IMG/VR virus record: IMGVR_UViG_3300017788_000032 | Coordinates: 1 to 54,252 of that record | Direction: 5' to 3' (one strand) | From: a virus | Lineage: Duplodnaviria; Caudoviricetes | DNA: 54,252 bases | In this document: in pieces, positions 1 through 54,252 of the stretch | Position numbering within the stretch: the first letter of the stretch is position 1 | Layout: each line of letters starts with the position of its first letter | The notes under the pieces: model-generated | Seen by the model: the letters and a program-made list of their open reading frames with translations, nothing else | What the model was told of the DNA's origin: nothing | Databases searched by the model: none | Made by a program: the position numbers and the translations under genes

Positions 1-335
1 GGCGTCTCTGTTGGTGTTTCTGTAGGCGTAGGCGTCTCTGTTGGCGTGGGCGTTTCTGTAGGCGTCTCTGTTGGTGTTTCTGTAGGCGTAGGCGTCTCAG
101 TAGTTGTTTCAGTAGGTGTGAGCGATGGTGACAGCGATACAGACGGAGTAGGGGTTTGCGTGCTTGTCGTAGTGGGTGTTTGTGTAGGAGTTCTTGTTAC
201 TGTCGGTGTAGGAGTTCTAGTTGGAGTTCTTGATGGGGTTACTGTAGTTGTAGGTGTAATAGAGGGAGTAATAACGGGTGTTCTCGTCATCGACGGTGTA
301 ACGGTCATAGTAGGTGTATTTGTAGGCGTAGGGTA
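1..335 (-). repeat. Coding Thr-Pro/TPTE low-complexity repeat with a 60-bp duplication
   Basis: Bases 1-38 recur identically at 61-98; the translation is [10 protein letters not shown]-like. Confidence 0.85.
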
Positions 336-1028
336 TGCACTGGTTAGCAAGAAGTTTGCAACATAACTAGAATTATCACTGTCAAGTTCAAGAATTTCTA
401 AGCTTTTAATTTTTTCTTCTTCAGAAACAGACAATTGTGAACTATTTACTAGATGAAAATTTTCAAAATTAAATACTGAATCGGGTAAAATTGTGAGTTT
501 TAAATTAAACACGTTTAATGCAAGATTACCATTTACTACAGTAACTGAAGGATAAAAAGTAGTTATGTTTTGTGATTCTGGGTAATACGTGTATGATACC
601 GGTGTATCGATAGGGAGACCAGAATCTAGAAACGCTACATTATTAGGTAATATATTGGCAACTAATCCTTTTTCAATATTAACAATTTCATTATTATCAT
701 CAAAATCATATACTATTTTTAATGTAGAATAATAAGTGTTATCAATACCGGACGGTATTACAGTAAGAGTAGTAGCTCCTTTAAAGCTGCCTAAATCTGC
801 ACTAAGAGCGGTATTAGAAATAGGGTAGCCCCAAGGGAATATTAATCCCCCGTTTGCAGTAAATGGATAAACAAATGTGCCTGTAGTTTCTGAGAACAAA
901 CTACCGGTAGCTGTTGTGGGATATAAAATGGAAGTATCATATACCGGATCAACAAATAAATAATGGTTTATTATTGACGGTTGTCCAGCTTCTTGTACGC
1001 TGGACAAAACGTAAGACACAGAATTCAC
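1..1028 (-). CDS. Thr/Pro-repeat (mucin-like) putative virion protein, truncated by the window edge
   Basis: Not in the ORF track because it has no stop in the window. Open frame from GTG at 1028 ([18 protein letters not shown]...) runs into [14 protein letters not shown]...[11 protein letters not shown] up to base 1. TAAATA lies 5 nt upstream of the GTG. Confidence 0.8.
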
Positions 1029-1068
1029 ATTATTATTTACTAAAAATACACTGAAATATACTTATAAA

Positions 1069-2727
1069 CTAATTCTCTTTTCTTAAATTACCTTTATAAA
1101 AATCAAATCTATTATGTTCTATAGGAGAAAGTAATAAAACAGACCCTTTTAACTGATCTTTTTTAGTCAACTGATACATATAGGACATCCAAGTTTGTTC
1201 AAAGGGAGCTGCCCATTTCGTAGTTAAAAACATCTTTTTATTACCTTTTTTAGATACTATTTGAGGCCAATTGCAGTAATATATCTCACCATCTATATAG
1301 CTAAGTCCTTCTAATGTTTTAATATTTTTAAATTGTGTAAGAGGCGCATTGGGATCCAATCCCATTTTAGGCAGTTTTCTATTATTTGGCCAAAACTGCT
1401 CTCTTACATTTTGCGGTACATTATACCACGACCATTGAGTAGAATTATCGCCAAAAAACTCAGAATAAGAGAATTTAAGAAAATCGAACTCTTCTTTATC
1501 CATTATTTTAACTAGCTTATAAAAAAGATTATCTGTATAGCGGGCAAAGCCATTCTTACAAGGGGGATCCGTTTTTTCACACAAATTCATATCATCCTCT
1601 AAAAACATATAATACTTAGAATTTGTCTCATCAAAATGTTCCGCAATAAATTGTCTACCCCCGCAAATACCTATATTATTTTTCTTTATGCGTTCAAAAT
1701 TATATTTTTCGCAAAGACGAATATACTCAGACTCTGTTTCAAGATCAGTACTATTATCGAGTAAGAAGTTTTTAGTTTCTCTTAAAAATCCCTTTTGCTT
1801 CTCATATGTAGATAGTAACGCCTCAAACTGTTTAGGTGAGTTAAAGGTTATGACATATAAGCTTACACCGGAAAGCTCTTGCTCAACTTTAATATATTCA
1901 TTAATATTAAGATTTTTTAAATCTTCGAAAAATTTAGATAAAAGCCCGTTACCCTCAATTGAAAAGCGTGTAAACAGGTTAGGATGTGTATACGTCATTA
2001 ATGTAAAAATGCTTTCTTCTGTACCCATATACCCATCATTAAGCGTACTATTTAAAAGTGAGTAGTATATCTGATTGATATCGGATATCATTTCTTTAGG
2101 ACCACCGAAAAAGCCAGCTCTACAAACATACTCAACGTTTTTTACGTTGGCAATTTCATTCATCTTACCTCTTGTAAATCCGTGTATCTCACCTCCATCG
2201 GGATAAGGAAAACTCACAAATAAAAACTTTTCTAAAAACAGGGGAAGTTTATCTAAAACTTTATCGTGGGTAAAGTATCCCCAATGTACTGTATTGGTGA
2301 TGCCTGCATCAAGCCAAAAAAGATAATCTGAATTAAACTTATCTAAAATTTTTGCATCATGAAGTAAGAAAACTTTTGACATAACTAGCGGATTATACAT
2401 CTCAAGCTTAGCTTGAGTTGATTCCGCTAACCACCCTGCTTGTCCGTACCATTCAGGGTTGGTTCTAATTTCCTGAATTTTATTATAAAATGGCATACTT
2501 TTAATCCAGTCTAAATCTCGCCTTATAAATTGTGTATTGTCATCACTTCTTCTTTCTTTTACAAAATTTTCAAGCTTCTCATCGCCGAAAATAATAAGAT
2601 TAAAGTCTGCTTTAAATAATTCTGATAGTTTATCTAGGTAGTGATTATAACCGCGAGACCAGCCTTCAGCGAGTTTATCTCTACCTATATCCCAAAGCCC
2701 AGTTACTATTGTATATGTTTTGTTCAT
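1069..2727 (-). CDS. HtrL/YibB(WlaTC)-like domain fused to a GT-A-like glycosyltransferase domain
   Basis: N-half TIVTGLWDIGR...SKVFLLHDA...YLFWLDAG matches the HtrL/YibB pattern. C-half has SLYVITFN...GICGGRQ...YYMFLEDD, a GT2-like acidic motif. Confidence 0.7.
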   Translation of the reverse strand: MNKTYTIVTGLWDIGRDKLAEGWSRGYNHYLDKLSELFKADFNLIIFGDEKLENFVKERRSDDNTQFIRRDLDWIKSMPFYNKIQEIRTNPEWYGQAGWLAESTQAKLEMYNPLVMSKVFLLHDAKILDKFNSDYLFWLDAGITNTVHWGYFTHDKVLDKLPLFLEKFLFVSFPYPDGGEIHGFTRGKMNEIANVKNVEYVCRAGFFGGPKEMISDINQIYYSLLNSTLNDGYMGTEESIFTLMTYTHPNLFTRFSIEGNGLLSKFFEDLKNLNINEYIKVEQELSGVSLYVITFNSPKQFEALLSTYEKQKGFLRETKNFLLDNSTDLETESEYIRLCEKYNFERIKKNNIGICGGRQFIAEHFDETNSKYYMFLEDDMNLCEKTDPPCKNGFARYTDNLFYKLVKIMDKEEFDFLKFSYSEFFGDNSTQWSWYNVPQNVREQFWPNNRKLPKMGLDPNAPLTQFKNIKTLEGLSYIDGEIYYCNWPQIVSKKGNKKMFLTTKWAAPFEQTWMSYMYQLTKKDQLKGSVLLLSPIEHNRFDFYKGNLRKEN

Positions 2728-4316
2728 TTATTATCAGAGTTATAAACTATATATTTGTCAGTATAAACAAAATCTAGACCACAATCTAACATTTTAAGCG
2801 CATCTTTATATGAATTTATAAGGGGTTTACCGTTTACATTAAAAGATGTATTAAGGAGAACGCCTATGCCTGAGTGTTTTTCAAATTCGGTAATTAAATC
2901 ATAAACCTTTTCATTCTGTTCACGTGTAACTGTTTGCAATCTAGCAGTACCATCAACATGAGTAATAGCAGATAGTTTTTCTTTCCATTCATCTTTAACT
3001 TTTGCATAAAAGCTCATAAATCTGCTCTCACCTTTCCAATAAAAATACTTTTCTACATCTTCTAACCGTACAATAGGCGCAAAAGGTCTAAACCATTCAC
3101 GCTTTTTTACCTTTTCATTTAAAATGTCCTTCATTCCCGGTATAGAAGGATTGCACATTATACTTCTATTACCTAATGCACGAGGCCCGTGTTCTGAATT
3201 ACCCCAAATAGTTCCTATAATTCTTCCTTCCGCTAAAAGCTTTGCAGCTTTTTCTAATGTATAAGGGTCAGTCCATTTACTTTCTATAAGCTCAAAAAAT
3301 GCATTGGGATCTATTGGAGGAAGCCCACCGTATGTCACATCAACTTGCTCTAAAGGTTTTTCAAAATCTAGAAGCATGCCTAGAGCTAGCCCACAATCAT
3401 TTGAATTTGGAGCTACAAAAACATCTCTGCCTGTTTTTTCTTTTAATTTAGTATTAAGAACAACATTTAAAGCGCATCCCCCTGTAATACAAATAGGTAA
3501 ATTTTTAAAATGATCTAGATAGGGCTCGATAATCTCAAAAAATACTTCTTCGAAAGCTTGCTGCGACGTTGTAGATAAATCTAATGATATATCACCTTCG
3601 AAGCGGTTACTGCTATCAAAGGTAATGCCAAGCTTTGTTCCTAAATCTTTTAAATAGCCTTCTATAATATTACCGTCGGGTTTTTTATAGTAAAACTCTT
3701 TAATATGAGGTAACCACTCATTTCTCACTTTACCATAGCCACAAAGACCCATTAATTTACCGGAATACACTAAATTACCTATGTTAATATCTGATTCAAA
3801 ATTAATATGACTACAATAGTGTCCAAAAATCATATATGCATAGCCCATATCAATATTATGACGAGCTATTTCTATGACACCGCCCTCTCGTGTAGCTGTG
3901 TATATATTAAAAAACCCGTCACTGCCACCGCCGTCAAAGCTTATTATTAATGCTTCAGTAAAGGGAGACTGGTAAAACGTACCTGCAGCATGTGCACGGT
4001 GGTGAAGGCAGGGTATATGGTTTTTCGCATTAATATATCTTTCAAAATAAAATTTTTCTAAACCGTTATCTGTACCGTAAACAACATCAGTGTTAGAAAA
4101 AATACAATTATCATAATCGTTATCTAAATTAAACTCTGTTTTTAAATAAGACATAATACCATCAAAAACTGTCTTAGCATTTCTACAAAGCCTATACTGT
4201 ACCATACCAAGGTTCTTTTTATTAGCAAATCTTTCTACTTCTAAAACACGATACCTACCATCATGCTTAAACGCAAAGCCACCGTTATGTGACCCGTAAA
4301 AAGCTATATTTTTCAT
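2724..4316 (-). CDS. O-carbamoyltransferase, NodU/CmcH/TobZ family
   Basis: HHRAHAA, DGGG, GKLMGL, GGCALN, EHGPRALGNRS, KKREWFRPFAP, HVDGTARLQTV and LNTSFN motifs. Confidence 0.93.
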   Translation of the reverse strand: MKNIAFYGSHNGGFAFKHDGRYRVLEVERFANKKNLGMVQYRLCRNAKTVFDGIMSYLKTEFNLDNDYDNCIFSNTDVVYGTDNGLEKFYFERYINAKNHIPCLHHRAHAAGTFYQSPFTEALIISFDGGGSDGFFNIYTATREGGVIEIARHNIDMGYAYMIFGHYCSHINFESDINIGNLVYSGKLMGLCGYGKVRNEWLPHIKEFYYKKPDGNIIEGYLKDLGTKLGITFDSSNRFEGDISLDLSTTSQQAFEEVFFEIIEPYLDHFKNLPICITGGCALNVVLNTKLKEKTGRDVFVAPNSNDCGLALGMLLDFEKPLEQVDVTYGGLPPIDPNAFFELIESKWTDPYTLEKAAKLLAEGRIIGTIWGNSEHGPRALGNRSIMCNPSIPGMKDILNEKVKKREWFRPFAPIVRLEDVEKYFYWKGESRFMSFYAKVKDEWKEKLSAITHVDGTARLQTVTREQNEKVYDLITEFEKHSGIGVLLNTSFNVNGKPLINSYKDALKMLDCGLDFVYTDKYIVYNSDNK

Positions 4317-4861
4317 TTCTTAATATATGCTACTTGATAATAAACTTTATCGCCAACATCAATTTTTACGCTTATATCCTTATTATCAAGATTTAATATT
4401 TTAAGTTCAGGATAAAGCTTTTCCATAGACTCGAAATTTAATGTAGGTTGTAAGTGACGTTCATAAACATTACCAAAAACAACATCTTGCGGTAAATTTA
4501 ATGGCACTACAGCAAGAAACTCTTTTACTCTATTGAGATATTTGTCAATAACAGTTCTTGCATCAGTCTCAGAGAGGTGCTCTAGCGTATCACCCATAAT
4601 TATAATATCGTAATCAAATTCAGAAAACTCAAAATCAATAATGTTACCTAAAAATAAATTATTATATTTTTGTTTCAACCCATACTTCTCTATATAAGGT
4701 TCAAAAATTTCTATGCCATCAATATCGCTAAAATAATTCTTTAATAAATCACAATATGTTCCTTCACCGGCACCTACATCTAAAATCTTTGACGAGGCAG
4801 GAAACGTATTTGTAAGATACTTAACAATATCTGTTCTTAAGTAAGGCCAACTACCAGGCAT
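4313..4861 (-). CDS. Class I SAM-dependent methyltransferase
   Basis: ILDVGAGEG motif I, DGIEIF, YDIIIMGDTLEHL. Confidence 0.88.
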   Translation of the reverse strand: MPGSWPYLRTDIVKYLTNTFPASSKILDVGAGEGTYCDLLKNYFSDIDGIEIFEPYIEKYGLKQKYNNLFLGNIIDFEFSEFDYDIIIMGDTLEHLSETDARTVIDKYLNRVKEFLAVVPLNLPQDVVFGNVYERHLQPTLNFESMEKLYPELKILNLDNKDISVKIDVGDKVYYQVAYIKK

Positions 4862-4871
4862 ATATTATATA

Positions 4872-5717
4872 CTACGAGACAAGAAATCTTCCATATGTGG
4901 GGTGTAATGAAGTAATATTAAATTCATTTAAGATATTTTTAATAAATGTTGCACCTCTAACATTAAGATAGATATTAAATAGACCATGCCTAACTCCTTC
5001 GACATATTGTACTATAAAAAAAGTATTAATATCTTTTTCATCTAATTCATCATAAGCTTTAAAATTTGAACATAATTTCTTATACCCGTAAATATTGTCG
5101 TTTTGCCATAATGTATATTTTTCTGTGCTAGGTATAATTTCTCTTCTTAACATCTTATTATCATAAAGTACTGAATTGTCAAAATCATGTAAGGTAATGC
5201 CTTTATTGTGTTCTAGTACTTTAAGAAGCGTTTCTTTTCTCCAAATACAGGGCTGAACAGAGCACATATATTGAAAATTATCTGGTATACAAAAAAGCTC
5301 GTCATTAAAAATTGATTGCTGATAAAGCTGCCAATTTTTTGATTTAGGATGACATGATGAAAAGCTAAAAAAATCTATATTATCACTATTCATAAGGTTA
5401 AGCAAATTCTCTAGATTTTTATAATCTATATCTCTAGATAAAAAATAATCATCACAAAAAAAGAAAATATATTTTTCGTCTATTTTAGATAAAGCATTTA
5501 TTAATGAGTAGGTAAAGTGACCGCCATTGCCTTGAAAATGCACATTTGTATCTATCACTGTAACAGTATCGTTTTTTTCAATCCTTACACCGTCGTTATT
5601 CGTAATAACAGTAAGGGGTATTTTATTTTGTGTATGCTTATAAAAAAGCTTTATAAAAAGATTTGCAATAGGAATGTATAGTTGATTGGTATAGCAAACG
5701 TATCTTAAGCTATTCAT
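4872..5717 (-). CDS. Putative glycosyltransferase (GT-A-like)
   Basis: YIFFFCDDYFL acidic motif, QPCIWRKETL, and position in the GT cluster. Confidence 0.6.
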   Translation of the reverse strand: MNSLRYVCYTNQLYIPIANLFIKLFYKHTQNKIPLTVITNNDGVRIEKNDTVTVIDTNVHFQGNGGHFTYSLINALSKIDEKYIFFFCDDYFLSRDIDYKNLENLLNLMNSDNIDFFSFSSCHPKSKNWQLYQQSIFNDELFCIPDNFQYMCSVQPCIWRKETLLKVLEHNKGITLHDFDNSVLYDNKMLRREIIPSTEKYTLWQNDNIYGYKKLCSNFKAYDELDEKDINTFFIVQYVEGVRHGLFNIYLNVRGATFIKNILNEFNITSLHPTYGRFLVS

Positions 5718-6508
5718 TGATGCTCGGTAGGATGACCTATTTTATATCCGTTGGGGGTAACTATATCACTTAATACGGTACCGCAAAACTGTATGTCAAA
5801 AGCTTTGAATCCGGCAACATGCGCTGCAACACCTATTTCAAACCCTTCCGCCCAAGTACCCCAAGTATATTCTTTATTAGCTAAAAAGTCATGTAATTTT
5901 TTCCACTCTTCATAAAACTTTAAAATTTGATTATTTTTGTTTTCAAAAACAAAAAAGTATTCTGCAGGGAGACCTGCTCCATTCCATTCATTATGCGAAC
6001 CAGGCTGTAACTCAAACGCTTTTATTTTATGCCAAAATATATTTGGTTGAGGGTTTGTGGCTAGTTTATCGAAATATTCAGCTTTTACTGGGCCTAGCTT
6101 TAAATCGGCCCGAGGAGCAAAGAAATTAAAACCTTTAGACGTTTTATCTAGAAGATATGTTTCAATTACCTCGGTATTCCAATTTCTTATTGAATTGTCA
6201 CAATCAGTAAAGTAAATATAATCAGCCTGTACGTGCTCAAACGGCTTTAAGCAAATATATCTCATATTAAAATTAAAATCAGATGCTCCTTTACCGGGGC
6301 CAATAAAAAGTCTTATCTTAAAATCGTTTCTATCAATTTTTTGAATTATTATTCTATCGGTTTTAAATTTTTCCTCAATAACCTCAGGCAAATCTGTTGC
6401 AACAACTATTGACGCAGGTGTTTTATTAAGAACATCATCTGCAAACCTTAAAAAATAATCTGTTGTATAGTTTTTACCGAGGCTTAGTGTTGCAAAGCAA
6501 TGTTTCAT
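5714..6508 (-). CDS. Putative glycosyltransferase (DxD motif)
   Basis: FATLSLGKNY...VVATD...YIYFTDCD, GT-A-like layout; 4-nt overlaps with both neighbours. Confidence 0.5.
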   Translation of the reverse strand: MKHCFATLSLGKNYTTDYFLRFADDVLNKTPASIVVATDLPEVIEEKFKTDRIIIQKIDRNDFKIRLFIGPGKGASDFNFNMRYICLKPFEHVQADYIYFTDCDNSIRNWNTEVIETYLLDKTSKGFNFFAPRADLKLGPVKAEYFDKLATNPQPNIFWHKIKAFELQPGSHNEWNGAGLPAEYFFVFENKNNQILKFYEEWKKLHDFLANKEYTWGTWAEGFEIGVAAHVAGFKAFDIQFCGTVLSDIVTPNGYKIGHPTEHQ

Positions 6509-7458
6509 TGTATAAGCTTATTTATATCGAATACTTTATCAAATATACATGTTTGCGAATCTAAAGTACAGTTCTCTAGATACCATTTACGAGCATTTTG
6601 CCCTATATGCTCATATTTAGAGTAGTTGTTAACTATGTCATTATATTTTTCGACTATTGAATCTCTTAGTTCTTCATGATTAACCCTGGAAAGCCCGTCT
6701 GCAAATTTTGCATTTGGACATACGTCTACGTAATGTACGCCGGGGACCAAGGGATTATGAAAAATACAATTTAATTTTGGTCTAATTACAATTTTGCCCA
6801 GACCAAAGAGCTCAATATCGCGGTTACATATTTCTCCGGCCCCGTTTAAGCTCAAAGAACATATCTCGTTATGCATTTCTTTTACGTAATCATTAAAAGT
6901 TAGTCTTGAATTAGTAAATGATATGTTTTCGTGTTTTAAATTATTAGCTAACCACTCTCTTTCTTGATATAAAAACCCTCTAAAACAAATATTTTTACTT
7001 TTTTGTGATGGTATTTTTAAAGTTGTTTCAATATCTTTTACAAAAGATGTATTATATACATCGTATGTATACGGAATATGAACGCTATTTATATTTTCAG
7101 GGTATTCCCACTCTTCGCTTTGAAATGTATTTTTAAATTCATTATAAAAGTCATAATTAAATCCGCTAGAACATATAAACTGTTGCATATTTTTAGGCTG
7201 CCATTCAAAAAGCTTATTAAATACCCAAATATTTCTATCGTTAAGTGATACTATAGTGTATTTTTCTGTATCATTACAGAATATAGTAAAAATATGAGCG
7301 GAATATCTGCTGTAAATATTACCGTTTTTATTATCTTGAGGTATAAACGTGTGTTCGGGATATTTAGCTTTAAGATGGTCGAACAATCTTTGAAAAAGAT
7401 GCTGCCTATACCAAGTTGTATACTGGGCACCTTGCCAGAAGTACACATTAAAAGTCAT
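6505..7458 (-). CDS. Putative GT-B-type glycosyltransferase (exostosin/Glyco_trans_1_2-like C-terminus)
   Basis: ICFRG...YVKEM...SLSLNGAGEICNRDIELFGLG...PGVHYV...IGQNARKWY. Confidence 0.6.
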   Translation of the reverse strand: MTFNVYFWQGAQYTTWYRQHLFQRLFDHLKAKYPEHTFIPQDNKNGNIYSRYSAHIFTIFCNDTEKYTIVSLNDRNIWVFNKLFEWQPKNMQQFICSSGFNYDFYNEFKNTFQSEEWEYPENINSVHIPYTYDVYNTSFVKDIETTLKIPSQKSKNICFRGFLYQEREWLANNLKHENISFTNSRLTFNDYVKEMHNEICSLSLNGAGEICNRDIELFGLGKIVIRPKLNCIFHNPLVPGVHYVDVCPNAKFADGLSRVNHEELRDSIVEKYNDIVNNYSKYEHIGQNARKWYLENCTLDSQTCIFDKVFDINKLIQ

Positions 7459-7462
7459 TAGA

Positions 7463-8731
7463 CTAACTTACTTTATTGCCAATGATACCTGTAATGGGAT
7501 CAGCCCATCCTTTAGATACGCTATGAGGCCAAACAATCCAGCTATGCGGCATTTGCTCACAATTAAATTCACGCCATACTTTACAATATTTGTCCGGATC
7601 ATTAAACATCCTTTCAATTTCAGCTTTATCAGCATCTTTTCTAAACACATCCTTACCTTCTTTATCTTTGAAGGCTACACACCAAAAATCATAATCCTTT
7701 TCAGGGACTTGATCATATCTTACATCAATACAATGCTTAAAGATATTTAAAAACGATTTATCATACTCTTCTTGTGTCATACTATCATTTGGATTAGGTG
7801 GGAGCTTGTTATCTAACGTCCATCTTTGAACTGCGCGCTTTTTAAAGCATAGACCTGCATACTTTTCGTAGTCTTGTACAGATCTTATTTTGCCAAAATC
7901 ATATTTACCAAAATCAATGTCTTTCTTTTCACCATCCATTTCAAATAGCTTACGGTTACGAGAATGTGAGTCCTTATTAAACTGACCCCACGCAGGTACA
8001 TCATCCCAATGCTTAGATCTACCTTTCCTGGTATATTCGTGCCAAGCCACTATAATGTGGGGGTGAAATAAATCGTATCCCCAGGTATAAGAGCGCACTG
8101 CGAGGTTAATTTCTTCGCCATGAAAATAATAATAAGGATCATAAGGCACTTCTTTAACCCACTTACCTAAAGTAAAGATAAAGTGTGCAGAAACAAATCT
8201 AGCAGGAAGAGGTTCTGTACGAGATTTAAAATCATCTATAGAAGCGGGAAGAAAAAATACTGCACCTTCAGGAATAAATCTATCAAAATTCATCTTCCAG
8301 GGCACCTGCACGCGTGCACCGGGGTCATTATCTGGATCAAAGCTAGATATATAACCAGTTAAAAGAGGCTTTTTATGTCCCTTTTTCTGTAGCTGTTTAA
8401 CCATGTTAATACATTTTTCATCCCAATGCTCTACGAAACGATGGTGACTATCTAACTGCAAATAATATTTTTCATTTGTATAGTTGTCTTGGATTCTGCT
8501 ACGTGCCCAGCATGTCCCTTTGCTTTCTTTATATGGAATGGGTATAATCTTAAATCTTTTATCCTGAGAAAACTCTTCTAATGAATCATTTTCATCTTTT
8601 TGCCAGCAAATACTAAAGACAAGGTTCTCCGGGTGCTTTGCTTTCGCAATACAGTCTCTTAATGTTAGAAGAAGTTGTGGATCACGGTACGAGGCAATAG
8701 ATATAAAGATCTTATTATTAGCGCTTTTCAC
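7463..8731 (-). CDS. GT60-like polypeptide/hydroxyproline N-acetylglucosaminyltransferase
   Basis: IFISIASYRD, GTCWAR, YYLQLDSHHRF (DSH motif), FHGEE and LAVRSYTWGYD follow the Gnt1/GT60 pattern. GTG start. Confidence 0.82.
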   Translation of the reverse strand: MKSANNKIFISIASYRDPQLLLTLRDCIAKAKHPENLVFSICWQKDENDSLEEFSQDKRFKIIPIPYKESKGTCWARSRIQDNYTNEKYYLQLDSHHRFVEHWDEKCINMVKQLQKKGHKKPLLTGYISSFDPDNDPGARVQVPWKMNFDRFIPEGAVFFLPASIDDFKSRTEPLPARFVSAHFIFTLGKWVKEVPYDPYYYFHGEEINLAVRSYTWGYDLFHPHIIVAWHEYTRKGRSKHWDDVPAWGQFNKDSHSRNRKLFEMDGEKKDIDFGKYDFGKIRSVQDYEKYAGLCFKKRAVQRWTLDNKLPPNPNDSMTQEEYDKSFLNIFKHCIDVRYDQVPEKDYDFWCVAFKDKEGKDVFRKDADKAEIERMFNDPDKYCKVWREFNCEQMPHSWIVWPHSVSKGWADPITGIIGNKVS

Positions 8732-8737
8732 TAGAAT

Positions 8738-8765
8738 ATATTAATATATGCTAGACTTAAATCAA
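8738..8765 (-). promoter_or_regulatory. sigma70-like promoter at the head of the glycan cluster
   Basis: TTGATT-16 nt-TAATAT, then 6 nt to GTG at 8731. Confidence 0.65.
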
Positions 8766-8771
8766 GATGAA

Positions 8772-11210
8772 TTAATTGTGGAATCTAATGTCAGCACTGA
8801 CCAATGAGCCGGTGTCTATAGAGAAGAAGTCCTGTATATACAACTTCCAAGTCCCGTTGGCAGAGCCAGCCGAGATGTTATTGTAAATTGCGAGAGATGT
8901 ATTATAAGGCCCTGAAGGACATCCATTAGTAGGATCCATAGGGAAAGTATTTGCAATACTGTTGGGTCTAAAGAATCCAGAAGAATAGCCGTCCCAGGGA
9001 GTTAATATGGCGCTGTCAAGTACTACTGTGGTATTACTAGCTGCATTACTGCCGATTTGACCTGCAAGAATGCTTGTTGTCGTACCATCTGGTGCGACTA
9101 ATAGCATTACAACGTCTTCAGGAAAATTGTGAGAGTAATTGTTAAGTTTTACAGATACCCGTGAGCTATTACTCGTCAATCCAGATACATTAAATTCTAA
9201 AGGATAGGGAGTAGCTATAGCGTTATCATTTATTATTAAATTAGTTGTAGTTGACGGGAAAGATGTGTAGTCGGGTATAGTTTGTGTAGGTGTCGGTGAT
9301 GGGGAATTCGTAGGCGTGATAGAAATTGTTGGTGTAAGGGTTGGAGTTTGTGTGAGCGTAGGTGTCACTGTAGGTGTGGGTGTATTTGTTGCTAGAGGAG
9401 AAAGTTCGTGAACTCTTAGTTGAGCTCTATATAAGCTACCAACGTCTACACCTGCAAAGTCTTGAATATATAGACTCCACGTACCATTTACAGCAACAGC
9501 GGCTAGATAATCGAATACTGAAAGGCTTGTATTATAAGGTCCGCTTGGGCAAGGGCCGTCAAACGGGAATGTAATATCAGATGTATTAACATTAAAGTTA
9601 CCTGAGGAATAACCATTCCAAGGTGTTGGGTTCTGTCCATCGAGTATCACTGTAGCATTATTGGCACCTAATGTACCTACTCTACCGGCAAGAATACAGG
9701 CAGTTACACCATCAGGAGCAACCAATAACATTGCAACGTCTGATGGAGCAGAGTGCGTATAGTTTTCAAGTTGAATTGAAATTCTAGAAGAGGTATTAAC
9801 TATACCACTTACAGTAAAGGTCATAGGATAGGGGCTTGCGGTAGTACCATCATTAATAATTGTATTGGTATTGTTAGAATAGAATCCAATATAATCAGGC
9901 GGAGTAGTAGTCGGGGTTACTGTTTGTGTAACTGTGGGTGTTAATGTTTCTGTAGGTGTGTTAGTAGGTGTCTCTGTTGGTGTAGGTGTCTCTGTGGGTG
10001 TAAAAGATATAGTGGGAGTGTTGGTCGGTGTTTCAGTAGGCGTGGGTGTCTCTGTGGGTGTGAAGGATATGGTAGGCGTGTTAGTGGGTGTTTCAGTAGG
10101 CGTGGGTGTCTCTGTGGGTGTGAAGGATATGGTAGGCGTGTTAGTGGGTGTTTCAGTCGGTGTGGGTGTTTCAGTAGGTGTAATAGAAATAGATGGTGTA
10201 ATTGATATTGTGGGTGTCACCGTAGGTGTACGGGTTAATGTAGGTGTATTAGAAGAAGTGACTGTAGGCGTTGGTGTTACTGTCCTAGTTGGCGTCATTG
10301 TAGGTGTTTCTGTTGGTGTAGGTGTCCTTGTAAGAGTTACGGTAGGTGTAACTGTATTAGTGGGAGTAAGTGTGGGTGTGGGTGAATTGCTAGGAGTGAT
10401 TGTAGGTGTAATGGAAATAGTGGGTGTGATAGTAGGTGTAATAGAAATTGAAGGCGTAACTGTCGGTGTTGGTGTATTAGTAGGAGTGACTGTAGGGGTA
10501 ACGGTAGGGGTAACATAAAACCCATTTTCCTGAATATTTTTAATAGAGAAATTAGTTTTATTAATACCATTACTAAATGCAAAAACGGGACATACGGTTT
10601 CAGGAAAACTATAATCTAAATTTACTGTTGTTATGTTTTTATAATCTTGACCTTTATTTCTATGATCTACTACAATGGTTTTGCCTAAATTTGTTATTCT
10701 AGCCCTAAAGCTATTGTACTCAGAGCCGGAGGCTGATTGTTTATATAAAAATATGTTTTTATTTTTTAATGTTGTTCTGGAAAGTAAATTAAACCCTTGA
10801 GTGTAGCCTGTACGTACTGTAAGCGTGTTAGGTACAGGTGTGTTAAATCCGCCTTCTCCTACATCATCTGCGCCAAAATTGCCAGTAATATCTGCACCAA
10901 TTACTGCTACAGCGTTTTTAATGCCCGGGTAATTTAATATTGAGGGTACATAAAATGGGAAGAACGGAACATATATGGTTGATATTGCAGTTAGACTCGT
11001 AACACCTAGACCTGGCCCGGGACTCCCACCATAAAAATATTTATCTGCGTCATCACTATCAATAAAAAAGAGACTAAACCCCTCAGAACCTGAAACATTA
11101 ATGCCATAGCAAGAGTAATCAAACGAAACTATTATATCTCTAGTAGTGTCTAAAAACTTTAGACTGTATAATAATGAGGTTTTATTTGCTTCGGTTAATT
11201 CGTAACTCAT
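8772..11210 (-). CDS. Modular virion adhesin candidate: L-type lectin-like domain, Thr-Pro stalk, two proprotein-convertase P-like domains
   Basis: N-term VSFDYSCYG...EGFSLFF...GLG...IGADITGNF; long TP tract; two copies of YP.F.VSG...[13 protein letters not shown]...NGTW.LYIQDF...D.GSL. Confidence 0.7.
9961..10200 (-). repeat. About four tandem 60-bp coding repeats ([20 protein letters not shown])
   Basis: Rows starting 9961, 10021, 10081 and 10141 align with period 60; the two middle copies differ at only 2 positions. Confidence 0.92.
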
Positions 11211-11212
11211 AT

Positions 11213-14200
11213 TTAGACTCCGAAATTATATGCTCCATTTAATACTATACCTGCACTAGAGCCTGATATAATAAATGTTGTGTAAGAAGATGATAATGCT
11301 GAGGCAAAATTGAGTGTATTTGTGTCAGGTATAAGCTTAAACATTGTATTCGTTATATTAGTTATAACTCCGTTTATGTATTTAAAGAATATCTTTATAA
11401 TGTAAAATACATCGGAAAGATCTTTACCTAGATATGTGATGCTGTATATACCTGTATCACTATCATAACCGAATATTGGTTTTTCTATTTCTACAATATT
11501 AACATTAAGGCCTGTGCCTGATAGCGAGAACATTTTTAGCTTTTCAAAGGATAGTACATTTCTCTCTTCTACCGGATATAATCTATTATATTCGAGAGTA
11601 TTAAGTGATAGAGAATAAATTTCAGGATAAACAATTTTATCATTGGTAGCGCTTAGTTCGGATAGTAATACTGTTTTACTAAAGAAAAGAATGTTCTCTT
11701 GTTCATTAAACCATACTGTAGATAATTTTTCTAATTCCTTATTAGAACCTCTTTCAAAAAACAAATCATTTTTAGTTGTGTTTATTATTGTATTGGTTTC
11801 ATAATCAAACATTAGCTTATCAAAAATAATATAATTATCAGTTTCAAATTGAATTGTATCATAATATATATCAAAATTAATAAGCTTATTGTTTATTTCG
11901 TTTTGTATATTTGCGTAATACTTTGAAGTAATACCACTCAAAGCTGCCGATCCAGGTAGATATATAGAAGAATTTGAGTTACGGTAATATAAATCTCCGT
12001 AGTCAATATATTTCGTTTGATAGAGTGTGCGTTTTTTGTCTAGGCCTGTTATGCCTTCAATAACTGTGGTGTTGCGTAGAGGTATGCGATAATTTAAATA
12101 GTTTGATTTTTCAACATAAGATACTGCAAATTCTAAATCGCCTCCGCAGGGTGAAGCACTATTAAATGCAAATATGCTTCCATCTATGTTAGTAACGGCA
12201 GAAATAGGAGGTACAAAATTAAAATCAGCGGGGTTTATAAAGTTAGGTACATAATTAGGAGCTAGAGGGGTAGATCCTCCTTCTAGCAGTTCAATATAGT
12301 AGACGTTTGCGTTTGAAGGGTCAAAAGAAGGGTCGTCAGAAGGATAATCGGGTAGCAGGCCTGATACAGGCGATACAAAGGTGACGCCATCCTTTACAGT
12401 ACAAACAAAACTAACATCAATTTTGTTTGGACAAAACGTTTCTGGCTGAAATCTATAAGAAACGCAGGGCACCAATGACCCTGTTAGAGCAAAAGTAGGT
12501 GGGCCTTCATTATAAAAGAATGCTGAAAGAGGGGTAGGTGAAAGTATAGACGGTCCCTGTAAATAAAATCCTGATCCTGGGGGAATATTGTTAGTTGTTT
12601 TTAAAATAATACCAGAATATCCCTTTGTAGGATCTTCTTCCGTATAATCAAAGTTATATCCGGACACAGAATCATAAAAAGCATATCCATCCAAAGACAG
12701 ACAATAATAAATTTTTACGTTTCCTTGCTGTCTGGGGGTATTTGAAAGTGTCTTTTGAGGGTGTACATCTTTATACAAGCTAAATTCATTACCGTAAATG
12801 TCATTTTTGTACTGTACTACAGATTTGTTAAGAGAAAATAAGCTTTCTACTCTTTTATCAATAGGAAAAACATTTTGCGGTATAATAGGAAAGACATCTT
12901 TATTAGCCCATTGGCTTTTATTTGTTCCTGTAAAGAATTCCTGTGGATCTGTGTATCTGGTAACACCATGAACACTGGTATCTAAAGATTGTTCTCTTGT
13001 CTGATAGCCTCTAAAAGACTGAAAATATGGGCTAGTTGATGGGTCACCAAATTTAAATTGATTTGAGAAATCAGTCTTTAAAAAATAAGTAAGTTCATTA
13101 AAAACTAATGGGGTTTTAAATGCTTCTTCAGTTAATCCAGATATATTACCAAATTTAGAAGGGTCAGGAAATATGTAAACTGTGCTTCCACTTAGGCTGG
13201 CTGTGTTGACCTTAAAGTTTAATCCAAGATTATGAAAATTTGTAAGACCTAACTTATCAGGTTTAAAAAATAAACCTATTTGTTTTGCTGTTTTAGTAAA
13301 CTCTAATTCGGGAACTGCAGCTACCGCGGGATACCTTTTATTTAAATAGTTAGCAAATTCGTTTTCTGCAGAAAACAATACTCCCGAAACATAATTGGTA
13401 CCTGTACTATTTGTTGAAAGATAGTAAAAATCTGTACCTATAAATTTCTCAATACCTGTCTTTAAAACGTTAAAATTTAAGTTTGCTACAGATTCATTAT
13501 TAATGGTGTTAATATAATCATTATCTTTTAGTAAATTAAGTTGTGTGGGCTCAACAAAAGGTGTTATTGAAAAATTGTTAACACCTAGTTCTATTAAAAA
13601 GAACGGATAAGAGGTTATAGCACTTACTATAGAAGAGTCGAAATCGATAAACAAGTTTGAATTTATATCGTACTGATTAAGAGCAAAAAACGCCTCTCTG
13701 TCACCGGTTGCATCATAAGCAGAAGCAGGAAGATTAGGACTTACGTCTAAGTAGTTTGTATAAGTATCGAACAAGTCTTCAACATCAATTACAACATTAT
13801 CTCTAACTGTAGAAAGAGATAAATTGAGAGTTCTTATAATATCAGTAAGGTCTTCCGTTTCTAGTGATTTAGAAATTTCATTATAAATTAATTTTTCTAT
13901 ACCAAAATTAGAACCCTTGAGATTGTATCTTAGTGCTGCTGTTTTAACATCATCTCTTAAAGTACTGTAGTATAAACAAATTTCTTTTATTTTTTGTGCA
14001 AAAAACGGTACAGCTACTGCAAGGTCTCTATTATTTGAAAAATCTATATTTTTTAACCAACGCTTTTCATCATTCGATGTAAATGAAAGTACAATTTCAT
14101 TTATAAGTGTTGTGTAAAGCGCTTTAGTAACGTTTACGCGAACCGATTTTTCAGAATTTTTAATCTCATACCAGTTATTAAGATATGATTGATATCTGCT

Positions 14201-14356
14201 TAAAAAGTCTTTGGCGTTTGTAAATAGGACATTATTATATTTGACCCATTCTTGAAAAGAAAGAGGTTCATTACTATCAACAGGACTGTCCGGTCGATTT
14301 AGAGAAGTAATTGATACTGTAAGCCTCTCGTCAATAAATCTACTAGAGTCTAACAT
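11213..14356 (-). CDS. Large putative virion structural (baseplate-region) protein
   Basis: 1047-aa ORF downstream of gp25/gp6-like genes, with TAAATA 5 nt upstream of the ATG. No family recognised. Confidence 0.55.
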
Positions 14357-14364
14357 TTAAATAT

Positions 14365-17300
14365 TTAATTGTTATATGTTATGTCGCTACCACTTAAGAA
14401 CAATCTAAGTCCTTTAGTTAATTCGTAACTGAGCATATTTTGCATTATACCGTTGTCTTTTGACCAATCTTTAAAAGAGCTATTACTAAAACTTAGAGTT
14501 GTTAGCGGGTTGTCCCAATCTATTGTATTATTTTTATAAGAATTTTCAAATTGCGGCATATATGTAAAGAAATTATAATAATCGCTAATTCTATTACCAG
14601 ATAACCCTAAAGGAGCAATTAATCCCCACCCCCAATCATAGCTATATGCAGAAAGCTTTAGCTCCGTACCAACGGGGTAGTTATAAATGGCTAAATTATT
14701 AACTAACTTATAAATCCCTGAAAATAATTCGTAAGAAACTATTGGTATGCCAGAAGAAATACTGCTTGTAAGTGTGGAAAGCTGGGTTCCAAGATTATTA
14801 GGATTAACATTTATTACACCTGTGCCCGGTGTATAGAAATTTAATTGATATTTGTTTCTTTCTCCCCAAAGTTTTTTATGCTTAACAGATAAAATGTTAA
14901 CTAATCTCTTTAGTTGAGGTGGGAATGGGTAGTTATATTGTTCAAACTGTATTGAGAGTTCATTACAGAATGAAAGCAATTGCTCTAAATTAACTAAATC
15001 GATATCTGCAGTATTACTTACATAGTTAGCTATTTTTTCATAAACAGTTTTTCCGAGCTCATAAGGCTGGGCTGTAAGACCTCCTACTATAGTTCCTAAG
15101 AAATCACCAAAAAATACATTTTTTTCTTCTAAACTCTCTGTAAATATAAAAGATTTATAAAAAGCTTTTGCATCAAAATCTTCATTTATTTTGTACATAG
15201 CATAAGCACCAGAAGTAGGAAGAATATTAAAATTATTTGATTGACCTGTAATAGTCCTATATGCTGTTGTTAAGGCCATATTTTTGTTAATCCATCTGCT
15301 TCCTAGCCAGTCCCCGTATGCTTGGAAAAGCTGATCTTCAAACGTAGAAAGAATATTCATATCATTTTGCGGAGGAAATACTAGATCAACATAAGGTAAT
15401 TCGCTTTCAGATGAGACGGGTGGGGCAAGAGTGTCTATAAAATACATCTTATTAGTAAAGTTATTAATCACCCAAATAAAAGATGCAGTGTCTGATGCAA
15501 TACCGCCAATACTACCTATGTAGTTTGTAAAGTTACCGGATCCTGCAAGATAATTAGTTCTATTACCATCAGCAGCACTTACTCTAGTCAATGTGTCTTT
15601 GTCCTGTACAACCCAGGCGTTTTGATAACCGTCAACAGTAAGATTGCCGATAAAATTGAACCCGGTTAAAGGGTATCCTGTCACTAAAGTGCCTGCAGTA
15701 GTAAATTTATATAGATAATCGTTTTTACCGGTCAACCCACTTACATGATTGTTATTGTAATTATATGCAGTTACCCAAACATTTTTATTTCTATCTACAA
15801 CTGCTTCTACAGGTGTTATTAGTTGAGGAAAAGGTATTACAGTAAGAAGAGAGCCGTAAGTGTTATATTTAACTAAAAAGTTAGAAGCAGGGTGAGTATA
15901 AGTTACCCATACATTACTATCGGAATCAGTATCTATACTTGAAGGTAGAAATAAATTTTCACCGGCAAAACCGCTTAATATAGGTATATTATAATCGCCA
16001 CTTAAATAATAGACGAAATTAGACGCTTGAGGGTAAGCCACCGCTTTTACATATCCTTTTTCTGCATCTATCTTAATACAAGATACGGAATCGAATAAAG
16101 CTATCCATAAATCGCTACTCGGATCTAATGAAACGCTTCCAGGAGCAGCACTAGATAATATTGGAGAAAGTAAATTTGTATAGATAATATTGCTACCCGA
16201 TAATACTGGGTAAGAAGATAAACTAAAAGCAGAAAGAACGTTTCCTGAGGCATCAAATTTAAAAATATTATCGCTCGTACCGTCAGCAAACCAGGTTTGA
16301 TAGTCTAATCCCGGTCCATTACCAGAAGGAGCTACCTGTATAGCATATACATTCCTATTACCATTTGAATTAAAAAAGTCTTTTCTTGCTGAAATGGTAG
16401 TTGTTAGGTATCCGGGGCAAAAACTATAAATTTGTTGTCTAAAAAATCTTAAGAGCATATTAAATTGAGGTACTGCTATCCACCCTATAAGGGTATCCTT
16501 AGGAAAATTTAACGGGTCTATTACGTCTACAGAAGCTGTTAATAGACAATTATAAGTTACCTCAGGAGATACGAGATACCCCTTATAAAAAGCTCCAATT
16601 GATTGTGGTATGTCAGGACTAAAATCCTCATAAAATTTGATATCGTCTTTAAACTTGTAGCCGGAGGATGTATCTTCTACTAACCCAAACCTAACATTAA
16701 AAGCGGAAAGAGAGGAAATATAGGGGTATATTGTAGAGGAAGATAGGGGTGGATAGGTTTTAGTTGTAAAATTATCAATATCTTTCATTCTAATAACAAA
16801 GGGTATTTCAGTGTTTTGCCAGCTTATTTCTGGAAAAAAGAACTTAGTAGACGAAAGAGTCCCTTCACCGTCTATTCCGGTTGTAGTAATTGAAAGTTTT
16901 TCAGCAGGGTTATGTCTAACTTTAATAATAGGCAATACTGCGGGTTTTAAATTTTGAAAGCCGTAGGGCGGATATGACATGAATTCATAGGAATTATTAT
17001 AAAGAGAATACTTGTCATTAAATTTAGAGCTATCAAAAGTTGCAAATACAAATATCGGAGGTTCGCGAGATGAAAAGTTTTTAGCAGTATCATCTACATA
17101 ATAAAAGCTAGCTGAACCGGTAGTACCTGCAAAAACGCTACCTTCGTCATTTTTATTACAAATAAAAATATCATTATTCTGTACTTTAGCATATACTTCT
17201 TGATTAGATGTTTTAATTCTATCCACTAAAACATACTCTCTAATATTCCCCAATCTTTGTTCTTCATAAAAACGACTTAATGCTCTTAAGTGCGACCATT

Positions 17301-17826
17301 TATCGTTAAAGAAATTGTCCTGGTTTTGATATTGTCCTAAAGCTCCTGAAGCATATAAGTTTACTGTATAACCTTCCCCGCTCAATGCATTGTATGACTG
17401 CCAGCTATTATGTCTATTAATAATAATAGGATCTGCTATCTTACTTGCAGGTACATCATATATAAATTTTGTATAGTCCTGAAAAACTAATTGATCATAT
17501 ATAAAATCCTGAATATTAACTGTGGGTCTATAGGAACTATCAAAGCTATTTCCAAATCTATCATAAATTGTTAATCTAACATCATAAGAACCGGGCCATC
17601 TATAATGATGCACTGCTGTTAGCGAATTAGAAAAAGTGCCGTCACCGAAATCCCATCTTACTATTTTATTTGATATATTATTTGATGAAGTGAGAACTGA
17701 GGATGAGGTAAAATCGGGATAAAAAGTTAATGGAGTATTGCTTAAAGTATATGAAGATAAAGAATATCTACCAGTAAAATTTTTTACGTAGAAATATACA
17801 TAATTATAATTTACTGAATTAGCCAT
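14365..17826 (-). CDS. PKD-domain plus beta-propeller baseplate-region protein (possible gp7-like wedge partner)
   Basis: WDFGDG...HHYRWPGSYDVRLT is a PKD signature; repeated D..xN.WV blades; directly follows gp6. Confidence 0.65.
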   Translation of the reverse strand: MANSVNYNYVYFYVKNFTGRYSLSSYTLSNTPLTFYPDFTSSSVLTSSNNISNKIVRWDFGDGTFSNSLTAVHHYRWPGSYDVRLTIYDRFGNSFDSSYRPTVNIQDFIYDQLVFQDYTKFIYDVPASKIADPIIINRHNSWQSYNALSGEGYTVNLYASGALGQYQNQDNFFNDKWSHLRALSRFYEEQRLGNIREYVLVDRIKTSNQEVYAKVQNNDIFICNKNDEGSVFAGTTGSASFYYVDDTAKNFSSREPPIFVFATFDSSKFNDKYSLYNNSYEFMSYPPYGFQNLKPAVLPIIKVRHNPAEKLSITTTGIDGEGTLSSTKFFFPEISWQNTEIPFVIRMKDIDNFTTKTYPPLSSSTIYPYISSLSAFNVRFGLVEDTSSGYKFKDDIKFYEDFSPDIPQSIGAFYKGYLVSPEVTYNCLLTASVDVIDPLNFPKDTLIGWIAVPQFNMLLRFFRQQIYSFCPGYLTTTISARKDFFNSNGNRNVYAIQVAPSGNGPGLDYQTWFADGTSDNIFKFDASGNVLSAFSLSSYPVLSGSNIIYTNLLSPILSSAAPGSVSLDPSSDLWIALFDSVSCIKIDAEKGYVKAVAYPQASNFVYYLSGDYNIPILSGFAGENLFLPSSIDTDSDSNVWVTYTHPASNFLVKYNTYGSLLTVIPFPQLITPVEAVVDRNKNVWVTAYNYNNNHVSGLTGKNDYLYKFTTAGTLVTGYPLTGFNFIGNLTVDGYQNAWVVQDKDTLTRVSAADGNRTNYLAGSGNFTNYIGSIGGIASDTASFIWVINNFTNKMYFIDTLAPPVSSESELPYVDLVFPPQNDMNILSTFEDQLFQAYGDWLGSRWINKNMALTTAYRTITGQSNNFNILPTSGAYAMYKINEDFDAKAFYKSFIFTESLEEKNVFFGDFLGTIVGGLTAQPYELGKTVYEKIANYVSNTADIDLVNLEQLLSFCNELSIQFEQYNYPFPPQLKRLVNILSVKHKKLWGERNKYQLNFYTPGTGVINVNPNNLGTQLSTLTSSISSGIPIVSYELFSGIYKLVNNLAIYNYPVGTELKLSAYSYDWGWGLIAPLGLSGNRISDYYNFFTYMPQFENSYKNNTIDWDNPLTTLSFSNSSFKDWSKDNGIMQNMLSYELTKGLRLFLSGSDITYNN

Positions 17827-19679
17827 TAGAACTCTCTCTGTATTGTCTGTATCGAAGGCGTGACAATACTGATTTTATTGCTAAAATCGAGAGGGTTATT
17901 AAGGTAAGGGAACTTAAAGTAAGGTAGCTTTATATCCTGGGTTGTGATTATTGCATCGCTTTCAGGATATATAGGATTATAGATTACTAAACTTATACCA
18001 GGTATTGTTAGAGTATTGTTACCTTCTGTTCTAACAGTATTAATATCATTAACCCCCTCAAGCTAAAGTATATCATTAGTAATTTCAGTTAAACTAAGAG
18101 TTAATCCTAAATTGTCTTTTAATGTTGAGAAATAATTTTTAAAAATTTCAGAAATTTGTTGCTTTAATGCTTCTGGGTTTCTTTTAGCTGTAATATCTCT
18201 AGTAATTTGTAGAAAAGTGTTGTCTGCAATAGAAGGGGATATAATTTCCCCGGGGAACCTTACCCCCAAATCTACTCCAACATATACGGGGTCATTAATA
18301 ATAACCTCTGCAGTTGTAAGTTTGACGTTTTGAAGATCATTTAAAATAAGCTGTTTTTGAGCTGCGTTTAAATAGTTAGCTCTAGTTGTTAGTGAAGTTA
18401 GTTTTTCTAGCTTAGGAACCGCATACAAATATACGTTATTAAAATTACAGGAATCAGCAAATTTAACCTGATTAAACAATACTCTACTTTCTAGATTTGG
18501 TTTTGAAACTCCTAAATCAAAGTAATATTTTAAATGTCCTGAAATGTAGTCCCAATTGTTAACTGCAACGGTTGAAGATATTATGTTACTGTAATTTTTT
18601 GAGACGTAATTTGTAAAATCGTTTGCAGTAATTAATCTATATTGACTTCTAAACGTATTAGTAGCATTATTTTTAATACTAGCGACGGTTTCACGAGGAA
18701 CATATGCTGTAGAACCATCAATATTAGAAAACTCTACATAAGAGGCTTGAGGAGCAGTAATTAAAGTTAAGTTTTCAGGTGTAGTGTCAGATTGAATTTG
18801 AGAAAATCTTGGGGTGTTAAAGAAAAATAGTTTATTATTGTTTAAAAGACCAGAACCTACTTCTCCGGTAGTACCGTCTGTCCTCAAGTAATATACAGCA
18901 ACCTCATCTCCGGCGTTTAATTTTTTACCTGTTACATTGTTACCAAATTTTATTTCATAGCGATCATTTTCATTTAATCTTATTTCATAGGATTTAGTAT
19001 TAGATCTTTCTAAGAATAATGATTGCGTCGGTGTCCATTTTTCCCATACTGGGTTGTTAACTGAATTGTCTCTAACATAAACATCAATATTAAAATGATC
19101 TATTAGTAAATTATTACCTGCATTATCTACTAATGTAAGTGTTAATAGTTCGAACGGCTCACCAGTTGCTTCATAAGTAGGATATTCGTTGTAAGAGCCT
19201 TGATATAGTAAGTTATTTTCTTGTAAGTTTACTAACGCTTCGGTGGTACTTGTATTTTTCGAAAAAGTTACATCATTATTAAATGAATAGTTTGATCCGT
19301 TTATAGTAAAGTAAGAATATCTAGGAATAGTATAGGTGCCCGGTAAAAGCCCGGGCTTTGCAGTAGCTAGAAAAGATAGTATTGCGGTTTGATTACCAAT
19401 AGGGTTATAGCTTATTAGCTTTACTATTTTATTAATATTTTCATATAGTTCTGCAGTAGTAAAGGTACTTTCTGCGCCTGTTCTATTCAAATAAAACAAA
19501 AGAACGTGATAAGCATAAGCAACAATATCTATAATTGATGAAATATTACTACCTTCAAAATTTTGATCGGTAAAAATATTGTTTGTGTTTAGTCTGGTAG
19601 TGATTAAACTTTTTAAGCTTAACGCATCAAACGCGACATATCCATCAGGGGGTAGATCGTAGTTATTAAATGTAGCCAT
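17826..19679 (-). CDS. gp6: Baseplate wedge subunit, T4 gp6-like, with an in-frame TAG at 18063-18065
   Basis: DQNFEGSNISSIIDIVAY, YEIKFGNNVTGKK, YYLRTDG and RLITANDF motifs. The frame stays open for 78 codons past the TAG, ending in a TAA that overlaps the next ATG. Confidence 0.85.
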
Positions 19680-19680
19680 A

Positions 19681-20163
19681 TTAGTTTATAAATGTGAATC
19701 CTGTATTACTTAATACACCTACAAGTCTAAAACTAGTAGTTGGATCGATTGTTACTATTGTTAATATTAAAGTTACCAAATATTGCTGATTCACCTCGTT
19801 TGGAGCTACGTTAATATTAAGAACTATTACTCGAGGTTCAAAAGTATTAAGCCCTTTAAGAATTATATTGCCAATATCAAAAGCATTGCTTTCAGTTACT
19901 GGTAAAAATAGGTATCTTTGAAGGTCTAATCCAAATAGCGGATTTAAAATCTTTTGACCTGGTATTGTAGTAAATAGATTAAAGATTGAATTTCTTACTG
20001 CAGCATAATCATAGTCGATTTTAAGATCTTTAATCTCTTTTCTTCTTAAAAATTCGTTGTTTTGTGTGTAGTCTAATTCTAGATCTAATAATAAATCAGT
20101 ATAGGTAAAATTACTTGTAGAGTCTTCAGGTTTTTGAATAGATTGAACTTTTATAGTTGCCAC
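19681..20163 (-). CDS. gp25: Baseplate wedge subunit, T4 gp25-like
   Basis: AVRNSIFNLFTTIPGQKILNPLFG...FEPRV. GTG start. Confidence 0.9.
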   Translation of the reverse strand: MATIKVQSIQKPEDSTSNFTYTDLLLDLELDYTQNNEFLRRKEIKDLKIDYDYAAVRNSIFNLFTTIPGQKILNPLFGLDLQRYLFLPVTESNAFDIGNIILKGLNTFEPRVIVLNINVAPNEVNQQYLVTLILTIVTIDPTTSFRLVGVLSNTGFTFIN

Positions 20164-20168
20164 ATAGA

Positions 20169-20227
20169 TATTTATACAACTTTATTTCTTTAAAACCTGG
20201 TTTTATTAATGATATAAACAATAAATA
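20169..20227. promoter_or_regulatory. Divergent pair of T4-late-type promoters
   Basis: TATAAATA (minus, 20176-20169) is 5 nt before GTG 20163; TAAATA (plus, 20222-20227) is 6 nt before ATG 20234. Confidence 0.7.
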
Positions 20228-20233
20228 TTTTAA

Positions 20234-20836
20234 ATGAAGCGAAATTTTGTCAAATTATTTGAATCTGCATTACAGCGTTATTCTAGTGGTGGTTTTCTTA
20301 CCGGAGACGTAGTTGTTTTTAGAGAAGGAGCTATGAGCGATGAGTGGTTTAAGTCGTTAGGTAGTAATACTAAAGAGAAGATTAAAAACATGGTAAATAG
20401 TGGTTTAAATTTACGTGTATCTGCTATTAAAAATAAGTATCCTAATGTTGGTGGCGCGGGTAACACAGATTTTATAGGATCTGATGTAGATGTTGATATC
20501 ACGTCAGAAATTGCACCTGGTCGTTATATGGATTTTGTTACAGTTCCTGGTAGATTGCTCGAGCCTAAGAGTTCATACCCTAATTTACCTGAAGTACCTG
20601 AAGTATTTAAAAAAGACGATCCCAGTAAGCGCACAAACATAAAGCCAGAGGTTGTAAAGGACGAGCAAGAGGAAGTGCCTTTTTTCTCTCCAGCGCAAAC
20701 TCGTCTATCTGATGTTGGTAATAAAAAGCTATCAAAAGGTGATCGCGAATTAAAGAATCAAAATGTGAAGATACCTTCGTCTCCCGCCAAAGGTCATAAT
20801 GACCCGGCAAGCTATACAGCTAATTACCTTCCTTAA
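20234..20836 (+). CDS. Hypothetical late protein
   Basis: 200-aa ORF behind a TAAATA motif; N-terminus FVKLFES. Confidence 0.7.
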   Translation: MKRNFVKLFESALQRYSSGGFLTGDVVVFREGAMSDEWFKSLGSNTKEKIKNMVNSGLNLRVSAIKNKYPNVGGAGNTDFIGSDVDVDITSEIAPGRYMDFVTVPGRLLEPKSSYPNLPEVPEVFKKDDPSKRTNIKPEVVKDEQEEVPFFSPAQTRLSDVGNKKLSKGDRELKNQNVKIPSSPAKGHNDPASYTANYLP

Positions 20837-21758
20837 TATTAGATAGCGCAATAAAGCACGAATAACAGTTTATTTCTTGGTCTACTACAAAGCTGCTTCT
20901 ATAAATGTACTCAGATAGTGTTAAGAGATAGTCTCTCTTGAGACTATCTGCTAACTTAAGACGGTCGATGTAATTAAACAAGTTTCTCATCAATGTTACA
21001 TAGTCATGATTAAACTGATTTTCGTTTTCTATCAAAGCTTTTCTTAAAGTAGTAATATTTTTGTTCTGTATTTCTTTAAAGATAAGATCTAGAACCTCTT
21101 GATTGCCAGTTTCTGCTAAGTTAAGTGTGCCTGAAGAAGAAAATTTTTGTAATTCATTAATACATTTACGTAAATCAGGATAATTGCTTTTTATAAATTC
21201 TAAAAGTTTGGGTTTTTCAGTGTTTGGGATTTCTATCTTTTCTGCTTTTAAGATTAACGCGCATCTCTTAACTACCCCGTCAAGAGGCGGTGTCAAATCA
21301 AAACTTTGACATCTACTTTGTAGTGCCGGTATAACTCTGTACTTATAATTTGCTGTTAAAATAAATCTTGTAATCTTAGCAAACTCTTCCATCGTATTAC
21401 GTAGGGCTCGTTGAGCGTCCAATGATAGACCATCGGTTTCATCTAGAATAATAACCTTTATTTTACCATCAAAGCTTTTAGTCTGAGCAAAGCTTGTAAC
21501 TTTATTACGAATAGTATCAATTCCATTCTCATCACTTGCGTTTATATAGAGATATTGGCAATCTAATATATCGTTTACCAGGATTTTCGCAAGAGTGGTC
21601 TTACCTAACCCGGGGGTACCAAGGAATAATAGATTAGGTATTTCTTTTTTTGTCTTAAACGATTCAATTAATGGCTTATTGTTATCAGAAATAACAAAAT
21701 CACCTAGAGCTTTAGGTCTATATTTTTCAACCCAAAGATTATTAAAATCAACATTCAT
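20820..21758 (-). CDS. gp44: Clamp loader AAA+ subunit, T4 gp44/RFC-like
   Basis: LWVEKYRP, GTPGLGKTT, INASDENG, ILDETD, LQSRC, DLRKCINELQ. Confidence 0.95.
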   Translation of the reverse strand: MNVDFNNLWVEKYRPKALGDFVISDNNKPLIESFKTKKEIPNLLFLGTPGLGKTTLAKILVNDILDCQYLYINASDENGIDTIRNKVTSFAQTKSFDGKIKVIILDETDGLSLDAQRALRNTMEEFAKITRFILTANYKYRVIPALQSRCQSFDLTPPLDGVVKRCALILKAEKIEIPNTEKPKLLEFIKSNYPDLRKCINELQKFSSSGTLNLAETGNQEVLDLIFKEIQNKNITTLRKALIENENQFNHDYVTLMRNLFNYIDRLKLADSLKRDYLLTLSEYIYRSSFVVDQEINCYSCFIALSNIKEGN

Positions 21759-22225
21759 TATTTACCTGAAGAACCAAATCCCTTTTCGCCTCGTTCGGAC
21801 TCTTCAACTTTACCCCATTCAACAGGCATAGAAAAGTTAAGATAAATGACAAACTGAGCAATTCTATCACCAGATTTAACTTCGTAGTCTTTATCCGTAA
21901 GATTATATAGTTTAATACCTGCATCCCCACGGTATCCGCAATCAATAATACCAGGATGTGCCATAATACCGTGTTTAAATCCCAATCCGCTACGGGACTC
22001 CACTTTTACCCAATATCCTTCTGGAATATAGGCAAATTTTAATCCAACACTGACCACTGCACTGCTTTTAGCGGGTATTATTTTATCCTCTATAGAGTAA
22101 ACATCGTAGCCGGTATCAGATTCATGGTTTTTTGTCGGTAATTTAGCTAAATCACTAGTCCTTTCAAATTTAAGTACCGGTAAAAATTGAATATTGGGGT
22201 CTATATCCTTAAAATTAGTATACAT
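21758..22225 (-). CDS. dut: dUTPase (trimeric)
   Basis: GYDV, RSGLG, GIIDCGYRG, GDRIAQ, RGEKGFGSSG. Confidence 0.96.
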   Translation of the reverse strand: MYTNFKDIDPNIQFLPVLKFERTSDLAKLPTKNHESDTGYDVYSIEDKIIPAKSSAVVSVGLKFAYIPEGYWVKVESRSGLGFKHGIMAHPGIIDCGYRGDAGIKLYNLTDKDYEVKSGDRIAQFVIYLNFSMPVEWGKVEESERGEKGFGSSGK

Positions 22226-22231
22226 TCTTAT

Positions 22232-22272
22232 AGTATAATATGAGTTTATAAAAGATCAATAGGCTATAAATA
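22232..22272. promoter_or_regulatory. Divergent promoters: sigma70-like (minus, dut) and late-type (plus)
   Basis: TTGATC-16-TATACT-6-ATG(22225) on minus; TATAAATA 22265-22272, then 5 nt to ATG 22278 on plus. Confidence 0.7.
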
Positions 22273-22277
22273 TTATT

Positions 22278-22742
22278 ATGAGTGAAGAGCTTAATGAAAT
22301 GGTGGGTGATCTACTAGAACAGCTTCAAGATGCAAATCAAAAAGCAGAGCAAGCTAAAAAAGAGAATAACCCTCTTAAAAAAGAAGATATGGAAAGATTT
22401 GTGGTGGAGAAAGCTGGCAAATTAGTAGAGGAAAGCTTAGAAGTTGTGTCTAATGTAAAGGAATACATCTCTTCTGCACCTGAAAGCAAGGATGTTGGTA
22501 GTTTAGCAGAGTTAATAGCTGCAACTTCAACAGCGATTGAGACGTTAAACAAGATTATAGTAACGGATAAAAAGAACGAAACTACAATTAAAGCAAAAGA
22601 GATGGATATTACTTCTAGAAAAGAGCTTAAAGAGGTAGATAATAACACAAAATTACTAGCCACAAGAGAGCAAGTGTTTAAGATGTTAATAGATAGTGCA
22701 AATAAGAGCGCTAAAATTATTGACGCTGAAATAGTAGAGTAA
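22278..22742 (+). CDS. Possible terminase small subunit (gp16-like helical protein)
   Basis: Helical pattern LEVV...SAPESKDVGSLAELIAATSTAIETL...ATREQV loosely resembles gp16; late promoter upstream. Confidence 0.4.
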   Translation: MSEELNEMVGDLLEQLQDANQKAEQAKKENNPLKKEDMERFVVEKAGKLVEESLEVVSNVKEYISSAPESKDVGSLAELIAATSTAIETLNKIIVTDKKNETTIKAKEMDITSRKELKEVDNNTKLLATREQVFKMLIDSANKSAKIIDAEIVE

Positions 22743-22743
22743 T

Positions 22744-24867
22744 TTAACTGTCTTTCTTATTATCACATTCAAAGAATGTCTTATAAAAGTCTTTAAATAT
22801 TTGTCCAAAATCAGGAACAAGACCTTTAATCATTTTAACAAAATCATCACCCTTAGGGAACTTGGGTATTAAAGCTTTAATCTTATCTTGAAGTGATTCG
22901 AAGTCGAAATCAATATCGCCATTTACAAGATTACCAAAATCGACCTTACCAATAACTGGTAATCTAAAATCACAAACAATATTCTTTAGACTTTGAGCTG
23001 TTTGAAATACGGATTGAGGGTTGTTGAGATTAGAAAAGCTTGTATTTGAAAGTAGAGCATATATTTCTGGAAATGATCCTGGATCGATTGAAGGTAAAGC
23101 GTTAGGTAGATTATTAATAGGAGCAGAAAGCAGTAAAGGAATAGAATTTAATGATTCTGTTAAATTAGAAATAGGAGCTGTAAGGCCTTGAAGACCAGGC
23201 ATACTGGTAATACCCACTTGATCTACCTTATTTTGAAGTTCTGCAAGTAAAGTATTAGGGGCTTTCAAAGAAGCTAGAGCAGAATCAAGCTTTGCTTGTG
23301 CGGATTCGGTATATGATATAGGAAGCTGAGTAATTTTATACTCTCTTTCTTGATATTTAAATATATCATCTATTTCACCGGTTGTGGGGTTGTTAGTTTG
23401 CGTAAAACAATCTTTAACACACAGAAAATCACCTATAGTTCTAGAACTTATAGAGTGTTTATACTTTTTCTGTAGTAAGTCTACTAGTTGTATCTTTCCT
23501 TCAACATTAATTTCATAGTATATGCTGTCTATACGTTGTAAATTTTTAGATTCTGTATCTCTTGGGTTATATCCGGTATTATCATTTAAGTTGCTGAAGT
23601 AAGAAACATAATCTCCGGTATTTTCAAATGTAGATGTAATTTCAGCTGTATAGTCTGGCTGAGCTGGTACATTATTGTTGTAGTAATTTATGTCTGTAAC
23701 TAAATTTAATGAATGAGGTTGAGTGGTATCTGTAGCAATATTGGTTTCATCAGATGTTTTTTGAAGGTTAACAACGTTTTGCTTTAAAATTTCAGTGGTG
23801 TCTGAACTAGCATTCTCTGAAACTACAACTAGCTCTTCTGGTAATTTGTTAGAAATTGATCCAGGTATTACATCTGGTGCCCCATAATTATTAGGAATGT
23901 CAAAAAACGGTGAAATGGTGTCGTTGTACTGGGTATTTGTTAATGTACCGATACTATCGCTTGCAGGGCTAAAGAAAAAATCGTCACCATAAGAAATTTG
24001 ATCGGAAGAATACTCAGCATTTACCTGTGTTTGTATTTCATCTGGTAGTCCAAAGTATTTTTTATACCAAAAGAAAGAAAAGTCATTCGGGTATTCCTTT
24101 AAACTGGTATTTAATTCATTAAAAAATGCAGTTTGATCTTCGATTGGGTTGGGTGAAGTCTTTGTTTTATTGTATTTTATAGCAGTCTGGATTTGAGGTT
24201 GTAGATTTCCTGGCGATGTAGGTTTAGGGGGCTGCGTAGTAGGCGGTGTTTGAGTGTTAGGCTTAGGAAAAGAAGTTTGTTTTGGAGTAAAATTAGGTGG
24301 AATTTTATTAGCTTTAATTTCCCAATGCCAGTTTTCGCCTGCTATATTATTAAAACCGTAATTTTTTGCGTTGTTTCTTAACCATCTTAATGTTTCAGGG
24401 CTACTGGAAACAGAAATATCTAATGCTAACCCTAATCCGTGATTAGAAGTTCCGGGTCTTGCAGCTCCTCCCCCTTTAGCAGGATTATAAGGCCCTAGTT
24501 TTTTATATAATCTTACCTGTTCTTCATACGACCTATAACTATCATTTATTTTAAAGGTACGACCGGTATCTCTCTCAAAGTCAGCTTTCATTTTACTGTA
24601 TTGCTCTGCAACATAAGGATTAAGATAATGACCATTTCCTATGGAAACTAGTTGATTTGGGTCACTAGTACTGAGCCTACCGTTAAGACCAAAGCTAGCC
24701 CTGCCGCTTCTTCCGCTTGTACCTGTTCCTAAATCACTGCTAGACTCCTGATTACTGCCTATAGCTGTTGGAAAGGTAGTATTTCTATTAACCAGATCTA
24801 TATTTTTGGAAGGAGCTACAAAAGAAAGATCAGGATAACTAGTTCTTGTATTTGTTTTAACAGCCAT
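22744..24867 (-). CDS. Baseplate-region protein with an N-terminal M15 (VanY-like) Zn peptidase domain
   Basis: SYRSYEEQ, AARPGTSNHGLGLALDI and ENWHWE motifs, followed by a Pro/Thr linker and a long unknown C-terminal region. Confidence 0.8.
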   Translation of the reverse strand: MAVKTNTRTSYPDLSFVAPSKNIDLVNRNTTFPTAIGSNQESSSDLGTGTSGRSGRASFGLNGRLSTSDPNQLVSIGNGHYLNPYVAEQYSKMKADFERDTGRTFKINDSYRSYEEQVRLYKKLGPYNPAKGGGAARPGTSNHGLGLALDISVSSSPETLRWLRNNAKNYGFNNIAGENWHWEIKANKIPPNFTPKQTSFPKPNTQTPPTTQPPKPTSPGNLQPQIQTAIKYNKTKTSPNPIEDQTAFFNELNTSLKEYPNDFSFFWYKKYFGLPDEIQTQVNAEYSSDQISYGDDFFFSPASDSIGTLTNTQYNDTISPFFDIPNNYGAPDVIPGSISNKLPEELVVVSENASSDTTEILKQNVVNLQKTSDETNIATDTTQPHSLNLVTDINYYNNNVPAQPDYTAEITSTFENTGDYVSYFSNLNDNTGYNPRDTESKNLQRIDSIYYEINVEGKIQLVDLLQKKYKHSISSRTIGDFLCVKDCFTQTNNPTTGEIDDIFKYQEREYKITQLPISYTESAQAKLDSALASLKAPNTLLAELQNKVDQVGITSMPGLQGLTAPISNLTESLNSIPLLLSAPINNLPNALPSIDPGSFPEIYALLSNTSFSNLNNPQSVFQTAQSLKNIVCDFRLPVIGKVDFGNLVNGDIDFDFESLQDKIKALIPKFPKGDDFVKMIKGLVPDFGQIFKDFYKTFFECDNKKDS

Positions 24868-26453
24868 TACTTAGCCTCCGTGGTTAATTGTGTATTATCA
24901 TAATTATAAGTTTTAATACACCTTAATTCATTAAAATACTCGTTGCCCTCAAAAATATGCTTTACTTCTACTACAAAATAAACGCCTAAAATTTTACTAT
25001 CAAAATCGCTCCATGCAAAAGAACCATCTCTATTAATGCCTATAAATTTACCTGCTTGTCTATGTGTAGAACCGGGTACTTTAAATAAGACTGTATTGTT
25101 TAAAAATATACTATTAAAAAGTGCTTTATTTCTACCGGCTGAAAACTGTTGTAAAGTGTTATCTCCGATAACAGTAAATATATTCTTAACATTTTTTTGC
25201 TGTAATCTATATTCGCCGGGATAAAAATTAGGATAAGCCCCTTTAAAGCTTACTGAATTAAAGGGTTTTACGTAATTTGTGTCGTAAGTACTGACAGTAC
25301 TTTGAATGGTGTGTTGTGCTTGGTGAATATCGAATTGTCTTTCATCGTGATTATAGCTATGAACTAAAACTGATACAAGATCTTGTTGAGAATAGAGACC
25401 GGGCATAGGGTCATAATTAAAATTATTAATTGTGCCATACTTGTCTAAGAATAAAGCGTTAGGCGGAGTATAATCTACACTTTCAATTAAAAAGTTGTTT
25501 TCATCTGAATATAATCCCAGTTTGAAAGTTTCAAGATAACTTTCACCTATTTGAGCAGTACTGTTGTTATTAGATGCATCAAGCGCTTCATTAAAAATAC
25601 CATTTATGCTTTGAAAATTAAATTCAGATGAATTTCTTTCTATTCTCAAAAAGGCTTGATCATATTGATTAGAGGAACTAGAAACATGTCTAGATACTAT
25701 ATAATCCAGGCAGTCTAAACCTTTATATCCTGCAGGAGCTGAAAAGAATAGATTTGTAGAGCCTTCTTCGAATTTTTCACCTATAGTAACAGGCCACCCA
25801 TCATCTTCATTAAAGAAATCTAATAAAAATGTTTTTAAAGCGTTTCCGGTAGGTATACCCCTTTCTAAATTATCGGCATTATTAACATCGGTAGAATCTA
25901 GAAAATTTGCAGTTGAGTAATATGAGTTTTTTTCGCGTAGAAGTTCATAATACATATCCCAAAAATATAGTTTTTTAAGTTTTTCTCCAGGTGCTTTTCC
26001 AAGAATTTCTTCAGTTTCATATATACTAAAATTAAAAGATAGCTTAAATGCTTTTTCTGCATCTTTATCGTTTTCATAATCGTAGTTTGTATCTTCTGTT
26101 AAAACAGGCATGATATCAACAATTAAAACATCGCGTGAATCGCCTTTAAAAATAAATCCTTTTTCGGGCTTAAATGAGTTGCTATTAGAAGTTAAATTTT
26201 CCTGATTTTTAAAATCAATCATTCTCTCTGTGGCATCAAACGTATTGTTAATTACAATGTATCCTTTATGATAGAAATTGGTAAAATTATCTAAAATAAC
26301 AAGACTATTAATTGCGCCTATTTTTAATTGTTGATATCGACCATCTGCAGTAAAAAGACCTACATTAAACCTGTAAGGGTTGTTATTAATAATATTTTTA
26401 AACTCGTTATTGTTATTAGATAACTCACGAGACGAAGTAATTAAGTTTGCCAT
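24867..26453 (-). CDS. Baseplate hub protein, gp27-like
   Basis: C-terminal FKVPGSTHRQAGKFI...GVYFVVEVKHIF matches the hub/gpD pattern; follows a gp53-like gene. Confidence 0.6.
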   Translation of the reverse strand: MANLITSSRELSNNNNEFKNIINNNPYRFNVGLFTADGRYQQLKIGAINSLVILDNFTNFYHKGYIVINNTFDATERMIDFKNQENLTSNSNSFKPEKGFIFKGDSRDVLIVDIMPVLTEDTNYDYENDKDAEKAFKLSFNFSIYETEEILGKAPGEKLKKLYFWDMYYELLREKNSYYSTANFLDSTDVNNADNLERGIPTGNALKTFLLDFFNEDDGWPVTIGEKFEEGSTNLFFSAPAGYKGLDCLDYIVSRHVSSSSNQYDQAFLRIERNSSEFNFQSINGIFNEALDASNNNSTAQIGESYLETFKLGLYSDENNFLIESVDYTPPNALFLDKYGTINNFNYDPMPGLYSQQDLVSVLVHSYNHDERQFDIHQAQHTIQSTVSTYDTNYVKPFNSVSFKGAYPNFYPGEYRLQQKNVKNIFTVIGDNTLQQFSAGRNKALFNSIFLNNTVLFKVPGSTHRQAGKFIGINRDGSFAWSDFDSKILGVYFVVEVKHIFEGNEYFNELRCIKTYNYDNTQLTTEAK

Positions 26454-26454
26454 A

Positions 26455-26817
26455 TTACTTTAAAGCGTTTCTTATTTCATTCAATACTACTGAAACATAT
26501 TCTTTTTTAATAATTTTAATAACTGTGCCTTGATTAGGCATTTTTATTGGGTTGTAAATTTTATTAACCAGGCATATTAACCACCATAAATCGATAGTCC
26601 TGTAAGCGTTAAAGCTAATTATAGTCCATGGCATTTTTTGACTAATAGATTGGTAGGCTATATACTCCTCGCTTATTTGATCAGGCATATAAACCGATTG
26701 AAGTAGGTTGTAATAATATTGATTTTGCTCAGTAGTGTATAATTTAAAGATATTCTCGTATCTTGTAATTCTTAGAGAAGGTAACGTATTAACGTTATTT
26801 TGATAAACTCCTTCCAT
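26455..26817 (-). CDS. Baseplate wedge protein, gp53-like (LysM-like)
   Basis: WTIISFNAYRTIDLWWLICLVNKIYNP...GTVIKI. Confidence 0.75.
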   Translation of the reverse strand: MEGVYQNNVNTLPSLRITRYENIFKLYTTEQNQYYYNLLQSVYMPDQISEEYIAYQSISQKMPWTIISFNAYRTIDLWWLICLVNKIYNPIKMPNQGTVIKIIKKEYVSVVLNEIRNALK

Positions 26818-26837
26818 GTAGATATTTATCTTAAGAA

Positions 26838-28181
26838 TTAAGGACCTACAGGCAAGCCAGGTATAGGATTATTAGTATCTACTGGATTTTGCGCAGGTGC
26901 ATTACTATTTTGAGTAGATGAATTTAAGAACGGGTTTAATACATTGTTTATACCAAGACCCAAAGTATTAGTAGTAACTATATTATTTTTATTAAGAACA
27001 GAATACATAAAGTTTCTTGACTCTGGCAATAAGCTCTTAATTGTAATTCTAACCCTATATGCATCTGGAACTATTGTTGTAATATTACGTAAAACTGAAT
27101 TATTGCTAAATCCTCTAATTGGAATAGTAGTAGAATCCCCTTCTCTTACAGGCCCAGTTAATGGTGCAGATGCATCAACGTTTAAATTATCTACTACAGA
27201 GAGACCGAATGATAATTCCCTTCTTGAACCTATAAAATCTACTCCTAGTCCTGATATATAGCAAAAAGGAAGAAATTTTACTCCAGGTATTTCTACTTGA
27301 TAAAGCGGGGGTGGGTCAATAACCGAAACATTTTTTCTAGAAGGCTTGTTGTTATATAAAATTAAAAACAATAGCTCCCAGTTTCTTATAACATCATTAA
27401 AAGTAACAGATCCAGTATTGATTAGAGGAAATTCAAAAGAAAACTCTTCACCTTCTGTGGGATAATTATAGAACTTAGCTCTTTCAACAAACGTAACTTG
27501 TGTGGGTGCTCTTAAAGCACTAGTAATTTCTGCAAGATCAGTAACTAAATCAACACCTTGTTTTAAAAAGCTTAAAGCTGTACCTCCAGCAATATCATTT
27601 GAAAATGCGTTGGCTTGTGTATTATTTCTATTATCAAAATAAGGTAAGATAAACGACCAACCTGTAGGTTCGGTTATGTAGAGATTTTGGTATGGTAAAA
27701 GATAGGGGTTATTAGTATAAACATCGTTGTTGTCCTGTAAGTAGGGTTGTTGATTATACCAATCAGTAACAGCTTGACCGGCTTCTGACTCCCTAACAGC
27801 TTGCGTTTGTTTTTTAACCCAGTTATTAATAGGATTAGAAATATTGGTAGGTAATTTATTAACTAAACCGGTTAAATTATTTTTAGTTACACCAAATGAA
27901 TATTTTAACTGAGATATAAGGGCGTTCGACTTAAGTCTTTTTTCATTTAAAATAATTCTAGGTACTTCTTGTCTTGATTCTTTTAATTTGGAGTAAGTCC
28001 AATAAAAATCGTTAACCACATCTACTACTCCTCCTTGCGCATTACTAGTGGTAGCTGCTATTCCGGATCCTACTGGTGTGTTATTAGGGGAGATTAAAAT
28101 AGGAGGTTCTACATCTACTGTATTATCACGCTTGTAATCTGTATAATTTTTAGTTCTAGATACTGAAAAAACGTGATTCAT
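26838..28181 (-). CDS. Baseplate/tail-tube junction protein (gp48-like candidate)
   Basis: FSFEFPL...PPPLYQVEIPG...CYISGLGVDF tube-fold-like pattern; lies between the tape measure and gp53-like genes. Confidence 0.45.
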   Translation of the reverse strand: MNHVFSVSRTKNYTDYKRDNTVDVEPPILISPNNTPVGSGIAATTSNAQGGVVDVVNDFYWTYSKLKESRQEVPRIILNEKRLKSNALISQLKYSFGVTKNNLTGLVNKLPTNISNPINNWVKKQTQAVRESEAGQAVTDWYNQQPYLQDNNDVYTNNPYLLPYQNLYITEPTGWSFILPYFDNRNNTQANAFSNDIAGGTALSFLKQGVDLVTDLAEITSALRAPTQVTFVERAKFYNYPTEGEEFSFEFPLINTGSVTFNDVIRNWELLFLILYNNKPSRKNVSVIDPPPLYQVEIPGVKFLPFCYISGLGVDFIGSRRELSFGLSVVDNLNVDASAPLTGPVREGDSTTIPIRGFSNNSVLRNITTIVPDAYRVRITIKSLLPESRNFMYSVLNKNNIVTTNTLGLGINNVLNPFLNSSTQNSNAPAQNPVDTNNPIPGLPVGP

Positions 28182-28189
28182 ATTATTAC

Positions 28190-30004
28190 TTAATATCTAG
28201 ATATCCAAGATAGATCTTTTCTAAAATCTAAATTAGAAGATGCTTTTTCTTGTAATACCATGTTATTAGAAGAATTTTGTACAACAACATTGTTGTTATT
28301 TTCCTTGTCATTTATTGCTTTCAGAACATCTATGTTTTGCATCATTAATTTTTGTTCATTTTGATGGACTTGTAATGTTGTTGATGCATATTTTTCAAAA
28401 GCTTTACTTAAATCCCTTACAGTTCTATTTAGCTCATCTAAAGATTGAGCAGGCATACTTTCCCTATCCTGTAAAAGCTTTTCTATTGGCCCGCCTTCTT
28501 TTAAGGCTAAAATTTCATCCTGTTGATCGAATCTGTAAGCCTGTCTACCTGTAAATAATGTTCTATCAGATGTTGAGGTGAGATCGCCTACATCTTTAAC
28601 TTCTACCTCTTTTTCTGACGACTTAAATCCTAACTTATCCTTTATCCAATCTTTAATATTATCTAGGTTAAATATGTTAGAAATTACATCTACCACCCCT
28701 TTTACAAAACCTAAAATCTTATCCATTAAAAAGCTACCAAGTTTTTTAATTTCTTCTGCAATATCAAATTTTTCAAAATATTCAGTTATTTTTTTACCCA
28801 AGTCTTTATTAAACCAACCTATAATCCAACCAAATATTTTACCGGGTATGCCTATAGCAAAAGATTGAATTTGATTAAAGATTTGACCTATACCTTCAAT
28901 CCATTTACCCTCTCTAAAAGGTTTAAATATTTTTTCAATTCTATCCCTTATTTCATCAAACTTAATCAAGTCTAATCCAAATATTTCAAAAATATCAAAA
29001 AAGTTTAATATACCTTTTACAAGTCCTGTTACCATTTTTTGTAAAAATGATTTATCCTTTAATTTTGGATCTGTAAATGCTTGAAATAGCCCAACTCCGA
29101 CCTCAAATAATGCCATCAAAGGTGCGAGTATTTTACCAAAAAGTCTGCCAACTTTTAATCCGAAGCTGAAAAAACTTCCTAATTGTGATAAAAAGCCTGT
29201 AAAGACTTTTAAAGCACCGGTAGGTATCATTTTACCGAGTTTAAATTTTTCAAAAAATGAAATTAAAGGTTTAAAAAACGATTTTACTTTACCAAATAAG
29301 TTTTTAACCGATTCAAATATAGATAAAGCTCTAGCTTTTGCAGTATCAAAAACGCTTTTTAAAGTTTTTATAATTGTAGAATCTTTAAACGCTGCTTTCC
29401 ATCCTAGTACTGTTTGTTTTACGGAGTCGAAAAATCCTTTTATAAGTTTTGCTATTTTTGTTTCTTTTAAAGCTTTTATGCCTGCTAATATCTTTAATTT
29501 TATACTATTAAATAATCCCCTTATAAATTTACCGATACTTGTATCTTTAAAAATATTATATAAAATTTTAAATGAATTTTTAAGAAAACTAAAAAACTTT
29601 TTTACTTGTTCTATGAATCCTAATACTGCACCAATAATAAACCCTATTACAAATGCTAAAATAAAGAATAGTTTTGCCCAGGGTCCTTTTTTAGGATCAG
29701 GTTTTTCAACGTCCACTTTAAATGAAAATAAATCTTTAAAAGTCTTTCTTAAATCTTTTTGCCCTTCCGTGGTAAGCCCGTCTATGGAAATTGGTACAGC
29801 TTGAAGCACTCTTTGTTTTTGTTTAAATCGTCTAAATCTTGCTTTATCTTCTTTTTCTTCCGGAAATAATGCTTCTTTCAGAGACTTTAAAGCTGTAATA
29901 TCAGGCTTTTCATCACCTTTATTTTTTAATAAATTTTCAACTAAAAAGTTAAACTTAGAGCTAATATCTCCATCGCCGCCTAAAGGCATAGCATCACCGT
30001 TCAT
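28190..30004 (-). CDS. Tape measure protein candidate (gp29-like)
   Basis: 604 aa of amphipathic Lys/Phe-rich helices with a hydrophobic segment and C-terminal NNNVVVQN; position in the tail module. Confidence 0.6.
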   Translation of the reverse strand: MNGDAMPLGGDGDISSKFNFLVENLLKNKGDEKPDITALKSLKEALFPEEKEDKARFRRFKQKQRVLQAVPISIDGLTTEGQKDLRKTFKDLFSFKVDVEKPDPKKGPWAKLFFILAFVIGFIIGAVLGFIEQVKKFFSFLKNSFKILYNIFKDTSIGKFIRGLFNSIKLKILAGIKALKETKIAKLIKGFFDSVKQTVLGWKAAFKDSTIIKTLKSVFDTAKARALSIFESVKNLFGKVKSFFKPLISFFEKFKLGKMIPTGALKVFTGFLSQLGSFFSFGLKVGRLFGKILAPLMALFEVGVGLFQAFTDPKLKDKSFLQKMVTGLVKGILNFFDIFEIFGLDLIKFDEIRDRIEKIFKPFREGKWIEGIGQIFNQIQSFAIGIPGKIFGWIIGWFNKDLGKKITEYFEKFDIAEEIKKLGSFLMDKILGFVKGVVDVISNIFNLDNIKDWIKDKLGFKSSEKEVEVKDVGDLTSTSDRTLFTGRQAYRFDQQDEILALKEGGPIEKLLQDRESMPAQSLDELNRTVRDLSKAFEKYASTTLQVHQNEQKLMMQNIDVLKAINDKENNNNVVVQNSSNNMVLQEKASSNLDFRKDLSWISRY

Positions 30005-30031
30005 TATTAATATTTAAAGAAAAAAGTACGT

Positions 30032-30781
30032 TTAAACAGTGAAAAGTGAGGGGTCTATATCGATTTCTACTTCTTTATCGTTTTGTACAAAATACTTCTT
30101 TTCGAACTGTTTAACCTCATTAATAAAGTTAACCAGCTTAGTGTTTGCAGATAAAGGCAAGTTTTCTACCAGTTTAACTCTTTGAGAAAAAGTAAGTTGA
30201 TTAAACTCTACTTCTACTGGTTTAGTACCATCATTAATTACTATTTTGTTAATGTATTTAACAAGTTCATTAACATACATTTCACCAACTGCCTCGCTCG
30301 GTAGATTATCGTTATCTGCTAAAGGTGAAAGCTTCTTTTTAGTTTCTTGATTAATAAAAGAATCTTGTGCAAGAGATGGTAGAGTAACATTTATCTTTAA
30401 ATTGCCGTCTTCTAGTTCTCTGTTTTTTAGATTCTCTGGAATGGTAAAATTATTGTTAGCAACAAATGAAATATCTAGGGTACCTTCCTCAGAAATAACT
30501 GTTGAAGAAAGAGATAGAGCTCTTAAAACAACTAAAATATAATTTCTATCTAAAATATTAAATTCAACTTTTTCCGTAGAGTTTTCGTTAATAATCGTAT
30601 TAGTTAAATTGGAAAAACTTATACCCGAAAAAGCTTTGTCAAGAGCAGTCTTTACTGCTTCTTTTTGCTGCTTTGTAGTAAGCCCTTTAAATTTTATCTT
30701 ACGATTTAAGGATGGTACAAATATGTCAAATGTCTTGTTTAGGCCTTCTAGAGAAGTTAAGACATTATTAAAGTTCTCCAT
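30032..30781 (-). CDS. Baseplate hub assembly protein, gp26-like
   Basis: FVPSLNRKIKFKGLTTKQQK...DRNYILVVLRALS. Confidence 0.6.
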   Translation of the reverse strand: MENFNNVLTSLEGLNKTFDIFVPSLNRKIKFKGLTTKQQKEAVKTALDKAFSGISFSNLTNTIINENSTEKVEFNILDRNYILVVLRALSLSSTVISEEGTLDISFVANNNFTIPENLKNRELEDGNLKINVTLPSLAQDSFINQETKKKLSPLADNDNLPSEAVGEMYVNELVKYINKIVINDGTKPVEVEFNQLTFSQRVKLVENLPLSANTKLVNFINEVKQFEKKYFVQNDKEVEIDIDPSLFTV

Positions 30782-30786
30782 AAAAC

Positions 30787-31629
30787 CTATTTATTAGGAG
30801 ATAATGGGTTTGCAATGCTTGCTTTACTCTGCTCTTTTTCTAATTTACTCATTTCTGTTTCATAAATGTTGGCTAAAACCATATTTTCTGCCAAAGTATT
30901 ATTGTCAAGATATTCCGGGGTGTAAAATAGTTTACTGACTAAAATATATTGTAATTCTAAAATACTCTTTAAATTTGCATTATACAACGCTTTAAGTATT
31001 TCCAGTAAAGAGAGATTGTAAGGTGAAAGTGTTACGCGTTGTTCATTTTTTTTACCCACTTCTAAAACTAATGTTTTAAAAGATTCGTTAATTTCATCAC
31101 TAAATGTTTTAATATGCTTGGTAATTTCAGCAGGTAGCATGTCATAAAGATCTTGTCTATTAGAAGGGTAGACAATCTCTTTACCATCAAAAAATACTTG
31201 AGAAATTGAGTCATAAAACACATCATACAAAGTTTCAAATTGTAAGAGTTTGGGCAGAGTTACTCTTACTTCAGCTTTATCTATTTTAATGGTTTTAGTA
31301 AATTCTGTTTTAAAATCTAAACATTTTTTAAGAAATGGTAGTAAGGAAAACTTAGCAGAAAGCGGGCCCTCCTTATATTCAATATCTGGAGATATGCATG
31401 TACATCTCAAAAGAAAGAGTGCACAAAATTTATCAAAATTTGTAAGTTTATAAAATTTGTCGGAATCAAGAATTGACTCTTCTAATATTTTATCAAAATA
31501 TTCAGCAATATGATCGTTATTATTATTAATTAAAAACTTATTAAGAGTCTTATATTGACTAAAAGTTATTTCTTTAACCTTTAGTTTTTCTCCTAACGTA
31601 GGGGCGTCAAAATTTATATAAAATGGCAT
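30787..31629 (-). CDS. Second gp26-like baseplate assembly protein (possibly with gp51-like C-terminus)
   Basis: PTLGEKLKVKEITFSQYK...LTNFDKFCALFLLRCTCI parallels the neighbouring gene. Confidence 0.45.
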   Translation of the reverse strand: MPFYINFDAPTLGEKLKVKEITFSQYKTLNKFLINNNNDHIAEYFDKILEESILDSDKFYKLTNFDKFCALFLLRCTCISPDIEYKEGPLSAKFSLLPFLKKCLDFKTEFTKTIKIDKAEVRVTLPKLLQFETLYDVFYDSISQVFFDGKEIVYPSNRQDLYDMLPAEITKHIKTFSDEINESFKTLVLEVGKKNEQRVTLSPYNLSLLEILKALYNANLKSILELQYILVSKLFYTPEYLDNNTLAENMVLANIYETEMSKLEKEQSKASIANPLSPNK

Positions 31630-32537
31630 TATAAGAATCCAAGAGGATTTATGCTTCCAATACCATTTTGGAAGCTGGTAACCCTCGGTATGGATCCATT
31701 GGCTATTCTATTAACAATATCAGCAATAGGCAAGTAAAGATTATTTTCAACCGTATAATTTGAATATGTCCATCTAGTATTATAAGTTATCATCCTGGAG
31801 TCAGTGTAGTCTAGGGATTGTTCAGCTATTTGATATGGCATACAGTTATAAAAAGTAAATACTTTTCTAGGTATCATAGATATTCCGTTGTATGTAAATG
31901 CATACTGAAGTAATGTCATATTTACTTTCATATTTCTAATATCTTTCCTACCATTTACATCGCCGGGTCTTGCAGCTAAGCCGTAATGAGATCCTAATAT
32001 TACCCAAGGTCTTAAAACAAAATCTATAAATGAGGTATTGGTTTCTTTAAAATCTATAACAAGTTCGGGCGGTTCTGTATTTCTCTTGCTACCTAAAATA
32101 CCGGGTAAAAAGCCTCTATTATTAGATACTGTAGCGCTCATTACTTCAAATTGCTCTGTCGGGATAGTTACTTCATTTGCAAATAAACAGCCTACTACTT
32201 TTTGTAATGGAAAGCTTTTTAAAATGTTTACTGCAGTATCAATATTAAAGCCTTTTTTACTACCGTCAACGCGTTCTAATCCTTGAATTAAGCTTGTCCT
32301 TAATGCAGGAGGATATCTATCAATAACTATAATCCATTGCGTAGGGTTGGGAAGCGCGGTAAACCACGATTCCATTTGTACGAGAAAATAATCTCGAGGA
32401 CTAATTAATGGTACCCCGGGTATATTAAACCCAAAGAGACTGGTTACTTGAGGAGCAAAAGAAGGATTAGTACCGTCAACTAAACCGGTAAAATTTGTAC
32501 CAAGCCCTTGAAGTGCTTCAGTGAATGGATTATTCAC
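31629..32537 (-). CDS. Tail-tube-fold protein (gp54-like tube initiator)
   Basis: ANEVTIP...IDFKET...FTFYNCMPYQIAEQSLDY...TRWTY; adjacent to gp19. GTG start. Confidence 0.55.
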   Translation of the reverse strand: MNNPFTEALQGLGTNFTGLVDGTNPSFAPQVTSLFGFNIPGVPLISPRDYFLVQMESWFTALPNPTQWIIVIDRYPPALRTSLIQGLERVDGSKKGFNIDTAVNILKSFPLQKVVGCLFANEVTIPTEQFEVMSATVSNNRGFLPGILGSKRNTEPPELVIDFKETNTSFIDFVLRPWVILGSHYGLAARPGDVNGRKDIRNMKVNMTLLQYAFTYNGISMIPRKVFTFYNCMPYQIAEQSLDYTDSRMITYNTRWTYSNYTVENNLYLPIADIVNRIANGSIPRVTSFQNGIGSINPLGFL

Positions 32538-32553
32538 CTAATTATTTAATAAC

Positions 32554-33102
32554 TTAACTTAACTTACGCCAGTAGTGATAGGATACCGTTGCAGTAAACT
32601 CAATTGTCTCGCCTGTTCCAGTAGCAATATTGTAAGTAAGAGGGCCTACATTTCTTACGGAAACTCCGACTAATTGATACTGGGCAACGCTATTTAACTG
32701 ATTGTCTAGTTGTACTAGATCAATAATAGCGGTTTGTTTAGGTGAGAAATAATTACCTGTCGAAGTAGCGTCATTAAAGATGTCTGTTGACCACTGTTCA
32801 AACTTCTGACGAATTTGTGATTGTGCATCAGCATAAAAGGTGAGATCGTAGGCATCACTACCTGGATACTGTGCAGCGCCAGGAAGATTAAAGTTGAGAC
32901 CCATGTAAGGAACCTCAACATTTTTAATAGAACGAGCGGGCAATGTGGCTGTCTTTACATATACTAGATCGTCCTGATCAAAAGTTACTGTGCTAGCACC
33001 ACCGGTATTAATTGAAAGTACACGGAAGTTAAAATCACGTGCGAATTCACGCGATGCTGCTATTCTATAAAAGTCGGTAATTAATTGATTTACGTCAGCC
33101 AT
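32554..33102 (-). CDS. gp19: Tail tube protein, T4 gp19-like
   Basis: VKTATLPA...VEVPYMG...IRQKFEQW...LVQLD...EFTATVSYHYW. Confidence 0.88.
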   Translation of the reverse strand: MADVNQLITDFYRIAASREFARDFNFRVLSINTGGASTVTFDQDDLVYVKTATLPARSIKNVEVPYMGLNFNLPGAAQYPGSDAYDLTFYADAQSQIRQKFEQWSTDIFNDATSTGNYFSPKQTAIIDLVQLDNQLNSVAQYQLVGVSVRNVGPLTYNIATGTGETIEFTATVSYHYWRKLS

Positions 33103-33117
33103 AAAATTATTTATCTA

Positions 33118-35409
33118 TTAGGTTACAATCTCCTGGAAGGTTGTTCCGGTTCTTGTAGCATAGAAATTAACCAATATATACTCTGCAGCTCTTACCGGTT
33201 TAATGTATATATCGACAATAACTGTATTATCATCAATAACTGCAGGTGTGTTGTTTCTCTCATCACAAATTAATAGATAGTCGTATATACCTTGTGTATT
33301 CTTTGCATTATCAAAGATTGGTGTCAAGCTATTAATAATCTGTGTACGGGTAAATAATGTGTTAGGCTCGAACAAGAAATACTTAACTGTATCTCTTGTA
33401 GCGGTTTCAAGGCTTAAGAACAATCTACGTACGTTAATACGGTCAAAAGCACTTGGCTTCTTCTGTAAAGTCTTTTGACCGAAGATTACATAACCTTCAG
33501 CAGGGAAGAACGTTACGGGATTTAAATTAATCTTATAAACCTGATCACGTTGCTTCTGCTTGGGATAAACTGCTAGATCTACTACACCGGTTAAAACGCC
33601 GCGAGTAAATCCTGCAGGAGCAAACCAGGGCTGGAAGTTACTATCGGTTGAAGCCATGGCAGCTGCAGCAAAGCCTGAGAATGGAACCCAAACTTGCTGA
33701 TTCGTTGCAACGTCGGCTACTTTAGCCAAATTAGCGAAAGCACAAGCATAACTTGAATCAATACTTGCAAACTGATTCTTTAGTGGCCAGTAAATATTGC
33801 TTGAAAACGAATTGCTAGGTATATCAAGAGTCTTAATATTTGCACCCTGTACGAATATATTTGAAATTACATCTGCTATAAAGAGATGGTCTTTACGAGC
33901 TTTGGCAAGATTTAGAAATGCGTTAGCAACTGCATTATAGCGTGTTACCGGAGTAGGTACTGAGCCGGGATTCTGTACTGTTAGTGCACTAACCAATGCA
34001 TCATAAGGTACAGTATCATCAAAGTAACCAAATGTTGAAGGGTTAAACGAATTAACATAAATTGTTCCAAGACCGGCTTCTACAGAGATATTAAGCGGAT
34101 AAAGATCGACATTGCTTATCTTTTCTGCCGCATTACTAATCTTAGTAGGAATATTACCGACAATCTTGGTTGAAAGATCGAGGTTACTGTAATCTCCTAA
34201 AGCATATAATGCGTTGGTTGTGCCTAGGATAGCGGCTAGTGAGACAACAGTACCAGAAGGTGCACCAACACGGGTTACATATTCTGAATCCGTTTCATCA
34301 GCTAGAGGATCAGCGAGTTGTGAGCTTAGGAAACGAGCCTTCTTAGTAGGTGCACCAGAGAGATTCAACCATGTTGTACCATTTTTATTAGAAATATTGG
34401 GATTAATAATGGTTGTAATGTTTGTCGAAGCTTGATCGGCAATCTCAATAAAGAAGCTTACTGCGGGGCCACCATTAATACTATTAATTTGTCTATTAGC
34501 GTCCATTGAGGCGGTATAACCTTCTTGTAGGACATAATCAAGAGCAATTGTATCTGGCGAATAGACGGACTGTCTTAGTTTGAATACACCAACTGTGATT
34601 GTATCATCAAATTGATTTGAAGAAATATCGAATGTTGGGATATTCTCGATTACCTCTGACAAGCTGCCTTGTAGGCCGGCTGAATCTGCAGAAAGAGTAA
34701 AGTTAAGTCTTACATCAGGGATGTTAACGTACTGTGAACCAAAAATTGCTGTGGTGTCTGAATTAATTGAATATACAGAATTGACATCGTTAAAAGGGGT
34801 TGCGGGGTTTAAATTGGTATTATCAATAACTCCGATATAGGTGCCTTCAAACTTTGAATTTATTGTTGATTGTGCTTTGTTAAGAACAATCATTCCTGCA
34901 GCACTAAGAGAATTGACGGTTGAAAATGTTGTTAATCCGTATGTATCGCCGGACCATGTAAATCCGTCACCTTTAAGAATTGAAAGGTATTCAGATTGAT
35001 TTAATTTTAAGTGGGTCGGTGAACCGAAGAAGTAAACACTGTTAGGCTGTGTAAGATCGCTTGTTACAGATCCGTTGACATAAGAGCGTACAGGGTAAAC
35101 GAGGGCACTATATTCATCGCTCGTGTCGATTCCGGCTCCAGCACCATAAGGTAAGCGATAAACAATTACGCTTGCAGGTGACTGTAGCGCTACTTTAACA
35201 GAGTGATAAAAATATCTCTCTGCTGAATTTGTAGGTATGCCAAAAATCTGTTCGAATTCGGAAAGCGAAGAAACGCTAATTGGTTCAGATGTTGGTCCTT
35301 TATCCGCAAACCCGGGAATAAATACGGTGGTTGCTGGGGTTCCTACACCTCTTAGCGATAAATCTCTTTCAATAATTTCAACCCCGGGACTTTGAATTGT
35401 ACGTGCCAT
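33118..35409 (-). CDS. gp18: Tail sheath protein, T4 gp18-like
   Basis: SPGVEIIERDLS, PWFAPAGFTRG, FDRINVRRLF, FEPN, ICDERNNT, IYIKPVRAAEYI. Confidence 0.97.
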   Translation of the reverse strand: MARTIQSPGVEIIERDLSLRGVGTPATTVFIPGFADKGPTSEPISVSSLSEFEQIFGIPTNSAERYFYHSVKVALQSPASVIVYRLPYGAGAGIDTSDEYSALVYPVRSYVNGSVTSDLTQPNSVYFFGSPTHLKLNQSEYLSILKGDGFTWSGDTYGLTTFSTVNSLSAAGMIVLNKAQSTINSKFEGTYIGVIDNTNLNPATPFNDVNSVYSINSDTTAIFGSQYVNIPDVRLNFTLSADSAGLQGSLSEVIENIPTFDISSNQFDDTITVGVFKLRQSVYSPDTIALDYVLQEGYTASMDANRQINSINGGPAVSFFIEIADQASTNITTIINPNISNKNGTTWLNLSGAPTKKARFLSSQLADPLADETDSEYVTRVGAPSGTVVSLAAILGTTNALYALGDYSNLDLSTKIVGNIPTKISNAAEKISNVDLYPLNISVEAGLGTIYVNSFNPSTFGYFDDTVPYDALVSALTVQNPGSVPTPVTRYNAVANAFLNLAKARKDHLFIADVISNIFVQGANIKTLDIPSNSFSSNIYWPLKNQFASIDSSYACAFANLAKVADVATNQQVWVPFSGFAAAAMASTDSNFQPWFAPAGFTRGVLTGVVDLAVYPKQKQRDQVYKINLNPVTFFPAEGYVIFGQKTLQKKPSAFDRINVRRLFLSLETATRDTVKYFLFEPNTLFTRTQIINSLTPIFDNAKNTQGIYDYLLICDERNNTPAVIDDNTVIVDIYIKPVRAAEYILVNFYATRTGTTFQEIVT

Positions 35410-35415
35410 ATAAAG

Positions 35416-35421
35416 TATTTA
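35416..35421 (-). promoter_or_regulatory. T4-late-type promoter for tail sheath
   Basis: TAAATA, then 6 nt to ATG 35409. The same arrangement precedes gp19 (33108-33113) and 32537 (32543-32548). Confidence 0.7.
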
Positions 35422-35449
35422 TGTTTTTTTGGATAAAACTTTTTGATTT

Positions 35450-36103
35450 TTATAAATTATCTACCTGTTCAACCAGAGATATTTCCAGCTGAGAATACTC
35501 AAAAGTAAAGAAAGTTTCTAATTCTGTAGAGTCTCTATTATTAAAATTAATACTTCCCAGTGTAGTTGGAAAGGCATCTTTATATATAAACTCTATAGTT
35601 CTTTTGTCGTATTCATCTAATGCAAATAATGAAAAATTAGCTCTAAATCTAAGATAATCATAACCTAATGCATTTAAATCTCTAGAGGTCGCTTTGTTTG
35701 AATTGGCCCCTGTTCTTGCATCTGTTTTAGTCAAATTTTCTGCATCATAATAACTAAGTCGGGCATTATTTAAAAGATCTAACCATTTATAAATGATCCA
35801 ATAGTTGTTAAATCTGTTGTCAACGGTAAAGTTCACGGTAACCGGAGGGTAGGGATCTCGTGAATGACTAGAATTATTTAAAGTTTGTCCAGAATATCTT
35901 ATTTGTATTGCAGGGACGGTAACTTCAGGAACAATAGCGCCAAATACTGAAAACTGTAATGAGTCAGGATTTACTGTTTCATTACTACGGGTAACAGATC
36001 TAGAAATTTCTTTTAAACAGGGGGGTAAATTTAAGACGAATAAAAATTTATCTTTACGCGTCTTGTTAAAAGGGCTTTGAGTGTATGTAACTAGATTTGC
36101 CAT
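35450..36103 (-). CDS. Tail completion/tube terminator protein, gp3-like
   Basis: VPEVTVP...YPPVTVNFTVDNRFNNYWIIYKWL...YKDAFPTTLGSINF. Confidence 0.7.
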   Translation of the reverse strand: MANLVTYTQSPFNKTRKDKFLFVLNLPPCLKEISRSVTRSNETVNPDSLQFSVFGAIVPEVTVPAIQIRYSGQTLNNSSHSRDPYPPVTVNFTVDNRFNNYWIIYKWLDLLNNARLSYYDAENLTKTDARTGANSNKATSRDLNALGYDYLRFRANFSLFALDEYDKRTIEFIYKDAFPTTLGSINFNNRDSTELETFFTFEYSQLEISLVEQVDNL

Positions 36104-36106
36104 ATA

Positions 36107-37128
36107 TTAATATATAGGGTAGCGGATTATTACTACACCAGATCCTCCTGCTCCTCCTCCTGCTGGCCTGAAGTGTAATTGCCTCCACCACCTCCACCTC
36201 CTAAGCCATTAGTACCGGGTAACCCCATAGCATTGTTTGGGTAATCATACCAACAACCTCCAGCACCACCTCCGCCTAATCCTCCGTTAATACGAGTAAA
36301 TGCTACATTATAGTACGCATTGCTACCCGCGCCGCCGCCTGCATAAAAAGTAGCTATCCCAGTAATATTACACATTATACCGGTACCACCTTCACCACCC
36401 ATATAGTAAGGATCAGCAGTTTCACCGCTTCCTCCTGCTCCTCCGCCTCCACCGCCTGCATAGGATGTATAGGAGCCGTTCCCTCCACCACCTCCATTGC
36501 CCCCTAAAACACCATTAGTACCTTTTGAGCCTGCACCACCTGTAGCAAAAGGAGAATTATCTACTGCTCCTGCTCCGCCTCCACAGCCACCGGGTCTACC
36601 GTTAGTATAAGTTAAATTTGAGTTCCAATATGTGCCGCCTCCACCACCCCCGGCGACACTGTAAATATCGAATTGTGATGCACCGCCATCACCGCCTACA
36701 GTATTATTATACCTAACTGCACCGCCTGCAGTACCCCCTGCACCGACAACTACAGTCTTATTGCCAAAAGTAACTGGAACGCTGGTATTATAGTAAACGC
36801 CTCCTGCACCACCACCTCCAGCTAGATCCCCCCCTCCACCTCCGCCTCCACCAACTACTAAAACTTCTACCGTAGGGTTATTCTGTGCTAAAGAAATATT
36901 AAAAGAACTAGTTCCAACAGATGTAAAGGTATGTATTTTGTATCGTATACCTCTTTCTACAATTTCAGTTACACTGTTTCCCCCTGTTGCTATTATTAAA
37001 GGTCTGCCTGCAGCGGTAAGTGAAGCTACTGTCGTTTTATATGTTGTAGTTGCATCAGAAATAGGCAATACCTGTGATCCTGCAAGGTTGGGTACCGTAT
37101 TGAGCTGGTTAATGGTTACGTCGGCCAT
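36107..37128 (-). CDS. Glycine-rich fibre/decoration protein, apparent frameshift near 36165
   Basis: YKIHTFTS, VEVLVVGGGGGGG and YAGGG motifs. The canonical ending AGGSGVVIIRYPIY* is present in an adjacent frame ending at 36107; the ORF track stops at 36133. Confidence 0.8.
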
Positions 37129-37140
37129 TAAATTATTTAA

Positions 37141-39327
37141 TTAAAGTCGACGCCAACCTTGAGATTCTAGATCCTTAACTTCGTCAAATTCATTATTATT
37201 ATCGCCTTGTACGACAATGGGTAGGGGAGGTAAGGTACCGCCTGCCTCCTTTTCATTATTATAGATGGATGCGGGATTAATAAAATATTTGATTCCAAAA
37301 TCTAAAGATTTTAACTTTAACGGTTTTTTATTAAAATCGTATTCAACTACTTCAAAATATTTTTCTACTAACTCATTCTCTAATATCATTAATCCCCATA
37401 ATAAACTCATTACTCTATCATCCCAGCTATCTGAACCCTGTTTTGCAGCCCACGTACCATTTGGATAGCGTACAAAGCCTTTTAATTCGTTAAGAGTGTT
37501 AAGATCTCTAATCTTTAAAACTTTTAATTCTGACATCCAATATCTCATATTTATCACGCCCTTATATTTTGTGTTGGTGTGAGCTTGTACCCCGATCTTG
37601 TTAAATGAAACAGGTCCTGATTTTATCCCGTAAGAAACTATATTCTCATAACCTAAAGTATTCTTAAGTTGATCAACAACTTGGGCACCACAATTATTTC
37701 TTTCAATTAAAGCTAAGGGTGATCCCCAATGTTTTAAAATTTCGTGTAATTTGGTTGTAAAGTTATATGGGCTTATAGTGCGGTCGTGATATGTTGCTAC
37801 CTGTCTAATTTCTCTAAGATCGGTAATATCCATAACTTGAATTACGCTTGCAGCTTCTCCTACACCCTCGCTTATATCAACCCCTACAACATAAATTTTA
37901 TCCTTATTGGGTTCTTCCCACATCAAATATTTTCCATTTTCAAAAACAAAGTTAGGTTCTGTACATTCGGTTTTCATTTCTTCAAAAAGTTTTTCATCGA
38001 TTGCACTTTCACCGGACTGTAAAAATACATTTCCGAACTCTTGATCGAAAACTTCTCTACTACCTAAAGTACGAATTGTCTTTTCTTTCCATACCTCATC
38101 ACGTCCGGGAAATTCCCACCAATCAACTTTTTCAGCATGCCAATCGTTTTTCTTTTCTATAGCCCCTGAATATAATTCATGAAAAAGATTTCCTGTACCG
38201 TTTGGGGTTGAAGCAACAAATATTTTAGATTTCTTAGAAGATGAGATAATTGGATATACTGAACTCCAGAATTGCTCAACAAGGTGGTTGTCAATAAATG
38301 CTAACTCGTCCAAGATAAGAACATTACAGCTATCGCCTCTACCTGCATCACTACTTGTTGTCGAAATACCAATACTAGACCCGTTACCAAGTGACATTGA
38401 TGTTTTCCCATATTCTACAGTTCCTGGTTTAAGGTAGTTCGGTAGTTTCTCATAAGCTAAACGAACTCTCTTAAAAATGTTAATAGCAGTTTGCTCTTTA
38501 TTGGCAACAATAAGAATACGCTGGTCTTCAAAAAAGCTTGCTATCCATAATGCATATATGGTCATTAAGGTGGTATTACTTGTTGGTACATATTGCCTTC
38601 CGCAAAGAAAAGTACCTGTCTCATTATCTACTGTAATACATCTTACTGGTACAGATTTGACCGGTTTAATTGATTTAATGTAATGCCATTGCGCTCTGCT
38701 TTTAAGTTTATTTTTAAATTTCTTGCATACTGGTATTCTATGATTAGGTTCTTGCCTTGTTTTTGATTTTGTAAGTAAAGTCTCAGAAATATTTTTAGTC
38801 GTTTTTTTTGAGCCATTAATATTGTTATTGCGTTGAGCTCTAGTCTGCGTAAACCAAAGATGGTCTTCATCAGCAATTATCTTTTCACCATTATCAAATT
38901 CTACCTCATAACAGTTTCTATCTGTTAAGATATCATGGGCTTTAGCCACTTTACACTGCTTACCATCAATACCAAAAACTATATCACCGTCTTTTAGCTC
39001 ACCCATGGTAGTCCATCCTAAAGGTGTGGGTATAGGTGTATCTAGTGCTAGAGCTTTACCAATTTGACGAGAAGCAAGTAAACATACAAATCTATTATCT
39101 CTCAAACTTCTTAAAATACGCTTTTGATAAGAGTGTAACTTTATCTTCATCTTACCTTCGTCTAGATTTGTTATGTAAAAGAAGTTTTCTGCAAAGTATA
39201 GAATATTCTTTCTACACTTAGCAATATCATTTACCCATTCAGGATGTGCTTCATAATCGAATGTAGCATCCGAGGTGGGTAGGTTTTGATTACCTAAATA
39301 AAATTGACTTTCTTGTTTTTTAGGCAT
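37141..39327 (-). CDS. gp17: Terminase large subunit, T4 gp17-like, containing an intein
   Basis: RQIGK/TT Walker A, LILDELAF Walker B, ASTPNG, FDQEF, GVDISEG, DDRVMSL. Confidence 0.96.
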   Translation of the reverse strand: MPKKQESQFYLGNQNLPTSDATFDYEAHPEWVNDIAKCRKNILYFAENFFYITNLDEGKMKIKLHSYQKRILRSLRDNRFVCLLASRQIGKALALDTPIPTPLGWTTMGELKDGDIVFGIDGKQCKVAKAHDILTDRNCYEVEFDNGEKIIADEDHLWFTQTRAQRNNNINGSKKTTKNISETLLTKSKTRQEPNHRIPVCKKFKNKLKSRAQWHYIKSIKPVKSVPVRCITVDNETGTFLCGRQYVPTSNTTLMTIYALWIASFFEDQRILIVANKEQTAINIFKRVRLAYEKLPNYLKPGTVEYGKTSMSLGNGSSIGISTTSSDAGRGDSCNVLILDELAFIDNHLVEQFWSSVYPIISSSKKSKIFVASTPNGTGNLFHELYSGAIEKKNDWHAEKVDWWEFPGRDEVWKEKTIRTLGSREVFDQEFGNVFLQSGESAIDEKLFEEMKTECTEPNFVFENGKYLMWEEPNKDKIYVVGVDISEGVGEAASVIQVMDITDLREIRQVATYHDRTISPYNFTTKLHEILKHWGSPLALIERNNCGAQVVDQLKNTLGYENIVSYGIKSGPVSFNKIGVQAHTNTKYKGVINMRYWMSELKVLKIRDLNTLNELKGFVRYPNGTWAAKQGSDSWDDRVMSLLWGLMILENELVEKYFEVVEYDFNKKPLKLKSLDFGIKYFINPASIYNNEKEAGGTLPPLPIVVQGDNNNEFDEVKDLESQGWRRL
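38575..39054 (-). mobile_element. Class 3 mini-intein (160 aa) in the terminase Walker A motif
   Basis: Starts ALALDTPIPTPLGW (Ala1), contains DHLW and VRCITVD, ends VPTSN before Thr+1. Removal restores RQIGKTT. No endonuclease domain visible. Confidence 0.92.
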
Positions 39328-39333
39328 ATATAG

Positions 39334-39341
39334 TATAAATA
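39334..39341 (+). promoter_or_regulatory. T4-late-type promoter in the 20-bp divergent gap
   Basis: TATAAATA, then 6 nt to ATG 39348. Confidence 0.7.
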
Positions 39342-39347
39342 CTTAAT

Positions 39348-40259
39348 ATGAACCAGACAAGAACGCTAGTAGAAATGGGTGCACACTATGAAAAGAGTGT
39401 CATCGAGGAAAAGAAGTCTATCTTTCCTCCAAAAGATACTTTTAAGCTAGCTACTGATAAGAAGCCAGTTGAAGCTAAAGCAGATCCAAAAGCTTTTATT
39501 AATAAAAAGTCTGGTCCGGAGAATGCTGATGGATTTAAAAAAGAAATCATTGATATTAAAGATCCAAAAATAGCTAAAAAGGAAAATTTCGTAGAACCTA
39601 AAAAATTCTCACAAAACCTCGAAAAAACAGAAGTTCAAACAATAAATACTAATATGAGTAAATCTATTTTTGACAAACTATATGAGGACGTCATGTCTGA
39701 TCAGTTAGAAGCTGATGTTAATGACGCTGAAGCCCTCGGTCTTCCTTCAAGCGATTCCGGTGAAAGCGCTGGTGGTGAAGAAGAAGTAACTTTCACCCTT
39801 TCTCGTGATGTAGCTCAGAAGCTCCACGACGTTCTAGTGGCTGCTCTCGGCGCTGAAGAAGCTTCCGACGAGGGTTCTGATGAAGGTGCTGGCGACGAAG
39901 TCGGCGCTCCTGAAGAAGCCAATGAAGAGAAGAAGAACGAAAAGAAGAAAGAAGAAGAAAAGGATGAAGATTCAGAGAATGTAGCTGCCGAAGCCACAGA
40001 GCTCAAGGAACTTCCTACTTCCGCCGGCGAAAGCCTTCAAAAGAAGGACAATAAAGTCGGTGATGTAACAAAGAGTTTGGTATCCCACGGTGCCGGTGAT
40101 TCAAAAGTCACTGACAAAGTTGGAAACGATGGTGAAAAGGGTCATGCCCTCGTCGGTGCAGGAGTAAAAGGTGGAGCTCCTACATCCCCTAAGGGTAAGG
40201 CTAATGTAGTTAACGCTAAGGCCTCTAAGGTCGGTGCTTACCTAGCTGGTCTAAAATAA
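39348..40259 (+). CDS. Acidic, low-complexity late protein (possible prohead core/internal protein)
   Basis: 303 aa, rich in Glu/Lys/Ala/Gly; has its own late promoter and terminator. Confidence 0.65.
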   Translation: MNQTRTLVEMGAHYEKSVIEEKKSIFPPKDTFKLATDKKPVEAKADPKAFINKKSGPENADGFKKEIIDIKDPKIAKKENFVEPKKFSQNLEKTEVQTINTNMSKSIFDKLYEDVMSDQLEADVNDAEALGLPSSDSGESAGGEEEVTFTLSRDVAQKLHDVLVAALGAEEASDEGSDEGAGDEVGAPEEANEEKKNEKKKEEEKDEDSENVAAEATELKELPTSAGESLQKKDNKVGDVTKSLVSHGAGDSKVTDKVGNDGEKGHALVGAGVKGGAPTSPKGKANVVNAKASKVGAYLAGLK

Positions 40260-40287
40260 TAGCGTTAAGTCAAAAATAGTAAAAATT

Positions 40288-40318
40288 AGGGCCTAAGTCA
40301 AATTAGGCCCTTTTTTTT
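40288..40318 (+). terminator. Rho-independent terminator
   Basis: AGGGCCTAA-gtcaaa-TTAGGCCCT hairpin running into a T8 tract. Confidence 0.9.
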
Positions 40319-40332
40319 GCTTAAATATCTAT

Positions 40333-40653
40333 ATGACGTTTAAAGACTTTTACAGTGGCAAAATAGGTACGGATAAGCGTCACATGCATCCGGTGGGTAG
40401 AGATGCCAGTTCACATCCCAAACACCCTGGACGCTTTGTACCGCACATGCATAGAACTATACATAAAAATCAAAAAGTAGAAGGTTTATTAAGAAAAACA
40501 TCAGGTAGAGCTATATTGAATGCTGCAGAAATTAGACAAGTAGAAGATGAATTTGGTGTAAAGTATTCAAGCACTACACCTAAAAAATTAGGTAATACCG
40601 GTGTTAGCTTGAGATTCGATCCTACTATAGGAAAGGCTGTACTAGAAAAATAA
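40333..40653 (+). CDS. Hypothetical basic late protein
   Basis: TAAATA 5 nt upstream; starts MTFKDFY; His/Arg/Lys-rich. Confidence 0.7.
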   Translation: MTFKDFYSGKIGTDKRHMHPVGRDASSHPKHPGRFVPHMHRTIHKNQKVEGLLRKTSGRAILNAAEIRQVEDEFGVKYSSTTPKKLGNTGVSLRFDPTIGKAVLEK

Positions 40654-40654
40654 T

Positions 40655-41380
40655 ATGTCTACACAATATTATACCGGTAATGTAGATCCGAAAGTATATC
40701 CATTTACTTTTGTAGATAATCCCTGTTTTAGATATACTGATAAAGGTAAAAATGCAGATGAAAGAAATATAATTTCTAATTATTGGAGAGAGCAAATTAA
40801 TCTTTATGGTCAGAAAGTCGGTTACATAGTTAATAATACTACTACTTTAAGTGCTGATATGTTATATGGTGAACAACCTACTCAACACTATGCACCTCCA
40901 CAAGATATAATTATAGCAATTAATTTAAATGAAAATGCGTTAATGTTGAGTAAATTTGGTTTAGTATCGGATGATGAAGTAACAGCATTTGTTCATATAA
41001 GTGCATTTTATGATACTTTTGGATATGGTGCAGAGCCTAAGTCAGGAGATTTATTCCAGCTAGTAGAATATGGAAATGACCGTCCCGGGGGAAGAAATGG
41101 TAACATTTATGAGATAACTCAAAGACTTGATCAAGATATTGCACAAATTAATCCATTGATGGGTCATTATCTTTGGTTAATAAAAGCCAAGCGTTTTGAG
41201 TACTCCTTCGAACCGGGTGTTACTCCCGAAGCACAAAACCAACAAGTGTTTGATGATACTGTTCGTCCGGGTGTCTCCGGTGCAGAAAAAAATTATAATT
41301 ATGACGTCAATAATACATCTAAAACCATTTTTGATTACTCACAAACAGATTATTCAAACGTATATGGAGGTTATCAATAA
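40655..41380 (+). CDS. gp14: Neck/head-completion protein, T4 gp14-like
   Basis: EQINLYGQKVGYI, MLYGE, LSKFGLVSDDE, EPKSGDL, FEYS. Confidence 0.78.
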   Translation: MSTQYYTGNVDPKVYPFTFVDNPCFRYTDKGKNADERNIISNYWREQINLYGQKVGYIVNNTTTLSADMLYGEQPTQHYAPPQDIIIAINLNENALMLSKFGLVSDDEVTAFVHISAFYDTFGYGAEPKSGDLFQLVEYGNDRPGGRNGNIYEITQRLDQDIAQINPLMGHYLWLIKAKRFEYSFEPGVTPEAQNQQVFDDTVRPGVSGAEKNYNYDVNNTSKTIFDYSQTDYSNVYGGYQ

Positions 41381-41389
41381 ATATTTGCT

Positions 41390-42004
41390 ATGCCCGATGT
41401 AACTATCAGTCAACTAGGAAGAGGAGCACCAAATAAAAATACCGCAGTTGTTCCTTATTCAGACGGAAATACAACTTATAATACATCGCCTTCTGGTATT
41501 GTAGCAGCAAGCCCGGGCTGTATTTTACAAGTCAAACAAATAGTTAAAGATGATTTTTGGACAACGACTAATAATGTTCCAAATTATGCAGATATAACAG
41601 GCCTTTCAATATCAATTACTCCTACGTCTGCTCAAAGTAAAATATTAGTTACTGCAAATGTTCTTGGATCGTGTAATGATAACTCATTTATTAGACTAAT
41701 GAGAAATATAAATGGAGGTGCTTTCACACAAATTTATACTAATTCATTAGCTTCTCCGGGTAATAGAACTAAAGTGTCTATGGGAGATTTTTATATGGTA
41801 GGTTCACCGGGCTCTGGTGCTGGTCAACAAAACACAAGTTTATTTCTTGACAGTCCTAATACAACCGATCCAGTGATATACAAATTACAAGGTTGTACTA
41901 GAAATAGTAGAACGTTTGTTATTAACGCAACATATTACGATGCAAATGCTGATTATCAAATAATAGGAGCGTCTTCTATAACTTTAATGGAAGTAGCGGG
42001 TTAA
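41390..42004 (+). CDS. Small fibre/decoration-type protein
   Basis: GCILQVKQ...DITGLSISITPTSAQSKILV...LDSPNTT...YKLQ...SSITLMEVAG, a common phage fibre-tip pattern. Confidence 0.7.
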   Translation: MPDVTISQLGRGAPNKNTAVVPYSDGNTTYNTSPSGIVAASPGCILQVKQIVKDDFWTTTNNVPNYADITGLSISITPTSAQSKILVTANVLGSCNDNSFIRLMRNINGGAFTQIYTNSLASPGNRTKVSMGDFYMVGSPGSGAGQQNTSLFLDSPNTTDPVIYKLQGCTRNSRTFVINATYYDANADYQIIGASSITLMEVAG

Positions 42005-42279
42005 TCTGCAACGTTATCTATAACTGGAGACAGCTGATTTTCGTAATCAGGAATTCTTTCGTTTCTAAATTTACTAATAAATGCATCGGCTTCTCTACAA
42101 CTATTAAACTCGACAACCACTTTACTTCTATCCATTCCTAAAAACGTGTATACTGCTTTATCGTCTTTTTTTGAAATATAAATTAAAGTATAAGCTTGAC
42201 CGGGTTTAAATCTTTTATCCCGTATACCAAGCTTAGGATTGGGTGTTATTGCAAAACTGGTTCCGATGATGTAATGCAT
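42001..42279 (-). CDS. Hypothetical protein
   Basis: 92-aa ORF at the end of an overlapping minus-strand run. Confidence 0.6.
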   Translation of the reverse strand: MHYIIGTSFAITPNPKLGIRDKRFKPGQAYTLIYISKKDDKAVYTFLGMDRSKVVVEFNSCREADAFISKFRNERIPDYENQLSPVIDNVAD

Positions 42280-42554
42280 TTTTCTTTCTTTATATTTATC
42301 TTAATACCTTCATTCATCGACACCTCATCAATCATTGAATCAAAGCGTTCGACTATATACTTTTGAAAAGCTAGTGGTTTAACCCAATCTACATCTTTAC
42401 CATGAAGATCTACTTTAAATTGCTGAGCTTTCTTAGAGATAATGTCTAAAGCTTCTATAAGACAAAGCCAACGAGTATACTCATCAAGCTTAAGCTTATG
42501 TTTGGTTTGTTTAGTTTCTACTGTTATAAACTTTTTTGATAACGGCGATTGCAT
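42246..42554 (-). CDS. Hypothetical protein
   Basis: 102-aa ORF; start uncertain because of a 44-nt overlap with the upstream gene. Confidence 0.6.
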   Translation of the reverse strand: MQSPLSKKFITVETKQTKHKLKLDEYTRWLCLIEALDIISKKAQQFKVDLHGKDVDWVKPLAFQKYIVERFDSMIDEVSMNEGIKINIKKEKCITSSEPVLQ

Positions 42555-42969
42555 AACCTAAGATTATCACGGTAATATTATTAACATCAAGAAAATTCTT
42601 ACCTTTGTTAAGACAAAGTAGTAAATTATAGAGTGCCTCAATATTAAGACTTAAATTTTCTATAATTCTTTTAGTATTAGTAGAAACGACATCTCGGCAG
42701 TCCGCATCAATTTCACTTTCATTAATTGACTTAGTTAAGCTTTCTGCAATCAAAGAAAGAATATTTTTTATAAAAGCTTTATCTGAAGCTACATCAACTT
42801 TATAGTAGGCAAGACCTAATTCAAAGTCAGCAAGTACTTTGGGTGGGAGTGCTCTTTTAATAGCATATACAATATCATCTATAGGTATGTCAACGGGTTT
42901 AGTAAGAGCATTAAAGCTGTCCGGAGGAACGCTTGTTGTAATCTTATCTATACTTTCAGGTATTTGCAT
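42511..42969 (-). CDS. Hypothetical protein
   Basis: 152-aa ORF in the operon. Confidence 0.6.
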   Translation of the reverse strand: MQIPESIDKITTSVPPDSFNALTKPVDIPIDDIVYAIKRALPPKVLADFELGLAYYKVDVASDKAFIKNILSLIAESLTKSINESEIDADCRDVVSTNTKRIIENLSLNIEALYNLLLCLNKGKNFLDVNNITVIILGYAIAVIKKVYNSRN

Positions 42970-43390
42970 CTTTTATTCCTTGTTCTAATACTTGGTTTAA
43001 ATGCTGTAAACTTCCGTCTAAAGGCTCTGTAGCAACTGCAGTTTCAGCATTAATGTAAACACTAATAGTTTTATTACACTCTGTGCATTTGTAATAGTTC
43101 TGTGTATTGAGTCTTACAGGAACGAAGTCCTCAACTCGTTTGTGACAAGGACATGTTACGCGTAATCCTTGTCTAGAAAATTCTCTCAACCTTTCATTAT
43201 CTAATTTTTTATTTCGAAGTAAAACATATGCGTTAAGAGCATTTACATAACCGTAATACGCTCCAAACTGAACTGCAACACCAAGAAAAAACCCTATAAA
43301 AAAATTAACCCCAAGTGTGGTGGATAATATTCCTGTAAGAGTAGCAACTGCAATAAGTGCAAGTACTTGCACGACTAACTTTCTTAACAT
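42956..43390 (-). CDS. Membrane protein with a C-terminal Zn-ribbon-like motif
   Basis: Two N-terminal hydrophobic segments, then CPC...CTEC. Promoter TTGCAA-16-TATAAT-6-ATG. Confidence 0.65.
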   Translation of the reverse strand: MLRKLVVQVLALIAVATLTGILSTTLGVNFFIGFFLGVAVQFGAYYGYVNALNAYVLLRNKKLDNERLREFSRQGLRVTCPCHKRVEDFVPVRLNTQNYYKCTECNKTISVYINAETAVATEPLDGSLQHLNQVLEQGIKDANT

Positions 43391-43410
43391 CTTATTATTA
43401 TAATGTATAA

Positions 43411-43788
43411 TTATTTTTTTGCAACCGGTTTACCGGTCTGACCAAAAATCTCTTTTAGTTCTTTTATAATAACATCTAACTTTACAATAACTGTTTTTAC
43501 TGTTTCTTTGGCACCTGCGTTGTCTTTTACCACCGGATTATTAAGAGAGGCCATAAACATATTTTTTGCGTTACAAGCATTAAGATATAAGTCTCCAAGC
43601 TGTTCAATAATACTAGGCAATGGATACGGCATAACTTTATCTGCTTTAGCATCATTTGGATATTGATTTATACTTTTATCAAATAAATCGCGTAACGTAA
43701 CTCTTTGAGAACCAAGCTCTCTTGAGGCAATACCAGAAGTCCACTTGTTATACTGCATTATCTCTTCAAATAAAAGCTTCTTTTTCAC
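43411..43788 (-). CDS. Hypothetical late protein
   Basis: GTG start 5 nt after TAAATA; N-terminus KKKLLFEE. Confidence 0.65.
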   Translation of the reverse strand: MKKKLLFEEIMQYNKWTSGIASRELGSQRVTLRDLFDKSINQYPNDAKADKVMPYPLPSIIEQLGDLYLNACNAKNMFMASLNNPVVKDNAGAKETVKTVIVKLDVIIKELKEIFGQTGKPVAKK

Positions 43789-43824
43789 TAAATTATTTAT
43801 TCATTTGATAATAAATAATAATAT

Positions 43825-44226
43825 ATGAGTACTTTTGCTCGCAGATTTGGTATTATACTAGAAGCAGACGCGGACACACAGGTTCAAGCACCTGCATCAG
43901 ATAAAGAGGCAATGGCACAGTCTTTAGATACGGCTAAGCCTGAAGATTTTGAAGTACAGGGTGGTAGAGAACAAATACAGGATCATAGAAAGACAGAGCA
44001 AGTTCAAAAGCTTAAGGAGTGGATATCCCAAATTGATCAGTTTATAAAATTTTTAAATAGCACTGAGCCTTCTAGTATGCAAGTACAGTTGCATACAGCT
44101 GCTTGTGATTCTATTTTTGAAGATATAGCAAGAAGTGAAAAAAAGAAAATAGCACGTCTTGCCGCAGAACTTAGCTCGTTGAGTGAATCGTTCAAGGGGT
44201 ATTTAATTTCTGCTAACGACAGATAA
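43825..44226 (+). CDS. Hypothetical late protein
   Basis: ATG 7 nt after TAAATA; N-terminus FARRFGIILEAD. Confidence 0.65.
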   Translation: MSTFARRFGIILEADADTQVQAPASDKEAMAQSLDTAKPEDFEVQGGREQIQDHRKTEQVQKLKEWISQIDQFIKFLNSTEPSSMQVQLHTAACDSIFEDIARSEKKKIARLAAELSSLSESFKGYLISANDR

Positions 44227-45247
44227 TTGACATTAATAATCTAGCTTTCATTCCTTCGTGAGAATTTGTTATAAAAAATTCTGGATCTATACTATCTAAT
44301 TTTTTATCTATACAATAGTCGTTTATATCTTTATATTTTTTTCCAACTTCCTCAGGCCATATAAAAACGGTTTCTCCATTTTCTATGAGCTTGCTAGTCT
44401 TTGATCTGCTAGCTTTGTCCTTCCACTGACTGTCAAGTACCCAAACTTTCTTAAAAAACTTAAACGATGTTAATTGCTGTTCTTGTAAAAGAGAAAACAT
44501 GTTATTGCTATTCTCTTGAATGCCGGCGACTGCAGTACCGTTTTTTACAAAGAACGAATCAATAGGGCCTTCAAAAATAAAAATATAGTCCAAATCGGAA
44601 GTAATTTTATTAACATTATACAATGACTTTTCTCCGTTAATTTTGCTGAGATACTTAGGATAAAGTCTTGCGTCTTTATCATAAATTAATCGAGACTGAT
44701 AAAATATAATTTCATTATTTTCATTATAGAAAGGTATTACAATTCTATTTTTATGAACCTTATCCTTGAGCGTTACCCATAAAGTATCTGGTCTATTGAT
44801 TGCAGTATCCAATCGTCTTTGTTTAACTAATTTAATTGCATCTTGTACAACTTTATTATCGTTAAAATACTGTTTTTGATTGGGGTCGAGTATATTAACA
44901 CAATCTAGAGGTAAATTTTCAACTACCTTGGGTTTATCCGGTGCCTTAGTACCGCTAAGAGTGTGTAGAGGTAGGATATCAAACTCTTTAGATTCATTTA
45001 AAATTTCATTAAACGAGAGACCGGATACTTCCGTTATCCATTTAATTGCATCGCTATACCACCCACAATTATGACAACAAATAGCATTATCATCTACTAT
45101 ATAAATACAGCGTCTTTTTTTGCCCCATGATTTGCCTTCCCGACAAATAGGGCAGCCGGCAACATACGTATTACTTACCTTCTTAAATTGAGGGTATCCT
45201 GCGTACTGATAAAATTTTTGCAGTATATATTCGAACGGTATTAACAC
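44213..45247 (-). CDS. gp61: DNA primase, T4 gp61-like
   Basis: CPIC...CHNCG Zn finger, RIVIPF, PKYL, FEGPIDSFF TOPRIM motif, KDIND. Confidence 0.92.
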   Translation of the reverse strand: MLIPFEYILQKFYQYAGYPQFKKVSNTYVAGCPICREGKSWGKKRRCIYIVDDNAICCHNCGWYSDAIKWITEVSGLSFNEILNESKEFDILPLHTLSGTKAPDKPKVVENLPLDCVNILDPNQKQYFNDNKVVQDAIKLVKQRRLDTAINRPDTLWVTLKDKVHKNRIVIPFYNENNEIIFYQSRLIYDKDARLYPKYLSKINGEKSLYNVNKITSDLDYIFIFEGPIDSFFVKNGTAVAGIQENSNNMFSLLQEQQLTSFKFFKKVWVLDSQWKDKASRSKTSKLIENGETVFIWPEEVGKKYKDINDYCIDKKLDSIDPEFFITNSHEGMKARLLMSIICR

Positions 45248-45253
45248 AGTTAT

Positions 45254-45281
45254 AGTATAGTAAAAAAATAAGCTAAAACAA
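45254..45281 (-). promoter_or_regulatory. sigma70-like promoter of primase
   Basis: TTGTTT-16-TATACT-6-GTG. Confidence 0.6.
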
Positions 45282-45283
45282 GA

Positions 45284-45475
45284 TTATTCTTGTTTGTCGT
45301 CTTTAGGCAAATCTCTAACTGAAACTATGCCTTTACGAATAAAGGTGCCACTAGCTGGGTCAATGTATTCTGCCTCTACAACTTCCTTACCTTCACGAAT
45401 ATAAGTTCTAAGTCTCGGTCTAACCATTTGACCGCTAATAGGTGAGGCGATAGGTTTTGGCTGTATAAAGTCCAT
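45284..45475 (-). CDS. Small hypothetical late protein
   Basis: TATAAATA 5 nt upstream; SPISG...DPASG turns. Confidence 0.65.
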   Translation of the reverse strand: MDFIQPKPIASPISGQMVRPRLRTYIREGKEVVEAEYIDPASGTFIRKGIVSVRDLPKDDKQE

Positions 45476-45489
45476 AAAGTTATTTATAT

Positions 45490-45768
45490 CTATTCTACTG
45501 GTTGCAATGCCTTATTTTTAATGTATTGTGCTTTGCATACATTGTATATATCGTTAGGTATTTTCTTAACTATATCGATTATTTTTTCGGTTAACCCAAA
45601 CTCAAACTTATCTTTAGGAACCTCTCTAATCTTCATATCTGGTAAAGATAAAAATAAAAAAGAATCATTTAATTCTTCCATTAAAACGAACAATTCACCT
45701 AAATATTTACCCCCGGTAATAGCATAAATGTATCTCTCTTTGGGGTGCTTTTGTTTGAAAAAGATCAT
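45490..45768 (-). CDS. Hypothetical protein
   Basis: 92-aa ORF coupled to the upstream gene by a 4-nt overlap. Confidence 0.6.
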   Translation of the reverse strand: MIFFKQKHPKERYIYAITGGKYLGELFVLMEELNDSFLFLSLPDMKIREVPKDKFEFGLTEKIIDIVKKIPNDIYNVCKAQYIKNKALQPVE

Positions 45769-46601
45769 AATAACTTTATACTCTTTTCTACTGAAACAAA
45801 GGTATCAGGTAGTTCAAGACCTAGTCTTTTAATTTTATCAGTAGATAGAACGCAATTAGACCTACCGGCGACTATATCGAGGTCTTTAATTTCTACAAAT
45901 TTCCAATTCTCGTTTACCTTATGAATTGATTTAAATAAGCTTACAATTTCATCAGCACACATAGACTGGGTATTAACAACGTTATAAATTCCTGGTTCAT
46001 ATCTATCTAAAAACTTCAAAATAAATTCGTTTAAATCATCAATAGAAGTAAGACTATTTTGAGAACTAATTAAGTTATCGTATTTAAAAATTTTATAAAG
46101 ATAATTTTTACTCTCTCTTATTGAAGTAAAGGGCATTCTTATTCTCAAAATAACGTTATGCTGCTTTTCAAAAACAGTTTCAAATGCATGCTTAGTCTTA
46201 GAATAAAAGCTAGAAGAAGGATTAAAGAGTCCGAAATTTGGAACGTCGGTTTCTTCAAATGCTTTTTCATAACCAGTATATATACATCCGCTTGAGATGT
46301 GTATTGCTTTAATACCGTACCGCAAGGAAAGCTTATCTATTAGCTGAGGTACCACTACGTTATATTTCCAGCATAGTTCTTTATTTAATTCACAACCATC
46401 AACATTTGGAACTCCGGTATAACCGCAGCAATTAATAATATGAGAAAAATTATATTCTCTTAAAAATGATGAAAGTCTATACTCATTAGTATAATCTAAA
46501 ACGTTTTGATTAAATGCTAATACGTCAAGATTTTTTTCTGTTAGAAAGTTAAAAAGCTTAGTACCGATAAAGCCGCGACCCAGTATTAATATCTTGTGCA
46601 C
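45765..46601 (-). CDS. NDP-4-keto-6-deoxyglucose epimerase/reductase (RmlD-like, NRS/ER type)
   Basis: ILILGRGFIG Rossmann motif, GYTGVPNVDGCE, SSGCIY, PNF...SFYSKTK, LRIRMP. Confidence 0.85.
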   Translation of the reverse strand: MHKILILGRGFIGTKLFNFLTEKNLDVLAFNQNVLDYTNEYRLSSFLREYNFSHIINCCGYTGVPNVDGCELNKELCWKYNVVVPQLIDKLSLRYGIKAIHISSGCIYTGYEKAFEETDVPNFGLFNPSSSFYSKTKHAFETVFEKQHNVILRIRMPFTSIRESKNYLYKIFKYDNLISSQNSLTSIDDLNEFILKFLDRYEPGIYNVVNTQSMCADEIVSLFKSIHKVNENWKFVEIKDLDIVAGRSNCVLSTDKIKRLGLELPDTFVSVEKSIKLL

Positions 46602-46624
46602 GAATTATTTTAGTATAAAAAAAA

Positions 46625-46951
46625 TTAATCTCCAGAGCTATCTCTGGTACTATTATACAAAAACTTATTTAAAAGTGCTCCCAAGGAATCAGCTTCCTGT
46701 TGATTATGAGCTGATATCATTGAAATAGGCTCGCCCTCAAAATTATAGCCGAGCAAAATAAAACAATTTAAAAATTCTAATATTTGACTAGTTAAAGCGT
46801 CTAAATCTTTTTTATTTGAAACTTTGTCTTTAATTTGCTCTCTTAAAAACGATACTAAAGCCTTGTGAGTAAGTTCTTTAACTTCCTTATTTTCATTAGG
46901 ATTAAAGTTGTTATCACTATTTTTCTTAGACGACTTTTTGTCCTTCATCAT
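46625..46951 (-). CDS. Hypothetical protein
   Basis: 108-aa ORF in the replication operon. Confidence 0.6.
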   Translation of the reverse strand: MMKDKKSSKKNSDNNFNPNENKEVKELTHKALVSFLREQIKDKVSNKKDLDALTSQILEFLNCFILLGYNFEGEPISMISAHNQQEADSLGALLNKFLYNSTRDSSGD

Positions 46952-47300
46952 AATTATTTAATCTTTTTGACAAGTATCTATCGCGTCCCTGATAATGAGA
47001 GTTGTTTGAAACACCATGTCTTATCAAGTAATCAACAATGACTTCGATACTATCGGTTTTAATGTAGAAGTTTTTAGGTATTCTTTTGCCGCCGTCATGT
47101 ATTTCAAATAGCGTTTCATTAATATTATCTCTATTAGTATAGCAAGTAATAAGTACTGAAGCCTCGCTTGGATTGACCATAATCGTCCATTGACGGGGAT
47201 CTGATTTATTATAAATGTTAAATAGCTTAATTACAATAAAGCCGTTATCGCGTAAACGCTTTATGAAATAACTAGGTGTTCTGAGTTTATTCCTGCTCAT
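46926..47300 (-). CDS. Hypothetical protein
   Basis: 124-aa ORF coupled (TAATG) to the clamp gene. Confidence 0.65.
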   Translation of the reverse strand: MSRNKLRTPSYFIKRLRDNGFIVIKLFNIYNKSDPRQWTIMVNPSEASVLITCYTNRDNINETLFEIHDGGKRIPKNFYIKTDSIEVIVDYLIRHGVSNNSHYQGRDRYLSKRLNNYDEGQKVV

Positions 47301-48031
47301 TAATTAGCAAGTGCTGATATAACGAATTTAAAGCTAGAATTATCTAAGTTTAAATCTAATGTCACTACTCCCATTTTCGAGATGATACGAGATTGTATCT
47401 CTTTGAATCTCATAGAAGAAATTATTCTAAATATATCAAAATTCAACGGCATAGCTAGTGCAAACTGGGTTCCTTCGTAATCAGATGAAATATTAATTCC
47501 ATAAGAGTCTACATTGGGTCTAGTTTTATCCGTTAATTCACCAAATACTGTACTATCTTTTACTGAAATATAAATTTTATTTGTTTCTGTGCTTACTGAA
47601 CTGCCTTTTATTAGGCTCAATACTGAATTATATGCAAGGGTAAATTTACCATCAAATTCAAATTGATTTAGCTTTTCAATATTAAGTTTCGGTGAGGTAA
47701 TGATATTATCATCATAAAGATGGTACTTAAAACGAACACTATTGGATTTATAGCCAATAAAATTTGCAGATATGTCTAGCTCGTAAGATGTCTCTTCAAT
47801 ACAAGAAATAACCCGGCAAAGCTTTTTAATATCAGGTATGTTAAGCGTTTTTGAAGATGTATTACCCAACAAACTATATTCAGCGTGAACAATAACCGTA
47901 TTATCGTTAGTTGATATAAGTGATGTTATTTTTTCTTTATCAACCTTTACAACAGCGCTATCTGTAACTCTACTTAAAGGTAATAAAAAACTATTTAAAA
48001 AACCATCTTTATCGGTTATTTTTAGAGTCAT
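47300..48031 (-). CDS. gp45: Sliding clamp, T4 gp45-like
   Basis: Size, IVHAEY...LNIPDIKKLCRVIS...FKYHL...FVISAL pattern, and proximity to gp32. Promoter TTGATT-16-TATTAT-7-ATG. Confidence 0.65.
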   Translation of the reverse strand: MTLKITDKDGFLNSFLLPLSRVTDSAVVKVDKEKITSLISTNDNTVIVHAEYSLLGNTSSKTLNIPDIKKLCRVISCIEETSYELDISANFIGYKSNSVRFKYHLYDDNIITSPKLNIEKLNQFEFDGKFTLAYNSVLSLIKGSSVSTETNKIYISVKDSTVFGELTDKTRPNVDSYGINISSDYEGTQFALAMPLNFDIFRIISSMRFKEIQSRIISKMGVVTLDLNLDNSSFKFVISALAN

Positions 48032-48062
48032 TACATTTATAATAACCTGTGATTCTCAACAA

Positions 48063-48485
48063 TCAATCGTTATTTAAAAGCTTATCTAATTTTTTAGAAA
48101 TAATATCTAATTTATAGTAAATGTCATCAATATCGGTTTGCTTAAAATTGAAAGTAAGTTGATCGGGATTTTCTGCAATAACATTTTCAATTTGCTGATG
48201 TACTAGCTGTTGACCATGAACCGGTTGAGCAATAGGAGGTTGAACATTAATACCGGCGTTAACTGTTGTATGTATTGGGTTTTGATAAGCAGGGGGTCTG
48301 ACCACTCTAGGAGCAGGGATTGTGTTAACCACTCTCTCAGGGTCAATTGTCATGCCGCGAAGAGTTTGATTTTGGCTTACAATATTTTTATTAAGCTCTT
48401 TAAGATCACCAATAAGATGTTGGCCCATAAATTGTATGGTAGCCAACCTTATTTCTTCAGGTGTAGGTTCTGAAAAAGTATCCAT
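48063..48485 (-). CDS. Hypothetical protein
   Basis: 140-aa ORF with Pro/Gln-rich middle, a QLTFNF motif and a short coiled-coil-like end. Confidence 0.6.
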   Translation of the reverse strand: MDTFSEPTPEEIRLATIQFMGQHLIGDLKELNKNIVSQNQTLRGMTIDPERVVNTIPAPRVVRPPAYQNPIHTTVNAGINVQPPIAQPVHGQQLVHQQIENVIAENPDQLTFNFKQTDIDDIYYKLDIISKKLDKLLNND

Positions 48486-49330
48486 TATAGATCTTTAAGA
48501 AGTTCAGAAATCTTCTCATCGTCTTCGGCTTCTACTTTCTTTGAAGTAGTCACGTTAACGACGGGAGCAGGTGCTGAGGTTTTCTTAACAGACTCAACAA
48601 CGGCATCTTCTTCTACATCCTTTGTACCGTGATAATGAGTATCGAGAGTTTCCTTAAGCTCATCGTAGCTCTTCACCGAAACATAAGACTCGAGATCAAA
48701 TGCACTGTTATAGATCTTTTTAAAGGAATCTTCATCTAAGCCTTCAATTTCTTTCGATGTGGAAAACTTAGATGAGACGTATGTAGGATAATCGCCTTGC
48801 TTTTCAACCTTAATCTTAAGATTACATCCCTTAGGAGAAAGATCAAAAATACGGGGGCCGAGCTCTGAGGCTTCCTCGCCTTCAATGGCGTCCATAATAA
48901 TCTTGTGAAGCTGGCGGCCAAAGCGAAGAAGCTTTACTTTACCGTTATTATCTTGATTGACGGGGTCGTTTACAACATATACATTTACTAGCCAATTCTC
49001 TCTACGCTTAATTGCTAAAGCCTTTTCCTTTTCCTTTTCAGTACCAGTGCGAAGTACACGATATCGCTCTTCAGCAATAGGATCTCTCTGATTCCAAGTC
49101 GTCGGGCTAACTAGTGTAATGAGTTGACCGGTAGTAAGGCTGTTCCAGCCGTATGAATAGTAATGAAAAAATGTCTTTGCAGGGTCTTTAACATTAGGGA
49201 GTAATCTAACTGTATAAGTGTTACCGACCTCGCAACGAAGATAATCCTTTACTTTAGAAGAAGTCGACTCACTATTTTTGCTTAACGCGCCCTTAATGCT
49301 CTCAAACATCGAATTGGTAAATGTACTCAT
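48485..49330 (-). CDS. gp32: Single-stranded DNA-binding protein, T4 gp32-like
   Basis: TVRLLP, KRRENWLVNVYVVNDP...NNGKVKLLRFG, IFD...GCNLKIK, YVSSKF, KSYDELK, acidic tail. Confidence 0.92.
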   Translation of the reverse strand: MSTFTNSMFESIKGALSKNSESTSSKVKDYLRCEVGNTYTVRLLPNVKDPAKTFFHYYSYGWNSLTTGQLITLVSPTTWNQRDPIAEERYRVLRTGTEKEKEKALAIKRRENWLVNVYVVNDPVNQDNNGKVKLLRFGRQLHKIIMDAIEGEEASELGPRIFDLSPKGCNLKIKVEKQGDYPTYVSSKFSTSKEIEGLDEDSFKKIYNSAFDLESYVSVKSYDELKETLDTHYHGTKDVEEDAVVESVKKTSAPAPVVNVTTSKKVEAEDDEKISELLKDL

Positions 49331-49336
49331 AGTAAT

Positions 49337-49365
49337 ATAGTAGTATGTTCTTTCTATTAAATCAA
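49337..49365 (-). promoter_or_regulatory. sigma70-like promoter of gp32
   Basis: TTGATT-17-TACTAT-6-ATG. Confidence 0.65.
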
Positions 49366-50018
49366 GCTTTATTTATAATTTTTTTTAGGCCAAGCTCTAC
49401 TAATTTGCCTGCTTTTTTAGAATTGTAGAGTTTTGTTCTAAAAAAGGATATATTGTTATATGTTTCTTCACCAAGTATAAACTTTACAACTTCAGCATCT
49501 CTTGACTTTAATCTTCTTTCAAAATCAGGAAACCCAAATAAAACAAATAAGCTTATGTCATGATTTTTGAGGTGAATAATGAATGACAATTCATTATTTG
49601 TCATATGATTGACATAATTTAATACATTAATATTTCTATCTTTACAAAAATTATAAATAAACACTAACGATTTTTTTATACCGTTCAGCTGTTCTTCAGA
49701 ATCTGGATCTTGAAGCAATTGTTTTTTATTAAAAAGAGTATACGTCTTAGTAGCTTTTAGTGAATGAAAATATTCTAAAGGAAAATAAGTTTCATCTGGA
49801 TATAATGCGAACGGAGCTTTAAAAAATTCTTCAAGTTTAATTTGTGGATATCTTTTTAAAAAAGATGAAACTTTTTTTAGAGCCACAAAGCTCTTTTCAT
49901 CTAATTTTTCAAAATCTTTTCTAAACTTAAAGGGTTGGTTATTACTAGACCTTGAAACCTTTAAATATGTATTATAAACGCGTTTATCGAACTCAGTAAT
50001 CAATTGTAATATTTCCAC
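49362..50018 (-). CDS. Hypothetical basic protein (possible gp59-like helicase loader)
   Basis: 218 aa, basic, immediately upstream of gp32 as gp59 is in T4. The functional call rests on size and position only. Confidence 0.4.
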   Translation of the reverse strand: MEILQLITEFDKRVYNTYLKVSRSSNNQPFKFRKDFEKLDEKSFVALKKVSSFLKRYPQIKLEEFFKAPFALYPDETYFPLEYFHSLKATKTYTLFNKKQLLQDPDSEEQLNGIKKSLVFIYNFCKDRNINVLNYVNHMTNNELSFIIHLKNHDISLFVLFGFPDFERRLKSRDAEVVKFILGEETYNNISFFRTKLYNSKKAGKLVELGLKKIINKA

Positions 50019-50212
50019 TTATTACGAGACAATTCTTTTTTTACCCTTCTTAATGCACTAGGCTTGTAATAACATCTCTTTAGACGCAATTCATCTATTA
50101 CTCCGGATTTTAAAAATTCTCTGCTAAACTTATTATATGCTCTATCAAAATAAGCTTTATCTGTACTTTTCTTTTTGTCCAACTTTACATATGCATTAAC
50201 TACTTTACTCAT
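50000..50212 (-). CDS. rpsU: Ribosomal protein bS21 homologue
   Basis: FDRAYNKFSREFLKSGVIDELRLKRCYYKPSALRRVKK follows the bS21 pattern; 70 aa, basic. Confidence 0.8.
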   Translation of the reverse strand: MSKVVNAYVKLDKKKSTDKAYFDRAYNKFSREFLKSGVIDELRLKRCYYKPSALRRVKKELSRNKWKYYN

Positions 50213-50505
50213 AAAAATAAACTCTTTTTGCTGCTGTTTAAAAACTTCATCACGTATTTACTTTTATACAAGCATGAATCGAATTGCAAGAAAAATTTAA
50301 TAGCGATAAAGTCATTTTTTAAATCACAATATTCTTTAAATAGCTCCCTTAAGGTTTTGTTCTTTAATAATTGTATAAACACATTCGCTAAGTTCAACTT
50401 TTTAGTATTTGTCAGTGTTACAAAAGTACAAAAAGATAGGAACAGGTGGGTTTGCTCGTATTCGGTTAGCTGTTCTAGCGGATCGTACCCTTTCACAGTC
50501 AACAA
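50209..50505 (-). CDS. Hypothetical protein
   Basis: About 98-aa ORF with a 4-nt overlap with bS21; start uncertain. Confidence 0.6.
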   Translation of the reverse strand: MLTVKGYDPLEQLTEYEQTHLFLSFCTFVTLTNTKKLNLANVFIQLLKNKTLRELFKEYCDLKNDFIAIKFFLQFDSCLYKSKYVMKFLNSSKKSLFL

Positions 50506-50530
50506 CTAATTATTGACTGTTTTTGCAAAA

Positions 50531-51857
50531 TCAATTGTCTATAGCGAGTTTGGATAGGGTATTTATAGAAGAGGTACTAGCTTCAGTGTCATTTATATGT
50601 TCATCCTCGGTTATTGTCAACGTAGAATAGTCTATTCTCATAGCGCAATGTCCAAAATTTGGACCGAACCGGTTCTTCATAAAGCCCATTTTAATAACCC
50701 CTAATTCTTTATCTGTGTCTTCTTGCCAAATACTCAAAATAACGTCGCCTGTCATGGCCAACCCTATACTTTCTGATATTGTCTTTAAGCCAGGATCTGT
50801 CGTCTCATATCCTTCTCTATTAAGCTGTGTGGCTGATATAATAGGACAATTAAATGTATATGATAAGGCTCGTAACTGCTCAGTGCATATTTTGATTCTC
50901 TCATAACTACTATCACCCATAGGGGCTCTTAATAAGTTGACATAATCGAGAACTACTGCATCAATTGTTATTCCCTTTTGAATTAGTTTTTTAACAAATG
51001 CTCTTAAATGGTTGGCTGTAATTGTTGCAGGTGGAAACTCTTTAATAATAATTTTAGAGTTTGGCTTCTCTACACAATACTCAGATATCTGACTTTTAAG
51101 AGTTTCAGATTCTATCTTAAGCTGGCTTAAAGGTATCTTAGAGACACTGGAGCATAGTCTTTTTGCATATATAAGTTCAGGCATTTCAAGAGAAACAAGT
51201 AAAACAGTTTTACCTTGATTAGCAATATTAACTGCAACGTTACCAAGAAATATACTCTTACCAATATTTGTTTCCCCGGCAAACATGTAAAGGGCTCTCC
51301 CTTCTTCAAGGAATCCCCCACCAATCTTATCATCTAGCCATTTCCATCCCGAGGGAATATATTTTTCTGAAGAGTTTAAATCATTTATAACTTTATCAAT
51401 ATCTACAAACAAGTCTAATCCAATTTCTGTAGTAAGCGAAAGACTACAAGCTTTTTCAAATTTTTCTAAAATACGAGAAGTGTCGACTTCATTTTTATTG
51501 ATATCATCTACTACTTCCATCATTGTATGGTAGACAGATTTTTCTTTTAAAAATGTTTCTGTATTAGCTGAAAGTTCATCAACATTTATATTTTTATCAA
51601 TATTATTAAAAAGCGTGACAACATTTTTTAATGAAAGCTTTAACTCATCGGTTGTAAGATAAGCTTTAATTTCAGTAATTGTGGGTTTGGTATTTCTCTT
51701 TTCGTAAAAGTCTAATAATGGTAAAAATAGCTTTAATATCTTTGTTCTTGAAATACAAAGGCTTTATATAATCAATAATTGAAGCTAGATACGTCTCATC
51801 GGTAAGCGATTTGTACGCAATAATAGTCTCAAAATAATCTAGATCTAATTTAGCCAT
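50531..51857 (-). CDS. gp41: Replicative helicase, T4 gp41/DnaB-like, split by an apparent frameshift near 51712
   Basis: GETNIGKS, SLEM, IKEFP, LDYVNL, SATQLNR, ISESIG, KNRFG. N-terminal ORF 51672-51857 joins an open frame DFYEKRNTKPT... leading into ORF 50531-51523. Confidence 0.92.
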
Positions 51858-51863
51858 TAACTA

Positions 51864-51891
51864 ATAATATATTATTATTCCAACTAATCAA
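51864..51891 (-). promoter_or_regulatory. sigma70-like promoter of helicase
   Basis: TTGATT-16-TATTAT-6-ATG. Confidence 0.65.
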
Positions 51892-52571
51892 GAACCGTTA
51901 TACTCTTTTAAAAACGTCTCTTGACTCTTAGTAAAGCGTTTATCGCTTGGATTTAAAAGGCCGGGTGAACTGTGTAATACCCAGATTGGTGCAACCCCGA
52001 GTTTTAATTTCTTTCTATTTGCATCTATAGAGCTGGCGATGTCGTAATGATGAAAATCATAGTTTTCATTAAATCTCCATCCTGAGCTTATAGCTGCTTT
52101 AGTGCTTACGCTTAAAAACAACCCATCTAAAATTGTTACCCGGCTTGGTGTAGGACCGAAGGAAGTAACCATAATTTCATTCTTAGAACAAGGATGTGCT
52201 ACCGCTCCTCTTAAGTTGGTACTTTCAAATCCACCACACATTAAATGCCAAAGAGCAGGCTTCTTAATGCTAGGGTTAAGTCCCCCTGCAAGTCCAACAA
52301 TATCAAATAGCTTATGAGCTCTCTCTAGCTTTTCCAATATATTAAAATCGTCTACGTATACATCATCATGTAAAAAAACAATATAATCGTAATCGTTTTT
52401 ATATTTCTCTAGAATTACGTTATAATTTTTACTTAAACCAGTAGTATTATTAGTATTATAAAAAATATCAAACGACCCGTTATAACGGTTGTGAATCTTT
52501 TCTAAGGATTTTTGTGAATAACAATCATCGACGGAAGGAGCTCGTGTAGCAAAATAAAAAGCTGTTTTCAT
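51888..52571 (-). CDS. GT2-like glycosyltransferase (Glyco_tranf_2_5/StrF-like)
   Basis: GLSKNYN, YIVFLHDDV, IVGLAG, ILDGLFL, FHHYD. Confidence 0.75.
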   Translation of the reverse strand: MKTAFYFATRAPSVDDCYSQKSLEKIHNRYNGSFDIFYNTNNTTGLSKNYNVILEKYKNDYDYIVFLHDDVYVDDFNILEKLERAHKLFDIVGLAGGLNPSIKKPALWHLMCGGFESTNLRGAVAHPCSKNEIMVTSFGPTPSRVTILDGLFLSVSTKAAISSGWRFNENYDFHHYDIASSIDANRKKLKLGVAPIWVLHSSPGLLNPSDKRFTKSQETFLKEYNGS

Positions 52572-53251
52572 AAGTTAAAAAAAGGAGAATTACTAGAAAA
52601 TTTACCGACGGATGTAATGCCTTCTTTTGTTAATAGATATAGCAGACCTTGCTCTAATTCAACAAAGTCTTTTTCTTTTAAAGAAGAAAAGTCGTTGGTA
52701 AGAAAATTAGCATAGACTGTACTTCCTGAGCGAGCCAAGTATATGTTACTAGACTTTTGATTATAAATCCAAATTCCGAACGTCCCTTTAAGCTGTGATA
52801 ATGCATTGCAAATAGCTGCGACCTCGTTAGTTGTTTTTCTGAAATAAAGCTCTATCAATGGAGCAATAACTGATGAATCTACTACATTATAAGACTTCTT
52901 ATCTGGTAATATCTTCTTTATTTCTTTATCATTAGTAAGAACTCCGTTGTGTGAAATAACCCAATCTTTCCATTGAAAAGGATGAGACGTAGAGGGTGAA
53001 AATGCTCTTTGTGCTGAAGTAGGTGCTTGAGTATGACCGAGAAATATATCAAAATCTGTAATTTTTTTTCGTCTTTTACCATATTCAATGACAAGACGGT
53101 TACTGAGTTGAACCACCCCAGGTGTCTTCAAAACAGCATGAATTTGCGATCCGATTAATAGACCGCCATAAGAAAATGTGCCTCTTTTCTTATTATTATT
53201 ATAGAGTTTTACGTAAGTTCTAAACTCTTTAGATCCAAATATGCCGCAAAT
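52568..53251 (-). CDS. Class II (Ntn) glutamine amidotransferase domain protein with an ATT start
   Basis: The frame extends 40 codons upstream of the ORF-track start, to ATT-TGC-GGC-ATA-TTT-GGA (MCGIFG). Also LGHTQAPT, HPF, HNGVL and VDS motifs. Confidence 0.85.
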   Translation of the reverse strand: MCGIFGSKEFRTYVKLYNNNKKRGTFSYGGLLIGSQIHAVLKTPGVVQLSNRLVIEYGKRRKKITDFDIFLGHTQAPTSAQRAFSPSTSHPFQWKDWVISHNGVLTNDKEIKKILPDKKSYNVVDSSVIAPLIELYFRKTTNEVAAICNALSQLKGTFGIWIYNQKSSNIYLARSGSTVYANFLTNDFSSLKEKDFVELEQGLLYLLTKEGITSVGKFSSNSPFFNL

Positions 53252-53258
53252 ATTAATT

Positions 53259-53298
53259 ACCTCCTAATTTATTATATGATAAAGAATAAATAATTCAA
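53259..53298 (-). promoter_or_regulatory. sigma70-like promoter plus Shine-Dalgarno, overlapping a divergent late promoter
   Basis: TTGAAT-16-TATAAT-5-AGGAGGT-7-ATT on minus; TAAATA 53287-53292, then 7 nt to ATG 53300 on plus. Confidence 0.75.
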
Positions 53299-53299
53299 G

Positions 53300-54189
53300 A
53301 TGAACAAAGACTCAAAGTTTATTTTTGAAGCTTATTTAGCTAAAAAACAAATAGTCTCAGAAGCACCTATATATGCTGACGACTTAAAATATACCGGGGA
53401 CATTGAAAAAGCTCCTGGCAAAGGCTATGGTATCGGTAAGGTTGCTGCAAAAGAAGGTAAAACTAAGGCAGAAGTGGCTAATAGAGTTTTAGACGCAATA
53501 AAAACAAAGCTGTTTAAACCCGCTGCTCACACCATAGATGGTAATGAATATCAGCTCTATTATCCCGGTAGTAAGATGAAGTTTAGAACAGATTTGGAAA
53601 ATCTTATTAAGAATGAATTAAAGCTTGGCGGTACAGAAGCAAAATATACTGCAAGAATTGTGGATAATCTACTAAATGTATTGAGGGTAGATGTTGAGGG
53701 CGGTACAGCTGCAAATCCTGCTCAAGTTAAACAAGCGGTCGTTTCTGGTGTTGAAGGCAAATCTGTTGCAAAAGGCCCTCAAAGCGCGCCCTCGGCTCCT
53801 GTAGCTAATAATTTTGTAAAAAATGATGTTAGATTTATAAAAGAATGGATGCCTATTTTTAGTGAACTTCCAGATGAAATCTCTGTTGCAAAGGGAGACA
53901 TTTATGATTCACCAGAACTTAGAAAAGAAGTAGAAGAAGCAATTACCCGTGCTTATGATGTAAAAATGGCAAGCGACAAAGAGCTTGTACAAGATTTTAT
54001 CGACTCATTAAAATACAAGGGTAGTTATTCGCCTGCGGCAGAAAAAGCCGCAGAAGGTGAAGGTACAGGTGAAGCGCCCACGGTTATGAATATCCTGAAG
54101 ACGACGACGTAACTGGTACACTCAGAGATATGGGTGCAATTGGTGGTCGCCGTGGCTTTGATCCGGGTGGATTTAGCTATGGAGACTAA
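53300..54189 (+). CDS. Hypothetical late protein, probable frameshift near 54085
   Basis: The ORF track ends at 54112. An adjacent frame EYPEDDDVTG...FSYGD* ends at 54189, 2 nt before the next ATG. N-terminus MNKDSKFIFEAY. Confidence 0.7.
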
Positions 54190-54191
54190 AA

Positions 54192-54252
54192 ATGGCAGAT
54201 GTAACTATTTCTCAGCTTTCTGTAGCTAATACACAGCCTAATAATCTTTTAC
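54192..54252 (+). CDS. Start of a fibre/decoration-type gene (truncated)
   Basis: MADVTISQLSVANTQPNNLL shares its N-terminal motif with the genes starting at 37128 and 41390. Confidence 0.65.
   Translation, partial: MADVTISQLSVANTQPNNLL

Follow-up and report, generated by a model that had tools for sequence, protein, structure and literature searches.

The hexamer TAAATA, the core of the T4 late promoter, stands directly before many start codons in the DNA studied here, which raises the question of whether late transcription in this phage begins at the start codon itself and yields mRNAs that have no leader. The window, meaning the whole 54,252-nucleotide stretch that was analyzed, was recognized in similarity searches as a 54 kb fragment of an uncultured, distant T4-like myovirus (Caudoviricetes), for which the nearest named phage is Pelagibacter phage HTVC008M (tail sheath 38% identical over 41% of the query). 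Genes were called with our own greedy longest-ORF caller, and not with a trained gene finder; the resulting set comprises 57 genes, with ORF 46-366 left out, as it lies inside a longer ORF on the opposite strand, and the open-ended ORF 3-1028 added. No tRNA genes were found in the 54-kb window.

The sequence-only reading had placed TAAATA 5-7 nt upstream of about 18 starts, and all 20 starts that it listed do carry a box (Table 1), exact in 19 cases and in the form TAAGTA at 28181. Counted from the first base of the box to the first base of the start codon, the distance in the 19 exact cases is 11 nt (11 genes), 12 nt (six genes) or 13 nt (two genes), leaving a spacer of 5-7 nt. The full T4 octamer TATAAATA is found at four of these 19 starts (20163, 22278, 39348 and 45475), and the start codon is ATG in 15 genes and GTG in the remaining four (1028, 20163, 32537 and 43788). 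Profile and family matches identified the box genes as virion genes, encoding sheath, tube, baseplate and fibre proteins, and the replication genes of the window are without a TAAATA box. Gene 46625-46951, which starts with ATGATG, is likely a further box gene, as its second ATG (46948), 12 nt downstream of the first base of the box, fits the geometry; the same ATGATG arrangement recurs in 17 related genes. The TAAGTA variant was also seen before three genes of a related phage, G001.

Table 1. Late boxes, candidate host-type promoters and other features located in the window.
Feature	Position	Strand	Context
Late box TAAATA	1034..1039	-	5 nt before GTG 1028; unknown protein, ORF runs off window
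Late box	14362..14367	-	5 nt before ATG 14356; 1047 aa structural-size protein
Late box, full TATAAATA	20169..20174	-	5 nt before GTG 20163; gp25-like baseplate wedge
Late box	20222..20227	+	6 nt before ATG 20234
gp44-like clamp loader	20820..21758	-	phrog_168, 1.5e-80; Gp44_lid
Late box, full TATAAATA	22267..22272	+	5 nt before ATG 22278
Late box	26823..26828	-	5 nt before ATG 26817; small baseplate-like protein
Variant box TAAGTA	28187..28192	-	5 nt before ATG 28181
Late box	30011..30016	-	6 nt before ATG 30004; tape-measure-like protein
Late box	30788..30793	-	6 nt before ATG 30781; T4_baseplate family
Late box	32543..32548	-	5 nt before GTG 32537
Late box	33108..33113	-	5 nt before ATG 33102; tail tube
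Late box	35416..35421	-	6 nt before ATG 35409; tail sheath
Late box	37134..37139	-	5 nt before ATG 37128; glycine-rich protein
Late box, full TATAAATA	39336..39341	+	6 nt before ATG 39348
Bidirectional terminator-like hairpin	40288..40311	.	Directly before late box of gene 40333
Late box	40322..40327	+	5 nt before ATG 40333
Late box	41378..41383	+	6 nt before ATG 41390; fibre-like protein
Late box	43794..43799	-	5 nt before GTG 43788
Late box	43812..43817	+	7 nt before ATG 43825
Candidate host-type promoter	45248..45282	-	Primase start GTG 45247: TTGTTT, spacer, TATACT, 6 nt, GTG
Late box, full TATAAATA	45481..45486	-	5 nt before ATG 45475
Late box	46955..46960	-	Gene 46625-46951, ATGATG start: 3 nt before first ATG, 6 nt before second
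Candidate host-type promoter	48032..48068	-	Start of gene 47300-48031: TTGATT ... TATTAT, 7 nt, ATG
Candidate host-type promoter	49331..49365	-	gp32 (ssDNA-binding protein) start 49330: TTGATT, 17 nt, TACTAT, 6 nt, ATG
Phage-encoded ribosomal protein bS21	50000..50212	-	PF01165, 2.9e-8
Late box	53287..53292	+	7 nt before ATG 53300

The positional enrichment proposed earlier was confirmed against shuffled upstream regions: 19 of the 57 genes have a TAAATA with its first base at -13 to -11, whereas in 10,000 rounds of shuffling the -40..-1 segment of every gene the average was 0.48 such genes and the highest count was 4. Internal ATGs have a box at this distance in 4 of 876 cases. Across the window the hexamer is under-represented, with 100 occurrences when the two strands are counted together, where 100 dinucleotide shuffles gave 148.5 +/- 10.7; being scarce overall, its peak at the starts does not reflect AT background. 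The depletion was also observed inside genes when synonymous codons were shuffled, both for the window (sense strand, 31 vs 50.9 +/- 5.6 expected; antisense strand, 41 vs 61.4 +/- 5.9) and for the genes of G001 (73 vs 133 +/- 8.9 and 107 vs 151 +/- 10.5, respectively), and none of seven hexamers of the same composition was depleted on both strands. No late-box peak was detected further upstream of the window's genes.

The arrangement is shared by related phages. A start-adjacent TAAATA was seen in 407 of the 925 genes called across 75 related IMG/VR loci (263 at -11, 135 at -12 and nine at -13), counts that come from orthologous loci and are not independent events; in G001 alone, it is found in 40 of 173 genes. 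Among 284 unique box-bearing upstream sequences of the clade, the start codon is ATG in 211 and GTG in 73, and never TTG. In the -11 and -12 classes, which are the largest, 64-75% of the sequences have T immediately before the start codon, giving a pyrimidine at -1 and a purine at +1; the base preceding the box is A or T in at least 90%, with 0.88 bits of information at this base in the -12 class, and the box is followed by AT-rich sequence. Octamer positions 1-2 are weakly conserved, and no conserved -35 element was found upstream of the box, where information is at most 0.6 bits at most positions. Extra offset classes at -15/-16, -9 and -53 were rejected, as they could be traced to tandem TAAATAAATA boxes, to the ATGATG start and to a second upstream copy, respectively. 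The major capsid gene of G001 is without a box at the start-adjacent distance, and one abundant late protein, at the least, must therefore be made by other means.

The absence of a Shine-Dalgarno sequence before box genes, also claimed in the sequence-only reading, was verified, since GGAG, GAGG, AGGA or AAGG words at -18..-4 are missing from all 18 box genes that were scored in the window, and from all 40 of G001. To position the transcription start, we assumed for the gp55 holoenzyme of the clade the box-to-+1 distance of T4, for which a passage of Nolan et al. 2006 (PMC1524935) gives late-promoter coordinates of -13 to -6 relative to +1. With that geometry TAAATA occupies -11 to -6, so that +1 would coincide in the -11 class with the first base of the start codon, an A or G; if the distance does not vary, the 8 of 19 genes with a box at -12 or -13 would have leaders of 1-2 nt. 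The T4 geometry thus supports the earlier proposal that +1 falls on or next to the start codon, and we consider it probable, at roughly three chances in four, that the boxes are gp55-type late promoters fused to the start codons and producing leaderless mRNAs. RNA polymerase would then initiate at the first base of the start codon, an A or G, or no more than 1-2 nt from it, each late gene or short gene group would yield its own mRNA with the start codon as its 5' end, and translation would proceed without a Shine-Dalgarno sequence, with ribosome and initiator tRNA presumably binding the 5'-terminal AUG or GUG directly. If this is true, the provision of one promoter per late gene would follow from the design, because only the first codon of a leaderless transcript is usable. 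It speaks against this reading that GUG, a poor start codon on leaderless mRNA in E. coli, opens 4 of the 19 genes.

The sequence-only reading had also proposed looking for a gp55-like sigma factor. One is encoded in all five of the large related contigs, but none was found in the 54-kb window, and, judging from gene order, it would lie approximately 9 kb past the window end. The G001 protein matches phrog_234 (1.4e-26), and the gp55 proteins of the clade are 42-47% identical to that of HTVC008M, the T4 protein being more distant. The window does encode a gp44-like clamp loader, and gp44 is part of both the late-transcription and the replication machinery of T4. Gene 47300-48031 is a weak candidate for the gp45 sliding clamp (23% identity over 115 residues, E 1e-5), and G001 encodes a gp62-like protein; gp33 was named by no PHROGs match in the window or in the 117 scanned of the 173 G001 genes.

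Fusion of promoter and start codon may not be confined to late genes. A TTGNNN-N16-18-TANNNT pattern with its -10 hexamer at -13 to -10 was found in 10 of the 38 non-box genes, with only three matches at other offsets within 80 nt of the starts of these genes; with box genes it occurs only twice, at unrelated offsets. Early and replication genes, e.g., those for gp32 and primase, thus appear to share the start-fused design, using promoters of the host sigma70 type. The earlier claim, in being limited to the late genes, was understated. Since the DNA is AT-rich, matches to the sigma70 consensus alone are meaningless, and what counts is where they lie with respect to start codons; a generic consensus scan of 26-46 kb, which returned 84 sites vs 79.5 +/- 9.0 in shuffles, was uninformative. 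Most of the remaining genes overlap or abut the preceding gene, which suggests that they are translationally coupled. Terminator-like sites in 26-46 kb are not enriched (14 vs 10.7 +/- 3.3 in shuffles), so that read-through RNAs would hold start codons internally with no Shine-Dalgarno sequence, and these codons would need some other translation route, or would be wasted.

Such read-through bears on a different explanation, in which TAAATA acts in RNA, as an AU-rich, non-Shine-Dalgarno ribosome-binding or enhancer element (e.g., for S1 or for bS21 ribosomes) on late mRNAs that have a leader or are polycistronic and whose 5' ends lie elsewhere. The box does occupy the usual place of a Shine-Dalgarno sequence, bS21 is encoded by this phage and by five of five relatives, and the lack of terminator enrichment makes polycistronic RNAs likely. 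Nevertheless, an RNA signal would not predict that depletion within genes is as strong on the antisense as on the sense strand. The hexamer also matches the T4 late box, and relatives encode gp55; there is, moreover, no upstream late-box peak able to supply such transcripts, the boxes keep to two neighbouring positions, a tighter spacing than that of ribosome sites, and the early genes have a two-part sigma70-like element at an equal distance, which fits promoters and not one ribosome signal. We regard this explanation as improbable.

We attach similarly low odds to the boxes being late promoters with a different distance to +1 in this clade, so that mRNAs would have a short leader, or would begin inside the called ORFs, with the true starts elsewhere. 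The divergence of the clade's gp55 from that of HTVC008M, and even more from that of T4, the poor conservation of octamer positions 1-2 and the variable spacer all speak for it. The distance of the box to the start codon is, however, fixed over 75 loci, which is hard to explain unless the codon sits at the end of the RNA. Of the 75 loci, 63 give tblastn matches to the sheath protein from residue 1-3 onwards, and the others are, with few exceptions, truncated by a contig end. Furthermore, -1 is mostly T and +1 always a purine, and an identical +1 is indicated by the sigma70-like promoters, a class of well-known geometry. As for chance, the 20 nt upstream of starts are indeed approximately 80% A+T, but when these 20 nt alone were shuffled, genes with a box averaged 0.86 and never exceeded 6, vs 19 observed; together with the overall scarcity of the hexamer and its recurrence in 407 of 925 related genes, this practically disposes of an AT-rich background as the source of the boxes. 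Start-fused late promoters are thus the reading that we compare with known systems below.

The likeness to T4 late promoters is extensive: the core is the same and is extended to the full octamer in the four boxes mentioned, a -35 element is missing, the downstream segment is AT-rich, and the box precedes virion genes in phages that have gp55 in their relatives and gp44 in the window. The earlier remark that the layout is unlike that of T4 nevertheless holds. The T4 octamer begins 22-36 nt ahead of the start codon and is followed by GGAG/AGGA-type leaders (12 of 14 matches), whereas here the box starts 11-13 nt before the codon and no Shine-Dalgarno sequence is present. Moreover, T4 has longer operons, as compared to approximately one box per late gene here, and conservation of octamer positions 1-2 is weak here.

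In HTVC008M, which likewise has T4-like core genes, bS21 and gp55, TAAATA was found at -11 in 2 of 41 annotated starts, a hand-chosen plus-strand sample from the 60 features of one 50 kb stretch. Leaders in that phage are, by contrast, mostly of the AAGGAG type, with GGAG/GAGG in 15 of the 41 starts vs 2 of the 38 non-box genes of the window. A passage of PMC7029224 states that late-promoter prediction failed in pelagimyophages.

With leaderless bacterial and phage mRNAs, the late genes share a -10-type element 5-7 nt before ATG or GTG and the lack of a Shine-Dalgarno sequence. For leaderless-rich bacteria, GeneMarkS-2 reportedly models a -10 box at a fixed distance before the start codon. An example from a phage is the lambda cI mRNA made from pRM, described as leaderless in a passage of PMC10491246. 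The differences are that the late-class element would here be read by the phage sigma factor gp55, and not by a host sigma factor, and that the design would cover most promoters of a phage instead of single genes.

Poxvirus late promoters have a TAAATG initiator that overlaps the start codon and leaves almost no templated leader, and the late mRNAs gain a slipped poly(A) head. The late core fused to ATG is very similar, but polymerase, host domain and mechanism are unrelated, and the resemblance is an analogy only. In the openly accessible literature searched, no description of a start-fused layout of a T4-type late box was found; late transcription in T4 and translation of leaderless mRNAs each belong to textbook knowledge, and it is their combination that appears undescribed.

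Should the predicted 5' ends be confirmed, leaderless mRNAs would be the source of the most abundant proteins in aquatic T4-like phages of a large, abundant group. Gene and promoter prediction for the clade would need changing, efficient leaderless initiation in bacteria could be studied in a natural system, and the conserved phage bS21 would gain a concrete, testable role. The bS21 protein, present in five of five relatives, is a possible translation-side partner of the leaderless design. It was rejected as a specific marker of it, since HTVC008M has bS21 yet mostly Shine-Dalgarno leaders, and bS21 alone therefore does not mark the design. As a clue to the host it was uninformative as well, its matches to solved structures being weak and alike across many bacteria (best E 6.8e-5), and a scan of genome contigs with the bS21 protein found no relative. 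A bolder proposal, which we hold to be speculative and rather doubtful, is that the clade may run its whole expression programme without Shine-Dalgarno sequences, with early (host-sigma) and late (gp55) promoters both fused to start codons, most other genes translationally coupled, and bS21 retuning host ribosomes towards 5'-terminal AUG or GUG, or away from Shine-Dalgarno-led host mRNAs. If true, translation takeover would be built into promoter placement.

Finally, several boxes overlap a stop codon or serve divergent genes. The TAA of box 14362..14367 doubles as the stop codon of the upstream gene 14365-17826, and that of box 41378..41383 as the stop codon of gene 40655-41380, while box 30788..30793 overlaps the stop codon of its upstream gene. 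Divergent starts are separated by 70 bp in the case of 20234 and 20163, and only 20 bp lie between start 39348 and the divergent terminase start at 39327. The boxes of 43825 and 43788 stand back to back, with 36 bp between the two starts.

All 20 start codons for which the sequence-only reading had reported an upstream late box were inspected and found to carry it, as TAAATA in 19 cases and as TAAGTA in one (28181), the first base of the box lying at -11 from the first base of the start codon in 11 genes, at -12 in six and at -13 in two. The full octamer TATAAATA occurs in four of the window boxes, and four of the box-gene starts are GTG. Genes were called as greedy longest ORFs, with ORF 46-366 removed and the open-ended ORF 3-1028 added. 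TAAATA stands at -13 to -11 in 19/57 genes, compared with a mean of 0.48 (maximum 4) in 10,000 shuffles of every gene's -40..-1 region and 0.86 (maximum 6) when -20..-1 alone was shuffled; the positional enrichment over shuffled sequence is thereby confirmed, and the layout is real and far beyond chance. Only 4 of 876 internal ATGs have a box at the same distance, and TAAATA is under-represented window-wide (100 observed, 148.5 +/- 10.7 expected). Gene 46625-46951 starts with ATGATG, the second ATG lying 12 nt downstream of where its box begins, an arrangement also seen in 17 related genes. We read the boxes as probable T4-type late promoters (probability about 0.75), placed so that late mRNAs would begin on the start codon. 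T4-type late promoters are themselves known, but no description of gp55-type promoters fused to start codons was found in the literature searched, which comprised the full text of openly accessible main articles.

An IMG/VR scan with the sheath protein gave 75 related loci (identity 62-80%), in which the box is at -13 to -11 in 407 of 925 called genes (263 at -11, 135 at -12 and 9 at -13); these genes form orthologous sets, and the 407 boxes are not independent events. Minor peaks considered as extra spacing classes were rejected, as they correspond to tandem TAAATAAATA boxes (-15/-16), the ATGATG gene (-9) and a second box copy upstream of one gene (-53), which leaves two adjacent positions and a rare third as the only spacings. 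The large related contig G001 (157,857 bases), taken as eight stretches and analyzed separately from the 75 loci, has the box in 40 of 173 called genes. In the window and the 75 loci, nearly all GTG starts have a 5-nt spacer (69/184 unique sequences, versus 4/92 with a 6-nt spacer), which may stem from a small number of orthologous families or be a true constraint.

The window is the entire record for its genome (54,252 bases), with a G+C content of 30-40% and no tRNA genes within it. PHROGs and Pfam scans of its 57 ORFs identified T4-type core genes, and among named phages Pelagibacter phage HTVC008M comes closest (sheath identity 38% over 41% of the query). The window is therefore part of the genome of a T4-like myovirus that is uncultured and only distantly related to T4. 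The sugar-modifying block includes HtrL/YibB-like, carbamoyltransferase (phrog_1601, 1.3e-119), methyltransferase and GlcNAc-type glycosyltransferase (PF11397, 2.6e-67) genes, whose targets may be DNA or the cell or virion surface. The large terminase has 728 aa here and 568 aa in G001 (stretch L085:8540-10246), and a glycine-rich gene (36133-37128) between terminase and tube-like gene is absent from that place in G001.

Features of the window (PHROGs/Pfam identities unless a motif or spacing is given)
Feature	Position	Strand	Detail
Sugar-modifying enzyme block	1069-8731	-	PHROGs/Pfam
Divergent starts	20163/20234		70 bp apart
gp44 clamp loader	20820-21758		PHROGs/Pfam
Tail-tube-like paralogues (two)	32554-33102 and 35450-36103	-	both phrog_45; one each side of sheath gene
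Tail sheath	33118-35409		PHROGs/Pfam
Large terminase	37141-39327	-	PHROGs/Pfam
Divergent starts	39327/39348		20 bp apart
Divergent starts	43788/43825		36 bp apart
Primase	44213-45247	-	PHROGs/Pfam
gp32 single-strand-binding protein	48485-49330	-	PHROGs/Pfam
gp32 promoter	start 49330	-	TTGATT, 17 nt, TACTAT, 6 nt, ATG
Ribosomal protein bS21	50000-50212	-	PF01165, 2.9e-8
gp41-type helicase	50531-51523		PHROGs/Pfam
dUTPase	in window		PHROGs/Pfam
gp25-like and other baseplate proteins	in window		PHROGs/Pfam
Starts with TTGNNN-N16-18-TANNNT	8731, 22225, 42554, 43390, 45247, 48031, 49330, 51857	all -	

According to Nolan et al. (2006, PMC1524935), the T4 late box TATAAATA spans -13 to -6 relative to +1, and Geiduschek and Kassavetis (2010, PMC2988020) describe a TATA box of 8 bp that precedes the start by roughly one turn of the helix and is followed by an AT-rich segment, with no -35 element. 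TAAATA would hence occupy -11 to -6, and in the commonest spacing class transcription would begin at the start codon's first base. The distance from box to transcription start is here the value borrowed from T4; if it is fixed, boxes with 6-7 nt spacers (8/19) would give leaders of 1-2 nt. The 284 unique upstream sequences with a box lead into ATG in 211 cases, GTG in 73 and TTG in none, and the base just before the start codon is T in 64-75%; the surroundings of this codon's first base look like a transcription start site.

Alternatively, TAAATA could act in the RNA, as a ribosome site. Such a signal should face no selection against it on the antisense strand, yet against synonymous-codon shuffles TAAATA is depleted on both strands, in window genes (sense 31 versus 50.9 +/- 5.6; antisense 41 versus 61.4 +/- 5.9) as well as in G001 genes (73 versus 133 +/- 8.9; 107 versus 151 +/- 10.5), and this two-strand depletion is absent for seven hexamers of the same composition. 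Geometry, start-site sequence, two-strand depletion, the presence of gp55 in the clade and gene class all favor a promoter over an RNA-level signal. As to gene class, box genes in the window are virion genes and replication genes lack the box, with a few exceptions in G001, namely the genes for PhoH and for the small subunit of ribonucleotide reductase. In G001, neither the major capsid gene (stretch L088:10776-12281) nor the portal gene shows TAAATA at -13 to -11, whereas most head genes near the capsid gene do. Six tandem tail-collar-fibre-like paralogues of G001 (stretch L089:12129-15491; 180-188 aa; phrog_1800) have TAAATA/TAAGTA before the ATG in some cases and TATAAT-like elements in others. 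In the window, tube paralogue 32554-33102 has a late box and paralogue 35450-36103 a TATATT-type element before its ATG.

A gp55-like sigma factor, for which the sequence-only reading had proposed a search elsewhere in the genome, was not found within the 54-kb window; 5/5 large related contigs encode a homologue with 42-47% identity to gp55 of HTVC008M, that of G001 matching the PHROG 'late sigma transcription factor' (1.4e-26). By gene order, gp55 of the window's genome would lie a few kb beyond the window end. The 243-aa product of 47300-48031 (-), which has no annotation, is a weak sliding-clamp candidate: it shares 23% identity with gp45 of HTVC008M across 115 residues (E 1e-5), and the orthologue in G001 was what a clamp search picked out.

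The proposed departure from T4 was upheld in a comparison with the 75-125 kb region of T4 (53 annotated genes), where 12 of 14 TATAAATA matches begin 22-36 nt ahead of the start codon and the other two at -81 and -142. The T4 leaders there contain GGAG/AGGA, whereas 0/18 window box genes have any Shine-Dalgarno-like word, in line with the sequence-only remark that the spacer leaves no room for one. In HTVC008M, sampled at 41 hand-picked plus-strand features of the 60 annotated between 50 and 100 kb, GGAG/GAGG occurs at 15/41 starts and TAAATA at -13 to -11 at 2/41. These counts indicate that the fused layout is a property of the window's clade, with mere traces in its nearest cultured relative. 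For pelagimyophages, late-promoter prediction is described as unsuccessful by Zaragoza-Solas et al. (2020, PMC7029224).

Non-box genes display a second promoter class. TTGNNN-N16-18-TANNNT, its -10 hexamer beginning somewhere between -13 and -10, precedes 10 of the 38 in the window (six at -12), versus only 3 matches at any other offset within 80 nt; its -35 consensus is approximately TTGAT(T), and G001 shows this peak too (10 matches at -12). These are early and replication genes, including primase (45247) and the gp45 candidate (48031), and about 6 nt separate the end of the hexamer from the start codon. Sigma70-type promoters have a well-established distance to the transcription start, which independently indicates +1 at the start codon, and the mRNAs of these genes should be leaderless too. 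A generic sigma70 consensus scan over 26-46 kb gave no overall excess (84 sites versus 79.5 +/- 9.0): position alone is informative, not consensus match. Half of the non-box genes (19/38) overlap or lie <=4 nt from the upstream gene, and GGAG/GAGG is present in only 2/38.

The bS21 gene, whose start overlaps the upstream gene's end, is kept in 5/5 large relatives (48-76% identity), and the window protein shares only 33% identity over 40 residues with the HTVC008M copy. A preprint on lambda cI leaderless mRNA (PMC10491246) connects bS21 with where the anti-Shine-Dalgarno region is positioned, and Chen et al. (2022, PMC9723584) propose a role for phage bS21 in selecting phage transcripts at the late stage of infection. 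Nevertheless, because HTVC008M also encodes bS21 yet uses Shine-Dalgarno leaders, we put forward a role in the fused-promoter design as a hypothesis only.

Terminator-like sites are not enriched overall at 26-46 kb of the window (14 versus 10.7 +/- 3.3), and gene 40333 has one clear bidirectional terminator (40288-40311) immediately before its box. For three same-strand gene pairs, the upstream gene extends into the box, and at starts 14356 and 41390 its stop codon is the box's own TAA.

Follow-up and report, generated by a model that had tools for sequence, protein, structure and literature searches.

A probable Shine-Dalgarno-compensated AUU start codon in a phage amidotransferase gene, repeatedly exchanged in related loci with predicted leaderless AUG starts

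To our knowledge, the only well-understood AUU start codon is that of the gene for initiation factor IF3 itself. According to PMC5499595, infC starts with AUU or AUC, an AUU start is found in only two E. coli genes, and AUU mRNA is the most sensitive to IF3. [quoted passage not shown] According to PMC5622118, SD sequences tend to compensate for weak start codons, and the change from AUG to AUU makes up one of 61,358 reconstructed start codon switches. A literature search returned no paper on an AUU-initiated phage amidotransferase or on leaderless T4-like late genes, and none of the terms 'start codon', 'leaderless' and 'amidotransferase' occurs in PMC9723584.

The DNA analysed here, called the window, is a record consisting of a single contig of 54,252 bp (33.9% G+C) that was examined at full length. 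Its source is an uncultured freshwater T4-like myophage, and the window is a fragment of that genome. It encodes a clamp loader, a gp32-like SSB, a DnaB-like helicase, a primase and a large terminase, and the structural genes comprise tail sheath and tube proteins and baseplate wedge proteins. For the terminase and the gp32-like SSB the nearest isolates, which are Synechococcus phages, Methylophilales phage Melnitz and Pelagibacter phage Mosig, are merely 31–37% identical, and for the amidotransferase and the ribosomal protein bS21 there are zero DNA or protein matches among 50,697 isolate phage records.

The minus-strand frame of the amidotransferase gene reads TAG (53266-53264) GAG GTA ATT AAT ATT (53251-53249) TGC (53248-53246) GGC ATA TTT GGA, and translation across the start gives (stop)EVIN-I-CGIFG. 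This confirms what a reading of the sequence alone (hereafter the sequence-only reading) had noticed, namely that ATT replaces ATG directly before CGIFG. The same reading had placed AGGAGGT 7 nt upstream of the ATT, exactly where a TTGAAT-16-TATAAT promoter has its predicted +1; these positions are correct (Table 1), while the promoter match is weak when taken alone. If one counts from the final G of GGAGG, the spacing is 8 nt, which lies within the E. coli range; the relatives have 8–10 nt. The anti-SD of the host may differ from that of E. coli. TTGAAT-16-TATAAT is the top promoter-like match in 52500-54252 (10/12), but by itself it proves little because six promoter-like sites were found in the scanned region and 5.5 are expected from shuffles. 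AGGAGG begins 5 nt past the end of the −10 box, and therefore the predicted +1 is its initial A or the G next to it. The predicted message would start with the SD itself and have a leader of about 14 nt. Folding of the predicted 5' 97 nt is no better than that of shuffles (z = 0.42), and we do not propose a hairpin that masks the SD.

Table 1. Coordinates of the features in the window.
Feature	Position	Strand	Remarks
ATT start codon	53249..53251	-	two independent assemblies; 60 unique related loci
Shine-Dalgarno AGGAGGT	53259..53265	-	at predicted mRNA 5' end
Invariant T at position −1	53252..53252	-	T in 60/60 ATT loci
−35-like hexamer TTGAAT, predicted early-type promoter	53293..53298	-	10/12 match together with −10 box
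−10 hexamer TATAAT	53271..53276	-	predicted +1 at 53265 or 53264
Out-of-frame TTG and mini-ORF TTG CGG CAT ATT TGG ATC TAA (6 codons)	53229..53249	-	overlaps ATT-TGC
Class II (Ntn) glutamine amidotransferase gene	52568..53251	-	227 codons and stop; mature protein predicted to start with Cys
GT2-like glycosyltransferase gene	51888..52571	-	Pfam Glyco_tranf_2_5, 38.2 bits; downstream of amidotransferase
TAAATA (T4-late-promoter-like) box of divergent gene 53300-54112	53287..53292	+	back to back with −35 region
Second well-spaced GGAGG	24875..24879	-	7 nt before ATG of gene 22744-24867
Phage ribosomal protein bS21 gene, 70 aa	50000..50212	-	Pfam Ribosomal_S21, 33.7 bits (cut-off 27)

The protein matches the Pfam families GATase_6 (35.5 bits, cut-off 27) and GATase_7 (28.4 bits, cut-off 25), and the closest solved structures in a PDB profile search are glutaminase domains of GlmS (1xff, E=3.7e-10). 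It is a stand-alone glutaminase domain; the fused synthase domain is absent. CGIFG, standing right after the ATT, aligns with the MCGIFG of relatives, and all 106 unique loci share its Cys. Removal of the initiator Met would expose this residue as Cys1. H100 N101 G102 and D124 S125 are invariant as well (32 sequences), and in the alignment they fall on HNG and D-T-E of GlmS. We take HNG to be the Asn-Gly oxyanion motif and the Asp to belong to the glutamine-site motif of this enzyme.

Whether the ATT is real was addressed with four sequencing runs, two of which (X5 and X7) are without coverage of 53249-53265. The X2 contig, from another study and with a depth of 34.5, covers 52700-53700 and has 12 differences, none of them in the ATT or the SD; the X3 contig, which comes from a third study, spans 52700-53310 and shows no difference at all. 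The ATT of the window is thus independently supported by two assemblies that carry the same ATT and SD. Sequencing or assembly error as the origin of the ATT is excluded by these contigs and by the 60 unique ATT loci. At 53266 X2 has G for A on the + strand, by which the in-frame TAG before the SD becomes CAG, as in several relatives (ATCAGGAGG), and because of this the TAG just before the SD is not itself conserved.

Gene annotation in public relatives is instructive in this respect. The closest homologues (64–78% identity) are annotated as proteins of 196–216 aa lacking the N-terminus and the catalytic Cys, one close homologue is called from an upstream Leu codon, and more distant relatives of 50–60% identity start with MCGIFG. 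Truncated close homologues together with MCGIFG in distant ones form the pattern that a conserved non-canonical start would produce. In 54 of the 60 unique ATT loci there is no in-frame ATG, GTG or TTG between the previous stop and the ATT, and in 35 of the 60 that stop lies at most 8 codons away; such a codon is present upstream in the remaining 6/60, at inconsistent positions.

These data also bear on the reading that the protein is not made from the ATT at all, either since TTG 53131 is used (187 aa, without Cys1), or since an upstream start and a propeptide are used, or since the gene is decaying. Some class II amidotransferases do carry a propeptide. ORF finders do give 52568-53131 from the TTG, and the public calls of relatives are truncated likewise. 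However, the 39 codons from the ATT to TTG 53131, including CGIFG, are conserved at the protein level with synonymous change in 60/60 loci, and the first canonical codon downstream is scattered among loci from residue 13 to residue 201. An upstream in-frame start is missing in the great majority of ATT loci, as counted above, and the frames are intact in all 106 unique loci. We regard this reading as highly improbable; propeptide and downstream-TTG starts were rejected on N-terminal conservation and on the upstream-start scan. The sequence-only reading had reached the same codon by a shorter way, from the need of class II enzymes for Cys directly after the initiator Met, so that translation must start here. 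As an argument this goes too far, as it ignores the class II enzymes that are made with a cleaved propeptide, B. subtilis PurF for example, and what stands of it is the lack of an upstream in-frame start in 54 of the 60 loci.

Comparison of related loci shows how tightly the ATT and the SD are linked. A scan of viral contigs with the single protein found nothing, and 160 loci came out of two alignment-based scans, with many loci present in both collections. The Cys start was located in 157 of these, all but L022, L123 and L154. The 155 loci with 60 nt or more of upstream sequence were used and make up, together with the window, 106 unique sequences, 60 with ATT and 46 with ATG. GGAGG is present within 22 nt upstream in 60/60 ATT loci as compared to 0/46 ATG loci. 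Its distance to the ATT is 8 nt in 34 loci, 9 nt in 17 and 10 nt in nine. The GGAGG stands in varying reading frames, and stop codons lie between it and the ATT (for instance TAA TAT ATT in L004), so that what is conserved is the RNA sequence, not a string of codons. The start codon itself is invariant, being ATT in 60/60 and never ATC, ATA, CTG, GTG or TTG, and the Cys codon after it varies (TGC in 47, TGT in 13). Conservation of the pair among orthologues therefore holds in part: the SD goes with the ATT in 60 unique loci, but 46 other orthologues use ATG.

The ATG loci are not wholly devoid of SD-like sequence. Weaker SD-like 4-5-mers lie 3–12 nt upstream in 4/46 of them, L056 and L138 have GGAGG 16 nt upstream, and L139 carries AGAGGAGAG. 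Hence the statement that ATG never occurs with an SD is true only for strong and well-spaced SDs.

The same linkage bears on another role that GGAGG might have. T4 RegB is an endoribonuclease that cuts GGAG in early SDs, and GGAGG could mainly be a RegB-like site by which the early message is shut off, the link to ATT being secondary. The phage is T4-like by its clamp loader, gp32-like SSB, sheath and baseplate, and GGAGG is otherwise rare before its genes, as such a role would have it. The pairing of GGAGG with ATT at 8–10 nt, never with ATG, is left unexplained in this way, and we give the RegB-like site very little credence. The RegB profile (PF10715) matched 0/29 contigs, a search in which the controls were unmatched too.

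A further constant of the ATT loci is the base at −1, which is T in 60/60 as compared to 15/46 ATG loci, while positions −2 to −8 of the ATT loci are variable. U at −1 pairs with A37 of the initiator tRNA and boosts initiation, as stated in PMC10018350. The invariant T fits such a U(−1):A37 pairing, as a weak start codon would need. Because ATT followed by TGY necessarily creates TTG, every ATT locus also has a TTG in the +2 frame. The ORF beginning with it has 6 codons in 45 of the 60 loci, and the TTG lies 10–12 nt from GGAGG. It may act as a decoy start that competes with the ATT. Frameshifting back from this overlapping TTG was considered as well and rejected, as it could not give an N-terminal Cys.

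The two start codons come with different predicted leaders. The pattern TTGAnn-N15-18-TAnA[AT]T is found in 46/60 unique ATT loci and in 29/46 ATG loci. Where it is present, the −10 box ends 18–22 nt upstream of the ATT (46/46) as compared to 6–12 nt before the ATG in 27/29 (8 loci at 6 nt and 12 at 9 nt). With the −10 box as close as 6–12 nt to the ATG, the predicted messages of ATG loci would therefore be leaderless or nearly so. The difference can be seen in its smallest form in L058 and L050 versus L055 and L054, whose proteins and promoters are near-identical; the only differences are about 11 inserted nt, by which GGAGG arises, and the change from ATG to ATT. A third layout with a longer leader is found in L045. 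L057 has a long-leader ATT layout, too, and between the divergent gene and the amidotransferase it carries a 244-aa ORF (L057:720-1454, minus strand in the locus) beginning MYYYIYKITNINNGKFYIGS, which by its motif we take to be GIY-YIG homing endonuclease-like.

The exchange between the two designs has occurred many times. Of the 106 unique proteins, 105 entered a careful maximum likelihood tree (the remaining one, of <180 aa, was dropped), with the first alignment column excluded. On this tree the start state changes 10 times, with at least nine changes forced by well-supported branches and a bootstrap range of 9–11. The SD changed alongside the start codon in 9/9 phylogenetically independent pairs (p=0.0039); a quick tree gave 5/5 independent pairs. 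It may be that some of the switches came about by recombination, which moved one 5' cassette, and not by separate mutations. If so, there were fewer inventions, and the pair would still have been selected repeatedly. The linkage of ATT and GGAGG in 106 loci together with the nine co-switches supports the conclusion that ATT plus SD is under selection as a translational element and did not arise by accident, and in this the sequence-only reading, which had called it deliberate, was right.

Taking these results together, we think it likely that the gene has a genuine AUU start compensated by an SD and interchangeable in evolution with a leaderless AUG. According to this explanation the transcript, of early and sigma-70-like type, would have the amidotransferase as its first cistron and 5'-AGGAGGU-N7-AUU as its 5' end. 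Pairing between SD and anti-SD would recruit ribosomes, the initiator tRNA would read AUU with the aid of U at −1, and the initiator Met would be removed so that the catalytic Cys becomes exposed. In relatives the alternative form would be a leaderless or near-leaderless AUG placed 6–12 nt after the −10 box. A strong SD would be present because AUU is a weak codon. If AUG without an SD is viable only at the 5' end and AUU only with a strong SD, start codon and SD have to switch together, which would account for their absolute linkage. The likely output is a modest translation antagonised by IF3 and dependent on IF2, and leaderless AUG messages have been reported to behave alike. Of this picture, anatomy, conservation and co-switching are shown by the sequences, and the transcription start, the reading of AUU by the ribosome and the level of expression are predictions.

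Why it should be AUU and no other weak codon may have a further reason. Because IF3 discriminates against it, as in infC, AUU could have been chosen as a sensor of initiation factors, so that more enzyme is made only in cells poor in IF3 relative to IF2 and ribosomes; the low-IF3 state would be the same condition that favours the leaderless messages of the phage. The ATT is invariant in 60/60 loci across at least nine switches, and plain down-tuning would permit many solutions. The published behaviour of AUU mRNAs, which PMC5499595 describes as repressed by IF3 and dependent on IF2, is what this idea draws on, and so is the IF2 dependence and IF3 antagonism of leaderless mRNAs in PMC4611024, given that many genes here look leaderless. 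On the other hand, the amidotransferase is no initiation factor, so there is no infC-like feedback loop. Besides, ATA or GTG followed by TGY would make an out-of-frame ATG or GTG, and the choice of codon is thereby more constrained than is apparent. We hold the sensor idea tentatively, as a possibility with a minor share of the probability.

The rest of the genome provides the background against which the SD of the amidotransferase gene has to be seen. Among the 56 ORFs of the window taken as genes, GGAGG lies 4–11 nt before the start in two, the amidotransferase gene and the gene starting at 24867. The claim that the former has the only correctly spaced strong SD in the window is thus wrong, as GGAGG also stands 7 nt before the ATG at 24867. 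The preceding gene contains this second GGAGG near its end and has a stop codon that overlaps the ATG (TAATG), so that the GGAGG may serve translational coupling. In a relative of 139.4 kb GGAGG precedes a canonical start in 2/184 ORFs, to which the amidotransferase gene is to be added (3 of about 185). Strong SDs are accordingly not common elsewhere, with 2/56 genes in the window and the similar proportion in the relative.

What many genes have instead is a promoter-like box placed directly on the start. TAAATA, often ATAAATA, ends 5–7 nt before 18/56 starts in the window (examples are 39348, 33118-35409, 36133-37128 and 53300), and the same placement was found for 44/184 ORFs of the 139-kb relative. 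In the divergent neighbour of the amidotransferase gene the box ends 7 nt upstream of the ATG at 53300. TAAATA resembles the T4 late promoter TATAAAT, as given in PMC9004378. With a box 5–7 nt away, transcripts would begin at the start codon itself, so that these messages are predicted to be leaderless. The description of the genome as otherwise poor in SDs and, by prediction, leaderless is in agreement with these counts.

In a genome of this kind the phage-encoded bS21 deserves attention, and the sequence-only reading had suggested that the element might sense the availability of the anti-SD. Put more precisely, the SD would report whether host or phage bS21 is on the ribosomes. The bS21 gene is situated 3 kb downstream in the same minus-strand block, where it lies among replication genes. 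It is found in 15/15 ATT contigs of the main clade. In Flavobacterium, according to PMC9976891, ribosomes without bS21 gain SD recognition and rpsU has a strong SD. Yet 0/3 contigs of other ATT groups (three groups) carry bS21, and 3/11 ATG contigs have it (L113, L117 and L139), in two of them beside the leaderless design; two of these three are sister groups of the main ATT clade. Since all contigs are fragments, the absences weigh little as evidence. The promoters here are sigma-70-like and presumably not of the Bacteroidia type, which also argues against such a sensor. A part for phage bS21 in the ATT mechanism is not supported by these distributions, and we consider the anti-SD sensor improbable.

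A broader idea would unite the two designs. SD plus AUU and a 5'-terminal AUG could be one class of start, stimulated by IF2, rejected by IF3 and possibly initiated by 70S ribosomes, on which these phages have built almost their whole gene set. If it is true, phage translation would be favoured once the state of initiation in the infected cell is altered, phage factors such as bS21 might set this state, and the amidotransferase leader would be the one place where the rule becomes visible, having been rebuilt there with an SD. We consider this speculation doubtful.

The neighbours of the gene offer hints at the function of the enzyme. The ATG of the GT2-like gene overlaps the stop codon of the amidotransferase gene (ATGA), and the same gene pair is present in the related locus L045. 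The GT2-like protein is only a candidate for the acceptor partner of the predicted glutaminase. At L045:2-472, two genes from the amidotransferase gene, there is an ORF with the C-terminal CGECTACSLRLQGF that we take to be QueC-like. This neighbour hints that the pair of amidotransferase and GT2-like protein may serve a pathway of nucleotide or DNA modification. Elsewhere in the window there is a block of sugar-modifying genes on the minus strand at 1069-8731 (HtrL_YibB-like, Nol-like carbamoyltransferase, methyltransferase and GlcNAc-type glycosyltransferase) and an RmlD-like epimerase/reductase at 45765-46601.

The SD-compensated AUU start has some practical consequences. Gene callers would systematically truncate genes of this kind, and the catalytic Cys is lost from their annotation. 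The family appears to follow a rule by which a leader goes with GGAGG, AUU and U(−1) and the lack of a leader goes with AUG, and nature has repeated this about 10 times. Pairs of native leaders are therefore suited for comparing SD plus AUU with leaderless AUG under varied IF3, IF2 and ribosome composition. Our results also add to the picture of aquatic T4-like phages with promoters directly on start codons.

Compared to known systems, the locus is closest to infC and pcnB of E. coli. As described in PMC5499595, there too an SD precedes the AUU, the AUU is kept among relatives and IF3 discriminates against the weak start. In our family AUU is conserved in all orthologues of this design (60/60). 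Unlike infC, the gene belongs to a phage and its product is an amidotransferase, and the autoregulatory loop through the product is absent. Unlike both infC and pcnB, the SD lies at the predicted 5' end with a leader of about 14 nt, and the orthologues alternate with a predicted leaderless AUG. The ATG orthologues would be similar to the leaderless cI mRNA of phage lambda, with the ATG 6–12 nt after the predicted −10 box, whereas the gene of the window is not leaderless and represents the SD-led alternative. The association of weaker starts with stronger or better conserved SDs was likewise noted by Belinky, Rogozin and Koonin in 2017 (PMC5622118), but their data are statistics on GUG and UUG, and here a single family shows about 10 changes between AUG and AUU, each with full gain or loss of GGAGG. 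Flavobacterial rpsU (PMC9976891) resembles our case in that a strong SD stands out among genes poor in SDs and bS21 is present as well, but the promoters in our phage look sigma-70-type, the presence of bS21 does not track SD plus ATT, and in that article, with 0 occurrences of 'AUU', the rpsU start is not reported as AUU. An AUU start of the infC and pcnB type was thus already known; its repeated exchange with a predicted leaderless AUG is the new part to be noted.
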